Shown here piece by piece: positions 1 through 64,000 of a stretch of 64,000 bases of DNA. The stretch is taken from positions 322,427 through 386,426 of the forward strand of contig NZ_BAABRU010000004.1 in assembly GCF_039545135.1 (NCBI RefSeq), read 5' to 3'. Numbering within the stretch: position 1 is the first letter of the stretch; the number at the start of each line of letters is the position of its first letter. Under the pieces are notes generated by a model that was given only the letters and a program-made list of their open reading frames with translations, had not been told where the DNA came from and ran no database searches. The DNA is from Herpetosiphon gulosus (GTDB taxonomy: Bacteria; Chloroflexota; Chloroflexia; Chloroflexales; Herpetosiphonaceae). The translations under genes and the position numbers were made by a program.

Positions 1-51
1 GGCGAGAAGCGCGAAACCGCTACGCTACAATTACGCTCAACTGACCGCCCA

Positions 52-2001
52 ATGGTCGCAACCTTGCTGGAGCAACCATTGCCGCAATTAACCAAAGTCG
101 TGTTAGTTGCCACTGATAGCCAGCAGTTGCCTGATGTGCAGATTGGCCTCGATATGCTGAGTGGGATTGTGCTCAATCAGCGTTCATGGGGCGAACTAAC
201 GCCTGAGCAACAGCAAGCGATCAAGCAATGGGTCAACAACGGCGGAGTGTTGGTCGCCGAGCCAAATCTGCTCGAAGATTTACCAGCCGAACTCCAACCA
301 GCTCAAGTTGCTGGCCAGCAAACGATTGACACCACAACCCTAAGTCAAGTGTTTGGTCAGCCATTTAATGTGCAAAGTTTGAATGTTGCCTTACTTCAAC
401 CCAATCAGCAGGCAGCGACCAGCCTCAAACAAGCGCAAACGCCGCTGTTAGTTAAGCGCTCGGTTGGCCGTGGCTTCGTGATTGCCAGTGCCTTTAATCT
501 TGATCAAGCCGAATTTACGGCGTGGCGTGGCTATGAAAATCTGCTAGCCTCGCTCTTTCCACAACAACTAGATCTAGGCTGGATGGGTGCTGGCAGCAGC
601 GAAAGTATGTTGCGTGATAGTGCAGCGCCTGCATTGCTGAACAATTTGCCAGCGCTCGATTTGCCTCCACTGCAAACGCTGTTAATTCTCTTGGGAATTT
701 ATATTGTTTTGGCCGGGCCAGTGACCTACCTTGTGCTACGGCGGCTTGATCGCATGGCCTTGGCATGGCTGACAATTCCGACATTAACGTTGATTTTTGC
801 TGTGTTAGCCTATGGAATTGGCTCGAAACAACGAGGCACGGATATTTTGGTTCACGATGTGGCCTTGATTTACCCTGATGATCAAGCTAATGCCACGGTC
901 TTGGGCTATGCGGGTATTTTCTCGCCAGTCCGTGAAGACTATCAAGTTACAATCAAGCATGGAGCCTATCCTCGCCCATTATTGGTCAACCCCAATATGG
1001 GTAATAATGGTGGAATTAACGCCACCCGAGCGCTCTACAGCCATCAGCCAGGCGATATTCGTAACTTAACAATTAATCAATGGTCAATGGAAATGTTTGC
1101 CTACGAACGCGATATCAGCGATGCGCCGCATGTGCAAATCGAAATCAGCATGCAAGGTAAAAAAATTATCGGTAAGGTGAAAAATACCAGTACCTACAGC
1201 TTAAATGATGCGGCGTTTATTATGTTAGGCAATGCTCAAAAGTTTGGGACAATCGAGCCTGGCGCTGAAAAATCGATCGAATTGCAAATTAACAACAATC
1301 CCTCAATGTCGGGGGCAAGCTATTTGTTGTTTCAAAAAGAGCTTGATGCAGGCTATCAAACTGAATTTGGCCCGCCACGTGAGCTGTTGGCCAAAACCCA
1401 AGCACTCGATATTGCCCTGCCCAACAGCTATGGCAGCGTTGATCGGAATGCAGTATTTGTGGCGTTCGTCGATTTCAATCAAGCCGTGATCGATTTGCCA
1501 GAAAAACGCTTTGCCGCAACCCAACGCAGTCTGCTGATTCAATATCCTCAACTGCGCTATAGCCAAAATACGGTCGAACTAACCAATAATTGGTTTGGCT
1601 ATACCTTAGAAGATGACCCAGGGATGGGGATGGGTTCAATCTGTACAACCAGTGCCCGTGGGGCTGGTATCAGCATCTCGCAAAAAACCGGCATCATTCA
1701 ACTCAGCCTGCCCACAACATTTAGTTCAATCGAGGCCCAATCGCTACGGCTCTTGCCAACAATCGATGGTGGGATGGTCACGCCCAATAAATTAACTTAC
1801 GAACTGTATAACTGGGCAACCAGCCAATGGGATGCCGTTGAATTCAAAAATGGGGCGATTGATCTGACGACCAGCCCCAGCACCTATTTGCAACAAGGCA
1901 ACCTACGCACCCGCTACACCCTTGATCCAGCAGTCGATACCACGGCGGGGTTGTGGGGTTGCTTCTCGGTTGGGCCAGTGCTTTCGGGAGTAGTCAAATG
2001 A
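52..2001 (+). CDS. Hypothetical membrane protein (two central TM helices); likely first gene of an ABC-2 transporter operon; 5' end may lie upstream of the window
   Basis: Long ORF with no stop in-frame from base 1 to 52. Hydrophobic segment LQTLLILLGIYIVLAGPVTYLV...WLTIPTLTLIFAVLAYGIG. Its stop overlaps the start of the downstream ABC ATPase (ATGA). Confidence 0.55.
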   Translation: MVATLLEQPLPQLTKVVLVATDSQQLPDVQIGLDMLSGIVLNQRSWGELTPEQQQAIKQWVNNGGVLVAEPNLLEDLPAELQPAQVAGQQTIDTTTLSQVFGQPFNVQSLNVALLQPNQQAATSLKQAQTPLLVKRSVGRGFVIASAFNLDQAEFTAWRGYENLLASLFPQQLDLGWMGAGSSESMLRDSAAPALLNNLPALDLPPLQTLLILLGIYIVLAGPVTYLVLRRLDRMALAWLTIPTLTLIFAVLAYGIGSKQRGTDILVHDVALIYPDDQANATVLGYAGIFSPVREDYQVTIKHGAYPRPLLVNPNMGNNGGINATRALYSHQPGDIRNLTINQWSMEMFAYERDISDAPHVQIEISMQGKKIIGKVKNTSTYSLNDAAFIMLGNAQKFGTIEPGAEKSIELQINNNPSMSGASYLLFQKELDAGYQTEFGPPRELLAKTQALDIALPNSYGSVDRNAVFVAFVDFNQAVIDLPEKRFAATQRSLLIQYPQLRYSQNTVELTNNWFGYTLEDDPGMGMGSICTTSARGAGISISQKTGIIQLSLPTTFSSIEAQSLRLLPTIDGGMVTPNKLTYELYNWATSQWDAVEFKNGAIDLTTSPSTYLQQGNLRTRYTLDPAVDTTAGLWGCFSVGPVLSGVVK

Positions 2002-2951
2002 GCGAATTAGCCCTCCAAACTGTTGATTTATTGCGGCGTTATGGCAAATACACTGCGGTCAACAAGCTGAATTTGAATATCACACCTGGCAGCATTTTTG
2101 GGTTTCTCGGACCCAATGGTGCAGGCAAAACCACAACCTTGCGGATGTTAGCAGGCTTGCTTGAGCCAAGCAGTGGTCAAGTATTTCTGCATGGCCAACT
2201 AATTCAAAAAACCAGTACGGCGGCAGCAATCGTCGGCTATATGCCCGACTTCTTCGGGGTTTACGATGATCTGCGGGTCTGGGAATATCTTGATTTCTAT
2301 GCTCGTTGCCATGGCATTGAGCCAGCTAAGCGCAAAAGTACGGTCGATGGCTTGCTCGATTTGGTTGATCTCGGCGAAAAGCGCAATGCCTTTGTGCAAC
2401 ACCTGAGCCGTGGTATGCAACAACGTTTATGTTTGGCTCATGCCTTGGTGCACGACCCCAAAATTTTGTTGCTCGACGAACCAGCCAGTGGCCTTGACCC
2501 CCAAGCGCGGGTTGAGTTGCGCGAATTGTTGCGCACCCTGCGCGATATGGGCAAAACGATTATTCTTAGCTCGCATATTTTGAATGAGCTTGAAGATATT
2601 TGCACCGATTTTGGGATTATGGCGCGTGGCCAATTATTGGCTCAAGGCTCGCTCGAAACCTTACGTCAACGCAGCCGTCCGGCCCTGCAAATTAAAGTGC
2701 TCGATGATCTCGATCGGGCGATGCGCTTGATTGCTGCTCAAGCGGGAGTTTTGCGGGTGCTCGAACCAGCCGAAGCCACGCCCAAGCTGATCGAGGTCGA
2801 ATTTGATGGTGATGAGCAGCAAGCGTCACAATTATTGCTCAATCTAGCGCGGGCCGAGCTACCAGTTGCCGATTTTCATCGTGAGGACGATTCGCTGGAA
2901 CGGCTGTTTTTGCAGCTTGTCAATGACCATGGTATGGAGGAACGAGTATGA
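1998..2951 (+). CDS. ABC transporter ATP-binding protein (ABC-2/CcmA-like)
   Basis: Walker A GPNGAGKTTTLRML, signature LSRGMQQRL, Walker B ILLLDEP. Start MSELALQ overlaps the upstream stop (ATGA). Confidence 0.85.
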   Translation: MSELALQTVDLLRRYGKYTAVNKLNLNITPGSIFGFLGPNGAGKTTTLRMLAGLLEPSSGQVFLHGQLIQKTSTAAAIVGYMPDFFGVYDDLRVWEYLDFYARCHGIEPAKRKSTVDGLLDLVDLGEKRNAFVQHLSRGMQQRLCLAHALVHDPKILLLDEPASGLDPQARVELRELLRTLRDMGKTIILSSHILNELEDICTDFGIMARGQLLAQGSLETLRQRSRPALQIKVLDDLDRAMRLIAAQAGVLRVLEPAEATPKLIEVEFDGDEQQASQLLLNLARAELPVADFHREDDSLERLFLQLVNDHGMEERV

Positions 2952-4042
2952 GCAATCGTGCAGTGAGCCGTCGTTGGAGCTTGCAACCCAACCCAATCGT
3001 GGTCAAAGAGCTTCGTTCGCGCATGCGTGGTGGTCGAGCGTTTATCCTGCTCACGGGCTTTTTGCTCGGTTTAGGCTTGGTTGGCTATGGCTTGTTTCTG
3101 CGGGCTACCAGTGGCCAACAAACCGGCATGCCGATCTTCAGCGCCCAAATTGGCCAAACCTTGTTTGCAGGTTTAGCCTTTATGCTGCTGTTTTTAGTAA
3201 TTTTAATTGCCCCAGCAGTGACCGTTGGAGCCATCAGTAGCGAGCGCGAACGCCTAACCTATGAAATGTTGATCGCCACAAATTTGCCTTCACACCGCTT
3301 GCTGTGGGGCAAATTGATCTCAGCACTTTCGTATATTGCTCTCTTGTTGCTGGCGGCAATTCCACTAGGCAGTATTGTCTTTTTATTTGGTGGGATTACG
3401 CTGCGCCATGTGTTGCAGGCGGCAGCAATTATTGTGTTAAGCGCGATCACTAGCGCCATGCTTGGCATTTGGGCTTCGGCCATGACTGGTAAAACTGGAC
3501 GAGCAGCGGTGGTAAGTTATGTGATTATTGGATTGGTGCTAGGTGGATTTTTATCTGGAGCCGAGATCTGGACTAATCGGACTAGCGATCCTGTACCAAC
3601 AGGCCTCTTAGCTCCCAATCCAATCAGCGCCTTGGCCTCAAGCATTGGCACCTTGTCGGGGCCAAGCAACGGCGGAATTATTACCACCATGCGAGCATTC
3701 GAGGCAGTGCCAATGGCGGCTGGCGGTGGTGGTTGGTGGCCTGGGATGAATTCGTTTACTGGTGGCTTGAATTTCCCAGGCTGGCAAACATTTTCGATTG
3801 GGATTTACCCAGTAACCGATCAATTTGGCCCTGATGGCATGCCAATTATTGCCGAGCCACGTTCGATCTGGCGCACAACCTTAATTATTTTGATTATGGC
3901 ATGTTTGGTGTTTTTCTGGATGGCGCTGCATGCAGTCAAGCCACGTCGCCGCTGGTGGCCAACTTGGGGCGATTTGGCGATGCTCTCGGTAAGCTCGTTG
4001 AGCCTGCTCAGCCTTGGCACTTGGATTGGCTGGTGGTTTTAA
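2948..4042 (+). CDS. ABC-2 family transporter permease
   Basis: Multi-TM protein. ATGA overlap with the ATPase. Typical ABC-2 permease hydrophobicity pattern. Confidence 0.75.
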   Translation: MSNRAVSRRWSLQPNPIVVKELRSRMRGGRAFILLTGFLLGLGLVGYGLFLRATSGQQTGMPIFSAQIGQTLFAGLAFMLLFLVILIAPAVTVGAISSERERLTYEMLIATNLPSHRLLWGKLISALSYIALLLLAAIPLGSIVFLFGGITLRHVLQAAAIIVLSAITSAMLGIWASAMTGKTGRAAVVSYVIIGLVLGGFLSGAEIWTNRTSDPVPTGLLAPNPISALASSIGTLSGPSNGGIITTMRAFEAVPMAAGGGGWWPGMNSFTGGLNFPGWQTFSIGIYPVTDQFGPDGMPIIAEPRSIWRTTLIILIMACLVFFWMALHAVKPRRRWWPTWGDLAMLSVSSLSLLSLGTWIGWWF

Positions 4043-4098
4043 ACGAAGTTGAGTTAACCACGGTGCAAGCTGTTTGGCAAGCACCGTGGTTTTTTTGT

Positions 4099-6465
4099 TT
4101 AATCAAGTTGCATTTGTAAATCCAAATGCTCATCGGTTGCAAGGCTTAGGGTTGCTACCCGCTGAGCAGGATCATAGTTTGCACCAGCAAACGTGGCCGC
4201 ACTCGCGGCGCTGATACCATGAATGCGGAGTTGAATATTGCGTGGGGCAGGGGTGAAATCACCCTCGCGCCAACCACTGCGAATCGTCAAGGTTTGTTGA
4301 TCATGGCTGATTTGATAATTAATCACCGCCGATTGGCCTTGTTGATAATCGAAACTCAAGCCATCGTCTTCGTACAAGCTAAACGAACCATTGCCCGGAT
4401 AGCATTCCAAGCTCAGGCTCTCGGCGACTTGGCCTGTATGTTGGCTACTGGCCGAGCCAAGCGGCAAGATTGTGCCAGCCCGAACGTACAAGGGCATGCG
4501 TTCAAGCGGTGCTTGGGCTAGTAAATGGGTTGGGCCTTCGATTAACTCATTCGTCCACCAATCGTACCACTGGCCAGCTGGCAAATAGACATGGCGCTGG
4601 GTTTTGCCGGGCTGATAGATCGGAGCCGCCAAGAGGGCCGACCCAAGCATTACTTGATCATGCAATTGATAGGTAGCAGGATCGTTGGAAAATTCGTAGA
4701 GCAATGGCCGCAGAATTGGCCCACCATCCTGCGAACTTTGCCAAAAGAGTGTATACAAATAGGGCAATAATTGATAGCGCAACTGCAAATATTCGCGACA
4801 AATTGCCTCGACTTCAGCGCCAAATTGCCAAGGCTCATGCGGCGCGGTATCAGTGTGCGAGTGACCGCGACAGAAGGGCATCAAAATGCCAAATTGCATC
4901 CAGCGGGCAAATAATTCAGGGCTGGCGTTATCGAAAAAGCCACCGATATCGGTGCCAACAAATGGCACGCCCGAAAGCCCCATATTGACCAATTGTGAAA
5001 TTGCCAGTTCCAAATGCTCCCAGCGCGAGGCATTATCGCCCATCCAGCAAGCACTCCAACGTTGAATTCCAGCATAGCCCGAGCGAGTCAGCACAAATGG
5101 GCGTTGGTTTGTAACCTCGAGAATGCCAGCATAGGCAGCCTGAGCCATGCCCAAGCCATATAGATTATGCATTTCGGCGTGAGTCGTGCGCTCGTCGGCT
5201 GGGCCTTGAATTGCATCAAGCTCAATGGGCTGAGGCGTGCTACCACCTTGGCTAAATGGCATGGTAAAGACCGTCGGCTCGTTCATATCATTCCAAATGC
5301 CACTGATGCCAATCTCAATCAGACGGCGTTGCATGCTTGCCCACCAAGTGCGTACCTCGGGGCGGCTAAAATCAGGGAAGACTGAATCATCGGGCCAAAC
5401 ATAGCCATGAAAAATCTCGCCATTGGCCCGTCGAATAAAGCTGTTGTGCTCTAGCCCCGATTGATAAACCGCATACTCAGAGTCGATTTTAACTCCAGGA
5501 TCGACAATATTGACCAAGCGAATCTGTTGCTCAGCTAAATCCTGCACCATTGCCGCCGGATTAGCGAAGCACTGCGGATTCCACGTAAAATCGCGATAGC
5601 CATCCATATGGTCAATATCAAGGTGAATCACATCGCAGGGGAGTTGGCGTTGGCGAAATGCTTGGGCAATTTGGCAAATTTGTTCAGCCGAGTTGTAGCC
5701 CCAACGGCTTTGATGGTAGCCTAAGGCCCAGCGGGGCGGCAACGGCGTTGTGCCAAGCAAACGGGCAAAGCCTTGCAAAACTTTGGCAGGAGTTGGCCCA
5801 AAACAGAGGTAATAATCAAGCTCGCCGCCATCGACCGTCATACTCCAAGCCGCAGGATCTTCTACCCCAAGATCAAAACGGCTATGCCAAGTATTATTCA
5901 AAAATACCCCATAAGCCAAGCCTTGGCGCAACGCCAGAAAACTAGGAATCGCAATATACAAGGGATCAGTACCAGGTCCATAGCGATGTTGATCGGTTGT
6001 CCAGTTGGTGCGGGTTAGGCCACGTTGGTTAAGTTGGCCTGAGCGTTCGCCAAAACCATAGAAATATTCTTGGGGGTGCAATTGCTTACGGCAAGTGATT
6101 GAGCTATGCTGCGCCGACCAGCTGAATCCTTCGGCATCGCCGCAAAACGGCTGATCGTCACTGGTATAAAAGCTAATCTGGCCAGAGTTACGTTCAATTT
6201 TCAGCGTCAGCTCGGCGGTGCGCAGCACCAAACCATGCTCGGTTTCACTGAGCGTCGTATCAACCGGAGTAAAAGCGTGCTCGGGCGTAACCACCGCCCA
6301 CGAACGGCGCTTGGCAAAACGACCATCAGGAGCCAAACGCACCCGGATAATCGTCTCGGTCAGCATACTGATGGCAACTTTTGCACCACCATAATCGAGC
6401 AGCAAGTTTTGTGCACCGTGATCATACGATTGCAACACATTTAACGATTGCGCAAGAATGGGCAT
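4099..6465 (-). CDS. Glycoside hydrolase family 31 alpha-glucosidase
   Basis: GH31 catalytic signature GIWNDMNEPTVF; 788 aa; transcribed divergently from the sugar ABC locus. Confidence 0.85.
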   Translation of the reverse strand: MPILAQSLNVLQSYDHGAQNLLLDYGGAKVAISMLTETIIRVRLAPDGRFAKRRSWAVVTPEHAFTPVDTTLSETEHGLVLRTAELTLKIERNSGQISFYTSDDQPFCGDAEGFSWSAQHSSITCRKQLHPQEYFYGFGERSGQLNQRGLTRTNWTTDQHRYGPGTDPLYIAIPSFLALRQGLAYGVFLNNTWHSRFDLGVEDPAAWSMTVDGGELDYYLCFGPTPAKVLQGFARLLGTTPLPPRWALGYHQSRWGYNSAEQICQIAQAFRQRQLPCDVIHLDIDHMDGYRDFTWNPQCFANPAAMVQDLAEQQIRLVNIVDPGVKIDSEYAVYQSGLEHNSFIRRANGEIFHGYVWPDDSVFPDFSRPEVRTWWASMQRRLIEIGISGIWNDMNEPTVFTMPFSQGGSTPQPIELDAIQGPADERTTHAEMHNLYGLGMAQAAYAGILEVTNQRPFVLTRSGYAGIQRWSACWMGDNASRWEHLELAISQLVNMGLSGVPFVGTDIGGFFDNASPELFARWMQFGILMPFCRGHSHTDTAPHEPWQFGAEVEAICREYLQLRYQLLPYLYTLFWQSSQDGGPILRPLLYEFSNDPATYQLHDQVMLGSALLAAPIYQPGKTQRHVYLPAGQWYDWWTNELIEGPTHLLAQAPLERMPLYVRAGTILPLGSASSQHTGQVAESLSLECYPGNGSFSLYEDDGLSFDYQQGQSAVINYQISHDQQTLTIRSGWREGDFTPAPRNIQLRIHGISAASAATFAGANYDPAQRVATLSLATDEHLDLQMQLD

Positions 6466-6682
6466 ATCACCGTGCTCCTCACAGGCAGGTTGTCTTTAAT
6501 TCGAATAGTTTTGTTGCACCTCAAGCTTTGCCAGAAGCACTATTCGATGGAAATGCTAACGGGGTTGTTGGATCAATTCTATCCCGCAGGCGCTCAGGAA
6601 GATTATGGCTTGGCTGTGAGTATAGCCAGTTGCTTGAGGGTTAGCGTTCAAATAGCGTTCAAAGATAGAACAAAAAGCGTAG

Positions 6683-6850
6683 AGTTTTTGATCCACGAAG
6701 CGCACGAAGCACACGAAGCACACGAATGTTGATTTTAAGGTTCGAACACATTGGCTGGCAATTCAGGCAGTTAATGAGCCTCAGCTTCGTGTCCTTCGTG
6801 GATCAAAAAACTTCCTCTCCCCTAATCCCTGACCCCTGAACCCTCGGAAA
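6683..6850. repeat. Palindromic intergenic repeat: module A (gatccacgaag-[cacgaag]n ... cttcgtg-cttcgtggatc), then module C (ccctgacccctga)
   Basis: The inverted heptamer arrays at 6690-6726 and 6785-6804 form a long hairpin. Module A recurs at 35132, 37831/38029, 41328 and 60109. Confidence 0.8.
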
Positions 6851-6859
6851 ACATTAATA

Positions 6860-6902
6860 TTGACAACTCTTTCAGCGATGTGCTATGCTTGAAACGGTTC
6901 AA
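6860..6902 (+). promoter_or_regulatory. Sigma70-like promoter (TTGACA-18-TATGCT) with an overlapping 14-bp near-palindrome TTGAAACGGTTCAA (candidate LacI-family operator) upstream of the sugar-binding protein gene
   Basis: -35 at 6860-6865, -10 at 6884-6889, palindrome at 6889-6902 (one mismatch pair, CG centre). Sits about 220 nt upstream of the SBP start. Confidence 0.4.
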
Positions 6903-7121
6903 TAAAGCGATTGCTTATACTTGGTTTTGGGCTAGATTTTGGTGAATTTGCGCTAAAAAGCAGCCAATAGCATTGTAAAGCCAGCCTAATCAATCAATTA
7001 TTGAATATTCTGATAGGGGTTATTGAATCGGTTCAAACCCAGCTCCGGTGCAGCATCAGGAATGGTTATGGCAGACACGACTTGATGCCCGTGGCTTGGA
7101 AAGCCCACTATCAGAAGGACA

Positions 7122-8657
7122 ATGCAGTCTATGAAACTTCGATCATTTCGCGTGTTGTTTGTGCTCAACCTGCTGATCGCGTTGATCTTGACGGCTTGTG
7201 GTGAAGCAACCCCTACAACCAACCCAACCGACGCGCCTGCTGCCGCAGCAACCACCGCCGCCGAAATCGTAGCAACCGCAACTACCGCAGATAGCCAACC
7301 AACCACTGCTCCTGCTGCGAACACTGCCAGCTTACCCGCAGTGATCACCATGCCTGAGCAAATTGCTGGCGGTCGGCCAGTTGAAATCACCGTCGTTGGC
7401 ATGCCACCCGAATCGCAGCCAACCACCTTGGCAACCTGGAAAGAGCAAGTCGCTCGCTTCCAACAGGTTTATCCCAATGTAACGATCATTGGCAGCGATT
7501 ATGCCTATGCCCCCGATACCTTCGCTGCGTTGGTGGCTGGTAACCAAGTACCAACCCTGTTTGAAGTCTATTTGACCGATGTAACCAAAGTTGTTGAGCA
7601 AGAAATTGCCACTGATTTGACCAGCGTGTTCAGCGCTAGCAAACTCGATGGCTTGTTCAATCCCAATATTTTGGCAATCGCCTCAAAAGATGGCAAAATC
7701 TATGGGATTCCCCGCTTTGCCTATGCGATGGGCTTGGGCTATAACATCGACATGCTCAAAGCTGCTGGCTTCGATACTCCTCCAACCAGTTGGCAAGAAT
7801 TGGCCACTATGGCCAAAACCTTGACCAATCGCGATACCAACGTAGCTGGTTTCTCGTTTATCACCGATGGCGGTAATGCCACTGGCTGGCAAGTAACCAC
7901 CATGGCCTATACCTTCGGCGCAAAACAAGCCGATTTAGTCAAAACTAATAGCGATGGCACCTATAGCGCAGGTTTTGCAACTGGCGCTCCAGTCGATACC
8001 CTAAACTACATCAAAGAATTGCGCTGGAACTACGATGTGTTGCCACGCGAAAACCTCGACTGGGCACGCAATGGCGAAGCCTTGGCAACCGACCGCGCCG
8101 CCTTGGTGGTGATGGCGGGCGACCAATTTAATTGGATACGCACCACCTTCCCCGATGTTGATCTGAAGAAATTTGGCTTTGCGCCATTGCCAGTTGGCCC
8201 AAATGCCAAGAGCGTTTCGTTGGTTGGTGGCAATATCGCCATGGTCAATGCGACCGCCGATGACGATCAAAAAGAAGCTGCGGCCTACTTCCGCCTCTGG
8301 ACCCAATTCGACCCCGCCGAAATTCAAATTGGCTACGATTTGAGCGCCAAAGATCCGCAATATGTGATCGGCGCACCAGTTTTGCCGTTGTACGTTGGCG
8401 ATTATCAAACGGCGCTCGATACGCTGCAAGCCAAATATGCCAACCTACCCGTTGAAAACTACCAACTCTTCCGCGATGCTGTGACCTCAGGCAAGGTTGC
8501 TTTGGAGCTTGAGCCAGCGATTGCCGGCCAAGAATACTATGGCGCAATGGGCGCGGTTGTCAGCAGCATTCTGACTGACCAAGCCATTGATCCAGCCGCT
8601 AATGTGACCGAGGCTGCAACCGTCTTCCAACATAATGTACTTGACCAACTGAAATAA
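7122..8657 (+). CDS. ABC transporter substrate-binding lipoprotein (family 1 sugar/oligosaccharide SBP)
   Basis: Lipoprotein signal ...LILTAC-G, followed by a Thr/Ala-rich linker. 511 aa. Two permease genes follow. Confidence 0.8.
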   Translation: MQSMKLRSFRVLFVLNLLIALILTACGEATPTTNPTDAPAAAATTAAEIVATATTADSQPTTAPAANTASLPAVITMPEQIAGGRPVEITVVGMPPESQPTTLATWKEQVARFQQVYPNVTIIGSDYAYAPDTFAALVAGNQVPTLFEVYLTDVTKVVEQEIATDLTSVFSASKLDGLFNPNILAIASKDGKIYGIPRFAYAMGLGYNIDMLKAAGFDTPPTSWQELATMAKTLTNRDTNVAGFSFITDGGNATGWQVTTMAYTFGAKQADLVKTNSDGTYSAGFATGAPVDTLNYIKELRWNYDVLPRENLDWARNGEALATDRAALVVMAGDQFNWIRTTFPDVDLKKFGFAPLPVGPNAKSVSLVGGNIAMVNATADDDQKEAAAYFRLWTQFDPAEIQIGYDLSAKDPQYVIGAPVLPLYVGDYQTALDTLQAKYANLPVENYQLFRDAVTSGKVALELEPAIAGQEYYGAMGAVVSSILTDQAIDPAANVTEAATVFQHNVLDQLK

Positions 8658-8727
8658 TCAGCTGCCACGCCTTGCTCTCAGTCAATTGGGAGCAAGGCGT
8701 GGTTGCAGCATCGTGAAGGAGTTTTCA

Positions 8728-9660
8728 ATGAAGGTTGCTCAATCGAAGCTGATTGCAGCCACAAGCACTGAGCGGCTGCGGCCACGGATTCAGTGGCGCA
8801 ATCAATTCTATGCTTATCTGTTTCTCTTGCCAGCCCTACTGATTTTTCTCTATTTCACTTGGTATCCGATGGTTACGGCGGTAATATATAGTTTCCAAAA
8901 AGTTAAGCTCAACGGCAATTCAACCTGGGTTGGCTTTGATAATTACCAGCGGATGTTTAATAACCCGCTGTTTTATACTGCTTGGCGCAATGTGTTTCAC
9001 TTTACAATTTTGAGTTTGTTGATGGGCTTTGTGGTGCCAATTATTATCGCCCTGATGATCAACGAATTACGCCGTTTGGGTGGTTTGTATAGTGTGGTGG
9101 CCTATCTACCAACCTTGATTCCAGCGACAATTGGCTTGTTGGTTTGGCGGCAGTTGTACGCGCCTGAAGGTGGTTTTCTAAATAATATTTTGGCAAAATT
9201 TGGGATCGCGCCGCAACTTTGGCTGCAAAACCCCGATTTGGTCAAGCCTGCCATGATTGTGATTATGACTTGGGCTGGGGTTGGCGGCACAATCTTAATC
9301 TACCTCGCGGCCTTGCGTGAAATTCCCCAAGAACTGTACGAAGCGGCCCAGCTCGATGGCTTTTCGGTGCTTGATCGGATTATTTACATCGCCCTGCCTT
9401 TGATTTCCTCGCGCATGCTGATGTTGCTGATGTTGCAAGTAATTGCGGTGGTACAAGTTTTCTCCGAGCCATTTTTATTAACCGAAGGCGGCCCAGCCAA
9501 TAGCACGGTTACGCCTGTGCTTGAAAGCTACCGCATCGCCTTTGCTCGCAACGATTTTGGCCTCGCCTCGGCTTGGAGCGTTTCGCTGTTGGTCGTGCTT
9601 TCGCTGTTTTCGGTGGTGTATGTTTGGCTCTCGATGCGCCAACCAAAGCATGCCGATTAA
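8728..9660 (+). CDS. Sugar ABC transporter permease (MalF/UgpA-like)
   Basis: EAA loop motif EAAQLDGFSVLDRIIYIALP; 6 TM. RBS GAAGGAG 8 nt upstream of the ATG at 8728. Confidence 0.8.
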   Translation: MKVAQSKLIAATSTERLRPRIQWRNQFYAYLFLLPALLIFLYFTWYPMVTAVIYSFQKVKLNGNSTWVGFDNYQRMFNNPLFYTAWRNVFHFTILSLLMGFVVPIIIALMINELRRLGGLYSVVAYLPTLIPATIGLLVWRQLYAPEGGFLNNILAKFGIAPQLWLQNPDLVKPAMIVIMTWAGVGGTILIYLAALREIPQELYEAAQLDGFSVLDRIIYIALPLISSRMLMLLMLQVIAVVQVFSEPFLLTEGGPANSTVTPVLESYRIAFARNDFGLASAWSVSLLVVLSLFSVVYVWLSMRQPKHAD

Positions 9661-9687
9661 TCAACCCTAGCCAACAAGGAGCAACCG

Positions 9688-10563
9688 ATGAGTTCAAGCA
9701 TGGGCATTATGTCCGAGGTCGAGTCGCGATCACGGCGTGGCACAATTTTGCGGGTTGTTTTAGGGATTATGCTGGCACTATTTAGCTGTGGCTTGCTCTT
9801 CCCATTTATTTTCACCTTCACGGCTGGACTCAAAACCAGCAGCGAAATTTATCAACCAGGCCTGAATTTGTGGCCTGAAGTCGCTCACTGGGAGAATTAT
9901 CGCGAGGCATGGACTCGTTTCAATCTGCCACGCATGTTTCTCAACACCTTTGCCATTACCCTAGGCGGGGTGGTTAGTCAACTGACGGTCTGTTCGATGG
10001 CGGCCTATAGCCTTTCGCGGCTCAAGCCAATTGGCCAAAAAGTGATTATGACAATGTTGTTTGTGAGTATGGCAATTCCAGCGATTGCCTATATCATTCC
10101 GTTATACACCACTTTGGTCAAATTGCCGTTGCTCAATATTAGTTTGCTGAACAGCTATTGGGGTTTGTGGCTACCCTATGCCGCCAATGCCTTCACAATC
10201 ATCGTGCTCAAGAACTTCTTCGAGCAAATTCCCCAAGATATTTATGATGCAGCGATGGTTGATGGAGCTTCGCCAATTCGGATTTTTTGGAGCATTACCT
10301 TGCCATTGGCACGGCCAATTCTGCTGACCTTAGCAGTTTTGACCTTTATTAGTCTCTGGAAAGATTTCTTGTTACCATTGTTGGTATTACGCGATGCCAA
10401 ATTGCAACCAGTGACGGTACGCCTGTTCGCCTTGGTCAAGGATTTTCCCAAGAACTTGCAAATGGCGGCCTCGTTCACCGCGATGGTTCCACAGTTGATC
10501 GCGGCGCTGTTACTGCAACGCTTTATCAAAGGCGGCTTGACAATTGGTGGGAGCAAAGGCTAG
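9688..10563 (+). CDS. Sugar ABC transporter permease (MalG/UgpE-like)
   Basis: EAA loop DAAMVDGASPIRIFWSITLP; 6 TM. Confidence 0.8.
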   Translation: MSSSMGIMSEVESRSRRGTILRVVLGIMLALFSCGLLFPFIFTFTAGLKTSSEIYQPGLNLWPEVAHWENYREAWTRFNLPRMFLNTFAITLGGVVSQLTVCSMAAYSLSRLKPIGQKVIMTMLFVSMAIPAIAYIIPLYTTLVKLPLLNISLLNSYWGLWLPYAANAFTIIVLKNFFEQIPQDIYDAAMVDGASPIRIFWSITLPLARPILLTLAVLTFISLWKDFLLPLLVLRDAKLQPVTVRLFALVKDFPKNLQMAASFTAMVPQLIAALLLQRFIKGGLTIGGSKG

Positions 10564-10578
10564 TGCTAGAAAGCGTTT

Positions 10579-11727
10579 ATGTCGAATCTTAAACAACTTG
10601 CCGAACTTACCGAACTGCCGATGTTGACGGTCTATCAGGCGCTTGATGGAGTTTCACACATCACGCCAGCAGTCCGTGAACAGGTGTCTGCCGCTGCCGC
10701 CAAGCTTAACTATAGCCTCAACATTACAATTCGCGATGTTGCGGCGCTGGCTGGGGTTTCAATTGGCACGGTTTCGCATGTGCTCAATGGCAGCACCCGC
10801 ACCAAATCAACCACCCGCCAACGGGTCTTGCAAGCAATCACCGAGTTGAATTATCGCCCCAACAGCATTGCGCGTGGCTTGAAATCCAACCATACGCGCT
10901 TGATTGGCTATGGTTGGCATAAAACCGAAGATCCCAGCCGCCCCAATGCCCTGCTTGATCGCTTTTTATATGAGATGGCACAGGCTGCCGAGGCTTGGGG
11001 CTATCATATTTTGACCTTTGCCCAGCCGCACCCTGCCAGCACCAAGCCCTATGCTGAACTGATGCAAATTGGGCGGATCGATGGCTTGGTGCTAAGCGAT
11101 ATTAGCTACAACGATCCACGAATTAACTATCTGCTCAAAACCGACTTGCCATTTGTAAGCTTTGGCCGCGCCAACAGCGATTGGAATTTCCCTGCGGTTG
11201 ATGTTGATAGCAAGCTGGGCATGAAATTGGCGGTTGAGCACTTGATTGCCCGGGGCCATGAGCAAATTGGCTTATTGTGCTGGCCCGAAGGCATGCGCAT
11301 CGGCGATGAGCGCTTGCAGGGCTATTATGCAGCTTTCGAGGCAGCAGGATTAAGCATTGATCAACGCAGCATTCGGCATATTCCCAATGCAGTTGATGCA
11401 GCATTTGCGGCGACCCAAGAACTGCTCAATCAACAGCCACGGATTACGGCGCTAGCTTGTGCCAACGATGTGATGGCCTTTGGAGCCAAACGCTACCTCG
11501 ATTTGGCAGGCTTACAAGTCGGGGTGGATTTAGCCTTGACTGGCTATGATGATTCACCGATTGCCGAATTGCTAGAACTGACCTCGGTACGTCAGCCAAT
11601 TGATATGGTCGCGGCCAAAGTGATCGAGCTATTAATTGGCGAGATTGAAGCTACACCAATTGCCCGCCAACAGATTGTGCTTGAGCCAACCCTAATTGTG
11701 CGAGCCAGCAGCCGCAAACAGCGTTAA
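10579..11727 (+). CDS. LacI-family transcriptional regulator (N-terminal HTH appears partially duplicated)
   Basis: HTH_LacI signature NITIRDVAALAGVSIGTVSHVLNG...LNYRPN, followed by a periplasmic-binding-protein-like sugar-binding domain. A second HTH-like segment LTVYQALDGVSHITPAVREQVSAAAAKLNY lies upstream of it. Confidence 0.8.
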   Translation: MSNLKQLAELTELPMLTVYQALDGVSHITPAVREQVSAAAAKLNYSLNITIRDVAALAGVSIGTVSHVLNGSTRTKSTTRQRVLQAITELNYRPNSIARGLKSNHTRLIGYGWHKTEDPSRPNALLDRFLYEMAQAAEAWGYHILTFAQPHPASTKPYAELMQIGRIDGLVLSDISYNDPRINYLLKTDLPFVSFGRANSDWNFPAVDVDSKLGMKLAVEHLIARGHEQIGLLCWPEGMRIGDERLQGYYAAFEAAGLSIDQRSIRHIPNAVDAAFAATQELLNQQPRITALACANDVMAFGAKRYLDLAGLQVGVDLALTGYDDSPIAELLELTSVRQPIDMVAAKVIELLIGEIEATPIARQQIVLEPTLIVRASSRKQR

Positions 11728-11781
11728 ACGCCAACCCCGCGCCAAATAGCACGGGGTTGGTACATTGAGAAAAGACCAAAG

Positions 11782-13026
11782 TTAAGGAGTTGGTGTTGGT
11801 TGTTGCAATGTGGGCGAAATGCCCGAGGTTGCGGTTGCCAACGGCGCATTGGTAATTGGTGCTAAAGTTGTAGTTGGCTGGGTTGTTGGCATCATCGACG
11901 GAACCGCCACCACAATTTGATTGGGTGTCACCGTCGTATCAGGGAATAACAAACTGACTGGGGGCAATTTAAAAACATACAGCACCCCAACCAACGCCGC
12001 TAACACCACCAACGAACCTAGAATACCCCAACCTGATAAACCACCACTGGCTGGTTTGGGAGTAGTGGGCGTAGGCCGAGCCGAACTTGTCGGTACAGCC
12101 GCCATTGCTGGATTCAAACGACCAGAAGCGGTAATCGGCACATGCTGTTGAGTTTCGTCATCGCGCATGCCAGCCACAGGCATTGGCGCTGTGCCGGTTG
12201 GCCCAACTGGCAATTCAAATTCTTCAGTGATCGGGTCGGCGCTGTGCAATGGCGCAGTCAACGGCTGATTCAATAATGTTTCCAACAATGGATCATTATC
12301 GGCAATCAGCTCAAGCTCATCAACTTGCACCAACAAAGCGGTGATATTATCGTAACCACCGACTCCATTCGCCAGATCGATCAAGCGTGGCACAATTTGC
12401 TCAAATGGCAGCGTATTGATGGTTTTTAAGATGGTTGCTTCATCAACAAAGCCATGCAGACCATCGGACGAGATCAAAAAGCGATCGCCAGCCTGAACTG
12501 GCTCACGAAACACATCAACTTGCACCTCGCGTTGATGCCCAACCGCGCGGGTGATGATGTTTTTGATCTTCGATTGTGATGCTTGTTCGCGGGTCATCAA
12601 CCCAGCCCGAACTTGCTCCTCGACAAACGAGTGATCGACGGTTATTTGGCGCATTGCATTATTGCGAATTAAGTATGCGCGGCTATCGCCAACATTCGCC
12701 AGAAACGCCACATTTTTGAAGATCAGCAAGGCCACCGAAGTGGTTCCCATATTGCCACGGCCACGATCGAAGACAGCCTGATTGGCACTCACGATAGCAG
12801 TAGTGAGGGCTTTGGGAATATCGCTTTGAACAACGTTCGGAAATGTTGCCAACATGGTTTGCACAGCCGTTTGACTGGCAACTTCGCCAGCTAAATGACC
12901 GCCCATGCCATCGCAAACAACAAAAAGTTGGATTCCGTTTGGTAGCGGGTCGCCCACGCCATAGGCATCTTGGTTAACTTCGCGTGAACGCCCAATGTCG
13001 GTTTGTGCGCTGTGGCGTAGCTTCAT
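11782..13026 (-). CDS. PP2C-family Ser/Thr protein phosphatase with Pro/Thr-rich tail and C-terminal TM anchor
   Basis: PP2C motifs TDIGRSREVNQDAY, VVCDGMGGHLAGEVAS, LISSDGL. Probable start MKLRHS. TM segment LSGWGILGSLVVLAALVGVLYVF. Confidence 0.8.
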   Translation of the reverse strand: MKLRHSAQTDIGRSREVNQDAYGVGDPLPNGIQLFVVCDGMGGHLAGEVASQTAVQTMLATFPNVVQSDIPKALTTAIVSANQAVFDRGRGNMGTTSVALLIFKNVAFLANVGDSRAYLIRNNAMRQITVDHSFVEEQVRAGLMTREQASQSKIKNIITRAVGHQREVQVDVFREPVQAGDRFLISSDGLHGFVDEATILKTINTLPFEQIVPRLIDLANGVGGYDNITALLVQVDELELIADNDPLLETLLNQPLTAPLHSADPITEEFELPVGPTGTAPMPVAGMRDDETQQHVPITASGRLNPAMAAVPTSSARPTPTTPKPASGGLSGWGILGSLVVLAALVGVLYVFKLPPVSLLFPDTTVTPNQIVVAVPSMMPTTQPTTTLAPITNAPLATATSGISPTLQQPTPTP

Positions 13027-13253
13027 CGATACTCCTGTCAATCCCGGGACGATTTACATCGTGAGTGTATCGGCGCGAGTATAGCATAGGCCGTACTATG
13101 CAGCAACAATACAATCGGCTGTTAGCTAAAATTTGGCTTATTTTTGTTATTGTATTGATCATCTGGGTGAATGTCTATAGGCAGAAAGCCCAAAATGCCC
13201 TGTGCTATAATTGCGCAATTAAAAGATCCGCATGAAAGGTATTGGTTTTTCCT

Positions 13254-14210
13254 ATGGCATTTGCAATCGGGATTGATCTCGGGGGCACGCATTTACGTGC
13301 GGCCTTAGTTGACCGAGATGGTGAAATTCTTGCTCATGAACGGATTCGCACCGAAGCCCATGAAGGTGCTGAAGCAGTTGTTGGTCGGATTACTCAATTA
13401 ATTAACGCCATGATCGCTGCGGCGAATGGTGCAACGATTGTCGGCGCTGGCATCGCCGCTCCTGGCCCACTTAACCCCTTTACTGGGACGGTTATTACCA
13501 TGCCCAACTTGCCAGGTTGGGAAAACTTCCCCATCCGCGACCGAATCGCCGCCCAAGTACCATTTCCAGTCGTGCTCGGCAACGATGCCAATTTGGCTGC
13601 CGTCGGCGAGTGGTTGTTCGGCGGTGGTCGTGGCATGCAAAATATGATCTACGTCACCATCAGCACGGGCGTTGGTGGTGGGGTCATTTGCGATGGCCGT
13701 TTGTTGCTCGGTCACAATGGCTTTGCTGCCGAAGTTGGACACATGGTGCTCGACCCGCACGGTTTTGCGCCCGCCACAGCAACCCCTGCTGGCTCGTGGG
13801 AAGCCCTCGCATCGGGCACATTTTTGGCCTACCACGCTGCCGAAGCGATGCGGGCTGGCACAGCAACCGTGCTTAATCAATTAACCACCCCCGATGCCGT
13901 CACCACGCATCATCTAGATCTGGCGGCGCAGCAAGGCGATGAGTTGGCACTACGTTTGATCGAAAATGCTGGCTTTTGGTCGGGGATTGCCTTTGTCAAT
14001 TTGCTGCATATGTTCAGCCCTGAAGCGATTTTCGTGGGCGGTGGGGTTTCCAACTTAGGCGATCGTTTGCTCAACCCAGCTCGGGCTGAAATTACCAAAC
14101 GTGCCTTGCCTGGCTATCGCAATGTGCCGATTCATCAAACCAAGATGGGCGATAACCTAGGGGTGCTTGGCGCTGCTGCCTATGCATTTAGCTCAATCGA
14201 ACAAGCCTAA
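13254..14210 (+). CDS. ROK-family sugar kinase (glucokinase-like)
   Basis: N-terminal ROK/ATPase motif AIGIDLGGTHLRAALVD and a glycine-rich region. The start is uncertain (TTG at 13242 or ATG at 13254). Confidence 0.75.
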   Translation: MAFAIGIDLGGTHLRAALVDRDGEILAHERIRTEAHEGAEAVVGRITQLINAMIAAANGATIVGAGIAAPGPLNPFTGTVITMPNLPGWENFPIRDRIAAQVPFPVVLGNDANLAAVGEWLFGGGRGMQNMIYVTISTGVGGGVICDGRLLLGHNGFAAEVGHMVLDPHGFAPATATPAGSWEALASGTFLAYHAAEAMRAGTATVLNQLTTPDAVTTHHLDLAAQQGDELALRLIENAGFWSGIAFVNLLHMFSPEAIFVGGGVSNLGDRLLNPARAEITKRALPGYRNVPIHQTKMGDNLGVLGAAAYAFSSIEQA

Positions 14211-14301
14211 TTTTAGCATCAAGCCGCTCAGTTCCAAAGCATCCTGACAACGCGCCTTTGGGTCTTGGCGGCTTGCCGTTTTTAGCATAAAGGATGCCTG
14301 C

Positions 14302-15207
14302 ATGTCGTCAAGGATTCGCCGCAGTGAAATGACCTGCCCCGCCCATAGCCTCGCCATGATCACCAAAGCCGCCGCCTCTGAGGCCGATGAAGTGATTATT
14401 GATTTAGAAGATGCTTGTGCTGTTTCGCAGAAAATTGCTGCCCGCGCGACCGTGATTCAAGCCTTGCAAAGCTTGGATTTTGGCCAGAAGATTGTGGCGG
14501 TGCGCCCAAATGCGGTGCAAACCCATTATCACTATCGCGATGTTGTCGAAATTGTCGAGGCTGCTGGCGCTAAAATCGATGTCTTGGTGATTCCTAAAAT
14601 CGAAAGTGCTGACGATGTGCGCTTCGTCGATCGTTTGCTCAGCCAAATCGAGGCCAATATTGGCTTGAAGGTTGGCACAATTAAGCTCGAAGTATTAATT
14701 GAAGGCACTCGCGCCTTACAAGCAGTTGAGCAGATTACCAATGCCTCGCCCCGTTTGGAAAGCTTAATTTTTGGTTTGGCGGATTATGCTGGTGATTTAG
14801 GAGCACGCTCGGCAGATGATCAATGGGGCATGTTTGCCTACCCCAAACACAAAATGTTGGTAGCAGCCAAAGCGGCTGGCTTAGAGGCAATTGATAATGT
14901 GACCTTTGCCTTTCGCGATGCTGAGGCCTGCCAACGCGATGCTGAACGGGCCGCCACGATGGGCTTCGATGGCAAATGGGCGATTCATCCGGCCCAAGTA
15001 CCAATCATCAACCAAGCCTTTTTGCCCAGTGCCGCCGAAATTGCCGAAGCTCAACGCCTGATCAACGCCTACCAAGCTGCCGATCAACAGGCAGGCTTAG
15101 GGGCAATTGCAATTGATGATCAGATGATCGATGCAGCTAGCTTGCGGGTGCATGCCAAAAAATTAGCCTTGGCTCAACGGGCAGGATTAATCGCCATTCA
15201 GCCTTAG
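14302..15207 (+). CDS. HpcH/HpaI aldolase / citrate-lyase beta subunit (CitE)-like CoA-ester lyase
   Basis: CitE-like N-terminus ...AHSLAMITKAAASEADEVIIDLEDA; 301 aa. RBS AAGGA 7 nt upstream of the start. Confidence 0.65.
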   Translation: MSSRIRRSEMTCPAHSLAMITKAAASEADEVIIDLEDACAVSQKIAARATVIQALQSLDFGQKIVAVRPNAVQTHYHYRDVVEIVEAAGAKIDVLVIPKIESADDVRFVDRLLSQIEANIGLKVGTIKLEVLIEGTRALQAVEQITNASPRLESLIFGLADYAGDLGARSADDQWGMFAYPKHKMLVAAKAAGLEAIDNVTFAFRDAEACQRDAERAATMGFDGKWAIHPAQVPIINQAFLPSAAEIAEAQRLINAYQAADQQAGLGAIAIDDQMIDAASLRVHAKKLALAQRAGLIAIQP

Positions 15208-15287
15208 CTCAATCAATTTCGTGCCTCATGATATACTGTCAACAGATTGACCTTGCAAGCCCTCACACATAGGACATAAAAAATACA

Positions 15288-17090
15288 ATGGCTGAACAGA
15301 CGCACATTCGCAACTTTAGCATTATCGCCCACGTCGATCATGGCAAAACCACGCTTTCGGATCGCTTGTTGGAAGTGACCCAAACGCTTTCATCACGTGA
15401 GATGCGGGCACAAACCCTCGATGCCATGGATTTGGAACGCGAAAAGGGCATCACAATTAAGATGCACCCCGTCCGGCTAGAATATACCGCCAAGGATGGT
15501 CAACAATATGCCTTGCATATGATCGACTGCCCGGGCCACGTTGACTTTAGCTATGAAGTTTCACGCTCGTTGCAAGCCTGTGAAGGCGCATTGTTGATCG
15601 TTGATGCTTCCCAAGGGATCGAGGCCCAAACCTTGGCCAACGTCTACTTGGCACTCGAAAACAACCTCGAAATTATTCCAATCTTGAATAAAATCGACTT
15701 GCCTGGTGCTGAAGTCGAGCGCGTTTCCGAGGAAGTCGAGCATGTGCTGGGCTTGCCACGCGAAGAAATTATTTTGGCTTCGGGCAAAGAAGGCACAGGT
15801 GTGCCCGAAATTCTCGAAGCAATTGTCGCCCGCATTCCACCGCCCAAAGGCACCAACGAAGCGCCAGCTCGCGCCTTGATTTTCGATTCGCAATACAACG
15901 CCTACAAAGGCGTAATTGCCTATATTCGGGTGGTTGATGGTACGATTCGCGCTGGCGATAAATTGCGCCTGATGGGGACAGAAGTGCTGACCGAAGCCAT
16001 GGAAATTGGTTTCTTCCGGCCTGGGATGGTCGCTGGTCAAGCGCTCAGCGCTGGCGAAGTCGGCTACATCGCGACTGGTTTGAAATCAGTGCGCGATTGC
16101 CAAGTTGGCGATACAATCACCTTGGTTGATAATCCGGCAACCACCTCGTTGGCTCCTTATGAACCAGCCAAACCAATGGTGTTCGCAGGTTTGTATCCAG
16201 TCGATTCGGGCGATTACACCTTACTCCGCGATGCGCTCGAAAAATTACGTTTGAATGATGCGGCGCTTTCATTTGAGCCAGAAACCTCAGCCGCCTTGGG
16301 TTTTGGCTTCCGCGCAGGCTTCTTGGGCTTGCTGCACATGGAAATTGTGCAAGAACGACTCGAACGCGAATACAACATCGATCTATTGGTCACTGCGCCG
16401 AGCGTGGAATACCAAGTGCTAACCAATGCTGGCGAAATTTTGATCATCGATAATCCCTCGGAATTGCCCGATGTTGGCCAAATCAGCCAGATCGAAGAAC
16501 CGATGATGTCGATTAGCATTATCGTGCCAACCCGCTATATTGGCGTGGTCATGGAACTGGTCACGGGCAAACGTGGCATTTTCCAAAGCATGGATTATCT
16601 CGATAAAGAGCGGGTTGTGCTAAAATACGAAATTCCGCTCTCCGAAATTGTGATCGATTTCTACGATTCGCTGAAATCGCGCACCCAAGGCTATGCTTCA
16701 CTGGATTATCATCTGAGCAGCTATCGCGCCTCGGATTTGGTCAAGCTTGACGTGTTGGTCAATGGCACGGCGGTTGATGCACTTTCGATGATCACCCACC
16801 GTGACAATGCCTACCGCCAAGGCCGCCAATTGGTCGAAAAGCTGCAAAAGCTGATTCCACGCCAAATGTTTGAAGTGCCAATCCAAGCAGCTGTTGGCTC
16901 ACGGGTGATCGCCCGCGAAACCATCCGTGCCATGCGCAAAGACGTGTTGTCGAAATGTTATGGTGGCGACATCACCCGTAAGCGCAAGCTCTTGGAAAAA
17001 CAAAAAGAGGGCAAGAAGCGCATGAAGATGGTGGGCAACGTCGAGATTCCACAAGATGCCTTTATGGCGGTCTTGAAGCTCGATAGCTAA
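15288..17090 (+). CDS. lepA: Translation elongation factor 4 (LepA)
   Basis: G1 motif [23 protein letters not shown]; 600 aa; the characteristic LepA C-terminal domain is present. Confidence 0.95.
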
Positions 17091-17097
17091 GGTACAT

Positions 17098-17370
17098 GCC
17101 CTCACCCCCTAGCCCCCTCTCCCACACGTGAGGCGAGGGGGAACCACTCAGCATGAAGACTGGAACGACCCTCGCCCACCTCAGTGGGAGAGGGTCGGGG
17201 GTGAGGGAACGTTAAAACCCACCCTTGAAAGCTAACCCCCTCTCCCGCCCAGCATGAAGACTGGAATGCCCCTCGCCCGCCGCAGTGGGAGAGGGGTCGG
17301 GGGTGAGGGAACGCAGGCAATCCTTGCAACACCAAACGCCCCTCACCGACTATGGTAGGTGAAGGGCATT
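17098..17370. repeat. Module B GC-rich palindromic repeat, two tandem units (ccctcaccccc..ctctccc..gcgaggggg / cccctcgcc..gggagag..gggtgaggg)
   Basis: Each unit is a long hairpin. Similar copies occur at 26733-26963, 32732-32834 and 41401-41512. This one lies between convergent lepA and the beta-helix gene. Confidence 0.85.
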
Positions 17371-17374
17371 ACTT

Positions 17375-19156
17375 TTAACGAACTCCGGTCATCGCAAAGG
17401 GTAAAAAGCTAAAATACTGGGTTTGGGCAATCATGCCAGCCTCAAATGCTCCAATATCGCAACGCACTGTCTGATCGTTATTGCCATCGACAGGCCGTGG
17501 ATAGAGCCGTTGATCGACCAAGCCGCAATCGGCAGGCCCAGCATCAAGCGCCGGACTAGCAGCAGTCAAACTAAAACTGCGTGAACTGCCACCATGCAGC
17601 GCAAACTCACCAAGCAAGGGATCAAGATTCAGCAGATCGCTGGCTTGCTGATTGAGCAATTGACATTGGCTCGTCGGCTGCTCCAGTAAATTATGGCCTT
17701 GGCTAGTCAGGTTACCAAGACAATCGTTGGCAGTTTGGCTGAGTGTATGCCAATTATTGGCGATCATGCTATTGCTCAGTGCCAATGTGCCGCTGATTGA
17801 AACACCAGCCCCACCAATGCCCGTCGCAAAACGATTGGTATTTGAAACCACGGTCGAATTGGTCAGGGTCAAGACCGAGGTAACCCCGCGCTGATCCAAA
17901 GCTCCGCCCAAACCACGACTATCGTTGAAGGCCAGCGTGCTGGTATCGAGCAGCATCGTTCCAGCTTGTTGGCTAATCGCCGCACCTGAGGCATGGCAGT
18001 TTTCGCGCAACCTATTGACCCCATTGCTACGATTGGCGCTAAACTCGCTGCGATAAATTTCGCTGCTGCCATGGCTTTGCACGACCGCGCCACCTTGATC
18101 GGCATAATTATCAATAAAGCGTGAATCACTGATTAACACACGTCCAGCATTGGCGACTGCGCCACCACTAGCACAATAAAAATTACCAACCCCACCATTT
18201 TGAACAAACAGGCTGTTGATAATTTCGGCCTCAGCACCTTGATTAATTTTGACTGCGCGTGGCTGATTTTGCTGAAATTCGCTAGCTTCGATCAACGTCA
18301 TGCCTTTGATCGTATCGATGGCTGCGCCTTGCTCGCCTTGACCAATTGCCAAACGAATCTGGCTCTGGCTAAGCGTCAAATTGCCACCATCGTTGGCAAT
18401 CGCCATACCTGTGCCCGCCGTATCGGCCTCAAAAATTGTGTTAGCAATGTTGACCGTGCTTTGTTTGATGTAGAGACTGCCACCTATGCCAACGCCACCC
18501 ATAAAAATGGTGCGCACCTCGTTATCGTTGAAAAAGCTGTTTTGAATGTTGAGCGTGCCCACCAAACTGGCCACCCCACCACCATAATTGGCGAGACCAT
18601 ATAAAATTGGCGAAGTAATAATGCCATTGTGAATCACACGAACATGATTGAGGGTTAAATTACCGTTGCGTTGAAAAATACCATGCCCATAATAGGTTGC
18701 CGTATCATCATTATTCAAAATATAGCCGTTGCGAACTTCTACATGCTCTAAGGTCAATCGGCCTTCGTGCAGTTCCAACACGCGATCAGTCACGTTTCCA
18801 TCGATAATCGTGGTCGCTGAACTCACTCCCGTAATTTGCACCGATCCACGCAGATCCAAATCGCCAGTTAGGCCTTGATCGTCGTCACGGCCAGTTTTGG
18901 TTAGCCGATAGACTCCAGCGGGCAGCAAAATCTGATCAGCGCCAGCGCCAGCCGGGCAAGCATCCACCACTTGATCGCTGGTAGCGGCCAAAACTGCCTC
19001 GCGTAGTGAACACGTTTGGTTGCTGGGGTTAGTATCATCAACCGTCGTGGTAACTTGAATCTGATTGGTAGGGGTAGCATGGCTCGCTTGCGGCTGAGCA
19101 GAATACCAACTACTGCCTACTAGAAATGCTAGTAAACTCCAACGAAAAGACCTCAT
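17375..19156 (-). CDS. Secreted right-handed parallel beta-helix protein (choice-of-anchor-Q-like N-terminal module CSLREAV..A)
   Basis: Signal peptide MRSFRWSLLAFLVGSSWYSA (RBS GGAGGA upstream). CSLREAVLAATSD motif. Gly/Asn-rich beta-helix repeats. Confidence 0.65.
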   Translation of the reverse strand: MRSFRWSLLAFLVGSSWYSAQPQASHATPTNQIQVTTTVDDTNPSNQTCSLREAVLAATSDQVVDACPAGAGADQILLPAGVYRLTKTGRDDDQGLTGDLDLRGSVQITGVSSATTIIDGNVTDRVLELHEGRLTLEHVEVRNGYILNNDDTATYYGHGIFQRNGNLTLNHVRVIHNGIITSPILYGLANYGGGVASLVGTLNIQNSFFNDNEVRTIFMGGVGIGGSLYIKQSTVNIANTIFEADTAGTGMAIANDGGNLTLSQSQIRLAIGQGEQGAAIDTIKGMTLIEASEFQQNQPRAVKINQGAEAEIINSLFVQNGGVGNFYCASGGAVANAGRVLISDSRFIDNYADQGGAVVQSHGSSEIYRSEFSANRSNGVNRLRENCHASGAAISQQAGTMLLDTSTLAFNDSRGLGGALDQRGVTSVLTLTNSTVVSNTNRFATGIGGAGVSISGTLALSNSMIANNWHTLSQTANDCLGNLTSQGHNLLEQPTSQCQLLNQQASDLLNLDPLLGEFALHGGSSRSFSLTAASPALDAGPADCGLVDQRLYPRPVDGNNDQTVRCDIGAFEAGMIAQTQYFSFLPFAMTGVR

Positions 19157-19225
19157 TGTGGTTCCTCCAGGGGCAATAAACAATATCTGGCTATTGTAAA
19201 AGTCCACCTGAGGCTGTCAAGCATG

Positions 19226-20023
19226 CTAGAGTGCAGGTGCTGTTAGGTCATAAATTATTAAATGACGAATCTCTAAGGCCTGATTTGAATGAGAAAGTAT
19301 ACCACCACGTAAAAGTCCACGTGGCGAAACTTGGGCATATTGGTTGTCGAGCCATACAATTAAACCTAAATTGCTGGTTGGCAAGCTGGCGGTTTTGAGT
19401 ACCAATTGCTGATCAAGCCAAAATTCCACCCGATCAGCATACCAATCGATTTGATATTGCTGCCATGTATTCCAAGTGAGTTGGATTGGCTGGCTACGCA
19501 CGCCCAAAGCCAGTTGCACCAACGGCAAGCAACAGCGTTGGCGGAACCAAGTGTTTTGGCTCAGCACCAAGGCCAAGGGAGCCAGTGGCAACAAGCCCAA
19601 ACACCAGCCCAAGCGCGGTACAAAGCTCATCGCCAGCCAGCCGTTATTCGCGCCGTTGGCAGTTAATTCAAGTTGGCTAGCAGTGCTCGCATAGAAAAAC
19701 CATAATGCTTGAGGTAGCCGCAAACGCCGCAAGCCCGTGCCAGCCGGGTCATTCCACCAGCCAAAGCCTGCTGTACCCACAAAATCCTGAGGATCGCCAC
19801 AAAACCGCGCTTCGAGTTGCAAACGCACTGGAGCATGCCAGCCCAAGCCGTTTTCAACATAATCATCCAATTGCGCATCGCTGTAAACCATGCGATCATG
19901 CTGATGCAGGGCGAGCCGCACGCCAGCCTCAATTGGCTGAATTTCGGCCTGATTGGGTGTCCAAGCATGCCAGCGTCTCCCCCAAAACGAGCGAAAAGCC
20001 ATTAGGAGACTCCTATGTCGCAA
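19226..20023 (-). CDS. Hypothetical protein, possibly concanavalin-A-like lectin/glucanase fold
   Basis: The C-terminal segment YQIDWYADRVEFWLDQQLV...LGLIVWLDN resembles GH16/LamG beta-sandwich motifs. There is no signal peptide and the assignment is weak. Confidence 0.4.
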   Translation of the reverse strand: MRHRSLLMAFRSFWGRRWHAWTPNQAEIQPIEAGVRLALHQHDRMVYSDAQLDDYVENGLGWHAPVRLQLEARFCGDPQDFVGTAGFGWWNDPAGTGLRRLRLPQALWFFYASTASQLELTANGANNGWLAMSFVPRLGWCLGLLPLAPLALVLSQNTWFRQRCCLPLVQLALGVRSQPIQLTWNTWQQYQIDWYADRVEFWLDQQLVLKTASLPTSNLGLIVWLDNQYAQVSPRGLLRGGILSHSNQALEIRHLIIYDLTAPAL

Positions 20024-20407
20024 GCCTTGTTAATTTTTGATGGAACCTGCGATTTTTGCACGCGTGCCGCCCGTTGGATCAAACACCTCGATCGCCAACA
20101 ACGAATTCGGATTGAGCCATTTCAAAAACCTGGCGTACCTGAATCGGTTGGTTTGAGCTACGCTCAATGTGAGCAAGCAGCTTGGATGCAAACCAGCGAG
20201 GGCAAATTATGGCGCGGCGCTGGGGCGGTTAATGCAGCGCTGAGCATCGCCACGGGCAAGCGTTTGGCCTTAGGCTTTTACCAACTTTGGGGGATTCGCC
20301 ACATTCAAGATAGCGTCTACAAGTTGGTGGTCAAATATCGCCATCGTATTCCAGGCGATACCCCCCATTGCCAACAGTTTCCTGCCGATTGCCCAAAATT
20401 AGGCTGA
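20015..20407 (+). CDS. DCC-family thiol-disulfide oxidoreductase (DUF393, YuxK-like)
   Basis: N-terminal LIFDGTCDFCTRAARW motif; 130 aa. Confidence 0.7.
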   Translation: MSQALLIFDGTCDFCTRAARWIKHLDRQQRIRIEPFQKPGVPESVGLSYAQCEQAAWMQTSEGKLWRGAGAVNAALSIATGKRLALGFYQLWGIRHIQDSVYKLVVKYRHRIPGDTPHCQQFPADCPKLG

Positions 20408-20878
20408 GCCAAGCTGTTCAAGCAGCCATTCGAGGGCACGCTTGGCTGAAGCCTGTTTATTGCCTAGCCGATCGTAGGGCCAAATATGCTGCTCGACCAA
20501 GCTTTGGTTGGGCAAGTGCAACCCCAAATAGACTAAGCCGACTGGCTTTTCAGGGCTACCGCCACCTGGACCAGCAATACCAGTCGTGCTTAGTCCAACT
20601 GTTGCGCCCAAGGCTTGAGCCGTACCTTGAGCCATGTCCAAGGCCGTTTCAGCACTCACCGCGCCAACGGTCGCCAAGGTTGAAGTTGGTACATGCAGCA
20701 ACGTTTGCTTGGCGCTATTGGCATAGGCAATAATTCCGCCCAAATAGACCACCGAACTACCAGCAATGTTGGTCAGCCAATCGCCCAACAACCCGCCAGT
20801 ACACGATTCGGCGGTTGCCAGCGTCCATTGACGTTGGGCAAGGGCGGTAATCACTGCTTGGGCTAAGGCTTGCGACAT
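20399..20878 (-). CDS. pncC: CinA-family nicotinamide-nucleotide amidohydrolase (PncC / CinA C-terminal domain)
   Basis: LATAESCTGGLLGDWLTNIAGSSVVYLGGIIAYANSAK matches the CinA C-domain. Probable start MSQALAQ. Confidence 0.8.
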   Translation of the reverse strand: MSQALAQAVITALAQRQWTLATAESCTGGLLGDWLTNIAGSSVVYLGGIIAYANSAKQTLLHVPTSTLATVGAVSAETALDMAQGTAQALGATVGLSTTGIAGPGGGSPEKPVGLVYLGLHLPNQSLVEQHIWPYDRLGNKQASAKRALEWLLEQLGSA

Positions 20879-20882
20879 CGAT

Positions 20883-21038
20883 TTATCCTGCCCGCTGTTT
20901 GCCGAGTAACCGAAATGCCGTAAAACCCAAATAAATAATAAAGCCAATAATTAAAAGCTTAAATAAGCCCTTAAAGAGCATGCCAACAAACAACAAGGCC
21001 AGAATAGCCAAAATAATTTGCACCAGTGTACGTTTCAT
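20883..21038 (-). CDS. Small hydrophobic membrane peptide (51 aa), not in the ORF track
   Basis: Minus-strand ORF MKRTLVQIILAILALLFVGMLFKGLFKLLIIGFIIYLGFTAFRLLGKQRAG with an SD-like AGGAAC upstream. It sits 4 nt upstream of pncC and 12 nt downstream of the RAM-domain gene. Confidence 0.45.
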   Translation of the reverse strand: MKRTLVQIILAILALLFVGMLFKGLFKLLIIGFIIYLGFTAFRLLGKQRAG

Positions 21039-21050
21039 CGTTGGTTCCTT

Positions 21051-21329
21051 CTATGATAGGCCAATATCCCAAGTGGCGGCGATTTCTTCTTTAGTGAATG
21101 AGCGAAAAGCCAAGACGGTTGAGGTGCGCACAATGCCCTTGAGGCTGCCAATTTGGTCGGGCACAGTTTTGGCGAGCTGATCATAATCGGCCAAACGCAC
21201 AATCGCGATAATATCCCATTCGCCAGTGACCGAATAGACCTCAGCCACACCTTCAATTGCGGTTAAGCCCGCCGCTACGCCGTTGGCAGCGCTTGGTTCA
21301 GTTTGAATATGCACAAATGCGGTAATCAT
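21051..21329 (-). CDS. Stand-alone Lrp/AsnC ligand-binding (RAM) domain protein
   Basis: 92 aa; VTGEWDIIAIVRLADYDQLAKTV...IVRTSTVLAF matches the AsnC C-terminal domain. No HTH. Confidence 0.7.
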   Translation of the reverse strand: MITAFVHIQTEPSAANGVAAGLTAIEGVAEVYSVTGEWDIIAIVRLADYDQLAKTVPDQIGSLKGIVRTSTVLAFRSFTKEEIAATWDIGLS

Positions 21330-21392
21330 CGCTAGTTCCTCGCCATAGCATCCAAAAAAGTTAGGGCTATTTTAACACACTCGCCAATCGGC

Positions 21393-23300
21393 TTAGGGCA
21401 GCAGCCGTAGGCGCTGAATCGTGACGGTTTGCTGCTCAGCACCCGTTACGACTGGATCAAGTCGCAACATGCCGATTGGGCCTTGCCATGTTGCTATTTG
21501 GCTGAGATCAAGGGTGTAGGTATGCAGCGCTCCATCGCCAATCACATCCCATGAGACCGAATGATCTTCAGTTGCACCCTCGCCAGGAGCCATCCAATAC
21601 AGTTGACTATGTTGATTTGGCAGTGTGCTGGCCATGGTAATTTCAAGCTTGCGCCATTGGCTGCTCTCCAGATTAATCCGTGGGCTAAGCAAATGCGGGT
21701 CTTGCTGAGGGATAAATCTCCAGCCAGCGCCCCAAGTGCTGGCAGTAATAAAATTCTCGCGCCAGCCCAAACTCCAATGCTGCCAGTGCCAATCGGGCAA
21801 GCCTTGAGGAATCGGGTCGAGCTTGAGATAACTGGCATGGGTCAGGGTTATTGGCTGAGCTTGGGCTAAAAACGGGGCAAAACATGCGGCAACTGCTGAT
21901 TGCTCTAGCCCATAGCGTTCGAGCAAAATTGGGCTAGGCTCGATTGCCTGTTGATCAAGCCAAACCGTATAGCCAGCACTGGTGGTATCGACGATTTTGG
22001 CACTAATTTCCAAGCAACCATGCTGCCAATCGCCAGGGCTAACGCTGAGTGGTAGGCTGTTTGGGCGCTCAAATTCATATTCGGCATACAAGGCTTGCAA
22101 GCCATTCGGCACGAAATAAAAATCATTGGGCGTGCCAGTCTTGGCTAATTCAGTGATTATTCGGCGATCTTGATCGTTGGCAGCATCGCCATTGGCATAA
22201 ATTTGCCAGCCATTGCTTAAACTCATGCCAACCAAGGCCCAACTTAGGGCTGGCTGCCACCAACGGCGCTGCGGTAGATTGATCGTATGTAAACTAAGCG
22301 TGATCAATAAAGCCCACGGCGGCAAGCAAGCAATCCAAAATTCAATATTATCGGGTTCCCACCAGCCAAAAAATAGGCTATAACTGATAAGCCAGGTTGC
22401 AGCCAATACCACCAATGTTTGTGATTGTCGCCAAATCAAACGCCAACGCCAAGCGATTAAGCCACAGCTGGCTAGCAAAACCACGCCACCCATCCAAGCG
22501 TGGATCGTATGCTGCCAGCCGTTGAGCAAATTGGCAAAGGTGTTAGCATTAGTTGTGCCCCACAAACCAGTGTTGGCATATTCAAACAGCCACTGTTGCA
22601 CTTGTGGCCATGTGCGGAAGCCACTCAAGCCAAACATCACCACAGCATAGCTACCGCCAACTACTAGCAACCCAACCATGGCATAGTGCAAAAATGCCTG
22701 CCAGCGTTGTTTCCAAGCGGTAGTACCCCATGCAGCGCTCAGCCAAACCACCAGCACAGGCACAAGCCAGAGCACATTAGTTTGATGAAATAGAATTGCC
22801 GCGCTATGGGCTAGCCCAAGCCAGCGCCAATTGCTCAACGTTTGGGGCGTTTGAGCCAGTCGAAGCAACAAGCCAGTAGCGATAATTAAAAACAAGCCCG
22901 CCAAGGTATAGACCTCGACCTCAACTGCGTAATACCACCAAGCATAGGCTCCGCCAACCAACACACTGCCGCTAGTTGCCAGCCAAGGCTGGTTGGTCAA
23001 ACGCTGAAGCAAACGCCACCACATGATCACGCCGCTGGCTCCAGCCAGCACATTCAGCATTTGCAACGGCCCAAATGCCATGCCGTGATAGCCCAAACCT
23101 TGGCTGAGCCAATAGACAATCTCGCCAAGCGGCCCATAGAATAGATGATGAGGATGAAACGATTCGCGCCATGGCTTGGCTTGCACCGCCGTCGCGTAGG
23201 AGTAGGCATCGAAGGTATGAATTTGGGTGAGCGTCAGGCTATAAAGCATAACCAAACCCAGCCACGCCAAACCAAGCTTTAAACGAGAATGTTGCTGCAT
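21393..23300 (-). CDS. Polytopic membrane protein, putative GT-C-fold glycosyltransferase (ArnT/PMT-like) with C-terminal extracytoplasmic domain
   Basis: More than 10 predicted TM helices in the N-terminal 400 aa, with a soluble C-terminal ~230 aa. Probable start MQQHSRLK. Confidence 0.45.
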   Translation of the reverse strand: MQQHSRLKLGLAWLGLVMLYSLTLTQIHTFDAYSYATAVQAKPWRESFHPHHLFYGPLGEIVYWLSQGLGYHGMAFGPLQMLNVLAGASGVIMWWRLLQRLTNQPWLATSGSVLVGGAYAWWYYAVEVEVYTLAGLFLIIATGLLLRLAQTPQTLSNWRWLGLAHSAAILFHQTNVLWLVPVLVVWLSAAWGTTAWKQRWQAFLHYAMVGLLVVGGSYAVVMFGLSGFRTWPQVQQWLFEYANTGLWGTTNANTFANLLNGWQHTIHAWMGGVVLLASCGLIAWRWRLIWRQSQTLVVLAATWLISYSLFFGWWEPDNIEFWIACLPPWALLITLSLHTINLPQRRWWQPALSWALVGMSLSNGWQIYANGDAANDQDRRIITELAKTGTPNDFYFVPNGLQALYAEYEFERPNSLPLSVSPGDWQHGCLEISAKIVDTTSAGYTVWLDQQAIEPSPILLERYGLEQSAVAACFAPFLAQAQPITLTHASYLKLDPIPQGLPDWHWQHWSLGWRENFITASTWGAGWRFIPQQDPHLLSPRINLESSQWRKLEITMASTLPNQHSQLYWMAPGEGATEDHSVSWDVIGDGALHTYTLDLSQIATWQGPIGMLRLDPVVTGAEQQTVTIQRLRLLP

Positions 23301-23381
23301 GCGGCTTCCAAAAAGCGAGCTAAAACAATGACACAGCCTGTTGTCCAGACTGTGCCATAGTACCATTGAATAGGCGATAGG

Positions 23382-25625
23382 TTATTTAGTTGTCCAAGGC
23401 AGATAGGTTTTTTGCAGTGGTGGAGTTACCACAACTGTGCCTTGCATATTACCATGCAAGCTACAAACATAGCTGAAGGTGCCAACTTGATCGAAGGTTA
23501 CTGCATAATCTTGGTTCTGGCTGAGGTTGCCTGAATCCCAAACGAACGGTGTTTGGCTGCGAGTTGTCGTGTGAGTTGAAGCATCAAGGTTACGCCACAA
23601 GATGCTCGTTCCCAAAGTAACCGTAATTGGGCTAGGGCTAAAGCGGAAGTTTTGAATATTGACGGTTTGGGTCGTCGCGAAATCAAAGTCTTGGATGATG
23701 GTCTGATTGAGCACTACGGTTACCGTTGCCACTTGGGTTTCCAAAGCCATAAATTCGCTAGAAATCGTAAAGGTTCCGGCTGGTAAATCCAAACTATAAT
23801 CGCCGTTAGCATCGGTTTCGGTTGTGAAATTGCCTGGGTTGGCAGTGATGCTTACGCCAGCGCGGCCAGTGCCATTGAGGGTTGCATTCCCGCTGACTGT
23901 ACCACCACCAAATTCAAAGTCTTCAGTGGCAACTTGACCTTTGACAATCGTTACTTGGCGGGTCATTGGCGTTTCATTTGGCACCGTCACGGTTGCGGTG
24001 TAGAGGCCTGCTGGCAAGCTGGTGCTATAAACCCCAGTGGTTTTGCCGAATTCAACTACACCAACGCTATTTTCCAAGCGAATGGTTGCTGAGGTTGCCG
24101 CCGTGCCATCAACCGTGATGCTGCCTTGCAAGGTTGGGGCAATGGCAGTCAAAGCATTAACATAGCCATGGCCAAAGGTGTTGTTAGGAATGCTTGTGCC
24201 AGCAACGCCACCACAGGTTTGGGTTGAAGGCGCTGGGGTAGCGGTTTCTTGCAAGATTGCGCGAGTTAGATCAACTTGGCCTTGTAGTTCTGGGCGAGCC
24301 GACCATAACAAGGCCACGACCCCAACCACGTGTGGGCTAGCCATACTCGTGCCTGAGCTTGAACCATAGGTACTATCACTACCATTGGTTGCCGAGCGAA
24401 CGCTCGAACCAGGCGCAGAAATATCTGGGCCAATCCGGCTAGCACCATTATTGGTAGCAGGACCGCGGCTGCTAAACCCAGAAATTGCGCCACTTGAGGT
24501 ATGTGAGCCAACCACAAAGCTTTCAGGGTAGATCGCGACTGGCGTGGTGATAGTAGCACAGCTGCTACCATCATTCCCAGCTGAAGCCACAAACATAATC
24601 CCAGCATTGGTCACATTTTGAACTGAAGTTTGAATCCCGTCAGAAGGCGTATTGGTACAACCTTCTGTGTCTGGACAACCCCACGAGTTGTTGACAACGT
24701 GTGGTGCTTTGCTGGGGTCGCCTTGAGCACTAGTGCCAGCAGCGGGGAATGGAGCCAGCATCCAGTCGATACAGCGAATGTAGGTTGCAGGCGTACCATT
24801 GCCAGCATCCATGTTACGGCAGGCGATCCATTTTGCGCCAGGTGCAACCCCAATTTGTTCGCCTGTGCCGTTATCGCCCACAACCGTACCAACGGTGTGA
24901 GTTCCATGCGAGTTATCATCACAAGGTGCATTGATCGCAATCCCACAGGGGTTGCTGCCACCTAACGAGGTGCGAATGCCGTCGTACCAGTTGTAATCGT
25001 GGCTAGCATTTGCGCCATCCCAGCCGCGATATTTATTCTTCAATGCAGCGTGAGTCCAGCGCACGCCAGTATCTTCGCCTGCAATCACAATCCCTTGGCC
25101 AGTAATGCCTTTAGCCCAAACTTGAGGCGCTTTCACATAATCAACACCCCATGTCGTGGTATTGACTGTTTGTGGTGCTGGATTGGTTTCGGCAACTGGT
25201 TTTTCGACCTTGACCACAATCGAATCTTCAATCAATTGCTTAACACTGGCTTGCTCGGCCAGCCATTGAGCACTAGCTAAATCAAGTGTCGCATACAAGG
25301 CATTAACCGAGAGAAAGCCCTCTGATCGAATACCACGGTTGCTAAGTTCGGCGAGCAACGGGGTTTGATCGCGTTGGGCTTGTTGACGAAGGGCAGCAAC
25401 GACTGCCGCACCTTTGGCTTCTTTGCTTGCCAAACGATCAGCAAAGTTGGTATCGACTTGGGCTTGCAATAGCACCAACGTTGGTACTTGTTGGCCTGCA
25501 TTCAGCTTTGCCAGCAGGGCTGAATCGGCTTTGCTCGCGAGGCGGTCGGGGGTGTTGGCGGAGGCGCTTGGCAGACAAAAAGCTGCCAACACCATCAGGA
25601 GGATGAATGGTTTGATCAGACGCAT
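23382..25625 (-). CDS. Secreted subtilisin-like serine protease (S8) with beta-sandwich (CarbopepD_reg-like) domains and a C-terminal cupredoxin-like domain
   Basis: Signal peptide MRLIKPFILLMVLAAFCLPSASA. Catalytic triad motifs GEDTGVRWTHAAL (D), HGTHTVGT (H), GTSMASPHVVG (S). C-terminus ...ASTHTTT...YVCSLHGNMQGTVVV resembles type-1 copper ligand spacing (H..C..H..M). Confidence 0.85.
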   Translation of the reverse strand: MRLIKPFILLMVLAAFCLPSASANTPDRLASKADSALLAKLNAGQQVPTLVLLQAQVDTNFADRLASKEAKGAAVVAALRQQAQRDQTPLLAELSNRGIRSEGFLSVNALYATLDLASAQWLAEQASVKQLIEDSIVVKVEKPVAETNPAPQTVNTTTWGVDYVKAPQVWAKGITGQGIVIAGEDTGVRWTHAALKNKYRGWDGANASHDYNWYDGIRTSLGGSNPCGIAINAPCDDNSHGTHTVGTVVGDNGTGEQIGVAPGAKWIACRNMDAGNGTPATYIRCIDWMLAPFPAAGTSAQGDPSKAPHVVNNSWGCPDTEGCTNTPSDGIQTSVQNVTNAGIMFVASAGNDGSSCATITTPVAIYPESFVVGSHTSSGAISGFSSRGPATNNGASRIGPDISAPGSSVRSATNGSDSTYGSSSGTSMASPHVVGVVALLWSARPELQGQVDLTRAILQETATPAPSTQTCGGVAGTSIPNNTFGHGYVNALTAIAPTLQGSITVDGTAATSATIRLENSVGVVEFGKTTGVYSTSLPAGLYTATVTVPNETPMTRQVTIVKGQVATEDFEFGGGTVSGNATLNGTGRAGVSITANPGNFTTETDANGDYSLDLPAGTFTISSEFMALETQVATVTVVLNQTIIQDFDFATTQTVNIQNFRFSPSPITVTLGTSILWRNLDASTHTTTRSQTPFVWDSGNLSQNQDYAVTFDQVGTFSYVCSLHGNMQGTVVVTPPLQKTYLPWTTK

Positions 25626-25712
25626 AGGCTCCCCACACAGGTAAAAGATATTAAGGTTGAAGGCAAGTATAGCAAACTTTTGGGCATGGTAAAATAGCAT
25701 GATGCTGATAGA

Positions 25713-26726
25713 TTGCCCAATACGCTGAAATGGAAAACTATGGAAGATTTTTTGCGCCGAGCAGCGGCGGATTTACATATTGGGGTTGAACAAACCAGCC
25801 CAACCACTTGGACGCTGACGATCCCCGGGAGTTTGGCGCGGGTTTTTGGCAAAGAAACGGTTTTGGTAACAACCGATAAGCAGGTGGCGGCGCTCGATCC
25901 TGATCTTCAATTACTTTCGCCGAACTCATCGTTAACCTTGCGCTTAGCCGAGCAACTGCGCTCACGTGGGCGGCCAACCCATCGCGCTCGCTTGGAATGG
26001 TATCCCGATCAAGCATCATTGCTGGCCGATGTGCAGGAAGCTCAATTAATTCAAGGCCCAAGCTTGCAACTGAGCGGGTTGCAACAACATATTGTATTGC
26101 GAATTACCTTTCGCATTCGCTTTGAACGCGAGGTGATTGAGGAAAAAATGGTGGCCTGTTGTGTCGATTATGAAACTGGCCAAGTTTGGCCAACGATCAC
26201 CGACATCACCAATTTGCGCGATCAACTCACGCCGTTGCCCTCAACTGGCCTAACCGATGAGCATGTGAATGTGGCATTGCACCATGCCCGCCGCTGGCTT
26301 GAGCGCTTGCTCTACCCGCAAAAAGCGCTGCACGAAGCCCAACTGGCCCAACTACTGGCAGTCGAAAAAGCGCGGATCAACGCCTTTTACGATGCGCTCG
26401 AAGAAGATTCGGGCCTAGCACTGGGAGCCAAAGAGGGCGAATCCAACAAGCAATATGCCCTCGAAGAAGAACGTAAACGCCTACTCGATGAGCAAGAATA
26501 TCGTTATGCCTTATCGTTGGCAGCCGAAACTGTCAGCGTAGCAACAATTCAAACGCCAGTGCTGCATATTGGCAGCAAACAACAACCACATTTAATTGCG
26601 ATCTCGCCCTTATTCGAGCCGATGATTCAATTGCCCCATTGCCAAACCTGTGGCCGCCAAGCCAGTTTGGTACAGCATAAAGAGCAATTGGTTTGCAATG
26701 TTTGCCATCAGGTGCTAGCACAATAA
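25713..26726 (+). CDS. Hypothetical protein with C-terminal CxxC...CxxC zinc-ribbon
   Basis: 337-aa ORF with no recognisable family. C-terminus LPHCQTCGRQ...LVCNVCHQV. The start may be the internal M at 25740. Confidence 0.5.
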   Translation: MPNTLKWKTMEDFLRRAAADLHIGVEQTSPTTWTLTIPGSLARVFGKETVLVTTDKQVAALDPDLQLLSPNSSLTLRLAEQLRSRGRPTHRARLEWYPDQASLLADVQEAQLIQGPSLQLSGLQQHIVLRITFRIRFEREVIEEKMVACCVDYETGQVWPTITDITNLRDQLTPLPSTGLTDEHVNVALHHARRWLERLLYPQKALHEAQLAQLLAVEKARINAFYDALEEDSGLALGAKEGESNKQYALEEERKRLLDEQEYRYALSLAAETVSVATIQTPVLHIGSKQQPHLIAISPLFEPMIQLPHCQTCGRQASLVQHKEQLVCNVCHQVLAQ

Positions 26727-26732
26727 TTTTTG

Positions 26733-26963
26733 CCCTCACCCCTCACCTCAACCTTTCAAAGGATAGCTGACGTTCCCTCACCCCTAACCCCTCGCCCACT
26801 GCGGTGGGCGAGGGGCGTTCACCGTTCATGATGGGAGGGTTCCCCCTCGCCTCGCTGGGCGGGAGAGGGGGTGAGGGGGTGAGGGCATGCCAATCGATGG
26901 GAAATCCCACCCAATTATTGGTAAGAATCGGCTCTTATAAGGTCTAGGGGGCGAGGGCATGCC
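26733..26963. repeat. Module B GC-rich palindromic repeat (ccctcacccc..cccctcgccc..gggcgagggg..gggtgaggg)
   Basis: Same family as 17098, 32732 and 41401. Confidence 0.8.
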
Positions 26964-27185
26964 AAACTCCTAGCTATCCAGCCGACCTTCGTAAAAGCCT
27001 ATTACTTAATAAAGGTTAATCAAGGATAGGACTTAAGGCGCTTGCAAGGGCTTGCAAACAAAACTATGATACTAGCCAAGCATAGATCCTTTAGCCCTGA
27101 ACGTTACACCCTTTCTATGCAAATCAGTTTTCGTAGCCTGTAGAATTGGCATAGTACTGAGCGTTGCAGAAGCGAAAGGGGAAGT

Positions 27186-28250
27186 ATGCGTTACACCCAG
27201 CCCTATCTTGAATCGTTGCGCCCAATTGGCGACCCTGCCGCCGATCGCTTGATTGAACAATTGGCCAGTAATGGCGATTTAGCGCGGGTCAGCCAAGTGT
27301 TACGTCAAATCACCAAAAACGATCAGCCTTTACCCCGCGATTTACCCCCTGTTTTGTTTGATTGGCTTGAACACCATTGTAGCCCGCATGGGTCAATCGA
27401 TTGGCAACGGATCAATAATGGCGCAGCATTTTTCGCTCGCTACGGCATGGCAATCACGGTGGTACTCTCAACCGCAGCCTTGATTGGCTGTTATGCCGCC
27501 CAAAAAGGGGTCAAAGTGCTGACCCAAACCCAACGCTTGCAGGCGGAACCTTATCGCCGAGTCACTGAATCGGGCCATTTTTTGATGACGGTATTACAGC
27601 CGCAGGCGCTCCAAACCAACGGGGCGGGCTTGCAGGTGATTCAAAAAGTGCGCCTAATGCACGCCGCTGTGCGTTATCAAATTGCTCACGCTGGCCAATG
27701 GAAGAGCGCTGAGCTTGGTGTACCGATTTGCCAAGAAGATATGCTGGGAACGCTGATGGTGTTTTCGTATGGCGTTATTTGGGGCTTGGAGCAATTGGGC
27801 TATCGCATAGCCGCTCAAGCTGCCGAAGATTTTTTGTATACTTGGTGTGTGATTGGCGAATTGATCGGGATTGATCCGACGAGCTTACCACGCTCGATGG
27901 CTGAAGCCGAAGATCTGGCCTATAGCATTTCTAATCGTCAGCATGGCCCGTCTGATGAGGGGCGCGAATTGACTCAAGCGCTGCTAGCAATGCACACTGG
28001 GCTATTACCAGGTCGCTTTTTCGATGGCATGGTTCCAGCATTAATTCATCATCTCGCAGGTGATGAGGTTGCTCGCTGGATGGGCGTGCCGCAAACCCGT
28101 TGGAAATATGCGGTACGCTATCTCAAAACCCTCAATAGTGCCATGCGCAGCATCACCCAACGCTTTCCAGCTATCGATGAGCAATTTGATCGACTGACCT
28201 TCTTGCTGCTCCAACGTTGGACTGGCGCAATCCATCGTGGCGAACTTTAG
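27186..28250 (+). CDS. Hypothetical protein, possibly DUF2236/MpaB-like oxygenase family
   Basis: N-terminal ...LRPIGDPAADRL and VRLMHAAVRYQI motifs are reminiscent of DUF2236. Assignment is weak. Confidence 0.4.
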   Translation: MRYTQPYLESLRPIGDPAADRLIEQLASNGDLARVSQVLRQITKNDQPLPRDLPPVLFDWLEHHCSPHGSIDWQRINNGAAFFARYGMAITVVLSTAALIGCYAAQKGVKVLTQTQRLQAEPYRRVTESGHFLMTVLQPQALQTNGAGLQVIQKVRLMHAAVRYQIAHAGQWKSAELGVPICQEDMLGTLMVFSYGVIWGLEQLGYRIAAQAAEDFLYTWCVIGELIGIDPTSLPRSMAEAEDLAYSISNRQHGPSDEGRELTQALLAMHTGLLPGRFFDGMVPALIHHLAGDEVARWMGVPQTRWKYAVRYLKTLNSAMRSITQRFPAIDEQFDRLTFLLLQRWTGAIHRGEL

Positions 28251-28350
28251 CGAAACTCTCAGCGAACGCGTGGCCTAATTTTCAACCAAGCCCCAGCCAA
28301 TGCTACACTGAGACCGATCTGGCTTTGCCACGATTGGTCTTTTTTCATCC

Positions 28351-28402
28351 TTGACACAATTCAGTTTACAGTGTAAATTCATTTATAGATTTACAGTGTA
28401 AA
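28351..28402 (+). promoter_or_regulatory. TetR-gene promoter (TTGACA -35 at 28351) with two copies of the 13-bp palindrome TTTACAGTGTAAA (28365-28377, 28390-28402) - candidate autoregulatory TetR operators
   Basis: Two near-perfect dyad copies spaced 25 bp centre to centre, overlapping the -10/TSS region immediately upstream of the TetR start. Confidence 0.6.
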
Positions 28403-28419
28403 TCTATTGAGGTTTTGAA

Positions 28420-29118
28420 ATGGCGCGAACCCGTAATCAAGCACTCAACGATGAAACGATCATTCACATTAAGCAAGCGGCCCGCCAACTAATGGCACAA
28501 CATGGCACAGCCGGCTTATCGATTCGTGGGATTGCCAAAGTTCTATCGGTTAGCCCACCAGCCTTGTACCACTATTTTGCTAATTTGGAAGACCTGATTA
28601 CAACCTTGATTGCCGATAGTTTTAATAGTTTGGCCGATACCTTAGATGCGGTTGGGCTTAAATCGCGCACAAAAACCAAGGCTGGGCGTTTGTTGATGGT
28701 CTTTGAGGCCTATCGCCAATGGGCCTTCGACCATCCGATCGACTTTCAATTGATCTATGGCAATCCAATTCCTGGCTATAACGCGCCACGCGAAATTACC
28801 GTACCAGCGGTGGTTCGCACCTTTATTACGCCAGTTCGCTTGGCTGATCTCGCGATCAAAGCTGGCGAATCAAGCCTCAAGGATTTTCGCATTCCAGCAT
28901 TTTGTGCTGAGCATATGAATGCCATGATTGTCGAACATGGCTATCCTGTGTCCTTAGAGTCGATGTACCTGATTATGACCCTTTGGACGCAAATTCATGG
29001 CCTGATTATGTTGGAATTGTATGGACATCTTAGCTCGAATGTTGGCAATGCCGACGCTTTCTATCGCCATCGCGTCATAGAAATGCTGCATACGTTTGGT
29101 TTTGACGATCTAACTTAA
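28420..29118 (+). CDS. TetR/AcrR-family transcriptional regulator
   Basis: TetR HTH LSIRGIAKVLSVSPPALYHYFANLEDL; 232 aa. Confidence 0.85.
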   Translation: MARTRNQALNDETIIHIKQAARQLMAQHGTAGLSIRGIAKVLSVSPPALYHYFANLEDLITTLIADSFNSLADTLDAVGLKSRTKTKAGRLLMVFEAYRQWAFDHPIDFQLIYGNPIPGYNAPREITVPAVVRTFITPVRLADLAIKAGESSLKDFRIPAFCAEHMNAMIVEHGYPVSLESMYLIMTLWTQIHGLIMLELYGHLSSNVGNADAFYRHRVIEMLHTFGFDDLT

Positions 29119-29197
29119 TTCAATTTGGCCAGCACAATCAACGAGCCTTAGCAACCAGGCTTAGTTTGCTGTTGCCAAAAATCAGCAAGGAAGCATT

Positions 29198-30124
29198 ATG
29201 ACAAGTGAATTACACGTTATTTTTGGCACAGGCCCAATTGGTAAGGCAACCGCTCGCTGTTTGGTCAGTGCGGGCAAACAAGTGCGCATGATCAATCGTT
29301 CCGGCAAGGCCAGCCATCTGCCCGAAAGCGTTGAGGTGCTAGCTGGCGATATTTATGATCAAGACTTCGTCGCCCAACAAGCGCAGGCCGCCACCAGCGT
29401 TTACCAATGTGCCCAACCAGCTTATTACGAATGGACGAGCAAATTTCCAGCAATGCAAACAGCGGTGATCGAGGGTGTAGCCCAAAGTAAGGCCAAGTTG
29501 GTGGTGATGGAAAATTTATATGGCTATGGGCGCAGCAACGGCCAACCAATGACTGAAAATACACCTTTTGCCGCCCATACCCGCAAGGGCAAATTGCGAG
29601 CACAGATGAGTGAGCAACTGTTTGCCGCCCATCGTGCAGGCAAGATTCGCGCAACCAGCGTGCGAGCCTCAAATTTCTACGGCCCCGAATATCAATTAAT
29701 GGGAGATCAGGTGGTTAAGCCAGCCTTGCAAGGCAAAAAAGTTAATTTGCTCGGCAAAGCCGATGTTCCGCATAGCTTTAGTTATGTCAATGATATTGGT
29801 GCAACCTTGGCATTACTTGGCACTGATGAGCGTGGTTTAGGCCGACCGTGGCATGCCCCCAGCCCTGCCGCACTAACCCAACAGGAGTTTGTGGCAATTT
29901 TAGCCAAGGTTTTGGGCCAGCCAGTCGGCTATCGCACCGTCAATACTGCCATGGTTTGGCTGCTTGGGCGCTTTATCAAAGAATTAGCCGAAACCGTCGA
30001 GATGCTGTATGAGTGGCAAGCGCCCTTTATTATGGATAGCAGCGCCTTTACCAAAACGTTTGGGCTTGAGGCAACTCCAATTGAACAAGGCGTTAAAGCC
30101 ATGGCCGATTGGTTTCGCAATTAA
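29198..30124 (+). CDS. NAD(P)-dependent epimerase/dehydratase (atypical SDR, NmrA-like)
   Basis: Rossmann motif VIFGTGPIGKATARCL; 308 aa. Confidence 0.75.
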   Translation: MTSELHVIFGTGPIGKATARCLVSAGKQVRMINRSGKASHLPESVEVLAGDIYDQDFVAQQAQAATSVYQCAQPAYYEWTSKFPAMQTAVIEGVAQSKAKLVVMENLYGYGRSNGQPMTENTPFAAHTRKGKLRAQMSEQLFAAHRAGKIRATSVRASNFYGPEYQLMGDQVVKPALQGKKVNLLGKADVPHSFSYVNDIGATLALLGTDERGLGRPWHAPSPAALTQQEFVAILAKVLGQPVGYRTVNTAMVWLLGRFIKELAETVEMLYEWQAPFIMDSSAFTKTFGLEATPIEQGVKAMADWFRN

Positions 30125-30148
30125 ATTGCAACGTGCAGCGCAATCAGA

Positions 30149-30724
30149 TCAAAAGGTTGCGCTGCATTGCAAAGCCTTGGCCAACAATTGTTTATATTCA
30201 GCTCGTGGAATTTCGTAGGCTCCAAATGTTGCTAAATGCGGCGTGATAAATTGGGTATCAAGTAGTTGAAAGCCACCCGCCCGCAAGCGTTCGACCAACG
30301 CCACCAAAGCCACTTTGCTGGCATCACGAGCTTTGCTCCACATACTTTCGCCAGCAAACAAACCCGCCAAACCCACCCCATACAACCCCCCAACCATCTC
30401 ACCATCCTGCCAAGCCTCGACACTATGGGCTAAACCACCAGCATGCAATTGACTATACATTTCAATAAATTCTTGGCTAATCCAGGTTTCATCGCGTTCA
30501 GCACAAGCCTGCATCGTTGCACGAAAGGCGGTATCAAAACGAATTTCAAAGGTTTGGCGGCGAATTGTGCGCTGCAAGGAATTAGATACATGAAACCGTT
30601 CGTCAAGTGGAATGATCGCCCGTGGATCAGGATCGTACCAATAGATCTGCCCATCCTCATCCATAGGAAAGATCCCTTGGGCATAGCCATAAATTAATAA
30701 TTGTGGTGAGAGTCGCTTGGTCAT
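30149..30724 (-). CDS. aat: Leucyl/phenylalanyl-tRNA--protein transferase
   Basis: MTKRLSPQLLIYGYAQGIFPM...WYDPDPRAIIPLDERFHVSNSLQR...GEMVGGLYGVGLAGLFAGESMWS match the L/F-transferase family. Adjacent to clpS. Confidence 0.85.
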   Translation of the reverse strand: MTKRLSPQLLIYGYAQGIFPMDEDGQIYWYDPDPRAIIPLDERFHVSNSLQRTIRRQTFEIRFDTAFRATMQACAERDETWISQEFIEMYSQLHAGGLAHSVEAWQDGEMVGGLYGVGLAGLFAGESMWSKARDASKVALVALVERLRAGGFQLLDTQFITPHLATFGAYEIPRAEYKQLLAKALQCSATF

Positions 30725-30760
30725 GCTATCATGTCTCCAAAAAGTGAGGTCAACCAACCA

Positions 30761-31102
30761 ATGAATACACGACGGGATGTCGCAACCGCCGAACCACAAA
30801 CAACAACTGATGTCGAGCTAGATTTTATCACGCTCAGCGATGAGGAACTGGAAAAGCCCTATCGGGTTATTTTGCAAAATGATGATATCACGCCCATGGA
30901 AGTGGTCGTCTGGGTTTTGGAAAAAGTCTTCGAGCAATCGTTTGAACAAGCCAAAAGGATTATGATCGAAGCCCATGTCAAAGGCCATGCTTTAGTCACA
31001 ATTTTACCCTTCAAAGAGGCTAGCGCCCGCGTCTACAGCGCCCAAAGCCGCGCCCGCGATATGGGCTTTCCGCTAGTGCTCTTTTTGGAGCCAGATTTTT
31101 AA
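30761..31102 (+). CDS. clpS: ATP-dependent Clp protease adaptor ClpS
   Basis: YRVILQNDDITPMEVVVWVLEKVF...AKRIMIEAHVKGHALV; start chosen at MNTRRD (the ORF track start 30731 is also possible). Confidence 0.85.
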   Translation: MNTRRDVATAEPQTTTDVELDFITLSDEELEKPYRVILQNDDITPMEVVVWVLEKVFEQSFEQAKRIMIEAHVKGHALVTILPFKEASARVYSAQSRARDMGFPLVLFLEPDF

Positions 31103-41645: not shown

Positions 41646-43292
41646 CTATTCAGGGTTGAGTTGCGGGCGAATGAAGGGATTGCTGAAGGTAGCGCCCCAA
41701 ATGCTGCTGAGCGATTGGCCTTCGACCGTAATCTGCACCTGTTGCACGCTGTTGAACGAGGTTAATGCCAATACCAAGGCATCAACCGCCGCGCGAGGAT
41801 TGCTAGTTTGGCTGAATTCAGCGCTAAGATCAAGCTGGACAACCCCATCGACAATCACTAAACGCCGCACTTGGCTGGTACTAGGGATGGCACTACTGAC
41901 AACATGGCTATAGCGGCCAGCTCCGCGAATAAGCTCATCGACAGTGGCCCGCGCCTCGGTTTTGGTGCTTGGCACAAGCCGCATCACTCGCACCCAACGA
42001 CCAGAACTTTGCTGAAAATATAACGGCAAGAACGAAGTTGTGTTAAACTGACCATTTAAACCCTGCGGATTATCGGGGTTGACATTAGGGCGATAGCGCA
42101 GGCCACCCAAATTCTGGCCTTGGACTTGAATTTGCACCTGAGTAATCTCTGGTTGCTCAGTCAAGGCCAACACAATCGAACGCAAGCCCAAGTCTTCTAG
42201 GCTTGAATTGCCAAACGTCGGGATACGGTTAAAATTAGCGGTAGCAATGCCATTATTCAAGCGTAGCCCAAGTAATTGGGTATCGCTGGGCAACAAACTA
42301 CGTAAATCGCTGCGTGCACCTTGAATTAACTGTTGGATTGCAGCAGTCCGTGGCTGACGAGTTGCGGCAATCTGGCGCGAGACTGGCACCAAAACTTGGC
42401 CAGTGCTATCGGCAAAAAACAATGTTAATTGATTAACCTCGCGACCACCAGTTTCCTCGGTTGGCTGAGCAGTTGGCTCAGGGATTGGTTCAGGCGTTGG
42501 TTCTACAGTTGGCTCAACTGTCGGTTCTACAGTTGGCTCAAGCGTTGGTTCTACAGTTGGCTCAATGGTCGGTTCCACGGTTGGTTCAAGCGTTGGCACG
42601 GCAGTTGTCGCAATTGGCGATAACGTTGGCTCCAAGCTGGGAAGATCGGTGGCAAACGGAATGCTAGGAGTAGCAGAGGCGACAATCACATCTTCAGTTG
42701 GCGGTACAATAACAAAGGTTGGCGATGCAAGAATCACCTGAGTGGTTGCAGAAGCCGATGGCGTAGCAGAGACCGAGGGAGTGACGGTAGTGGTTTGAGC
42801 AATAACTTCGGCTGTTTGAGTTTGACGAACCGCTGCTGTGGCAAAGGCATTTGGTGATGGTGAAACCGTTAATGTTGGGCTATCAGATGTTGGCTGAAGC
42901 ACTTGCGAGGTAGCGCTAGGAACGGCTGGAGTATCGGGGTTGCTAAATAAAACAACGCCGCTAATCGCATAGGCCACAATAATTAAGCCAAGTAGGCCCA
43001 CCAAGGTGGCATAAATTCGGCGATCGCGAGTTGATAAACCAGCGAGCCAGCCACGCCAACCACCCACCGCAACTGGCGTAGGCGTGCTGACAACCTGCGC
43101 AACGGGCAGATCTTCACCTGCATATAATGGGCAACGCACATGGTTGCTGCTTAGACAAAACGAGGCTTGGGGCACTGGGATGTCGTGAGCCTCACCCGTC
43201 ATGTAGCAGCGGTGCTCCGGCGTAGGACTCGCGAAACGAATCGCACGATTTTGTTTAAGGCCCACATATGGGCAGTGATGCACTGGTTCCAC
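41646..43292 (-). CDS. Membrane-anchored tandem GerMN-domain protein with Cys-rich cytoplasmic N-terminus and (EPTV)n tandem-repeat linker
   Basis: TM helix IYATLVGLLGLIIVAYAISGVVLF. Linker PTLEPTVEPTIEPTVEPTLEPTVEPTVEPTVEPTPEPIPEPT, encoded by ~12-bp tandem DNA repeats at 42470-42600. Two C-terminal GerMN-like modules. Confidence 0.6.
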   Translation of the reverse strand: MEPVHHCPYVGLKQNRAIRFASPTPEHRCYMTGEAHDIPVPQASFCLSSNHVRCPLYAGEDLPVAQVVSTPTPVAVGGWRGWLAGLSTRDRRIYATLVGLLGLIIVAYAISGVVLFSNPDTPAVPSATSQVLQPTSDSPTLTVSPSPNAFATAAVRQTQTAEVIAQTTTVTPSVSATPSASATTQVILASPTFVIVPPTEDVIVASATPSIPFATDLPSLEPTLSPIATTAVPTLEPTVEPTIEPTVEPTLEPTVEPTVEPTVEPTPEPIPEPTAQPTEETGGREVNQLTLFFADSTGQVLVPVSRQIAATRQPRTAAIQQLIQGARSDLRSLLPSDTQLLGLRLNNGIATANFNRIPTFGNSSLEDLGLRSIVLALTEQPEITQVQIQVQGQNLGGLRYRPNVNPDNPQGLNGQFNTTSFLPLYFQQSSGRWVRVMRLVPSTKTEARATVDELIRGAGRYSHVVSSAIPSTSQVRRLVIVDGVVQLDLSAEFSQTSNPRAAVDALVLALTSFNSVQQVQITVEGQSLSSIWGATFSNPFIRPQLNPE

Positions 43293-43389
43293 GACGTTCC
43301 TCGTTCAAGCTCAACAAAGGCTTCTGACCGCCATTATACTCTACCAACCCTTGCCACAGAAACAGCGCTTGATTGCAGAAAGGTAACAC

Positions 43390-44124
43390 ATGCGGGTTCT
43401 GGTTCTTGCTGATATTCATGCTAACTTAGCCGCACTGGAAGCTGTTCTTGGAGCAGCAGGCGAGGTCGATTCGGTTTGGTGTTTGGGTGATACGGTTGGT
43501 TATGGGCCTCAACCAAATGAATGTGTTGCGCTCATGCGTGAACGCCAGCAAGCGATGTTGGTCGGCAATCACGACCTTGGTTGCCTTGGCACAATTCCCT
43601 TGACCAATTTTAATCGTGATGCACGGATTGCCAATGAATGGAATGGTTTGCAATTAACCGAAGAGCATCGCGAGTTTTTGCTCAGCCTAAGCCCGATGCA
43701 ACAGGTTAACGATATGGTTACCTTGGCACACGGTAGCCCACGCGACCCAGTTTGGGAGTATTTACTCGATACCGTGGGGGCAACCTATTCGTTCGATCAT
43801 TTTAGCACACCGATTTGCTTTGTGGGCCATACCCATCAGCCAGTGATTTTTACTGCTGATATGCTTGGCGATCATTGCACGGCGACGATTCCGACTGACC
43901 AATTGGTGCTCAAGCTGCAACCCGATAAGCGCTATATCATCAATGCTGGTGGCGTTGGTCAGCCTCGCGATGGTGATGCCCGCTCTGGTTGGGCAATTTA
44001 TGACGATGAGCAACAAACGGTCAGCTTCCATCGCACAACTTACAATATTCGGCGTACTCAAACCTTGATGCTTGAACATGGCTTGCCTAATATTTTGGCA
44101 GCTCGTTTGAGTTTTGGCATGTAG
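43390..44124 (+). CDS. Metallophosphoesterase (calcineurin-like, YfcE/MJ0936 family)
   Basis: MRVLVLADIHANLAALEAVL...GDTVGYGP...GNHD...GHTH motifs. Confidence 0.8.
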   Translation: MRVLVLADIHANLAALEAVLGAAGEVDSVWCLGDTVGYGPQPNECVALMRERQQAMLVGNHDLGCLGTIPLTNFNRDARIANEWNGLQLTEEHREFLLSLSPMQQVNDMVTLAHGSPRDPVWEYLLDTVGATYSFDHFSTPICFVGHTHQPVIFTADMLGDHCTATIPTDQLVLKLQPDKRYIINAGGVGQPRDGDARSGWAIYDDEQQTVSFHRTTYNIRRTQTLMLEHGLPNILAARLSFGM

Positions 44125-45543
44125 CTACTTGCCCACACTTGGCAAAAAGATATTGGTAATCGGAGTCCAGCTACGGGTTTCAGCGAGCGCATTCGTGCCA
44201 TTCCAGCCACCAATGCTATAAATATCACGGGCGTTTGAAAGCACGAGGTGTTCGCTGACAGCATGGCCGGTGCGCAAATCGGTTGCATTCCAGATGTTAT
44301 TTTGCAGCACCAAAATCGCTTGATCGCCCTCAGCCCCACCCACCAAATAGATCTGATTGGTGATATAAACCGCGCCAGCATCGATCCGTGGGGCTGGCAG
44401 ATCGGTTAACTTTTGCCATGTGCCAGTTTGCAAACGCCAGGTTCCAAGGCTGGGGCCAGTTGAAGTTTGGCCGCCAATCAACACAACATCGCCGCCACTT
44501 TGGGCAATGGCTGCATCACGCAAGGGCAATGGAATGGTTGGGCCTTGGCTCCAGCTTTGGGTATCAGGGCTATAAATAAAGCTGGTATCAGCAATGATCC
44601 CCTCGTTCTCACCGCCAAACACATAAACTTTGCCATCGATCGCGGCAATCATGGCATTGGCCCGTGGGGCAGGCATGGCTGGGCCAGTTTGCCAACGATT
44701 TTGGGCCAAGTCAAAAATCTCTAAAATAGTGCTAGCAGCGCCATTTTTATCGCGGCCACCTGGCACATAAATTTGGCCAGCAATCTGCACTGCGCCGCTG
44801 GAGGCAACTGCGGTTGGCTTGGCAGCCAGCTCACGCCACGCCCCCGTCGCCAAATTCAATTGACGGGTATGCGCCACCACGCCAGTATCGGTGTTGCCGC
44901 CAATCACAATCAAACTATCGGCTAGGAAAACCCCAGCATGTTGGTAGGTTGGCTCGGGCAGCGCGGTCAGTGGTTGCCACACATTGCTCACAAGCGTTGT
45001 TGCCGGTTGGGTGGTTGGCGTAATGTTGCCGCGCACCACAAACCAGCCAATTGCCACCACTGCCACAATCAACCCAAATAGCACACCCAAAATTGCCAAA
45101 GCATAGGCTCGTGGAATTGTGATCTGATTGGTGGGTTGGGTGATCACTGGCGTAATCGGATCGGGCGCTGGGGTTGTGATTGGCTGAGTTGTACTAGTTA
45201 TTTGAATTGGTTCGGGTACAATCGGCTCATCAATTGGAATAATCACTGGCGATTCGCTCTCAGGAATGCTCTCAGGTTCTGGCACTGGATTTGGAGTATT
45301 CAAACCCTCGATCAGGCCGCGCCGCACAGCCTCAAGCGTCGCCTCAGCCCGTGATAACACCCCCAACTTGGCGTAGATATTGCGAATATGCACCTTGACT
45401 GTGTTGGGGCTGATAACCAGCGTATTGGCAATTTCGTTATTGCTTGCCCCCAGCGCTAGCTGACGCAAGACCTCGATTTCACGCTCGCTGAGTGGTGATT
45501 GATCAGACATATTCCTCAATTCCTGAGCCAATTCTCCATCCAT
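44125..45543 (-). CDS. Transmembrane one-component regulator: N-terminal LuxR-type HTH, Pro-rich linker, single TM, extracytoplasmic Kelch-repeat beta-propeller
   Basis: [45 protein letters not shown] is a LuxR/Ger[31 protein letters not shown]. Repeated Kelch-like blades ...YV.GG. Confidence 0.65.
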
Positions 45544-45648
45544 TGCATGGTAGCTGAACGCCGCAGCAAAGTCAAAGGTTTAATCAACAATCAGGGGTAG
45601 AATGCGGCCTAGGCTCATTCCTACCCCTGATTAAATCAGGCTAAATTG

Positions 45649-46659
45649 TTATTTGGTTGGCTGTTCGTCTGAATCTGTTAGGGCTTCAGTTTGATCAGCG
45701 TCATCATTATCATCATTATCATCAGCCTGATCGTCGTCATCGAATTCGTCATCAATCTGATCGTCGTCATCGAACTCAACATCAGCCTGATCGTCGTCAA
45801 ATTCTTCATCGTCGTCAGCATCAGTTCCGCCCAAACCTAGCGATTGCTTGGTCATCAGCAAGGCGGCACGGCCACGTAGCATCAAATCGTCAAACTTCGA
45901 TGGCTCTTTTTCCTCGCGTGGCAACACTGAGATAAAATGATTGAAGAGATAGCTATTTTCACGCACAAACTGATTCAGATCAGCCTCGGGATTGCGCAGT
46001 TGCCAATCTTCTAGACTGACAGCCAAAAATTCACTTAATTTCTCCACCGTGTCGGGAGTGGTTTGAGCCGCTGCGCCAGCAATGTAGTATTCTTCGCCAA
46101 CTGGCACAAGATGGGCAAAAATCAGCTCATTTTCTTCCAAGCGCTTGGCGGCAGCATGATCGCGCAAAGTAAAGGTTTCTTTGGTCAAAACCTCTTGAAT
46201 CAACGCACCTTTGCCCTTGATAATTTCAGTAATCAGATAGGGGCGCAAGCGAATGCCAGCCCAGGTTGGCAACAAATTCAGCTCATGCTCATCAAGCTCT
46301 AGCTCGGCTGGTGGATTAGCGGCGATCCGTTCGACCAAGGTTGAGCCATCATCGCCACTTTGAGCATCGAAGGCCAGCCAAGTCAAAAAGCGCTCTGAGC
46401 CACGATCTTCTAGCTCATCAAGTTCGCTCATATCGGCGGCGGTATAGCGTCCGCCCCAATATTGCTCAAACAAGCTAGGCGTGCTCGGAGCTAATTCTTC
46501 GCTTTGGGTGGCCTCGATCAATTTAGGAAACAACCGATCTTGAGCACGGCGTAATAAGCGCAACTGGTCTTCCTGCGCACGGTCAGCTGCTTCATGACAT
46601 TGCTTATATTTTTTGCCACTGCCACAAGGGCATGGGTCGTTGCGGCCTACTTTTGCCAT
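45649..46659 (-). CDS. SEC-C motif (YchJ/UPF0225-like) protein with poly-acidic repetitive C-terminal tail
   Basis: N-terminus [22 protein letters not shown] is a SEC-C metal-binding motif. C-terminus [39 protein letters not shown], encoded by ~30-bp tandem DNA repeats at 45690-45810. Confidence 0.7.
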
Positions 46660-46674
46660 AGAACTACTCCTAGA

Positions 46675-48348
46675 TTATGCTGCTGAGGGCATGCTAAAGA
46701 TAAAGGTACTGCCTTTGCCTGGGGTGCTATCGACCCAAATGCGGCCACCATGAGCCTCAATCACCTGTTTGCAATAGGCCAAGCCAACCCCGCCGATGCG
46801 TTGTTCGCCAACCTGCTTGCTGAAACGATCGAAAATACGGCCTGCGAGTTCAACCGGAATACTTGGGCCTTGGTCGGCGATCCGCACTTGGGCATTGCCG
46901 CCAGTGTTGCTCACTTGCACCCGTACCATGCTATAGGCTGGACTGCGGCGCAGGGCGTTATCCAACAAGTGGCTCATCACCCGCCGCATCTTATCGGCAT
47001 CGAAGGCAAGGCCACCACTATCAGCACCATACTCCAACACCAAGTTGATTGCCCGTTGTTGGGCTTGGGGTGTAGATTGGGCAATGCTACCTTCGATCAG
47101 TGGCCGCAATGGATTGGCCAAGCGATGCAGGCTGTTGGGGTCGCCATGCAAACGGCTCATTTCCATCAGGGTATTGGTTAGCTCAACCAAGCGCGAGGTG
47201 GTACGACGGGCAGTCGATAAAACCCGCTCATTGCCATCGCCCAAATCGCCAGCCAACAAGGTATCTTGGGCCGCCAACACCGAATTCAGCGGATCATGCA
47301 TATCTTGCACGAGGAAATCGAGCAATTGCGAACGCATTTCTTCAACTTCTAATTCGGTAGTTTTATCGTGGAAAACCCCAACGTAGCCCAAGACACTGCC
47401 TGCGCTACTACGAATTGGCACTTGGTTGAGGCCAATCACGGGCTTGCGGGTGCCTTGTTGTTGCTCAAAGACCACCCGTTGGCGTTCGCCTTCGCGTTCG
47501 TTACTAATCACTCGCAAACGTCCAGTGTTTTCTTGGCTCCATTGATTAAGGGCTTGGCCTTCGAGCGTACCGCCAAACGCTTCGTTCAACAACTGACGAG
47601 CAGCAGCATTGGCCTGCAAAATGATGCCATTGCTATCGGCCAACACCACGCCATCGCTAGCTGCGCCTAGCACCGCCGCCAGTCGATCACGCTCTTGCAC
47701 CAACAATTGGGCAGCGCGTTCGACCCGCTCTTGCTCTTCGCCAAGCTGCTTGTTGAGTTGGGTGGTTGATTCGTGGCCGACAGTTTGTTGGCGATCAAAA
47801 GCGCGTAAGGCTGCGCTACAAACCAAGGCAAAAATGCTAATTACCAGCACAAAAGCGCTGAGCAAGCTCCATTGAATTAATTGATTGGTACTTGGTTCAG
47901 CGGCGGCAAAATAAGCCGCTGCCCATAAACTGGCTAAACTAACAACCGTAACAATAGCAGTATGCAAGGGGCGCAAGGTCAGTGCAGCACACAAAACGGG
48001 CAGGGCGGCGCTGATAATCGCCAATTCGCGTTGCTCGGGGAAAACCATGGTTGCACCCAAAGCGATGCTGAGCGTGCCAATAATCAAGGCCCAACCACTC
48101 AAGGGCAAGCGTCGCCGCAAGCCAGCAATCAGGCCAACCAAAGCAGCCAATGAGCCAACTCCGCCAGCAATGGCTCCAATCAGCATCGTTTGAGAGCCAA
48201 AATTCAAGCCACTCCACGCTGCCAGCCCTGCACCAAGCGCCAACACCACCAAGGCAATTGGCAATAACAACCGACTTAAGGGCGAACGTGGGATAGTTAT
48301 CGCAGCCGTTTGACTAGGCTGCTCGGTAATTGCGACGCTTTCAGTCAT
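46675..48348 (-). CDS. Sensor histidine kinase (multi-TM sensor, PAS, HisKA, HATPase_c)
   Basis: Several N-terminal TM helices. PAS-like region. H-box MHDPLNSVLAAQDTLL. N, G1 and G2 boxes LLDNALR, ADQGPSIP, GGVGLAYCK. Confidence 0.85.
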   Translation of the reverse strand: MTESVAITEQPSQTAAITIPRSPLSRLLLPIALVVLALGAGLAAWSGLNFGSQTMLIGAIAGGVGSLAALVGLIAGLRRRLPLSGWALIIGTLSIALGATMVFPEQRELAIISAALPVLCAALTLRPLHTAIVTVVSLASLWAAAYFAAAEPSTNQLIQWSLLSAFVLVISIFALVCSAALRAFDRQQTVGHESTTQLNKQLGEEQERVERAAQLLVQERDRLAAVLGAASDGVVLADSNGIILQANAAARQLLNEAFGGTLEGQALNQWSQENTGRLRVISNEREGERQRVVFEQQQGTRKPVIGLNQVPIRSSAGSVLGYVGVFHDKTTELEVEEMRSQLLDFLVQDMHDPLNSVLAAQDTLLAGDLGDGNERVLSTARRTTSRLVELTNTLMEMSRLHGDPNSLHRLANPLRPLIEGSIAQSTPQAQQRAINLVLEYGADSGGLAFDADKMRRVMSHLLDNALRRSPAYSMVRVQVSNTGGNAQVRIADQGPSIPVELAGRIFDRFSKQVGEQRIGGVGLAYCKQVIEAHGGRIWVDSTPGKGSTFIFSMPSAA

Positions 48349-48391
48349 GAGCCAATCCTCAATCCATCTAAGCTAGGGCTGCCCAATTATA

Positions 48392-50254
48392 CTACGGTGT
48401 GACGTTATAGCTGTAATCGGCTGCCTCGGTTGTGCCTTGAGTTGTAGCATTGACCACCAAAACCGCTCGTCGATTAGCCGGAATCAGCCAACGCGCTTGA
48501 CCATTATCGGTTGGAATTGCGACAACTTCAGCAACCCCAGCTTGATCATACAGCACTGCCGTTAGCACCCAACGCTGCGCCAGTTGATTACGCACTGGCA
48601 CAAAACCAGCCCCGCTCCATTCAGCCATTACATTGTCGATTGTGAGATTGCTCAAGGCTAAACCAGCAGCATTATACGCTTCATCGTTAATAACCCAAAA
48701 TCGCAATTGAATTTGTTGACCAGCCCATGGCCCAAGATCGATGCTTTCTGCTTGCCACGCGGTTTGTTGGCCTGTCCAGCCAGCCCCAATATTTAAGCCA
48801 ACCGGATTGGCTCCAGTGCTGGCTTGAGTCGCAATCGCTTGCCAGGTTTGGCCATTATCTTGCGAGAGGCTGAGATAGGCATAATCGTAATCTTGCTCTA
48901 AATCAAACCAGCGTTGATAGCTCAGGCTACTGCCAGCGCTGGGCACTTGAATTGCTGTGGTGAGCGTGCTCACTCGCGCATCGCCGCGCCCGCCCCACCA
49001 TGTGGCGCTACTTGTCACATCGGCGGCGAAAATAGGCACTGTGGTATTGCCCTGCCATTCAACAGTTCGTTCGCTGCTGGCGCTATCAAAAGCCAAATAA
49101 TCGCTGCCAAATTGCTGAATGCTCAAGTTTTGCTCGCTGCTCTGGGCTGGCTCTGGCAACACAGCCCGAGGCAAATCGTAGCTATAACGGCCATCGGCGA
49201 GATCAGGATCATTCACCAAATTGGCGACCGCCCAAGCTGCAAACAGCTGATCAAAGCTGGTCAAATCGGGGTAGCGGGTAGCCATCAAACTCGTAATGCT
49301 GGTCAAATTATCGCCAGCATCAGCAGCAGCCAAGGTTCCCATCGGCAAGCCGTCGAGTTGCTGATCGAGATAACCGAGGAAAAGCTGAGCCGCACCATAA
49401 TGTTTGAGCGCAGTGCCAGGGCTGCTGGCCCACGCATTGAGTTGGGTATCCGGCGAGGCCAGAAAATCGAGTGCCAAACTATCGTTGCCATAGCCTGAAC
49501 GATTTTCGCTCAACATCGAAGCGCCTTCATTGAGCCAAGTGGCGGGGTGGCTCAGCACATTCCGATGCAACAGATGCTGCATTTCGTGAATTAACGTGGC
49601 GACATAGCCAAAATCGCTGGGTGGCATGGCCGCAGCGTTAATCACCAACATCTCGCGTTCGTTGGAATATGGATTGATCGCTTGGGGCAATTCGTTATCG
49701 CTGGCGTAATAGCCGCCCGCCCCGTTGACCGCAGCATTCAAGACCGTTACCGGCACTTGAGGCCAAGCCTGTTGCGGATACCATTTGGCTAGCAACGGCC
49801 AACCAACCTGTTCAAATTGCTGAGCAGCATTAATCAGCGCTTGTTGATCAACTGGCAAATCATCGGCCACATAAATTAATAGGTGAGTGGTACTAAGTTG
49901 AAGGGTGGCACTGATATTGCGCTGTTGATTGCTAGTTAAATCGGTAACCCAAAAGCTGCGGCGCTCGTATGGTGGGGGCATTTCCAAACGTAGTGGTTGA
50001 GGTTTTTCGCTAAGCAAGCGCCAATCAACGGCAAGTTGGGCCAAATCGCGCTCAAGCCCTTGTTGGCTGGCAAGTTCCACCGCCGCTTCATCGGCAATGA
50101 TTGGGATGCTTGTGGCCAGTGCTTGAGTCGGGCTGAGAGTTTGAGCTAGGGTTGGCAAGCTTGGTTGAATTGGAATTTGGGTGCTGGTTGCAGGTGCGGT
50201 TGCGCTACAACCCACCAACATCCACAGCAAAAGGCAGATTCGCCAGCGACGCAT
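48392..50254 (-). CDS. Secreted lipoprotein, putative zinc metallopeptidase (HExxH...E gluzincin-like)
   Basis: Lipobox signal MRRWRICLLLWMLVGC. HEMQHLLHRN...NEG motif. Confidence 0.55.
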   Translation of the reverse strand: MRRWRICLLLWMLVGCSATAPATSTQIPIQPSLPTLAQTLSPTQALATSIPIIADEAAVELASQQGLERDLAQLAVDWRLLSEKPQPLRLEMPPPYERRSFWVTDLTSNQQRNISATLQLSTTHLLIYVADDLPVDQQALINAAQQFEQVGWPLLAKWYPQQAWPQVPVTVLNAAVNGAGGYYASDNELPQAINPYSNEREMLVINAAAMPPSDFGYVATLIHEMQHLLHRNVLSHPATWLNEGASMLSENRSGYGNDSLALDFLASPDTQLNAWASSPGTALKHYGAAQLFLGYLDQQLDGLPMGTLAAADAGDNLTSITSLMATRYPDLTSFDQLFAAWAVANLVNDPDLADGRYSYDLPRAVLPEPAQSSEQNLSIQQFGSDYLAFDSASSERTVEWQGNTTVPIFAADVTSSATWWGGRGDARVSTLTTAIQVPSAGSSLSYQRWFDLEQDYDYAYLSLSQDNGQTWQAIATQASTGANPVGLNIGAGWTGQQTAWQAESIDLGPWAGQQIQLRFWVINDEAYNAAGLALSNLTIDNVMAEWSGAGFVPVRNQLAQRWVLTAVLYDQAGVAEVVAIPTDNGQARWLIPANRRAVLVVNATTQGTTEAADYSYNVTP

Positions 50255-50375
50255 ACCATTATCCTTATCGCAATTTTGCTATCAGGATAGCACAGAACCT
50301 TGGTAGACATGGCATATATTGCCATCTATAATCGCAGTATCCTCCGTTAGCCAGTTTATTGAAGGAGCGAAGCCC

Positions 50376-51269
50376 ATGAAACAGTGGATGAGTCGGATGT
50401 TGTTGGGCGTGTTAGCAATTGCCTTGAGCGGTTGTGTTGCCTCACAAGTCGAAACCACAATCAGCGGTGATGGCAGTGGCACGAATACGTTTAAAGTAGG
50501 TATGGATGCCGAAACAATGGCCATGATGGCAAGCATGGGTGGCACCGAGGGCGAAGATCCCTTTAAACAAACCAGAGATGATGTTTCAGGTTATCCAGCT
50601 GAGTGGGCTGCAACTACCAGCGATTGGAAAGAAAAACTTGGCGAAACCGAGTTCCAAGGCGTACAGATTAACATGAAATTTGCCAACGTTGCGACCTTGA
50701 ACGAGCAATTAAGCCAATTTTTGAGTGACTCGGGCAGCAGCGATAGCCCAACCGGCCAAGCGTTATCGAATCTTAAAATAACCGATGATGGCGAAACCTT
50801 CACTGTATCCGGCAATGCAATGGCCACCGATTTGGCTGCTGCCGCCGAGAGCGAAGGCGCTGGCATGCCTGGCATGGGCGATTCGTTGAAAAAGGCTGTG
50901 ATTGTTTGGCAAGTAACCTTGCCAGGTGAAGTTAGCAGCGTTGAGCCAACCGATATTGCAACCGTCAACGGCAATACGGTTACTTGGAAAATCCCAGTTG
51001 ATAAAACTGCCACCTATACCCTCAAAGCAGTTTCAACCAAGAGTGGTGGCGGTGCTGGCGGCAGTAATTTGCCATTGATCCTTGGTGGCGTTGGCTTGTT
51101 GGTGGTCTTGGCTGGTGTTGGCTTCTTCGTGATGAGCCGCCGTAAAGCTGCTCCAGTGGCCGCTGGCTATCAGCAATATGGTGGTCAAACCTACGACCCC
51201 AATGCTCAAGGTCAAAATCAACAACAAGGTTATTACGACCCAAACAACGACCCTAATCGCAAACAATAA
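50376..51269 (+). CDS. Lipoprotein with C-terminal TM anchor and Q/N/Y-rich tail (paralog 1; LppM/DUF3153-like?)
   Basis: Lipobox LAIALSGC. RBS GAAGGAG. TM LPLILGGVGLLVVLAGVGFFV. Shares YPAEWAATTSDWKEKLGETEFQGVQINMKF.NVATLNEQL with paralog 2. Confidence 0.6.
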   Translation: MKQWMSRMLLGVLAIALSGCVASQVETTISGDGSGTNTFKVGMDAETMAMMASMGGTEGEDPFKQTRDDVSGYPAEWAATTSDWKEKLGETEFQGVQINMKFANVATLNEQLSQFLSDSGSSDSPTGQALSNLKITDDGETFTVSGNAMATDLAAAAESEGAGMPGMGDSLKKAVIVWQVTLPGEVSSVEPTDIATVNGNTVTWKIPVDKTATYTLKAVSTKSGGGAGGSNLPLILGGVGLLVVLAGVGFFVMSRRKAAPVAAGYQQYGGQTYDPNAQGQNQQQGYYDPNNDPNRKQ

Positions 51270-51384
51270 GCCAATTTGAAACCTTTTGGCCAACGCTCCG
51301 TCTTTACGGCGGAGTGTTGGCGTTTTAGCCAGCAAATTGCGGTACGATGATAGTGAGCGATTTTTGATCAACGGAGGCTGCTGT

Positions 51385-52500
51385 ATGCGCTATTGGTTGT
51401 TGCTTCTCGGGCTGGTGTTGTTGAGTGGTTGTGTGAGTCAGCAACAACAAACTGAATTTAATTCCGATGCCAGCGGTGTTTATGAAATTCGACTAGGTTT
51501 TTCGCAACAGTTTCTCGATTTTGCCGAGATGGGCGGAAGCGGCGCAAGCACCGATGTGCTCGATGATGCCCTCAGCGAATTAGGCTCAATCGCCGATTTA
51601 CTGCCTGCTGAATGGCAAGCCAGCAACGAAAATTGGACCAGTGAAGATGGTCAGTATCGGGGCACGTTAATTCGCATGCAATTTCGCGATTTGGCGATGC
51701 TCAAAGAGCAATTGACCAGCAGCGAATTAAACGAACTCTATAGTTTGGTGCGTTTTGAGGATGTGGCAATTGAGCAAAACGGCAATGAAGTTCAGCTCAA
51801 GGCAACTGTCAAAAACGGTCAAAGTTCAATGTTGGGCAGCCAAGAATCAGGCGAGCTGTTTGGCTCCGGCTTGATTGCTAGCCCCACCACCAGCTGGACA
51901 ATTCGCTTTCCTGAATCAATTAGCACTTGGAACGAGCGCGAAATTGCCACGCTCAACGAAGCACAAACCAGCATCACCTATGATTTTCCCTATCCTTTGA
52001 GCCGCGATTATCAGCTTGAAATTGTGGGTACGTTGAGTGCTGGCGTGCCGCAATGGGCTTTGTGGGGCGTTGGCGGTTTGGTTGGAGTTGGGTTGCTGTT
52101 GGTAGGCGTTGGCTTTATCTTGAGCCGCCGCAAACCCAGCACCCAGCCGTATGATTTAGTGCCTGCTGGCCCAAGCAGCGATTACCCAGCCTATCAAACT
52201 GGTAGTCAAACCACTCCATTAGCAGCATCAAGCTATCAACCCAAGCCTGAAAGCTACCAACCAAGCGATAGCGTTGCAGCCTATCAACCCAAACCTGAGA
52301 GCTACCAGCCAAGTGATAGCATTTCGCCGTATGCACCAAAACCAACAGGTTATCAAGCGCCAACACCCTCAGCTCAAGCCAGCAACAGCTACGAACAGCC
52401 AACCACATTTGGCTCAGCCCCAACAGAATTTGGTGGCCGCACGCCAACCCGTTCACTGGGCAGTTGGCAAGAGTCTAACGATGATCCTCAAAGCCGATAG
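51385..52500 (+). CDS. Lipoprotein with C-terminal TM anchor and YQPKPESYQPSDS-repeat tail (paralog 2)
   Basis: Lipobox LVLLSGC. RBS ACGGAGG. TM ALWGVGGLVGVGLLLVGVGFIL. 48-bp tandem DNA repeat at 52235-52330. Confidence 0.6.
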   Translation: MRYWLLLLGLVLLSGCVSQQQQTEFNSDASGVYEIRLGFSQQFLDFAEMGGSGASTDVLDDALSELGSIADLLPAEWQASNENWTSEDGQYRGTLIRMQFRDLAMLKEQLTSSELNELYSLVRFEDVAIEQNGNEVQLKATVKNGQSSMLGSQESGELFGSGLIASPTTSWTIRFPESISTWNEREIATLNEAQTSITYDFPYPLSRDYQLEIVGTLSAGVPQWALWGVGGLVGVGLLLVGVGFILSRRKPSTQPYDLVPAGPSSDYPAYQTGSQTTPLAASSYQPKPESYQPSDSVAAYQPKPESYQPSDSISPYAPKPTGYQAPTPSAQASNSYEQPTTFGSAPTEFGGRTPTRSLGSWQESNDDPQSR

Positions 52501-53567
52501 GGCGCATGGGGCGCAGCATTCGGTTTATTCAGGGTTTGAATCTGGTTAATCGCTGCTAGCGGCCCGATAATCACCAATTGATCGCCGCTGCTCAAGCGTT
52601 CATCGCCGCGTGGGCGTAAATCTTCGCCATTACGCCCACGCCGATAAAGCACCGAAATATCGTGCTGATTTTCAACCGTCTGGATCAAGCGTCCATCAAA
52701 AATGCCATCGCGGGCAACCGTAATCTCCACCGTCGAGAGTAACTTGCCTGCCACATACAAGGCGTTGGTAATGCCGCGACCCAAGGCAGCAGCGGCAAGC
52801 GTTGGAGCCGCCAGCGCCGAAGTGCTAAATGCGGTCTGAATATGAAAGGCTGAGCTGAGTTTGCTTGCCAATGAATCGTTAAAAACCCGCATCACAATAT
52901 GAATATCAGGGTGCGATTCGCGGGCGGTCAAAGCAATATCGAGATTGGTCAAATCGTCGCCAGTAACCACGGTGAGCGAGGTAGCATGGCGTAAGCCTGC
53001 TTCGTGCAGCAGTTCTGGCTGACGAGCATCGCCAATAATCACTGGCACATGCTGGCCCATCACCAATTCATGAAACGGCCCATCGCTATGAGCATCGATC
53101 ACCACCACATCGCAGCCACTGGCCAGCAATTGCCCAACCACCCGATAGCCAATTTTGCCCAAACCACACACAATAATATGATCACGATAGGTTGATGCTA
53201 ACGCCATTTGCCAAGCCTCCCGCCGATTGCGTTTATCGAAGAGCAAAATACCCATATTGAGCGCACCGCGCGCCAGCAAAATAATATTCAAGGCTGGCGC
53301 GAGATAAAACAGCACTTGCAGCCACCATGGCTCAGGCAGTGGCACAGGGTTGAGCGTCATTTGGCTAAATGCTTGATATAGCGCTTGGTTAAAAGCCAAA
53401 ACAGGGCGCGTGCCTGCCCAAATTGCCAAGGTAAACCCCAACCACAACAAGAGCCATAAGCCCAGCCAAATTCCCGAATCGCGAAACACAATCCAACCAT
53501 CGCGCAACGAGGCTGCGATCAGTCGTCTCCAACGCGCTTTGCGACTAGGGGTTTTGGTTGGTTTCAT
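52488..53567 (-). CDS. Membrane protein with TrkA-N (RCK) and TrkA-C domains; K+ channel-like but without a canonical selectivity filter
   Basis: Two N-terminal TM helices. NAD-binding HIIVCGLGKIGYRVVGQL. TrkA-C ...GDQLVIIGP. No T-x-G-Y-G-D motif found. Confidence 0.6.
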   Translation of the reverse strand: MKPTKTPSRKARWRRLIAASLRDGWIVFRDSGIWLGLWLLLWLGFTLAIWAGTRPVLAFNQALYQAFSQMTLNPVPLPEPWWLQVLFYLAPALNIILLARGALNMGILLFDKRNRREAWQMALASTYRDHIIVCGLGKIGYRVVGQLLASGCDVVVIDAHSDGPFHELVMGQHVPVIIGDARQPELLHEAGLRHATSLTVVTGDDLTNLDIALTARESHPDIHIVMRVFNDSLASKLSSAFHIQTAFSTSALAAPTLAAAALGRGITNALYVAGKLLSTVEITVARDGIFDGRLIQTVENQHDISVLYRRGRNGEDLRPRGDERLSSGDQLVIIGPLAAINQIQTLNKPNAAPHAPYRL

Positions 53568-55426
53568 GCTTGATACATTGCCTCGCTCGCTCCCTCACGC
53601 AGTTGTTGATCGGCCTGTTGAATTGTACTAGCTGTGCCAATCAAGGTTAGTTGATCGGCTGCTTGCAATTGGGTTTGGCCATCGGGCACAAATAAATTGC
53701 CCGCTCGCCGAATTGCCACAATCAAGACATTACTTGGCAAATTAAGCTGTTTCAACGGCTTGCCAACCACTCGCGGATTCGATACTTCAACTTCGTAAAT
53801 GCTTTGATCGGCTTGATGGCTTAAGAGCATGCTCATGGCTGATGGGCCTTGAACTAACTGGGTCAGGGCATCAACCGACGCTTGCAAGGGATTTAAAACT
53901 GTGATACCAAGATCGCGCAAAACACTGCTGGTACTCTCATTTTCAGCCCGAGCCACAATTGTTGCGACCTTGAAATGCGAACGCACCACCTGGCTCACCA
54001 ACAGATTGAGTTTATCACTCGGGGTCAAGGCTACAACCGCTTTGGCCCGTTCAACGCCAGCTTTACGCAACACTTGCAGATCAGTCGCATCGCCAGTAAT
54101 TGTGCTAATGCCATGGTGGCGCACCCGATCGATCAACTGTTGATCAGTATCGATCACTACCACATCGTGATGTTGGCTATGCAGTTGGCGGGCAAACAGC
54201 TGGCCTAAATCATTCGCGCCAATAACTAAGGTGGTCATCGGTTCAACTCCTAACAAACGTGCAAACAGCGGGGTAGTGAAGCTTTGCAGCACAACCGTGC
54301 CAATCACGGTCATAAACACCAAGCCAATCAATAAATTGCCCCCAGCAAATCCAGCTTCGTCCAATGAGATCGCTGCAAAGGTGGCAACCGAAGCGGCCAC
54401 AACTCCGCGTGGGCAAACTGCGGCAATAAAGGCCCGTTCGCGCCAGGTTAAGGTTGAACCAAGCGTTGAGGCAAAGACACACAATGGCCGCACCACCACA
54501 ATCATCAACACAACCGCTAATACGCCCCACCAACCAAGCGCGGCCAAATCGGCAAATTTCAAACGAGCTGCTAGCAAAATAAAAATAATCGTAATTGCCA
54601 GCATGGTTAGGTCGCCCTTGAACAAGACAACTTCTTCTTCGTGGGGAAAATCGATATTGCCAACCGCAATCCCTGAAACTGCTGCTGCCGCAATGCCAGC
54701 TTCATGCGAAATCGCTTCAGCAATGATAAAGATTGCGATTGCGCCACCCAACGCGCTCAAACGAGTGGTTTCAGCATTGAGCTTCGAGCCGATAAAGCGC
54801 AGCGCATAGGCTAAGCCAATGCCGCCAACCAAACCAATCAACGAGCCAATCAGCAAGCGTTCGGCCCAATCGAAGGCTCCGCTAATGGTTGTGCCGCTGG
54901 TGAGCAAGACATCGAGCACAACCACCGCCAAAATAGCCCCAACCGCATCAACCAATACGCCTTCAGCTTGCAACAACACTTTTAAGCGTTCTTTGGCATT
55001 GCTGCGCCGCATCAAAGGCGTAATCACGGTTGGCCCAGTGACGCTCATCAATGCCCCAAACAAGGTTGCCAGTGGCCATGATAAGCCCGCCACAAAATGC
55101 GCTACCAAGGTTGCACTACCCCATGTCACTAAGGCTCCAACACTCATCAACATTTGCAATGGGTACGATAAACGGCGCAAATCGTTGATATCGAGCACCA
55201 AACCACCCTCAAATACAATAATCGCCACAAACAACGGAATCAACACCCGCAGCCCAACGCCTAAGGCCGATGGATCAACCAAGCCAAAAACTTCGGGGCC
55301 AACGATCACTCCCACCAACAGCAACAAGACAATCGACGGGATGCCAATCCGTTCAGCAAGCACGAAGGTGGCGATGCCAAAACAAATCACCATCCCCGCC
55401 ATCAACAGCAAACTATGTGCATCCAT
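53564..55426 (-). CDS. Cation/proton antiporter (CPA family) fused to C-terminal TrkA-N/TrkA-C (RCK) regulatory domains
   Basis: About 11 TM helices, then [16 protein letters not shown] (Rossmann) and the TrkA-C-like ...ADQLTLIGT. Overlaps the downstream gene by 4 nt. Confidence 0.75.
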
Positions 55427-55533
55427 ATAACTCCTTTCTGTGCGCCTTGCCAGATTGACACAAACCTAAGCTATGTTATGCTATTATTGTTAGGTTTGTC
55501 GTTTAACTTAGTTAACAAAAGGACTCAAACCAT

Positions 55534-56461
55534 GGCGCGGATTTATGACAACATTACCCAACTTATCGGCAACACGCCGCTGGTGCGCTTGGGCAAGGTT
55601 AATACCACGGGGGCGACGGTATTAGCCAAGCTTGAGTTTTTCAACCCAGCCAGCAGCGTCAAAGATCGGATTGGCTTGGCGATGATCGAGGCAGCGGAGG
55701 CCGCCGGTCTGATCAATCCAAACGATACCACGATTATCGAGCCAACCAGTGGCAATACGGGAATTGGTTTAGCATTTGTGGCCGCCGCCAAAGGCTACCG
55801 TATTGTGCTAACCATGCCAGAAACCATGAGCTTGGAACGGCGCAAATTGCTCAAAGGCTTTGGAGCTGAATTAGTTTTGACTCCAGGCTCCGAGGGCATG
55901 CCCGGGGCAATTCGTCGCGCCGAAGAATTGGCCGCCGAAAATCCAGGTAGCTTTATTCCGCAACAATTCAAAAATAAAGCCAACCCAGCAGTTCACCAAC
56001 GCACCACCGCCGAAGAAATTTGGAATGATACCGATGGCGCTGTCGATATTTTGGTGGCTGGGGTTGGCACTGGTGGCACCATCACAGGGGTTGCCTCGGT
56101 GCTGAAAGAACGCAAACCAGGCTTTAAGGCAATTGCGGTCGAGCCAACTGCCTCGCCAGTGCTTTCTGGTGGCAAAATGGGGCCGCACAAAATCCAAGGC
56201 ATCGGCGCTGGCTTTGTGCCCGATGTGCTCGATACCAGCGTGATCGATGAAATTATTCAAGTTACCAATGAAAATGCTTTTGAATGGGCCCGCAAATTGG
56301 CTCACGAAGAAGGCTTGATGGTCGGGATTAGCTCAGGGGCCGCCGCGTGGGCCGCCTTGCAAGTAGCTGCCCGCCCCGAAAATGCTGGTAAAACGATTGT
56401 CTTTATTGTGCCAAGCAACGGCGAACGCTACCTCAGCACACCATTATTTGATGCTGAGTAG
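55534..56461 (+). CDS. cysK: Cysteine synthase A (O-acetylserine sulfhydrylase, PLP-dependent)
   Basis: [23 protein letters not shown] lysine motif ...[11 protein letters not shown], glycine loop [10 protein letters not shown]. Confidence 0.9.
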
Positions 56462-56595
56462 GATTTAGGGGTCAGGGGCTAGTTGCCAGGGTCCAGAAAA
56501 GCTAGAAGTAATTTTAACGCAGAGGCGCAGAGTCTTGATAAGGATGAAGGCGGTTTCAACCTGATTCCTAGCCCTGACAACTGATCCCTAAAAAT
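56461..56595. repeat. Composite repeat (module C ggggtcaggggctag..., module E ttttaacgcagaggcgcagag, then inverted C-like cctgattcctagccctgacaactgatccc)
   Basis: Same modules as the 37800-38100 element. Confidence 0.75.
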
Positions 56596-56598
56596 CTA

Positions 56599-56640
56599 AC
56601 ACCCTCAGCACCGAACCATGCTGAGGGTGTCGAATTTTTA
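56599..56640. terminator. Bidirectional rho-independent terminator (caccctcagca-ccgaaccatg-ctgagggtg) flanked by T-runs on both strands
   Basis: Perfect 10-bp stem. tcgaattttta follows on the + strand, and a T-rich RC (tagattttta) lies on the - strand 3' of the 56654 gene. Confidence 0.65.
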
Positions 56641-56653
56641 GCAATTCGTGAAA

Positions 56654-56883
56654 CTAGGCGGCTGGAGGAGGAGCTTCGTCGCCGTCGATGCCTAATTTAT
56701 CTTTGGCGGCTTCATACACATCGCTGGCTTTATCGCCGACGACTTCGGCAACATCACTAATTTTTTCGGCAGCTTGCTCGGCTAAATCGCCTGCTTTTTC
56801 AGCGGCATCGCCGATAAATTCACCAACCGACTCGGCGACATCCTTGGCTTTATCAACCAAATTTTCGAAAAACCCTGGTTCAT
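56654..56883 (-). CDS. Small acidic protein built of ~11-residue amphipathic repeats (LEA/CsbD-like?)
   Basis: MTDNEPGFFENLVDKAKDVAESVGEFIGDAAEKAGDLAEQAAEKISDVAEVVGDKASDVYEAAKDKLG. RBS GGAGGA 6 nt upstream of the ATG. Confidence 0.55.
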
Positions 56884-56998
56884 TATCAGTCATGGGGTTT
56901 CCTCCGAAATGCCACGTGGTATCTACCACGATCTCTTGCTTAGCTCTATTGTAGTAGATTCAGGCCAACTTACAAGTAGCAATTTGGTTCCATTCTGC

Positions 56999-58234
56999 TC
57001 AGATCGAGCCAGCCTTGGCCTGCTGTTCGCCCAATGTCGGTTGGTTTGGCACACGCGGCAAGCTCAATGAGATCATGGCTGTGATTGCACTCAGCAAGGC
57101 CGCTGCCCATAAACAGCCTGCCAACCCATAGCTTTGATAGAGCAGGCCTGAAAGAATTGTGCCAAGCAAGCGACCCAAGGCATTGGCCATATAGTAGAAA
57201 CCTACATTCAAAGCCACATCATCCTGATCGGTATAGGCTAAAATGAGGTAGGAGTGCACCGCCGAATTCAGCGCAAAGATAAACCCAAAGCCAATTAAGC
57301 CCACCACAACCACGACTGCCGATTGTTGGTTGATTTGCACAACGCTGGCAATCGCCGCCATAATCAGCATCAACAAGCCAGCCAAAATTGTTGCCGCCCA
57401 ACCGTTGGGCGTGGTTTGCCAGCGGCGGGTTATCTGTGGCGCGAGCGCTTGAATCAGGCCATAGCCAATTACCCACAAGGCCAAATAGCCGCCAGCCTGC
57501 CAAAACGACCAACCAAGCACTTCACTGAGAAAAACTGGCAAGCCGACCACAAACCAAACATCTCGCGCTGCAAACAAAAAACAACGCGCTGCTGAAAGCA
57601 GATTGATCGCGCGGCTTTTGGCAAAGAGTTGCTGCCACTTTGGCTTGGCTTTGCTACGCCCCAAATCGTGTTGCAAAAAGATCCAAGTGCCGATTGCTGC
57701 CATAGCAATCAAACTCGCAAGCACGGCGAAGGCACTGCGAAAGCCAATGGTGCTCAATAATAGGCTACCCAAGAAAAAGCCCACGCCTTTGAGCGCATTT
57801 TTCGAGCCAGTCAAAATGGCTACCCATTTGAACAAGGTCGATTGAGCATCTTCAGCCACCAACATTTTGATACTGCTCTTGGCGCTCATTTTGGTCAGAT
57901 CTTTGGCGATGCCCGAGCCAGCTTGCGCCAACATCACATAAGGCACGCTGAGCCAAGCACTGGGCACAACCATCATGCCCAAGGCGACAACTTGTAACAC
58001 CAAGCCAGCATGCAACGTGCGATTCAGGCCAAAACGTGTGCCCAGCCAGCCACCAAATAAATTGGTAACCACCCCAAATACTTCATAGAAAATAAAGAGC
58101 GCCGCTACCGCCAAGGCACCATAGCCAAGTTGATGAAAATGAAACAAAACCAACATACGCAACGCACCATCGGTCAAAGTAAATGCCCAATAGGCGGCGG
58201 TAACAATCGCATATTCTTTGAATTGTTGCTGCAT
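56999..58234 (-). CDS. arsJ: MFS transporter, ArsJ-like (organoarsenical/1-arseno-3-phosphoglycerate efflux permease) by context
   Basis: 12-TM MFS, 411 aa, immediately downstream of and co-directional with GAPDH and the ArsR-ArsC gene. This matches the known gapdh-arsJ pairing. Confidence 0.6.
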   Translation of the reverse strand: MQQQFKEYAIVTAAYWAFTLTDGALRMLVLFHFHQLGYGALAVAALFIFYEVFGVVTNLFGGWLGTRFGLNRTLHAGLVLQVVALGMMVVPSAWLSVPYVMLAQAGSGIAKDLTKMSAKSSIKMLVAEDAQSTLFKWVAILTGSKNALKGVGFFLGSLLLSTIGFRSAFAVLASLIAMAAIGTWIFLQHDLGRSKAKPKWQQLFAKSRAINLLSAARCFLFAARDVWFVVGLPVFLSEVLGWSFWQAGGYLALWVIGYGLIQALAPQITRRWQTTPNGWAATILAGLLMLIMAAIASVVQINQQSAVVVVVGLIGFGFIFALNSAVHSYLILAYTDQDDVALNVGFYYMANALGRLLGTILSGLLYQSYGLAGCLWAAALLSAITAMISLSLPRVPNQPTLGEQQAKAGSI

Positions 58235-58243
58235 GGTTGGCTC

Positions 58244-59257
58244 CTAGCCTGCCTGAAGTTGGGCGACCTTGGCGGCTAGCTCCAACATGCGATTAACATA
58301 GCCAATTTCGTTGTCGTACCAAGCCATAATTTTCAGTTGGGTTTGGTTGGTAACAGTCGTCAGCGCTGCATCAATAATCGCCGAACGTGGATCACCTTTG
58401 TAATCAACTGAAACTAAAGGCCGTTCTTCATAGCCCAAAATACCTTTGAGCGCTCCACGACTAGCCTCAGCCAAAGCCCGATTAACCTCTTCGCTCGTAG
58501 TTGGTCGGGCCAGTTCAAAGACACAATCGGTCAGCGAGGCATTCAACAAGGGCACGCGAATCGCTACCCCATCTAAACGACCTGCTAATTCTGGAAAGAT
58601 CATGCCAATTGCGCTGGCTGAGCCTGTGCTGGTGGGAATCAGCGATTGGCTAGCGGCGCGGGCACGGCGTAAATCTTTATGCGGCGCATCGATCAAATTT
58701 TGGGTATTAGTCATATCGTGAATTGTGGTGATCATGCCGTGTTTGATACCAAACTGTTCATGCACCACTTTGACGATGGGAGCTAAACAATTGGTTGTGC
58801 ACGAGGCGGCAGTTAATAAACGATGCTGTAGTGGATCATAGAGCTGATCATTGACTCCCATCACAATGTTGAGTGCGCCGTGCTTAACAGGTGCGGCAAC
58901 GATCACAGTTTTGACTCCAGCCGCAAAATAACCCGCTAGTTGTTCGGGGCTACGAAATTTGCCTGAACATTCCAGCACCAGATCAACGTCATGGCTCGCC
59001 CAATCGGTTGCTTCAATTGTCGCATGATTGCTATAACTCAGGCGTTGTTGATCGATGATCAGGGCTTGGGCTTCGGCCTGCACAGCTTGGTTCCAGCGGC
59101 CATGAACTGAATCGAAGGCCAGCAAATGCGCAGCAGTCGCAGCCTCGCCTTTAAGTTCGTTGATATGTACCCATTCAAATCCTGGGCGATTCCAGCCAGC
59201 CCGTAATGCTAGCCGCCCCATTCGCCCAAAACCATTAATGCCAATTCGTAAAGCCAT
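58244..59257 (-). CDS. gap: Type I glyceraldehyde-3-phosphate dehydrogenase (ars-operon-associated paralog)
   Basis: [14 protein letters not shown]-binding motif. Active-site [10 protein letters not shown]. 1-nt TAATG overlap with the upstream arsR-arsC stop. Confidence 0.85.
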
Positions 59258-60030
59258 TATTTGCTCCCTTCGCGTTGTTGGCGCTCAATGGTGGTCAGTA
59301 AAAAACGAATACGGGTCATCAGTTGCTGGGCGGTGGTTTCAATTGCAGCGGCTTGGGCTAGTTCGCTGGTTTCACGCAATGGGTCGGCAAAACTCCAGTG
59401 CATACTGGTGGGGTGGCCAGCAAGCGTTGGGCATTGTTCGCGTGCTCGATCGCAGACCGTAATCACATAGTCGAAATCTTGCTCAAGGTAGGGCTGGAGT
59501 GCCTTGGAATATAAGCCAGCGCTGGAAATCTTTTTTTCGGCCAAGGTTGCTAGAACCAAGTGATGCACCTCGGCAGGTTGGGTTCCGGCGCTCACTACAT
59601 CGAGCATGGAGCCGCCAATATGGCGGGTAATTGCCTCAGCTAGTTGCGAGCGAGCACTGTTGTGGGTGCACAAATATAAAATTCGCACTGGTTTGGTGAG
59701 TTGATAGGTTTGGCTAGTTGATTTACCAGCAAATGGATCAAGATCAGGGTGCAGGGCTTGAGCGCTAGCTTGATAGGCCGTTTGCAAGGTGGGCAAATCG
59801 AGATGGTAATAGACATCACGGCCATCGGCTTCGCTACGGCGTTCGATCACCAAGGCAGCTTCACGCAACAGCCGTAAATGATATGAAACCACATTCATCG
59901 GCGCTTGCAAGACCGCCACACATTCATGCACCCGATAATCGCTATGGACTAAAAGTTGTAACAAGCGCCAACGAAGATCATGCGCTAGCAATTTGAGCAC
60001 GGCAGGTGGTTCAAGCCCAAGGCTTTGCAT
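59257..60030 (-). CDS. arsR-arsC: ArsR-family HTH repressor fused to a LMW-PTP-type (thioredoxin-coupled) arsenate reductase ArsC domain
   Basis: Ars[52 protein letters not shown]-terminal domain [17 protein letters not shown] ... [13 protein letters not shown] conserves the three Cys of B. subtilis-type ArsC (CX5R P-loop plus C..C pair). Confidence 0.75.
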
Positions 60031-60108
60031 AATAATACTCCAAATCAAAATGATTCAAATTATTTTGAAGTATATTCGAGGTATTAGCAAAAAGCAAGCT
60101 AGCATTTT

Positions 60109-60330
60109 GATCCACGAAGCGCACGAAGTTATTTTAGCCACGAATTGCACAAATTATGCTTTTGTGATCCCCAATGTACTACAGCTCAGTGCTATGCGTA
60201 ATGTCTGACCCCTAGCCCCTGAATCCTGACCCCTGACCTCTATTTTGCCTTTTGCCTTTTGATTTTCATCCCTCATTATTCATCCTTCATCCTTTCCTAT
60301 GCTACTCTGTGGCATGCGAATTGCCGCAAC
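60109..60330. repeat. Composite repeat upstream of mscS: module A (gatccacgaagcgcacgaag), module C (tgacccctagcccctgaatcctgacccctgacc), module D (catccctcattattcatccttcatcc) with conserved tail tttcctatgctactctgtggcatg
   Basis: The tail matches the tail of the 35277-35336 element, which also sits immediately upstream of a + strand gene. Confidence 0.75.
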
Positions 60331-60362
60331 GTTTGGCGAAAAATAGCTAGCAGAGGAACCCT

Positions 60363-61178
60363 ATGTTCGATTGGATTCAACCTTATTTACCACCTGTAAA
60401 TAGCGTTTCTTACTATATGTTGCGGGGCACACTGACGTTTTTGCTGGTGGCAGTCGCCGCACGCGCGATTAGCATCATCATTCGGCGAGCCTTTCTCTCG
60501 AATGCCCAATTACTGCGCCATAACCTCAGCGAGCGCCGCCGTAAGACCTTGCGCTCCTTGGTTTCATCGCTGACCAATGGCTTGGCAATTTTGATCTCGC
60601 TGTTTTTGATTATGGGCATGTTTATTCAGCCAAGTGCCTTATTTACCTTTTTGGGCTTGTTTAGTGCGGGCTTGGGGTTTAGTGCGCGGCCTTATGTTAG
60701 CGATTTTCTGGGCGGAATTACGCTACTATTTGAAGATCAATTTGCGTTAGGCGATAAAGTGGAGATTGGTGATCGGCAGGTGGTGGGTTGTGTTGAACGA
60801 ATTAGTTTGCGTATGACCTATATTCGCGGCGAGTCGGGCGAACTTTGGCTGGTGCCCAATGGCGATATTCGCACCATTCGCAATTTTACTCGTGGCAAAT
60901 GGTCGCCAGCCAGCATCAAATTGACCGTGCCAACTACCAAACTTGATGAAACCATGATCGTTCTGCACCAAATTATCAGCGATCCAGGTGATGATGTGAT
61001 TGAAACACCTGAAATCATCAGCGAAGATGGCGAAATTGGTGCAGTCACGACCACGATTACATTAAAAGTTAAGGCGCGTTACAGTATGGCTCCGGCAGTG
61101 CGTGAGCGCTTGATCACTCAATTGCAAGCGGCGTTAACTGAGCACCATGTGTTGGCTGCGGATGAAAATCGGGAATAG
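60363..61178 (+). CDS. Small-conductance mechanosensitive channel (MscS family)
   Basis: 3 TM helices, then the MscS beta-domain signature FEDQFALGDKVEIGDRQVVGCVERISLRMTYIRGESGELWLVPNGDI. Confidence 0.8.
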   Translation: MFDWIQPYLPPVNSVSYYMLRGTLTFLLVAVAARAISIIIRRAFLSNAQLLRHNLSERRRKTLRSLVSSLTNGLAILISLFLIMGMFIQPSALFTFLGLFSAGLGFSARPYVSDFLGGITLLFEDQFALGDKVEIGDRQVVGCVERISLRMTYIRGESGELWLVPNGDIRTIRNFTRGKWSPASIKLTVPTTKLDETMIVLHQIISDPGDDVIETPEIISEDGEIGAVTTTITLKVKARYSMAPAVRERLITQLQAALTEHHVLAADENRE

Positions 61179-61470
61179 CATCGCCAGTTAAGGCATCGTA
61201 GGAAACTGCATCGGCAGGCTCACGCAACAGTGATTTGACCCGTGGCCAAAAGCCACGGAAAAACTCTGAGCGGCGATAGCGTTGCAAATCACGGCCTGAT
61301 TCCCAAGTACTCCAGGTTGCAAAGGCGGTTGGGTCGCCAGTTTCACGTAAAAGCGATAAGGCCAAACAGCCTTCTTGATGGCGAATTGTTGGCTCGCATT
61401 CAGCATAAAATGCAAGAAATTCTGCTACATGTTCGGGGGCAAATTTTAACCGAACTAAGCGCACAACCAT
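61114..61470 (-). CDS. Antibiotic-biosynthesis-monooxygenase (ABM/Dabb) domain protein
   Basis: MVVRLVRLKFAPEHVAEFLAFYAECEPTIRHQEGCLALSLLRE...FATWSTWESGRDLQRYRRSEFF; its 3' end overlaps mscS convergently by 65 bp. Confidence 0.6.
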   Translation of the reverse strand: MVVRLVRLKFAPEHVAEFLAFYAECEPTIRHQEGCLALSLLRETGDPTAFATWSTWESGRDLQRYRRSEFFRGFWPRVKSLLREPADAVSYDALTGDAIPDFHPQPTHGAQLTPLAIE

Positions 61471-61539
61471 TGGCGTAGCTCCTTATTGGGAATTGACACA
61501 CAAAGAGGTGGCCGTAACCACAGCGCTATCTTAGCATGC

Positions 61540-62307
61540 TTAGCCTGCATCCAATGCAAAAACTGCACCATCGTAGGCGATCAAAACTTCGCCCTTAAAC
61601 ATTGTGGCAACTCGCGCCAAAACTTCAGCTTCCGGAGCGGTATTGATTGGGCTGTAGTGGGTCAGAATCAGGCGTTGGACACCAGCATTTTGAGCGGTGG
61701 TAGCGGCTTGCTCAGGCGTTGAGTGGGTATCAAAGGGCATTGAAACGGTGCATTCATGAATCAATGTATGCGCCGCTTGGCTTAATTCAACTAGTGCCGC
61801 GCATGGTCCACTATCAGCGCCATACACCAAACTGCCTTGGCCTACTTGATCAATCCGTAAGGCGAGGGTTGGGCGGCTATGGTAGGTTGGGGCGGTGGTG
61901 AAGGTTGCACCTAAATCGAAGGGTAATTCGACCCTACCACCAGCATCATCGAGGGTTTGAAATTGGGGCGTAATTGCATGAATGCCTAAATCGGCGGCTT
62001 GCACAACCGCCTCAGCCGTAGCAATCGTGCGCGAATTACCAAACACTAGCAATTCACCGTTGTGTTGAGCCAACCACAAATGTAGCAACAAACTGGGCAA
62101 GCCCATCAAGTGGTCGGGGTGATTGTGCGAGATGAAGATCGCGCGGAGTTGACGTGGATCAAGCCCATATTTGAGCATCCGACGATACGGGCTACCGCCA
62201 CAATCGAGTAAGACTAAGCCAGCCGCGCTTTGCCAAACATAGCCACTATTTTCACGCTCAGCATCGGGAAGTGCCGTGCCAGAGCCAAGCACAATCAAAT
62301 TACTCAT
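61540..62307 (-). CDS. MBL-fold metallo-hydrolase (RNase Z/ElaC-like short form)
   Basis: LIVLGSGTALP...LLDCGG...ISHNHPDH motif (HxHxDH); 255 aa. Confidence 0.75.
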   Translation of the reverse strand: MSNLIVLGSGTALPDAERENSGYVWQSAAGLVLLDCGGSPYRRMLKYGLDPRQLRAIFISHNHPDHLMGLPSLLLHLWLAQHNGELLVFGNSRTIATAEAVVQAADLGIHAITPQFQTLDDAGGRVELPFDLGATFTTAPTYHSRPTLALRIDQVGQGSLVYGADSGPCAALVELSQAAHTLIHECTVSMPFDTHSTPEQAATTAQNAGVQRLILTHYSPINTAPEAEVLARVATMFKGEVLIAYDGAVFALDAG

Positions 62308-62423
62308 GCGGACCTCCTTTGGTCGTGCAATCTACGCAGATAGCGCAGCAATTAGTATAATAGGCCATAAAAGACCCGACAAGGGTGCAAAACTCACATT
62401 TTGCAGCCACTATAGGAGCCAGT

Positions 62424-63122
62424 ATGGACGCACTCTCTGCAATGATGCAGCTTTGGTTGGGTGGGTTATTGGTCGCATGGGCACTGGTGTTGCTTGGCGG
62501 ATTCGTGCTAGGCAAGCCGAATCCTGAAGGCACGCGCCGCATGACGCTGTGGGGGCGTTTGGGGTCATCAGCAATTTTGGTGGTGGCGGCTTGGAGTTGG
62601 TGGTGGCAACTGCACCAGCAACATAATCTAACGGCCTTGTTAGTTGCGCTTGGCATGAGCTTGGGCTTTGTGGGCGATTTATGCATGGCCCAAGTTGTTC
62701 CGCTTAAAAATTATGTATTGGGTGGCATGAGTGCCTTTGGGCTAGGCCATGTGGCCTATATTTGGGCTGGCCTAGGCATCGAAAGCTTCAATGTGCTGAG
62801 CTGGTTGGTTTGGTTAATCGTGGGGGCGCTTGGCTGGTATGTGGTAGTTTGGCACGATAGCTCACGCAGTCGGTTGCATCAAGTGGCTTTGCCTTATGCG
62901 TTGTTGCTGGCGAGCACGACAGGCATTGCAACTGGGGTAGCCTTGGAGCAACTGCCAATGCTGACATTTGCGATCGGCGCAGCCTTATTTTTGCTCAGCG
63001 ATTTAATTTTGGCCACCCAGTTGTTTAATGATGCCCGTTGGCGCGGAATTGGCGATGTGGTTTGGTTTACCTATGGTCCGGCCCAAGCCCTAATTGTCTA
63101 TAGCATGGCTTGGTTGCTTTAA
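62424..63122 (+). CDS. Polytopic membrane protein, YhhN/lysoplasmalogenase-like
   Basis: 6-8 TM helices. RBS ATAGGAG before the ATG at 62424 (the ORF track start 62385 is also possible). Family assignment is weak. Confidence 0.45.
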   Translation: MDALSAMMQLWLGGLLVAWALVLLGGFVLGKPNPEGTRRMTLWGRLGSSAILVVAAWSWWWQLHQQHNLTALLVALGMSLGFVGDLCMAQVVPLKNYVLGGMSAFGLGHVAYIWAGLGIESFNVLSWLVWLIVGALGWYVVVWHDSSRSRLHQVALPYALLLASTTGIATGVALEQLPMLTFAIGAALFLLSDLILATQLFNDARWRGIGDVVWFTYGPAQALIVYSMAWLL

Positions 63123-63358
63123 TTGAGAAAAGAGGATTTTAATGATCTAGCTAATATAGTTTCAGCCAAACAATGCTGGGAGCTTAATTGATCACCACCC
63201 CTCCGCCCCGCCTCAAGGCGGGGAACGCAGGGTGTTTTCATCCCCCTGCACCCCCTAAAGCACAATTTTTGATAGACAGCCGTATCCAGCTGCATCAAAA
63301 ATTATGGTTTTAATACAAACGACAAAGCCACAATTGCGGCTTGTGGCTTCTTCGCTAA

Positions 63359-63385
63359 TTGACATTTTGCAGAACGTGCTACAAT
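63359..63385 (+). promoter_or_regulatory. Sigma70-like promoter (TTGACA - 15 nt - TGcTACAAT extended -10) followed by a ~150-nt leader
   Basis: Consensus hexamers at 63359-63364 and 63380-63385 with an extended -10 TG. Downstream leader GGCGGGAAGCACUGAUGGG... precedes the RBS GGAGG of the 63536 gene. Confidence 0.45.
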
Positions 63386-63535
63386 GATCATGCTCTCGAC
63401 CAATTTGGCGGGAAGCACTGATGGGTTTTCTGGTTTCAAACACCACTTGGATCGCACCCGACCGAGATGGTAAGTACACAGTGATGTGCTTAGTTGTCCT
63501 CGGCTGACGCGATTCGGCGTTGCGGAGGTTTTTTT

Positions 63536-64000
63536 ATGGCTTTTTCCGCTCGACCGACAGTCGGCATTTTTGGCGCAGGCAAGGTTGGCACAGCCTTGGC
63601 CTTGGCCTTACAACGCGTCGATTACCCACTTGTCGGCGTTAGCTCTCGTTCAGCTGCTTCGGCTCAGGCATTAGCTCAAAGTCTGGCATGCCCCGTACTT
63701 ATACCCAACGAATTATTTGCCCAAGCTCAATTGATCTTTCTGACAATTCCTGATGATCATTTAGCCGCTACCGCCCAAGCTTTGACTGATTCACTTGGCC
63801 ATGGCACTGGCATTGTGGTGCATTGTTCAGGAGCCTTGACCAGCGCCGTTTTGCAACCATTGCAGCTGCGTGGTTGGCAGGTTGCTGGTTGTCATCCATT
63901 GGCTCCCTTTGCGAGCCGCTCAACTCCCTTACCCCAAGCAATTACCTGGGCGATCGAGGCTGAAGCTGAGTCATATGCTGTGCTGGCGGAATTAGTCCAA
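63536..64000 (+). CDS. Rossmann-fold NAD(P)-binding oxidoreductase-like protein (DUF2520-like), 3'-partial at the window end
   Basis: ATG at 63536 preceded by GGAGG. Translation MAFSARPTVGIFGAGKVGTALALALQRVDYPLVGVSSRSAASAQALAQ... has the GxGxxG motif. No stop before the window end. Not in the ORF track because it is open-ended. Confidence 0.6.
   Translation, partial: MAFSARPTVGIFGAGKVGTALALALQRVDYPLVGVSSRSAASAQALAQSLACPVLIPNELFAQAQLIFLTIPDDHLAATAQALTDSLGHGTGIVVHCSGALTSAVLQPLQLRGWQVAGCHPLAPFASRSTPLPQAITWAIEAEAESYAVLAELVQ

Follow-up and report, generated by a model that had tools for sequence, protein, structure and literature searches.

Intergenic repeat loci in the window

The window, a 64,000-nucleotide stretch of Herpetosiphon gulosus DNA that is ~93% identical to H. 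aurantiacus-type contigs, carries ten loci of recurring short sequence modules. All ten fall within gaps of a crude ORF map, between housekeeping genes, and none is assigned to a strand. Together they span ~2.2 kb (3.5% of the window and roughly one third of its intergenic DNA) and occupy 10 of the window's 16 intergenic gaps that measure 100 nt or more; no array lies inside a gene of the window. The ten-locus mosaic of the original prediction was borne out, with the described modules present at every locus.

Locus 1 (6683-6850) occupies a divergent promoter gap and holds an A-type hairpin in the order TTTTTGATC(CACGAAG-NN)4, a 73-nt spacer and (CTTCGTG-NN)2GATCAAAAA, with arms (6685-6710 and 6784-6809) that are 92% complementary and a C array of CCCCTRA-type heptamers 3' of it (6819-6844); its MFE is -59.6 versus -36.5 in shuffles (z -6.1). 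Locus 2 (17094-17374), between the convergent genes for LepA and an unknown ORF, comprises two B units in tandem (17099-17212 and 17235-17313), each with one BoxC/TMECO three-block motif (17169-17207 and 17270-17309), and a partial hairpin (17339-17370), and folds with z of -8.1 and -8.9, one value per strand. At locus 3 (26727-26963), a gap between tandem genes, a B hairpin (26773-26885; TMECO motif 26775-26814, minus strand) is accompanied by orphan half-sites at 26731-26749 and 26946-26959 (z -5.2 and -6.5). Locus 4 (31103-31240), flanked by ClpS and an SPFH/vault-like gene, has a C-type hairpin (arms 31106-31128 and 31172-31194) followed by a TTCATCC-type D array (31205-31233), and the locus folds with z about -2. 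At locus 5 (32675-32900), a G remnant of ATAGAAC words (32675-32700), overlapping the stop of the upstream gene, precedes a composite of the form F - x - B - x' - F' (32703-32881; TMECO motif 32732-32771, minus strand); the locus has z -9.5.

Locus 6 (35076-35336) has degenerate E arms (35079-35098 and 35255-35276), between which lie an A array (35132-35157) and an F hairpin (35186-35250), and continues with a five-unit D array (35276-35312) and a G-like tail; immediately downstream come a conserved TATGGTATGATGG and the 5' UTR of an acyl-CoA synthetase gene, and folding is not significant (z about -1.6). Locus 7 (37800-38100), between convergent genes, reads from the outside inward as C' / GATC-(CACGAAG)3 / C' / E / F, passes through a unique core, CGGAACAATTGTTGCCATTTCAAGAAATC, and returns as F' / E' / (CTTCGCG)3-GATC / C (z -9.1 and -11.0). 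Locus 8 (41310-41645), flanked by Tex and a Germane-domain gene, begins with an A array under a TTAAC head (41317-41345), followed by an F - x - B - x' - F' composite (41355-41550; TMECO motif 41473-41512) and then by another F hairpin (41541-41609), with a J array last (41610-41640); the locus folds with z -8.2, and its B composite is 84-88% identical to that of locus 5. Convergent genes also border locus 9 (56461-56595), where a C' arm (56464-56482) and a C arm (56570-56592) have between them a lone E array (56514-56532) and one D word in inverted orientation (56542-56553); the locus has z of -2.4 and -3.0. Locus 10 (60100-60330), in a divergent gap, is a linear string of A (60105-60128), degenerate A (60139-60154), C (60205-60238), I (TTTTGCC; 60243-60261) and D (60265-60294) arrays with a G-like tail; it contains no palindrome or inverted repeats, folds with z +0.4 and has a 24-nt exact match to locus 1.

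RNA folding, proposed as a check, revealed very stable hairpins at six loci (1, 2, 3, 5, 7 and 8), with z between -5 and -9.5 on one or both strands at loci 1, 2, 3, 5 and 8, and weak structure at loci 4 and 9. The nested palindromes described at first are confirmed, locus 7 being a single 301-nt hairpin; loci 6 and 10, by contrast, are essentially linear strings of arrays. The arms of locus 7 set three CACGAAG words opposite three CGCGAAG words with unrelated linkers, as concerted arrays. In nested hairpins the outer layers are common to different genomes and the inner layers differ, and inverted array pairs enclose short interiors.

Word families and chance expectation

Two building blocks make up these loci: tandem arrays of 7-10 nt words (A/E, C, D, F, G, H, I and J), and triple-block GC motifs of BoxC/PIT/TMECO type in inverted pairs. 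The blocks are neither genes nor IS fragments. All six modules first described exist, but the word families number at least ten, with G (CTATGYT), H (AATCTGTG), I and J (CGATCCCC) added, and A and E are one family of CRCRRAG words behind a T-rich TTAAC, TGATC or GAAAC head. The gatcc ends once ascribed to A are at times a GATC head and elsewhere another, as at locus 8, and the supposed conserved tail of D is itself a word array, G. A arrays have a period of 9-10 nt, made of a 7-nt word and a 2-3 nt linker. Among the arrays in general, words are constant and linkers variable. The head is conserved even in CRCRRAG arrays chosen regardless of it (TGATC 18, GAAAC 16 and TTAAC 7 among 65 in Herpetosiphon; TTTAA in 29 of 138 in other phyla). 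Many words resemble Shine-Dalgarno or anti-Shine-Dalgarno sequences and are avoided by coding DNA, from which the modules are almost missing. Some two-word "arrays" are trivial. A search of Rfam with the modules returned no family.

Against dinucleotide shuffles of the window, CACGAAG occurs 23 times versus 6.4, CCCTCACCCC (at most 1 mismatch) 22 versus 2.2, the E 19-mer (at most 3 mismatches) 4 versus 0.02, ATAGGCTAT (at most 1 mismatch) 32 versus 9.7, and CATCCTTCATCC (at most 2 mismatches) 12 versus 4.9. The literal C 9-mer is not significant in the window (12 versus 8.05, with 11 of 100 shuffles reaching 12); its 7-mers are 15-70x enriched in intergenic over coding DNA. Significant matches in a self-BLAST of the window fall nearly all among the ten loci, the exceptions being a 23-nt palindrome (28385-28407) and an intragenic tandem repeat (45720-45799). 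Copies are 72-95% identical and have only 20-170 nt in common, the longest exact match between loci being 24 nt. The module pattern is real, and partly known already, and the evidence supports a dispersed, combinatorial, hairpin-forming intergenic repeat system.

Distribution beyond the window

Enrichment outside the window, as anticipated, is found in 23 further, independent 8-kb loci from five Herpetosiphon genomes, with array counts of 61 for A, 38 for D, 35 for F, 38 for G and 11 for H and 17-22 motif matches for B, where shuffles give at most 0.5; these loci were picked for carrying E, so that co-occurrence near E is inflated. The same modules fill the intergenic DNA of five other Herpetosiphon genomes. 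In independent isolate genomes, including the finished chromosome of H. aurantiacus DSM 785, they are present at both orthologous and non-orthologous sites. Modules A, E and G show no orientation bias relative to genes. None of 13 B arms in Herpetosiphon lies in a divergent gap, and those of the window always adjoin the 3' end of a gene (loci 2, 3, 5 and 8).

Module E recurs in more than 15 phyla. At least 120 viral contigs carry the B arm, versus 0 matches for a loop-swapped B-arm control. Between phyla the arrays alone are similar and the interiors never are. Arrays and B motifs also occur in frame within ORFs of other taxa (for instance, a glycosyltransferase from Lentisphaerales contains E arrays, and a methyltransferase from Pseudanabaena contains B).

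Turnover between related genomes

Comparison of related genomes, which had been proposed as a check, shows that the modules present at a site differ between relatives; the dynamics are reconstructed from four genomes over one 22-kb region rather than watched directly. Between genomes 93-94% identical, array-free intergenic regions are stable in length and mostly 89-100% identical, whereas array loci are 47-79% identical. Versus relative L124, array-free gaps keep their length and are 89-100% identical except for one 24-nt gap (75%), while identity at array loci 5-8 amounts to 47-67% and their lengths change by 32-138 nt; at locus 8 identical columns amount to only 47%, and the four genomes differ there at the level of modules. 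Versus relative L121, identity is 55% at locus 7 and 79% at locus 8. The BLAST breaks within the 22 kb all fall in array loci, and locus 6 is a synteny breakpoint at which gene order differs. Locus 4, the sole array locus kept in the close relative (96%), equals coding DNA in conservation, so instability does not extend to all array loci.

Arrays appear to expand and contract in place, in a manner that resembles replication slippage; the locus 6 D array has 5, ~21, 2 or 0 units at the orthologous site in the four genomes. Alignments also indicate gain, loss and replacement of modules at fixed positions between collinear, conserved flanks, including C versus G beside the stop codon of deoxyhypusine synthase, J versus C, and the B composite versus D or versus G+C+A'; in L124, G, a C hairpin and A' arrays take the place of the locus 5 stretch. 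Composites of several modules with unique cores are present at non-orthologous loci and are conserved as families: the locus 7 core is identical at 34/37 positions to non-orthologous copies in H. llansteffanensis (genome ~86% identical), but at only 28/38 to the orthologous site in L124 (genome ~94% identical). At orthologous sites, modules interchange or vanish while the adjacent promoter and UTR are conserved. D and G arrays stand directly upstream of the -10-like TATGGTATGATGG, which is conserved in four genomes.

Origin and possible function

We tentatively favor, with slightly less than even confidence, a reading in which the ten loci are samples of a genus-wide, non-coding and structure-prone repeat DNA that would be self-propagating and fast in turnover rather than a set of locus-specific regulators, growing by slippage and copied between loci. 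Hairpin, triplex and slipped structures would stall replication, and repair through template switching or short-patch gene conversion, primed on common words, would insert copies of modules taken from other loci, in many cases on the opposite strand, with the loops and ends of existing palindromes as preferred targets. Nesting, mosaics and local instability would then be the result of such copying repair. A trans-acting enzyme or word-binding protein may take part; none was found. Polymerase slippage has been put forward as the source of heptanucleotide arrays (Mrazek 2007, as summarised in PMC4679880). In vitro, PIT elements obstruct DNA polymerase, and E. coli strains show more rearrangement at TMECO/BoxC loci (PMC4666352). 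Slippage and template switching alone do not explain why the same words (the exact E 19-mer and the B arm with its blocks in order) are found in many phyla and viral contigs, and this recurrence points to horizontal transfer or a hypothetical sequence-specific reader. Effects on the host are probably secondary, and may include intergenic rearrangement hot spots, very stable stem-loops in transcripts that cross the loci, and variability of the DNA immediately upstream of some promoters.

Broad phyletic distribution and occurrence in viral contigs would also fit horizontal transfer of non-autonomous transposons of REPIN, PATE or MITE type, in which arrays with TTAAC/GATC/GAAAC heads serve as terminal or subterminal binding and cleavage sites and a transposase encoded elsewhere (Y1 HUH, of the RAYT/IS200 kind, or undescribed) inserts the modules into single-stranded hairpin loops. 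The MITE-like geometry of the inverted array pairs, the conserved heads of CRCRRAG arrays, the composites with a unique conserved core at non-orthologous loci and the in-frame occurrences in other taxa, as insertions would give, are all consistent with this, as are rare class 3 Y1 proteins, with atypical hairpins, in Planctomycetes and Acidobacteria; the unique 37-nt core conserved across species could equally be a transposase recognition site or have a function. We nevertheless consider such an origin unlikely. No GTAG, GTGG or CGTC tag is present and the units are word arrays, so that the REP/BIME membership originally suggested is not upheld; nor is the MITE-like label, since target-site duplications are missing (flanks of B, A and E hairpins are unrelated or continue the palindrome) and copies are alike only over short, divergent stretches. 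The modules are not fragments of an IS element, and the 50 ORFs of the window include no transposase. The RAYT/IS200-like gene that had been proposed was found neither in the window nor in 2.2 Mb of sampled loci, where tblastn with an approximate IS200 TnpA query gave nothing at E < 1 across >250 array loci. Likeness between phyla is confined to arrays, and no mobility genes or transposase association were found near the TMECO motif (PMC4666352).

Selection on the modules as cis-acting elements, with 3' hairpins ending or stabilising transcripts, arrays offering many sites to a nucleic-acid-binding protein (an idea put forward for TAACTGA repeats) and promoter-side arrays tuning expression, has a precedent hypothesis in MacGregor 2015. 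It would accommodate the placement of B arms at gene 3' ends and away from divergent gaps, the very stable stems, the D/G arrays beside the -10-like sequence, the constant words with variable linkers, the conservation of one locus and one core, and the avoidance of Shine-Dalgarno-like and anti-Shine-Dalgarno-like words in coding DNA. We judge it quite improbable, as modules interchange or are absent while the neighboring promoter or UTR stays, A, E and G lack orientation bias, Rfam holds no matching family, and mismatches compatible with G-U pairing on the sense strand are not in excess (11 vs 6), transversion mismatches dominating. The terminator role once envisaged finds no support: no array hairpin carries a U-tract, a canonical terminator stands apart from them (37028-37056), and PIT/BoxC, the E. 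coli counterpart of module B, showed neither promoter nor terminator activity (PMC4666352). A chance effect of low complexity or an assembly artefact, for which the C 9-mer and the trivial two-word arrays might be adduced, is hardly conceivable; all other modules lie far above shuffles, the loop-swapped arm has no match, and recurrence in independent isolate genomes, including the finished chromosome, refutes it.

Comparison with known repeat systems

Like REP/BIME/REPIN elements, the Herpetosiphon modules are intergenic, high-copy and hairpin-forming, occur as inverted doublets and as mosaic clusters with alternating unit orientation and elements within or beside one another, and are diverse among close relatives. 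They differ in lacking the tag, in having arms of tandem word arrays rather than a single 20-40 bp palindrome, in the absence of a RAYT (TnpA-REP) from the sampled DNA, and in that some words are common to several phyla, whereas REP families are lineage-specific. The small dispersed repeats (SDRs) of Nostoc (Elhai et al. 2008) are reportedly very short units of mobile appearance, nested within intergenic DNA that is rich in heptamers and forms hairpins, and pneumococcus BOX elements have a modular build of A-Bn-C type with variable module number. Our loci share the nesting of short units with the former and the variable-number modular build with the latter, and differ in sequence and host phylum. 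Rickettsia palindromic elements are palindromic repeats tolerated in frame within protein-coding genes, which recalls the Lentisphaerales and Pseudanabaena cases; the window arrays are never intragenic, however, and the sequences are unrelated.

A further class is that of long simple-sequence repeats of 5-11 nt, especially heptamers, represented here by cyanobacterial STRRs and the repeats of Mrazek 2007, MacGregor 2015 and Rehm 2015. With this class the loci share tandem, strongly intergenic 7-10 nt words, copy number that differs among relatives, and the occurrence of a particular word in distant phyla by no known transfer mechanism. In form, modules C and J match the GGGNATC repeats known from Xanthomonas and Nostoc (Rehm 2015, PMC4692102), being likewise G-rich heptamers, although C arrays in the window have only 2-3 G-tracts, below the four required for a quadruplex. 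The Herpetosiphon words are unlike published ones, and here many word families form inverted pairs and nested hairpins of up to 300 nt.

Module B, whose described hairpins are present but not new, corresponds to the known intrastrand-triplex motif BoxC/PIT/TMECO (Holder et al. 2015, PMC4666352, and earlier work by Bachellier and Maher cited there). Each B hairpin carries once the same ordered blocks, CCCTC(T/G)CCC, loop, GGGAGAGGG, loop, GGGTGAGGG, and both systems are strictly intergenic on either strand, form inverted pairs ("palindromic TMECO"), occupy loci that differ among close relatives and lack associated mobility genes. The loops of module B measure 8 and 4-5 nt, longer than the 3-6 and 3 nt of the published strict pattern; put differently, its runs of G and C are longer. 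Here the motif lies in a Chloroflexi genome, whereas the strict motif was described in 262 proteobacterial genomes and G/C-rich triplex motifs were reported from cyanobacteria (PMC4666352). That study saw no phage or plasmid association, in contrast to the viral contigs found here, and in Herpetosiphon the B hairpin sits inside the larger F - x - B - x' - F' composite of ~165-190 nt.

Composition and folding of the intergenic modules

Every module assigned to the ten loci in the original prediction was confirmed by reading, and all of them lie in gaps of the ORF map. Relative to dinucleotide shuffles, the window contains an excess of the module A word CACGAAG (23 copies versus 6.4), of CCCTCACCCC with at most one mismatch (22 versus 2.2), of the 19-mer handle of module E with at most three mismatches (4 versus 0.02), of ATAGGCTAT with at most one mismatch (32 versus 9.7), and of CATCCTTCATCC with at most two (12 versus 4.9). 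The literal module C 9-mer is not significant in the window against these shuffles; C heptamers, however, are enriched. Module 7-mers are enriched 15-210 times in intergenic (6 kb) over coding DNA (57.5 kb), GGGAGAG occurring 11 times in the former and 0 times in the latter, and in a self-BLAST of the window almost every significant match falls within the ten loci. Repeat DNA makes up about one third of the window's intergenic space.

The six proposed modules, A-F, are present, but the vocabulary is larger, at about ten word families. The "tail" ascribed to module D is itself a word array, G (CTATGYT), and the additional modules include H (AATCTGTG...GGCTAAAA), I (TTTTGCC or TTTTGAC), and J (CGATCCCC). 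Modules A and E, listed as separate, are better described as one family of CRCRRAG words with 1-3 nt linkers. CRCRRAG arrays that were not selected for their head still start with a conserved one, which is TGATC, GAAAC, or TTAAC in Herpetosiphon and T-rich followed by AA in other phyla (TTTAA in 29 of 138 arrays). Tandem units of 5-11 nt occur above chance (TRF arrays and enrichment), are intergenic, and vary in copy number between relatives, and the window arrays fall within the definition of long simple-sequence (heptamer-type) tandem repeats. A G-quadruplex reading of module C was rejected, the window arrays having only 2-3 G-tracts. Inspection likewise led us to reject integron attC sites (RYYYAAC...GTTRRRY around the E hairpins), as the right ends differ (GTTAA, GTTGAA, GTTTTT, GGTGAA) and the sequences of many copies depart from what the core-site rules require.

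Nested palindromes had been described at several loci, and folding bears this out for loci 1 (6683-6850), 2 (17094-17374), 3 (26727-26963), 5 (32675-32900), 7 (37800-38100), and 8 (41310-41645), all of which are much more stably folded than their shuffles (z -5 to -11), but not for loci 6 (35076-35336) and 10 (60100-60330), which are essentially linear strings of arrays; structure is weak at loci 4 (31103-31240) and 9 (56461-56595). Inverted arms are present at loci 1-5 and 7-9. The predicted upper size of about 300 bp holds at locus 7, which is one nested 301-nt hairpin. The two arms of A hairpins are not mirror copies: at locus 7 the left one carries three CACGAAG words and the right one the complement of three CGCGAAG words, with unrelated linkers. 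Each array is therefore homogenised internally, and an origin of A hairpins by simple inverted duplication was rejected.

Genomic setting

The genes of the window have housekeeping roles and include those for LepA, Tex, deoxyhypusine synthase, GAPDH, ClpS, ABC transporters, and acyl-CoA synthetase, among others. No transposase, integrase, or reverse transcriptase was found among the 50 ORFs scanned in the window, nor were any tRNA or tmRNA genes identified there. At the protein level, Tex matches its H. aurantiacus DSM 785 counterpart with 99% identity and its H. llansteffanensis counterpart with 92%; in DNA, the Tex gene has 93.4% identity with H. aurantiacus-type contigs (orthologous region L121), 93.7% with GCA_020161265.1 (L124), and 86.4% with H. 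llansteffanensis (L126). These identities place the window genome within Herpetosiphon (Chloroflexi), at approximately species-level distance from the sequenced members.

The window also holds some other repeats. Two genes contain internal tandem repeats, one of 24/48-nt period in a Germane/PT-repeat protein gene (42485-42596) and one of 30-nt period in a SEC-C motif protein gene (45718-45799), neither of which is related to the intergenic modules. A lone 23-nt near-perfect palindrome outside the module vocabulary (28385-28407) occupies the gap ahead of a TetR-family gene. A GC-rich segment at 63189-63271 (gatcaccacccctccgccccgcctcaaggcggggaacgcagggtg...) is 92.9% identical to a non-syntenic H. 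geysericola site (L026 4417-4500) and may represent a further dispersed repeat family.

Turnover between close relatives and copying between loci

The original prediction proposed a comparison of element presence and absence between related strains. In a collinear region of about 22 kb, from which turnover was inferred for this one region of four genomes, whole modules do differ at orthologous sites. Array-free intergenic gaps keep their length exactly between the window and L124 or L121 and are 89-100% identical in nine of ten comparisons, the other being a 24-nt gap at 75%. Identity to L124 falls to 47-67% at array loci 5-8, where lengths differ by 32-138 nt; relative to L121, locus 7 is 55% and locus 8 is 79% identical. 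Every BLAST break in the region coincides with an array locus, and locus 4 is the only conserved one (96%).

In the four genomes, 5, about 21, 2, or 0 units make up the D array that precedes the acyl-CoA synthetase gene, always beside the conserved TATGGTATGATGG and 5' UTR. At the deoxyhypusine synthase stop codon, C in the window corresponds to G in the other genomes. At locus 8, the B composite (F - x - B - x' - F', with primes marking inverted copies) is found in three of four genomes, the fourth having unrelated sequence and a D array instead, and at locus 5 L124 has G, a C hairpin, and A' arrays in place of the corresponding composite. Synteny breaks at locus 6 (window 35067-35371; L121 15794-16085; L126 16282-16747). 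On the upstream side of the acyl-CoA synthetase gene lie DUF4938, ADH, and Band_7 genes in the window and L124, and an MFS transporter gene on the other strand in L121 and L126. Repeat DNA thus marks exactly where these closely related genomes differ and, because it also fills about a third of intergenic space, is of practical use in Herpetosiphon for predicting rearrangement hot spots as well as strain-typing markers.

The comparisons show arrays that lengthen or shorten where they stand, one module taking the place of another at fixed sites, dispersed composites, and palindromes whose outer layers persist while the inner ones turn over. In the loop of locus 7, the unique core matches two non-orthologous H. 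llansteffanensis copies at 34 of 37 positions, compared with only 28 of 38 at the orthologous L124 position, and the order A ... F - core - F' - E' is common to all three copies. Loci 5 and 8 carry B composites with 84-88% identity over 95-164 nt. These dispersed, conserved composites indicate that multi-module units, and not words alone, are copied between loci and kept as families. A contig of H. llansteffanensis (NZ_PUBZ01000164.1; L022:1584-2150) contains a 187-nt unit three times head-to-tail, each with E, a unique segment, and a B-type hairpin, so whole composites can also amplify in tandem.

Module B and the BoxC/PIT/TMECO motif

The E. coli element known as BoxC/PIT/TMECO consists of CCCTC(T/G)CCC, a 3-6 nt loop, GGGNGAGGG, a 3 nt loop, and a second GGGNGAGGG, and forms an intrastrand triplex in vitro as determined by CD, NMR, and DMS (Holder et al. 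2015, PMC4666352). It is always intergenic, occurs in inverted pairs at loci that are unusually rearranged between strains, and has no mobility genes nearby (PMC4666352); the earlier work cited in that paper is described there as showing neither promoter nor terminator activity. We identified the ordered motif of C-stem CCCTCNCCC, loop, GGGNGAGGG, loop, GGGNGAGGG five times in the window and in none of 100 shuffles, using loops relaxed to 3-9 and 2-6 nt from the published 3-6 and 3. There is exactly one match in each of the five B hairpins, the other half being its inverted partner, and all five matches lie between genes, with three on the plus strand and two on the minus. B is also present or absent at orthologous sites of relatives. 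Judging from its sequence, module B is a known element of the BoxC/PIT/TMECO type, with which it shares the three-block order, intergenic position, occurrence on both strands, inverted pairing, and variable loci. Its third block, GGGGGTGAGGG, is predicted to be able to align antiparallel to GGGAGAGGGG through G.G, A.A, and T.A triplets.

B-like units of the same architecture occur on a Cupriavidus chromid (29 places) and on Pseudanabaena plasmids. A plasmid BLAST with locus 8 returned no Herpetosiphon records and only B-like matches, in cyanobacterial and Cupriavidus replicons, by which B was recognised as widespread; the same search with locus 7 gave no match. A BLAST of the B arm against E. 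coli also gave none, probably as a result of the low-complexity filter and short query. In at least 120 IMG/VR viral contigs we found the ordered arm GGGAGAGGGGNNGGGGGTGAGGG, compared with 0 for a loop-swapped control, indicating that block order matters in these contigs; a register variant matched 32. ORF calling in GC-rich viral contigs is crude, and their "inside ORF" class is not trustworthy. On a Pseudanabaena galeata plasmid (NZ_CP112877.1, 159017-159928; L128:360-520), an annotated DNA methyltransferase CDS of 4.7 kb contains, in frame, a full B-type (BoxC/TMECO-like) inverted pair together with two additional C-rich half-sites, translated as ...PSPPSPLSQKGRGGTGTGEDLAPLSPLGRGAGGEG....

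Distribution across Herpetosiphon and other phyla

Enrichment beyond the window, on which the original prediction depended, was evident in 23 independent Herpetosiphon loci (179 kb) picked for carrying E, where the counts of A, B, D, F, G, and H all greatly exceed those in shuffles. The same modules are present in L121, L124, and L126, which were picked via Tex and not via any repeat. This sample covers about 5% of any one Herpetosiphon genome. Modules D, F, G, and I are essentially lineage-specific.

The exact E 19-mer, in contrast to a chance expectation that we estimate at about 4 (596 Gb, both strands), occurs in at least 120 stretches among species-representative genomes. The matches listed include five Herpetosiphon genomes and other Chloroflexi; Verrucomicrobia, Kiritimatiellia, Lentisphaerae, Planctomycetes, Chlamydiales, Acidobacteria, Gemmatimonadetes, and Nitrospinia; and several proteobacterial classes, Ignavibacteria, Armatimonadota, Poribacteria, and more. 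In these genomes the 19-mer is the start of longer CGCAGAG-type arrays, and CRCRRAG/TTAAC arrays extend to more than 15 phyla. Across taxa, 54 of 137 E copies have an inverted CTYYGYG partner array within 300 nt. Between phyla only the arrays are similar, and the loops are unrelated.

Several of these occurrences have their own peculiarities. In a Lentisphaerales MAG (CAYPJN010000227.1; L054:1263-2900), a GT4-type glycosyltransferase ORF has three word-array insertions (CGCAACG-type, E-type TTTAACGCAGAGGCGCAGAGG, and GGTGAGT-type), two of which are in frame without stops and encode low-complexity linkers (e.g. FNAEAQRRGG), the first having one stop codon. In a Kiritimatiellia MAG (L069:1250-1730), about 295 nt are duplicated in tandem; the duplication strings together various word arrays in linear order between T-runs (GGTTTCN, GGGATCG, TTAAC-CACGGAA, TTAAC-GCAGAGG, CAGATTA) and, although from another phylum, resembles window locus 10. 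In one Chloroflexaceae MAG (L096, L108, L113) the E 19-mer always follows the same approximately 30-nt tatagcaaccctccatgattkgtaccattt, and E is there part of a longer dispersed element.

Known repeat classes and mechanism of spread

The modules had been proposed to form a REP/BIME- or MITE-like system, and a transposase-driven origin of this kind would be suggested by their inverted doublets, which fold into hairpins as in REP/REPIN (z down to -11), and by conserved interiors in two composites, A-F-core-F'-E' (about 170 nt) and the B composite (about 165 nt). The REP/REPIN tag is missing: array heads are TGATC, GAAAC, and TTAAC, B hairpins begin with CCCTCACCCC, and no GTAG/GTGG or CGTC tetranucleotide lies 0-2 nt 5' of the hairpin at window arrays or B hairpins, GTGG occurring only inside B at the loop/3'-arm junction (CAGTGGGAGAGGG). 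The expected RAYT/IS200-like (Y1 HUH) transposase was found neither among the 50 window ORFs nor by tblastn with IS200 TnpA (0 matches with E < 1 across the 2.2 Mb of loci retrieved), a weak result, as divergent RAYTs could be missed. As in BIMEs, the loci consist of few motif types in alternating orientation, but BIME units are REPs joined by a small set of linkers, while the units here are not REPs and module order is not fixed. MITE-like inverted termini are present, but target-site duplications are not: the flanks of the inverted termini are unrelated or continue the palindrome, as with TTTTT...AAAAA at locus 1 and with TTAA and GATC, each a palindrome in its own right. The B hairpins are flanked by acatg/aacgt, acgtt/catgc, gttat/aagac, and tctat/aatgg. 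Most similarity between loci spans 20-50 nt of arrays only, with a longest exact match of 24 nt, and no autonomous IS related to the composites was found in the sampled DNA. We therefore regard a transposase-driven REPIN/MITE-like system as unlikely.

A selected cis-regulatory function is quite improbable. The terminator role suggested for elements at 3' ends was not borne out, as array hairpins lack a following U-tract, none was called as a terminator, and total calls equal the shuffle expectation. Rfam 15 gave no match at gathering score and only chance-level generic hairpins at E up to 5, and no orientation bias of modules relative to genes was found, although B arms do avoid divergent gaps (0 of 13). 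Folding energies (MFE) are alike on both strands, and mismatches in a test for strand-specific RNA selection are 11 G-U-compatible versus 6 A-C. A promoter scan gave no support for array heads as -35 boxes or for G words as -10 boxes. One canonical intrinsic terminator (37028-37056, minus strand; a 13-bp stem with eight GC pairs, then TTTGTTT) directly follows the acyl-CoA synthetase stop codon, apart from the 301-nt hairpin in the same gap, in which a 74-aa ORF is called in related genomes.

We hypothesize, with slightly less than even confidence, that the modules spread when stalled replication is repaired by slippage, template switching, or short-patch conversion. The stalling would come from structures of the hairpin, triplex, or slipped kind, and repair primed on shared words would copy modules from elsewhere, often inverted, into the loops or ends of existing palindromes, producing nested mosaics and local instability. 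This fits the published instability and polymerase blockage at BoxC/TMECO and the slippage model for heptamer repeats (Mrazek 2007, as summarised in PMC4679880). Such repair does not explain identical words across phyla and phages, which suggests a sequence-specific reader or horizontal transfer. It is conceivable, if rather doubtful, that E, TTAAC(CGCAGAG-N)n, and A behind T-rich heads form one pan-bacterial family that needs a reader or transposase-independent copying. The candidate reader would be a word-binding protein or enzyme, itself horizontally mobile; the alternative would be transposase-independent copying triggered by non-B DNA. Either route, if true, would be a new mode by which bacterial repeat DNA spreads, for which Herpetosiphon, combining some ten word families with nested composites, would offer a natural model. 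Two exact sequences, the 19-mer of E and the ordered arm of B, provide searchable handles for tracing the missing factor by phylogenetic profiling.

Comparison with known systems

Heptamer arrays and mosaic intergenic repeats have precedents, as does the sharing of one specific heptamer between phyla. Our literature search found no published description of the Herpetosiphon vocabulary, of some ten families nested with BoxC-type motifs, or of CRCRRAG/TTAAC arrays in more than 15 phyla, and the exact module sequences returned only irrelevant eukaryotic primer matches. The old question of how short repeats spread with no transposase nearby is sharpened by words common to phyla and phages. In this respect the CRCRRAG family resembles BoxC/TMECO, with identical words across phyla and unrelated interiors. 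More generally, BoxC/TMECO motifs, heptamer tandem repeats, and REP/BIME-like mosaics, which belong to three separate literatures, here occur as parts of one combinatorial system in a single genome.

Follow-up and report, generated by a model that had tools for sequence, protein, structure and literature searches.

The gene under study lies on the minus strand of the window, by which we mean the whole 64-kb stretch of Herpetosiphon DNA analysed here, and its product is a predicted secreted subtilase with a cupredoxin near the C-terminus (Table 1). The open reading frame reads from an ATG at 25625 (MRLIKPF...), with a GGGAG located 3 nt 5' of this codon (GGGAG-N3-ATG). An alternative in-frame ATG is present upstream at 25700, and we preferred the start at 25625 because it is favoured both by the orthologues and by the signal peptide. 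From this start, the domain order is a signal peptide, a peptidase S8 domain, two CarboxypepD_reg-like beta-sandwiches, a cupredoxin of ~85 aa (650-735) and a YLPWTTK tail.

Cleavage of the signal peptide is predicted after ASA by the AxA rule. The full-length AF2 model, which was built on a 9-row alignment and has a pLDDT of 52, is unusable for interdomain contacts; within the pro-region it has the order beta-alpha-beta-beta-alpha-beta (pLDDT 55-80), with the alpha/beta unit at ~45-133. The Tk-subtilisin precursor aligns partially with the pro-region, from residue 128 on. Since a Pfam search of the protein gave no I9 match, we infer from the model that the pro-region is probably an intramolecular chaperone/inhibitor propeptide. 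The following domain matched PDB subtilisins with E-values down to 1e-23, and its DTG, HGTH and GTSMA motifs and eight cysteines were invariant in a 9-sequence alignment. On the basis of the profile, the Asp-His-Ser order, these motifs and the oxyanion Asn, it is a member of family S8. Homologues carry PF13620/PF13715 in the region of beta-sandwich 1, while in beta-sandwich 2 the Pfam model CarbopepD_reg_2 scored below threshold (residues 587-649, 27.7 bits versus a cut-off of 32.2).

The downstream 635-aa membrane protein had no match in Pfam, NCBIfam or the PDB. Protease and membrane protein occur in the same order in a Herpetosiphon MAG, and the latter is 50% identical to its counterpart beside a cupredoxin-less protease, P0005 (see below). 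The 337-aa product of the divergent gene, for which no Pfam family was found, is 65% identical to the neighbour of P0005. The 150 nt located 5' of the protease start (25626-25775, reaching into the divergent gene) were 95% identical in six genomes, which is unusually conserved against a dS of 0.5-0.9 within the protease gene itself. An Rfam search of this conserved region gave no match, and only promoter-like elements were recognised. Copper or redox partner genes, including methylamine dehydrogenase, were not found in the 64-kb window, and a local copper or redox operon was ruled out on these grounds.

Table 1. Features of the protease gene and its surroundings (positions in the window; residues of the 747-aa protein).
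Feature	Position	Strand	Remarks
Divergent gene, 337-aa (or ~328-aa) protein	25713..26726	+	C-terminal CxxC...CxxC motif; conserved three-gene neighbourhood
Intergenic/leader region	25626..25739		sigma-70-like TTTACC-N16-TATACT element and RBS
Whole gene, predicted pre-pro-subtilase with C-terminal cupredoxin	23382..25625	-	747 aa; stop codon 23382-23384
Predicted Sec-type signal peptide, residues 1-23	25557..25625	-	MRLIKPFILLMVLAAFCLPSASA then N (ASA/N); from sequence, conserved in orthologues
N-terminal pro-region, residues ~24-150	25176..25556	-	predicted alpha/beta; full-length AF2 secondary structure
Peptidase S8 domain, residues 176-487	24165..25100	-	Pfam PF00082, E 3e-40
Catalytic D185	25071-25073	-	invariant column; codon verified
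Catalytic H240	24906-24908	-	invariant column; codon verified
Oxyanion N351	24573-24575	-	invariant column; codon verified
Catalytic S427	24345-24347	-	invariant column; codon verified
Beta-sandwich 1, CarboxypepD_reg-like, residues 497-572	23910..24137	-	all-beta, pLDDT 75-85 (full-length model)
Beta-sandwich 2, residues 575-649	23679..23903	-	sub-threshold CarbopepD_reg_2; all-beta, pLDDT ~80-87
Cupredoxin (type-1 copper) module, residues 650-735	23421..23678	-	two Pfam models above gathering cut-offs
Predicted ligand H685	23571-23573	-	within STHTT
Predicted ligand C721	23463-23465	-	within YVCSLHGNMQGTVVV
Predicted ligand H724	23454-23456	-	within YVCSLHGNMQGTVVV
Predicted ligand M727	23445-23447	-	within YVCSLHGNMQGTVVV
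YLPWTTK tail, motif [YFW][LFIM]P[LWFIMV]xx[KR]	23385..23405	-	no variation among six orthologues from Herpetosiphon
Downstream gene on the same strand, polytopic membrane protein of 635 aa	21393..23300	-	syntenic with or without cupredoxin

The C-terminal cupredoxin module

The preliminary description had placed a cupredoxin behind the S8 and beta-sandwich domains because of a His and a Cys-x2-His-x2-Met string, an assignment that is borne out by two Pfam models, alignment to PDB sequences, AF2 and Foldseek. When the C-terminal domain was compared with cupredoxin families, as that description had proposed, two models scored above their gathering cut-offs: PF13473 (Cupredoxin_1) at 650-733 with 34.7 bits (cut-off 27) and PF00127 (Copper-bind) at 653-733 with 29.1 bits (cut-off 21.2). 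The best PDB sequence match in phmmer searches was the C-terminal cupredoxin of 9cck (9e-10), and amicyanin was matched at about 3e-7. The strings quoted at the outset do hold the predicted ligands, H685 in STHTT and C721, H724 and M727 in YVCSLHGNMQGTVVV, and the alignment put all four residues in register with the ligands of amicyanin and 9cck. C721 is the sole cysteine in the C-terminal 275 residues, the others being located only in the signal peptide and the S8 domain, and no second set of copper ligands was found in the 747-aa protein.

Structure prediction, another check that had been put forward, also returned a cupredoxin fold instead of some other beta-sandwich. The AF2 model of the module (pLDDT 90.1) has seven strands in a Greek-key beta-sandwich, with C721 after strand 76-81 and M727 before strand 89-95 in module numbering. 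Foldseek matched it to amicyanins with a probability of 1.00, a TM-score of 0.70-0.73 and an rmsd of 1.4-2.1 A over ~85 columns, and the top PDB matches listed were all of cupredoxin fold (probability 1.00, TM-score up to 0.74). From the superposition on amicyanin and the in-register alignment, the ligand side chains would be clustered in three dimensions. The bare C-x2-H-x2-M motif is not significant alone, because the six-frame ORFs of the window contain 8 matches to the looser pattern C-x(2-4)-H-x(2-4)-M; the evidence above chance consists of the HMM and PDB sequence statistics, the fold and the conservation.

Relatives of the module were collected by exhaustive HMMER search. Across 75 of them, which are 32-44% identical to the window module (orthologues aside) and vary in almost all other columns, H685, C721, H724 and M727 alone were invariant. 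All S8-cupredoxin homologues of a first set kept the four ligands, down to 44% identity, and C-x2-H-x2-M was kept in 245 of 315 near-full-length modules of relatives. In one S8-linked module, P0314, the axial Met is replaced by Ile. Known proteins with Ile or Leu in place of the axial Met remain copper sites. The cupredoxin (dN/dS 0.093) and the catalytic domain (0.079) are under equally strong purifying selection, and dN/dS was 0.11 for each of the two beta-sandwiches. By sequence and model, the last globular domain is a plastocyanin/amicyanin-type cupredoxin with a complete, conserved type-1 ligand set. Nmar_1354 (9CCK) is a multicopper oxidase of two domains with a 'dangling' cupredoxin at its C-terminus. 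Because this cupredoxin is metalated, with a His2Cys plus Met ligand set (PMC11761707), the window module would by homology bind one copper ion.

Distribution and exchange of the module

The same ORF was found in six genomes, one of them complete, which rules out a gene-fusion artefact. The full-length orthologues are 87-94% identical, four named Herpetosiphon species have the gene, and the fusion is already machine-annotated in public genomes, including that of H. aurantiacus DSM 785. Loci in other genomes were sought with the single module as query. The cupredoxin was carried by 11 of 234 (about 5%) close S8 homologues, and the S8-linked cupredoxins formed three or more groups among the subtilases of Chloroflexia, with modules of poly-cupredoxin proteins as their nearest neighbours. 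Judged from these relationships, the groups, at least three, appear to have separate origins, and the fusion would have arisen more than once. The module type as such has ~25,000 representatives, mostly within poly-cupredoxin surface proteins.

Many other C-terminal modules are found on the S8 relatives. In the positional orthologue P0005, which has the same flanking genes, a CarboxypepD_reg-type sandwich stands in the place of the cupredoxin, and we therefore regard these as interchangeable accessory modules rather than parts of a dedicated redox-protease design. The architecture had initially been called unusual. It is indeed uncommon, and searches of the literature on subtilases with cupredoxins, on the proteases of Herpetosiphon and on cupredoxin surface proteins of Chloroflexi returned no paper that describes it; however, it recurs in at least three Chloroflexia groups and is present in public genomes, and P0005 has another module in its place. 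We regard the fusion as real and uncharacterised, and as a rarity among proteases; it looks like a swappable cell-surface module, not like a new enzyme mechanism.

In the Herpetosiphon group and in P0004, nothing but the tail follows the cupredoxin, while in SLH-type fusions, P0017 and P0323 among them, the cupredoxin is located between the S8 domain and a C-terminal SLH region. The tail motif was present in 15 of 120 S8 homologues, irrespective of the preceding domain, but in none of 114 SLH-anchored S8 proteins and none of 150 poly-cupredoxin proteins, and the NCBIfam sorting-signal models did not match it. YLPWTTK is a candidate retention or sorting signal, and we conjecture a role in surface retention. 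An LPXTG sortase signal was ruled out, since the motif is accompanied by neither a TM segment nor a basic tail, and its counterparts in homologues are LPLVLR or MPLLRR.

Possible roles of the cupredoxin

We favour, with a probability of roughly 0.6, the reading that a protease, secreted or surface-bound, gained a type-1 copper domain by shuffling as its envelope-proximal accessory module, uncoupled from proteolysis. The gene encodes a Sec-exported pre-pro-subtilase with an intact S8 active site, and its cupredoxin would have been taken from the poly-cupredoxin surface-protein pool by domain shuffling, in which it replaced a third plain beta-sandwich. There it may serve as a copper-stabilised spacer or docking unit beside the YLPWTTK retention tail, with no chemical coupling between copper site and proteolysis. 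The envelope-proximal placing is suggested because the cupredoxin either adjoins the tail or sits before the SLH region, and the lack of coupling because P0005 has no cupredoxin, alternative C-terminal modules are found on S8 relatives, the nearest neighbours are poly-cupredoxin proteins and the window holds no copper or redox gene. Against the spacer view, a pure spacer needs no four invariant ligands at a dN/dS of ~0.09. Recurrent independent fusions could also mean that some specific function tied to copper or redox was selected for, which module shuffling underplays.

These ligands, intact and strongly constrained, also speak for a redox-active surface module, a tethered type-1 copper centre that would exchange electrons with other surface cupredoxins or oxidases, much like the extra cupredoxins of NirK or 2dMCO enzymes, with the protease co-localised or gated. 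Tethered electron-transfer cupredoxins of copper enzymes (9cck and 6hbe) are among the solved structures nearest to the module in sequence and fold, surface proteins of related organisms have up to 12 tandem ligand-keeping modules, and the S8 fusions seem to have arisen more than once. We nevertheless consider such a module unlikely: the polypeptide contains no redox catalytic domain, serine-protease chemistry uses no electrons, neither the 64-kb window nor the conserved three-gene neighbourhood has a copper or redox gene, and P0005 manages without a cupredoxin. Less probable again is functional surface electron transfer in which proteases of Chloroflexia, including Herpetosiphon, are plugged into or gated by an extracellular cupredoxin network, so that proteolysis in predation or envelope remodelling is redox- or copper-controlled and the repeated fusions reflect selection for coupling.

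We are just as doubtful about a copper-dependent switch, in which the folding, autoprocessing, release or stability of the enzyme depends on copper loading and it responds to extracellular copper. Holo-cupredoxins are far more stable than their apo forms. Besides the conserved ligands, there is a precedent in Tk-SP (3afg, among the PDB matches of the S8 domain), a subtilase that is stabilised by a Ca2+-binding beta-jelly-roll at its C-terminus. However, the window contains neither a regulator responsive to copper nor a gene for copper homeostasis, the upstream region has promoter-like elements only and no known riboswitch (Rfam), and the plain-sandwich orthologue implies that the protease works without the cupredoxin. 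Least likely is a metal-free beta-sandwich that retains an ancestral cupredoxin signature and binds substrate or cell wall without copper: although the module fills the slot of a CarboxypepD_reg sandwich in P0005, the B. anthracis Cupredoxin_1 members 4hcf and 4hcg were crystallised with Cu or with Zn, and the S8-linked module of P0314 has an Ile for the axial Met, the four ligands are invariant across 75 modules while almost all else varies, the module is under the same purifying selection as the catalytic domain, 9CCK, its nearest solved homologue in sequence, is metalated, and Met-to-Ile/Leu variants are still copper sites elsewhere.

Ordinary module shuffling explains the fusion best on present evidence, and the fusion alone opens no long-standing question. 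Should the domain bind copper, which its conservation implies, the protein would be the first subtilase known to us with a redox-metal accessory domain, and a tractable single-module entry to the very large, unstudied class of poly-cupredoxin surface proteins.

Comparison with known systems

Amicyanin (Paracoccus; PDB 1aac, 1id2, 2gb2) and the window module match in fold, in the short C-x2-H-x2-M loop and in the upstream His, but they are only about 25% identical, and the first His is followed by Thr in the module (HT.T) and by Asn in amicyanin. Moreover, amicyanin is a free periplasmic carrier, whereas the module is a domain of a 747-aa protease. Amicyanin orthology was ruled out, as TIGR02657 scored 34.2 bits against an equivalog cut-off of 110.2 and no mau genes are present in the window. 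With 9CCK, the module has in common the signature HTVT...C-T-L-H-P-x-M and the position as a C-terminal pendant on a larger extracytoplasmic enzyme. In Nmar_1354, the cupredoxin supplies electrons to a catalytic copper centre at a distance of 13.5 A (PMC11761707). In such redox enzymes, MCO4-type 2dMCO and three-domain NirK (with Thermus scotoductus NirK, 6HBE, as the tethered example), the pendant has a redox partner domain, whereas here it is joined to a serine hydrolase without a redox centre, the other domains being S8 and two CarboxypepD_reg-like sandwiches and none of them a redox-active catalytic domain.

The nearest relatives of the module are found in metagenomic poly-cupredoxin surface proteins (2-12 tandem modules, 49-54% identity), with the ligand loop kept in almost every repeat. 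These nearest modules sit in SLH- or T9SS-tailed, extracytoplasmic envelope-anchored proteins; unlike the window protein, none of 150 poly-cupredoxin proteins has a protease domain. Among subtilases, Tk-SP (3afg, beta-jelly roll) and deseasin MCP-01 (3vv3) also combine S8 with C-terminal beta-domains, and a characterised S8 peptidase with a cupredoxin module was not found in the literature. These two, the CarboxypepD_reg-, SLH-, T9SS- and DUF11-tailed S8 proteins and the window protein have a common plan, in which a signal peptide, a probable propeptide and the S8 domain precede one or more beta-sandwich modules, and close relatives exchange these modules freely. Unlike these other accessory-tailed subtilases, the window subtilase has as its terminal module a predicted metal-redox fold with a complete type-1 site.

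The subtilase and its C-terminal cupredoxin

The coordinates in the preliminary description, 23382-25625, coincide with a real open reading frame on the minus strand. The layout it proposed, an S8 domain and beta-sandwiches followed by a C-terminal cupredoxin, was borne out by Pfam and by structure prediction (see table). A second in-frame ATG is located further upstream at 25700. The start at 25625 was favoured because GGGAG lies three bases 5' of it, because a typical Sec signal peptide (MRLIKPFILLMVLAAFCLPSASA followed by N) begins there, and because three of the four closest homologues also use it. The gene lies in an ordinary chromosomal region (window G+C ~50%), and the closest protein, from a Herpetosiphon MAG, is 94% identical; together with the match of the module to H. 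aurantiacus (below), this assigns the window to a Herpetosiphon strain (Chloroflexota). The S8 active site is intact, since D185 (DTG), H240 (HGTH), S427 (GTSMA) and N351 are invariant alignment columns. Eight cysteines of the catalytic domain are likewise invariant; judged from sequence, this combination is in keeping with an enzyme that acts outside the cytoplasm. Residues 497-572 and 575-649 were modelled as all-beta (pLDDT ~75-87) within an otherwise poor full-length model.

Features of the subtilase-cupredoxin gene, its product and its surroundings
Feature	Position	Strand	Remarks
Subtilase-cupredoxin ORF	start ATG 25625, stop codon 23382-23384	minus	747 aa
Peptidase_S8	residues 176-487		Pfam E 3e-40
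CarbopepD_reg_2	residues 587-649		Pfam, below threshold
Cupredoxin_1	residues 650-733		Pfam 34.7 bits, gathering cut-off 27
Copper-bind	residues 650-733		Pfam 29.1 bits, gathering cut-off 21.2; overlaps Cupredoxin_1
C-terminal stretch	12 residues after cupredoxin		ends YLPWTTK
Tail YLPWTTK	23385-23405	minus	extreme C-terminus
Conserved upstream stretch	25626-25775		150 nt 5' of protease start codon; contains TTTACC-N16-TATACT and GGGAG
Co-oriented neighbour	21393-23300	minus	635-aa polytopic membrane protein, C-terminal soluble domain
Divergent neighbour	25713-26726	plus	~330-aa protein ending CxxC...CxxC

The last domain is a cupredoxin. A profile search of the C-terminal region returned two cupredoxin Pfam models above their gathering scores, and NCBIfam gave weak amicyanin, halocyanin and plastocyanin matches, all far under the equivalog cut-offs. 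When the last 112 residues were compared with PDB sequences by phmmer, the C-terminal cupredoxin of Nmar_1354 (9cck) was matched at 9e-10 and amicyanins at ~3e-7. In these alignments H685 pairs with the upstream His ligand of both, while C721, H724 and M727 pair with the C-x2-H-x2-M loop (CTPHPFM in amicyanin, CTLHPWM in 9cck), so that the His plus Cys-x2-His-x2-Met spacing first noticed in the sequence is in register with known ligands. The motif by itself is not significant, as eight looser matches occur in six-frame ORFs of the window. The four ligands are, however, the sole invariant columns in an alignment of 75 modules. An AlphaFold2 model based on this alignment (pLDDT 90.1, pTM 0.79) placed the Cys immediately behind the penultimate strand, with the Met immediately ahead of the last one. 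Foldseek against the PDB ranked amicyanins on top (E ~5e-8, TM 0.70-0.73, rmsd 1.4-2.1 A), followed by the tethered cupredoxins of NirK (6hbe) and Nmar_1354, pseudoazurins and plastocyanins; prediction and structural search thus gave a cupredoxin and not some other beta-sandwich. From the superposition and the in-register alignment, the ligands are predicted to cluster in space. The pendant cupredoxin of 9CCK is reported to carry metal, coordinated by His2Cys and an axial Met (PMC11761707), and by homology to it and to amicyanin the window cupredoxin would bind copper.

Conservation, exchange and probable recruitment of the module

In a scan of one genome per species, the fused gene was recovered from H. 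aurantiacus DSM 785 (module identity 92%), H. llansteffanensis, H. giganteus, H. geysericola and one Chloroflexia MAG. The fusion is therefore real, and all four of the named Herpetosiphon species that were examined have kept it. Nei-Gojobori dN/dS over six orthologues was 0.079 for the S8 catalytic domain, 0.114 and 0.107 for the first and second beta-sandwich, and 0.093 for the cupredoxin, so that selection preserves this module no less strongly than the protease itself. All four ligands are unchanged in these orthologues, and they are also retained in the more distant S8-cupredoxin homologues P0004 and P0017 (54% and 44% overall identity). The stretch immediately upstream of the gene is 95% identical across six Herpetosiphon genomes despite an in-gene dS of 0.5-0.9; it matched no Rfam family and probably represents a divergent promoter, or a leader, under tight constraint.

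The homologue P0005 (749 aa, 52-55% identical) contains three CarboxypepD_reg-type sandwiches but lacks a cupredoxin. Its gene is flanked by counterparts of both neighbours of the window protease, on one side a divergently transcribed protein of ~325 aa (65% identity) and on the other a co-oriented membrane protein of ~640 aa (50% identity). This makes P0005 the positional orthologue, with a different terminal module. The three-gene neighbourhood is also present in the Herpetosiphon MAG. Both neighbours, neither of which had a Pfam, NCBIfam or PDB match, go with the protease and not with the cupredoxin.

We scanned 234 S8 homologues, collected around the window protein and P0017, with the module profile, and 11 carried it. 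They comprise the Herpetosiphon group (S8, two sandwiches, cupredoxin, tail), P0004 with one sandwich, P0299 with a P-domain, and P0017 and P0314/P0320/P0321/P0323, in which an SLH anchor follows the cupredoxin. Ligands are complete in nine of the 11; the axial Met is Ile in P0314, and P0075 is frameshifted. The architecture, initially described as unusual, is indeed rare among subtilases, but it recurs in related lineages and the cupredoxin is one of many interchangeable surface modules. Literature searches turned up no account of an S8-cupredoxin protein, and in public records these proteins bear automatic names only (for example 'Peptidase S8 and S53...', 'plastocyanin').

When 1.84 billion representatives were searched exhaustively with HMMER, 24,937 relatives of the module emerged at E <= 1e-3. 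The best matches contain 2-12 tandem copies, with C-x2-H-x2-M kept in almost every repeat examined, and an S8 domain is absent from all of the top 150. The most similar modules belong to envelope-anchored surface proteins that carry SLH domains or end in T9SS tails. These poly-cupredoxin matches from outside the window (P0122-P0271) belong to a very large family of extracytoplasmic proteins built from tandem amicyanin-like modules, some of the proteins exceeding 3,000 aa; we found no literature on their function. In an all-against-all comparison of the S8-linked modules with 683 poly-cupredoxin modules, the Herpetosiphon, P0299 and P0314-type groups each had poly-cupredoxin modules, and not other S8-linked ones, as their closest matches beyond the group itself. 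The Herpetosiphon and SLH-type groups ranked each other only ~300th-550th, and the P0004 and P0017 modules were close matches of one another. For so short a domain, these sequence relations are suggestive, not proof, of repeated recruitment to S8.

The C-terminal tail and the surrounding genes

The tail conforms to [YFW][LFIM]P[LWFIMV]xx[KR] plus 0-2 residues (for example YLPWTTK, YLPLVLR, FMPLLRR, FLPLVWR). This motif terminates 15 of 120 S8 homologues independently of the preceding domain, and none of 114 SLH-anchored S8 proteins or 150 poly-cupredoxin proteins. Further carriers are the homologues P0004, P0005, P0007, P0008, P0010-P0012, P0022, P0035, P0051, P0102 and P0110, and those with names belong to Herpetosiphon, Herpetosiphonaceae and Thermoflexales. 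No TM segment follows the motif and no NCBIfam sorting-signal model matched it; it is a candidate for a C-terminal signal, so far undescribed, that would retain or sort proteins in Chloroflexota. Within the window, the protein at 44125-45579 (minus), with an N-terminal LuxR-type HTH and Kelch/mutarotase-like repeats, ends in IFLPSVGK, a loose and probably coincidental likeness.

A Pfam scan of 40 of the 47 large window ORFs plus the protease identified sugar ABC transport, a GH31 enzyme, LepA, CinA, a TetR regulator, dehydrogenases, a Tex protein, kinases and ion transporters. None of them was recognised as a gene for a multicopper oxidase, a nitrite reductase, an amine dehydrogenase, a cytochrome or copper homeostasis, and nothing nearby points to a redox or dedicated partner. 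The 475-aa protein at 31269-32696 (plus) matched SPFH/Band 7 above the Pfam cut-off, the Major Vault Protein shoulder domain (PF11978, 28 bits, cut-off 25) and, weakly, a Vault repeat; it is a bacterial, MVP-like protein encoded by a member of the Chloroflexota. For the 620-aa ORF at 48392-50254 (minus), the sole Pfam match was an Immune inhibitor A-like MAM domain (PF20773, E 2.8e-20); Pfam recognised no peptidase domain, and the product may be another secreted protease-related protein. ORFs 17375-19207 (minus), 19226-20023 (minus), 52-2001 (plus) and 51286-52500 (plus), encoding 265-649 aa, had no Pfam family at the thresholds used.

Proposed role and comparison with known systems

The observed parts are an export signal, an intact serine-protease site, a modular beta-sandwich stalk and a constrained cupredoxin with complete ligands that is replaceable in an orthologue. 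We propose that the exported subtilase would carry one copper-loaded module, presumably acquired by shuffling from surface poly-cupredoxin proteins, and that this would serve as an envelope-proximal, copper-stabilised accessory. An envelope-proximal role is suggested because only the tail follows the cupredoxin in Herpetosiphon-type proteins, and because SLH-type fusions place it between S8 and the anchor. The cupredoxin may alternatively be an active electron carrier within a surface network, or a copper-dependent switch of maturation or stability. It may also be a metal-free binding sandwich, against which the strict ligand conservation speaks. Catalytic coupling of the copper site to proteolysis is unlikely, since serine-protease chemistry requires no electrons and the protein has no acceptor or donor domain.

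In fold and ligand loop the window cupredoxin resembles amicyanin; orthology was rejected, as the score of 34 bits falls far below the 110-bit cut-off and mau genes are absent from the window. Its pendant position is like that of the cupredoxins in NirK and MCO4 enzymes. Those enzymes are defined by a redox catalytic partner within the polypeptide, which this protein lacks. With Tk-SP and deseasin the protein shares the overall plan of a subtilase with C-terminal accessory domains, whereas, unlike in these proteases, its accessory module is a redox-metal fold.
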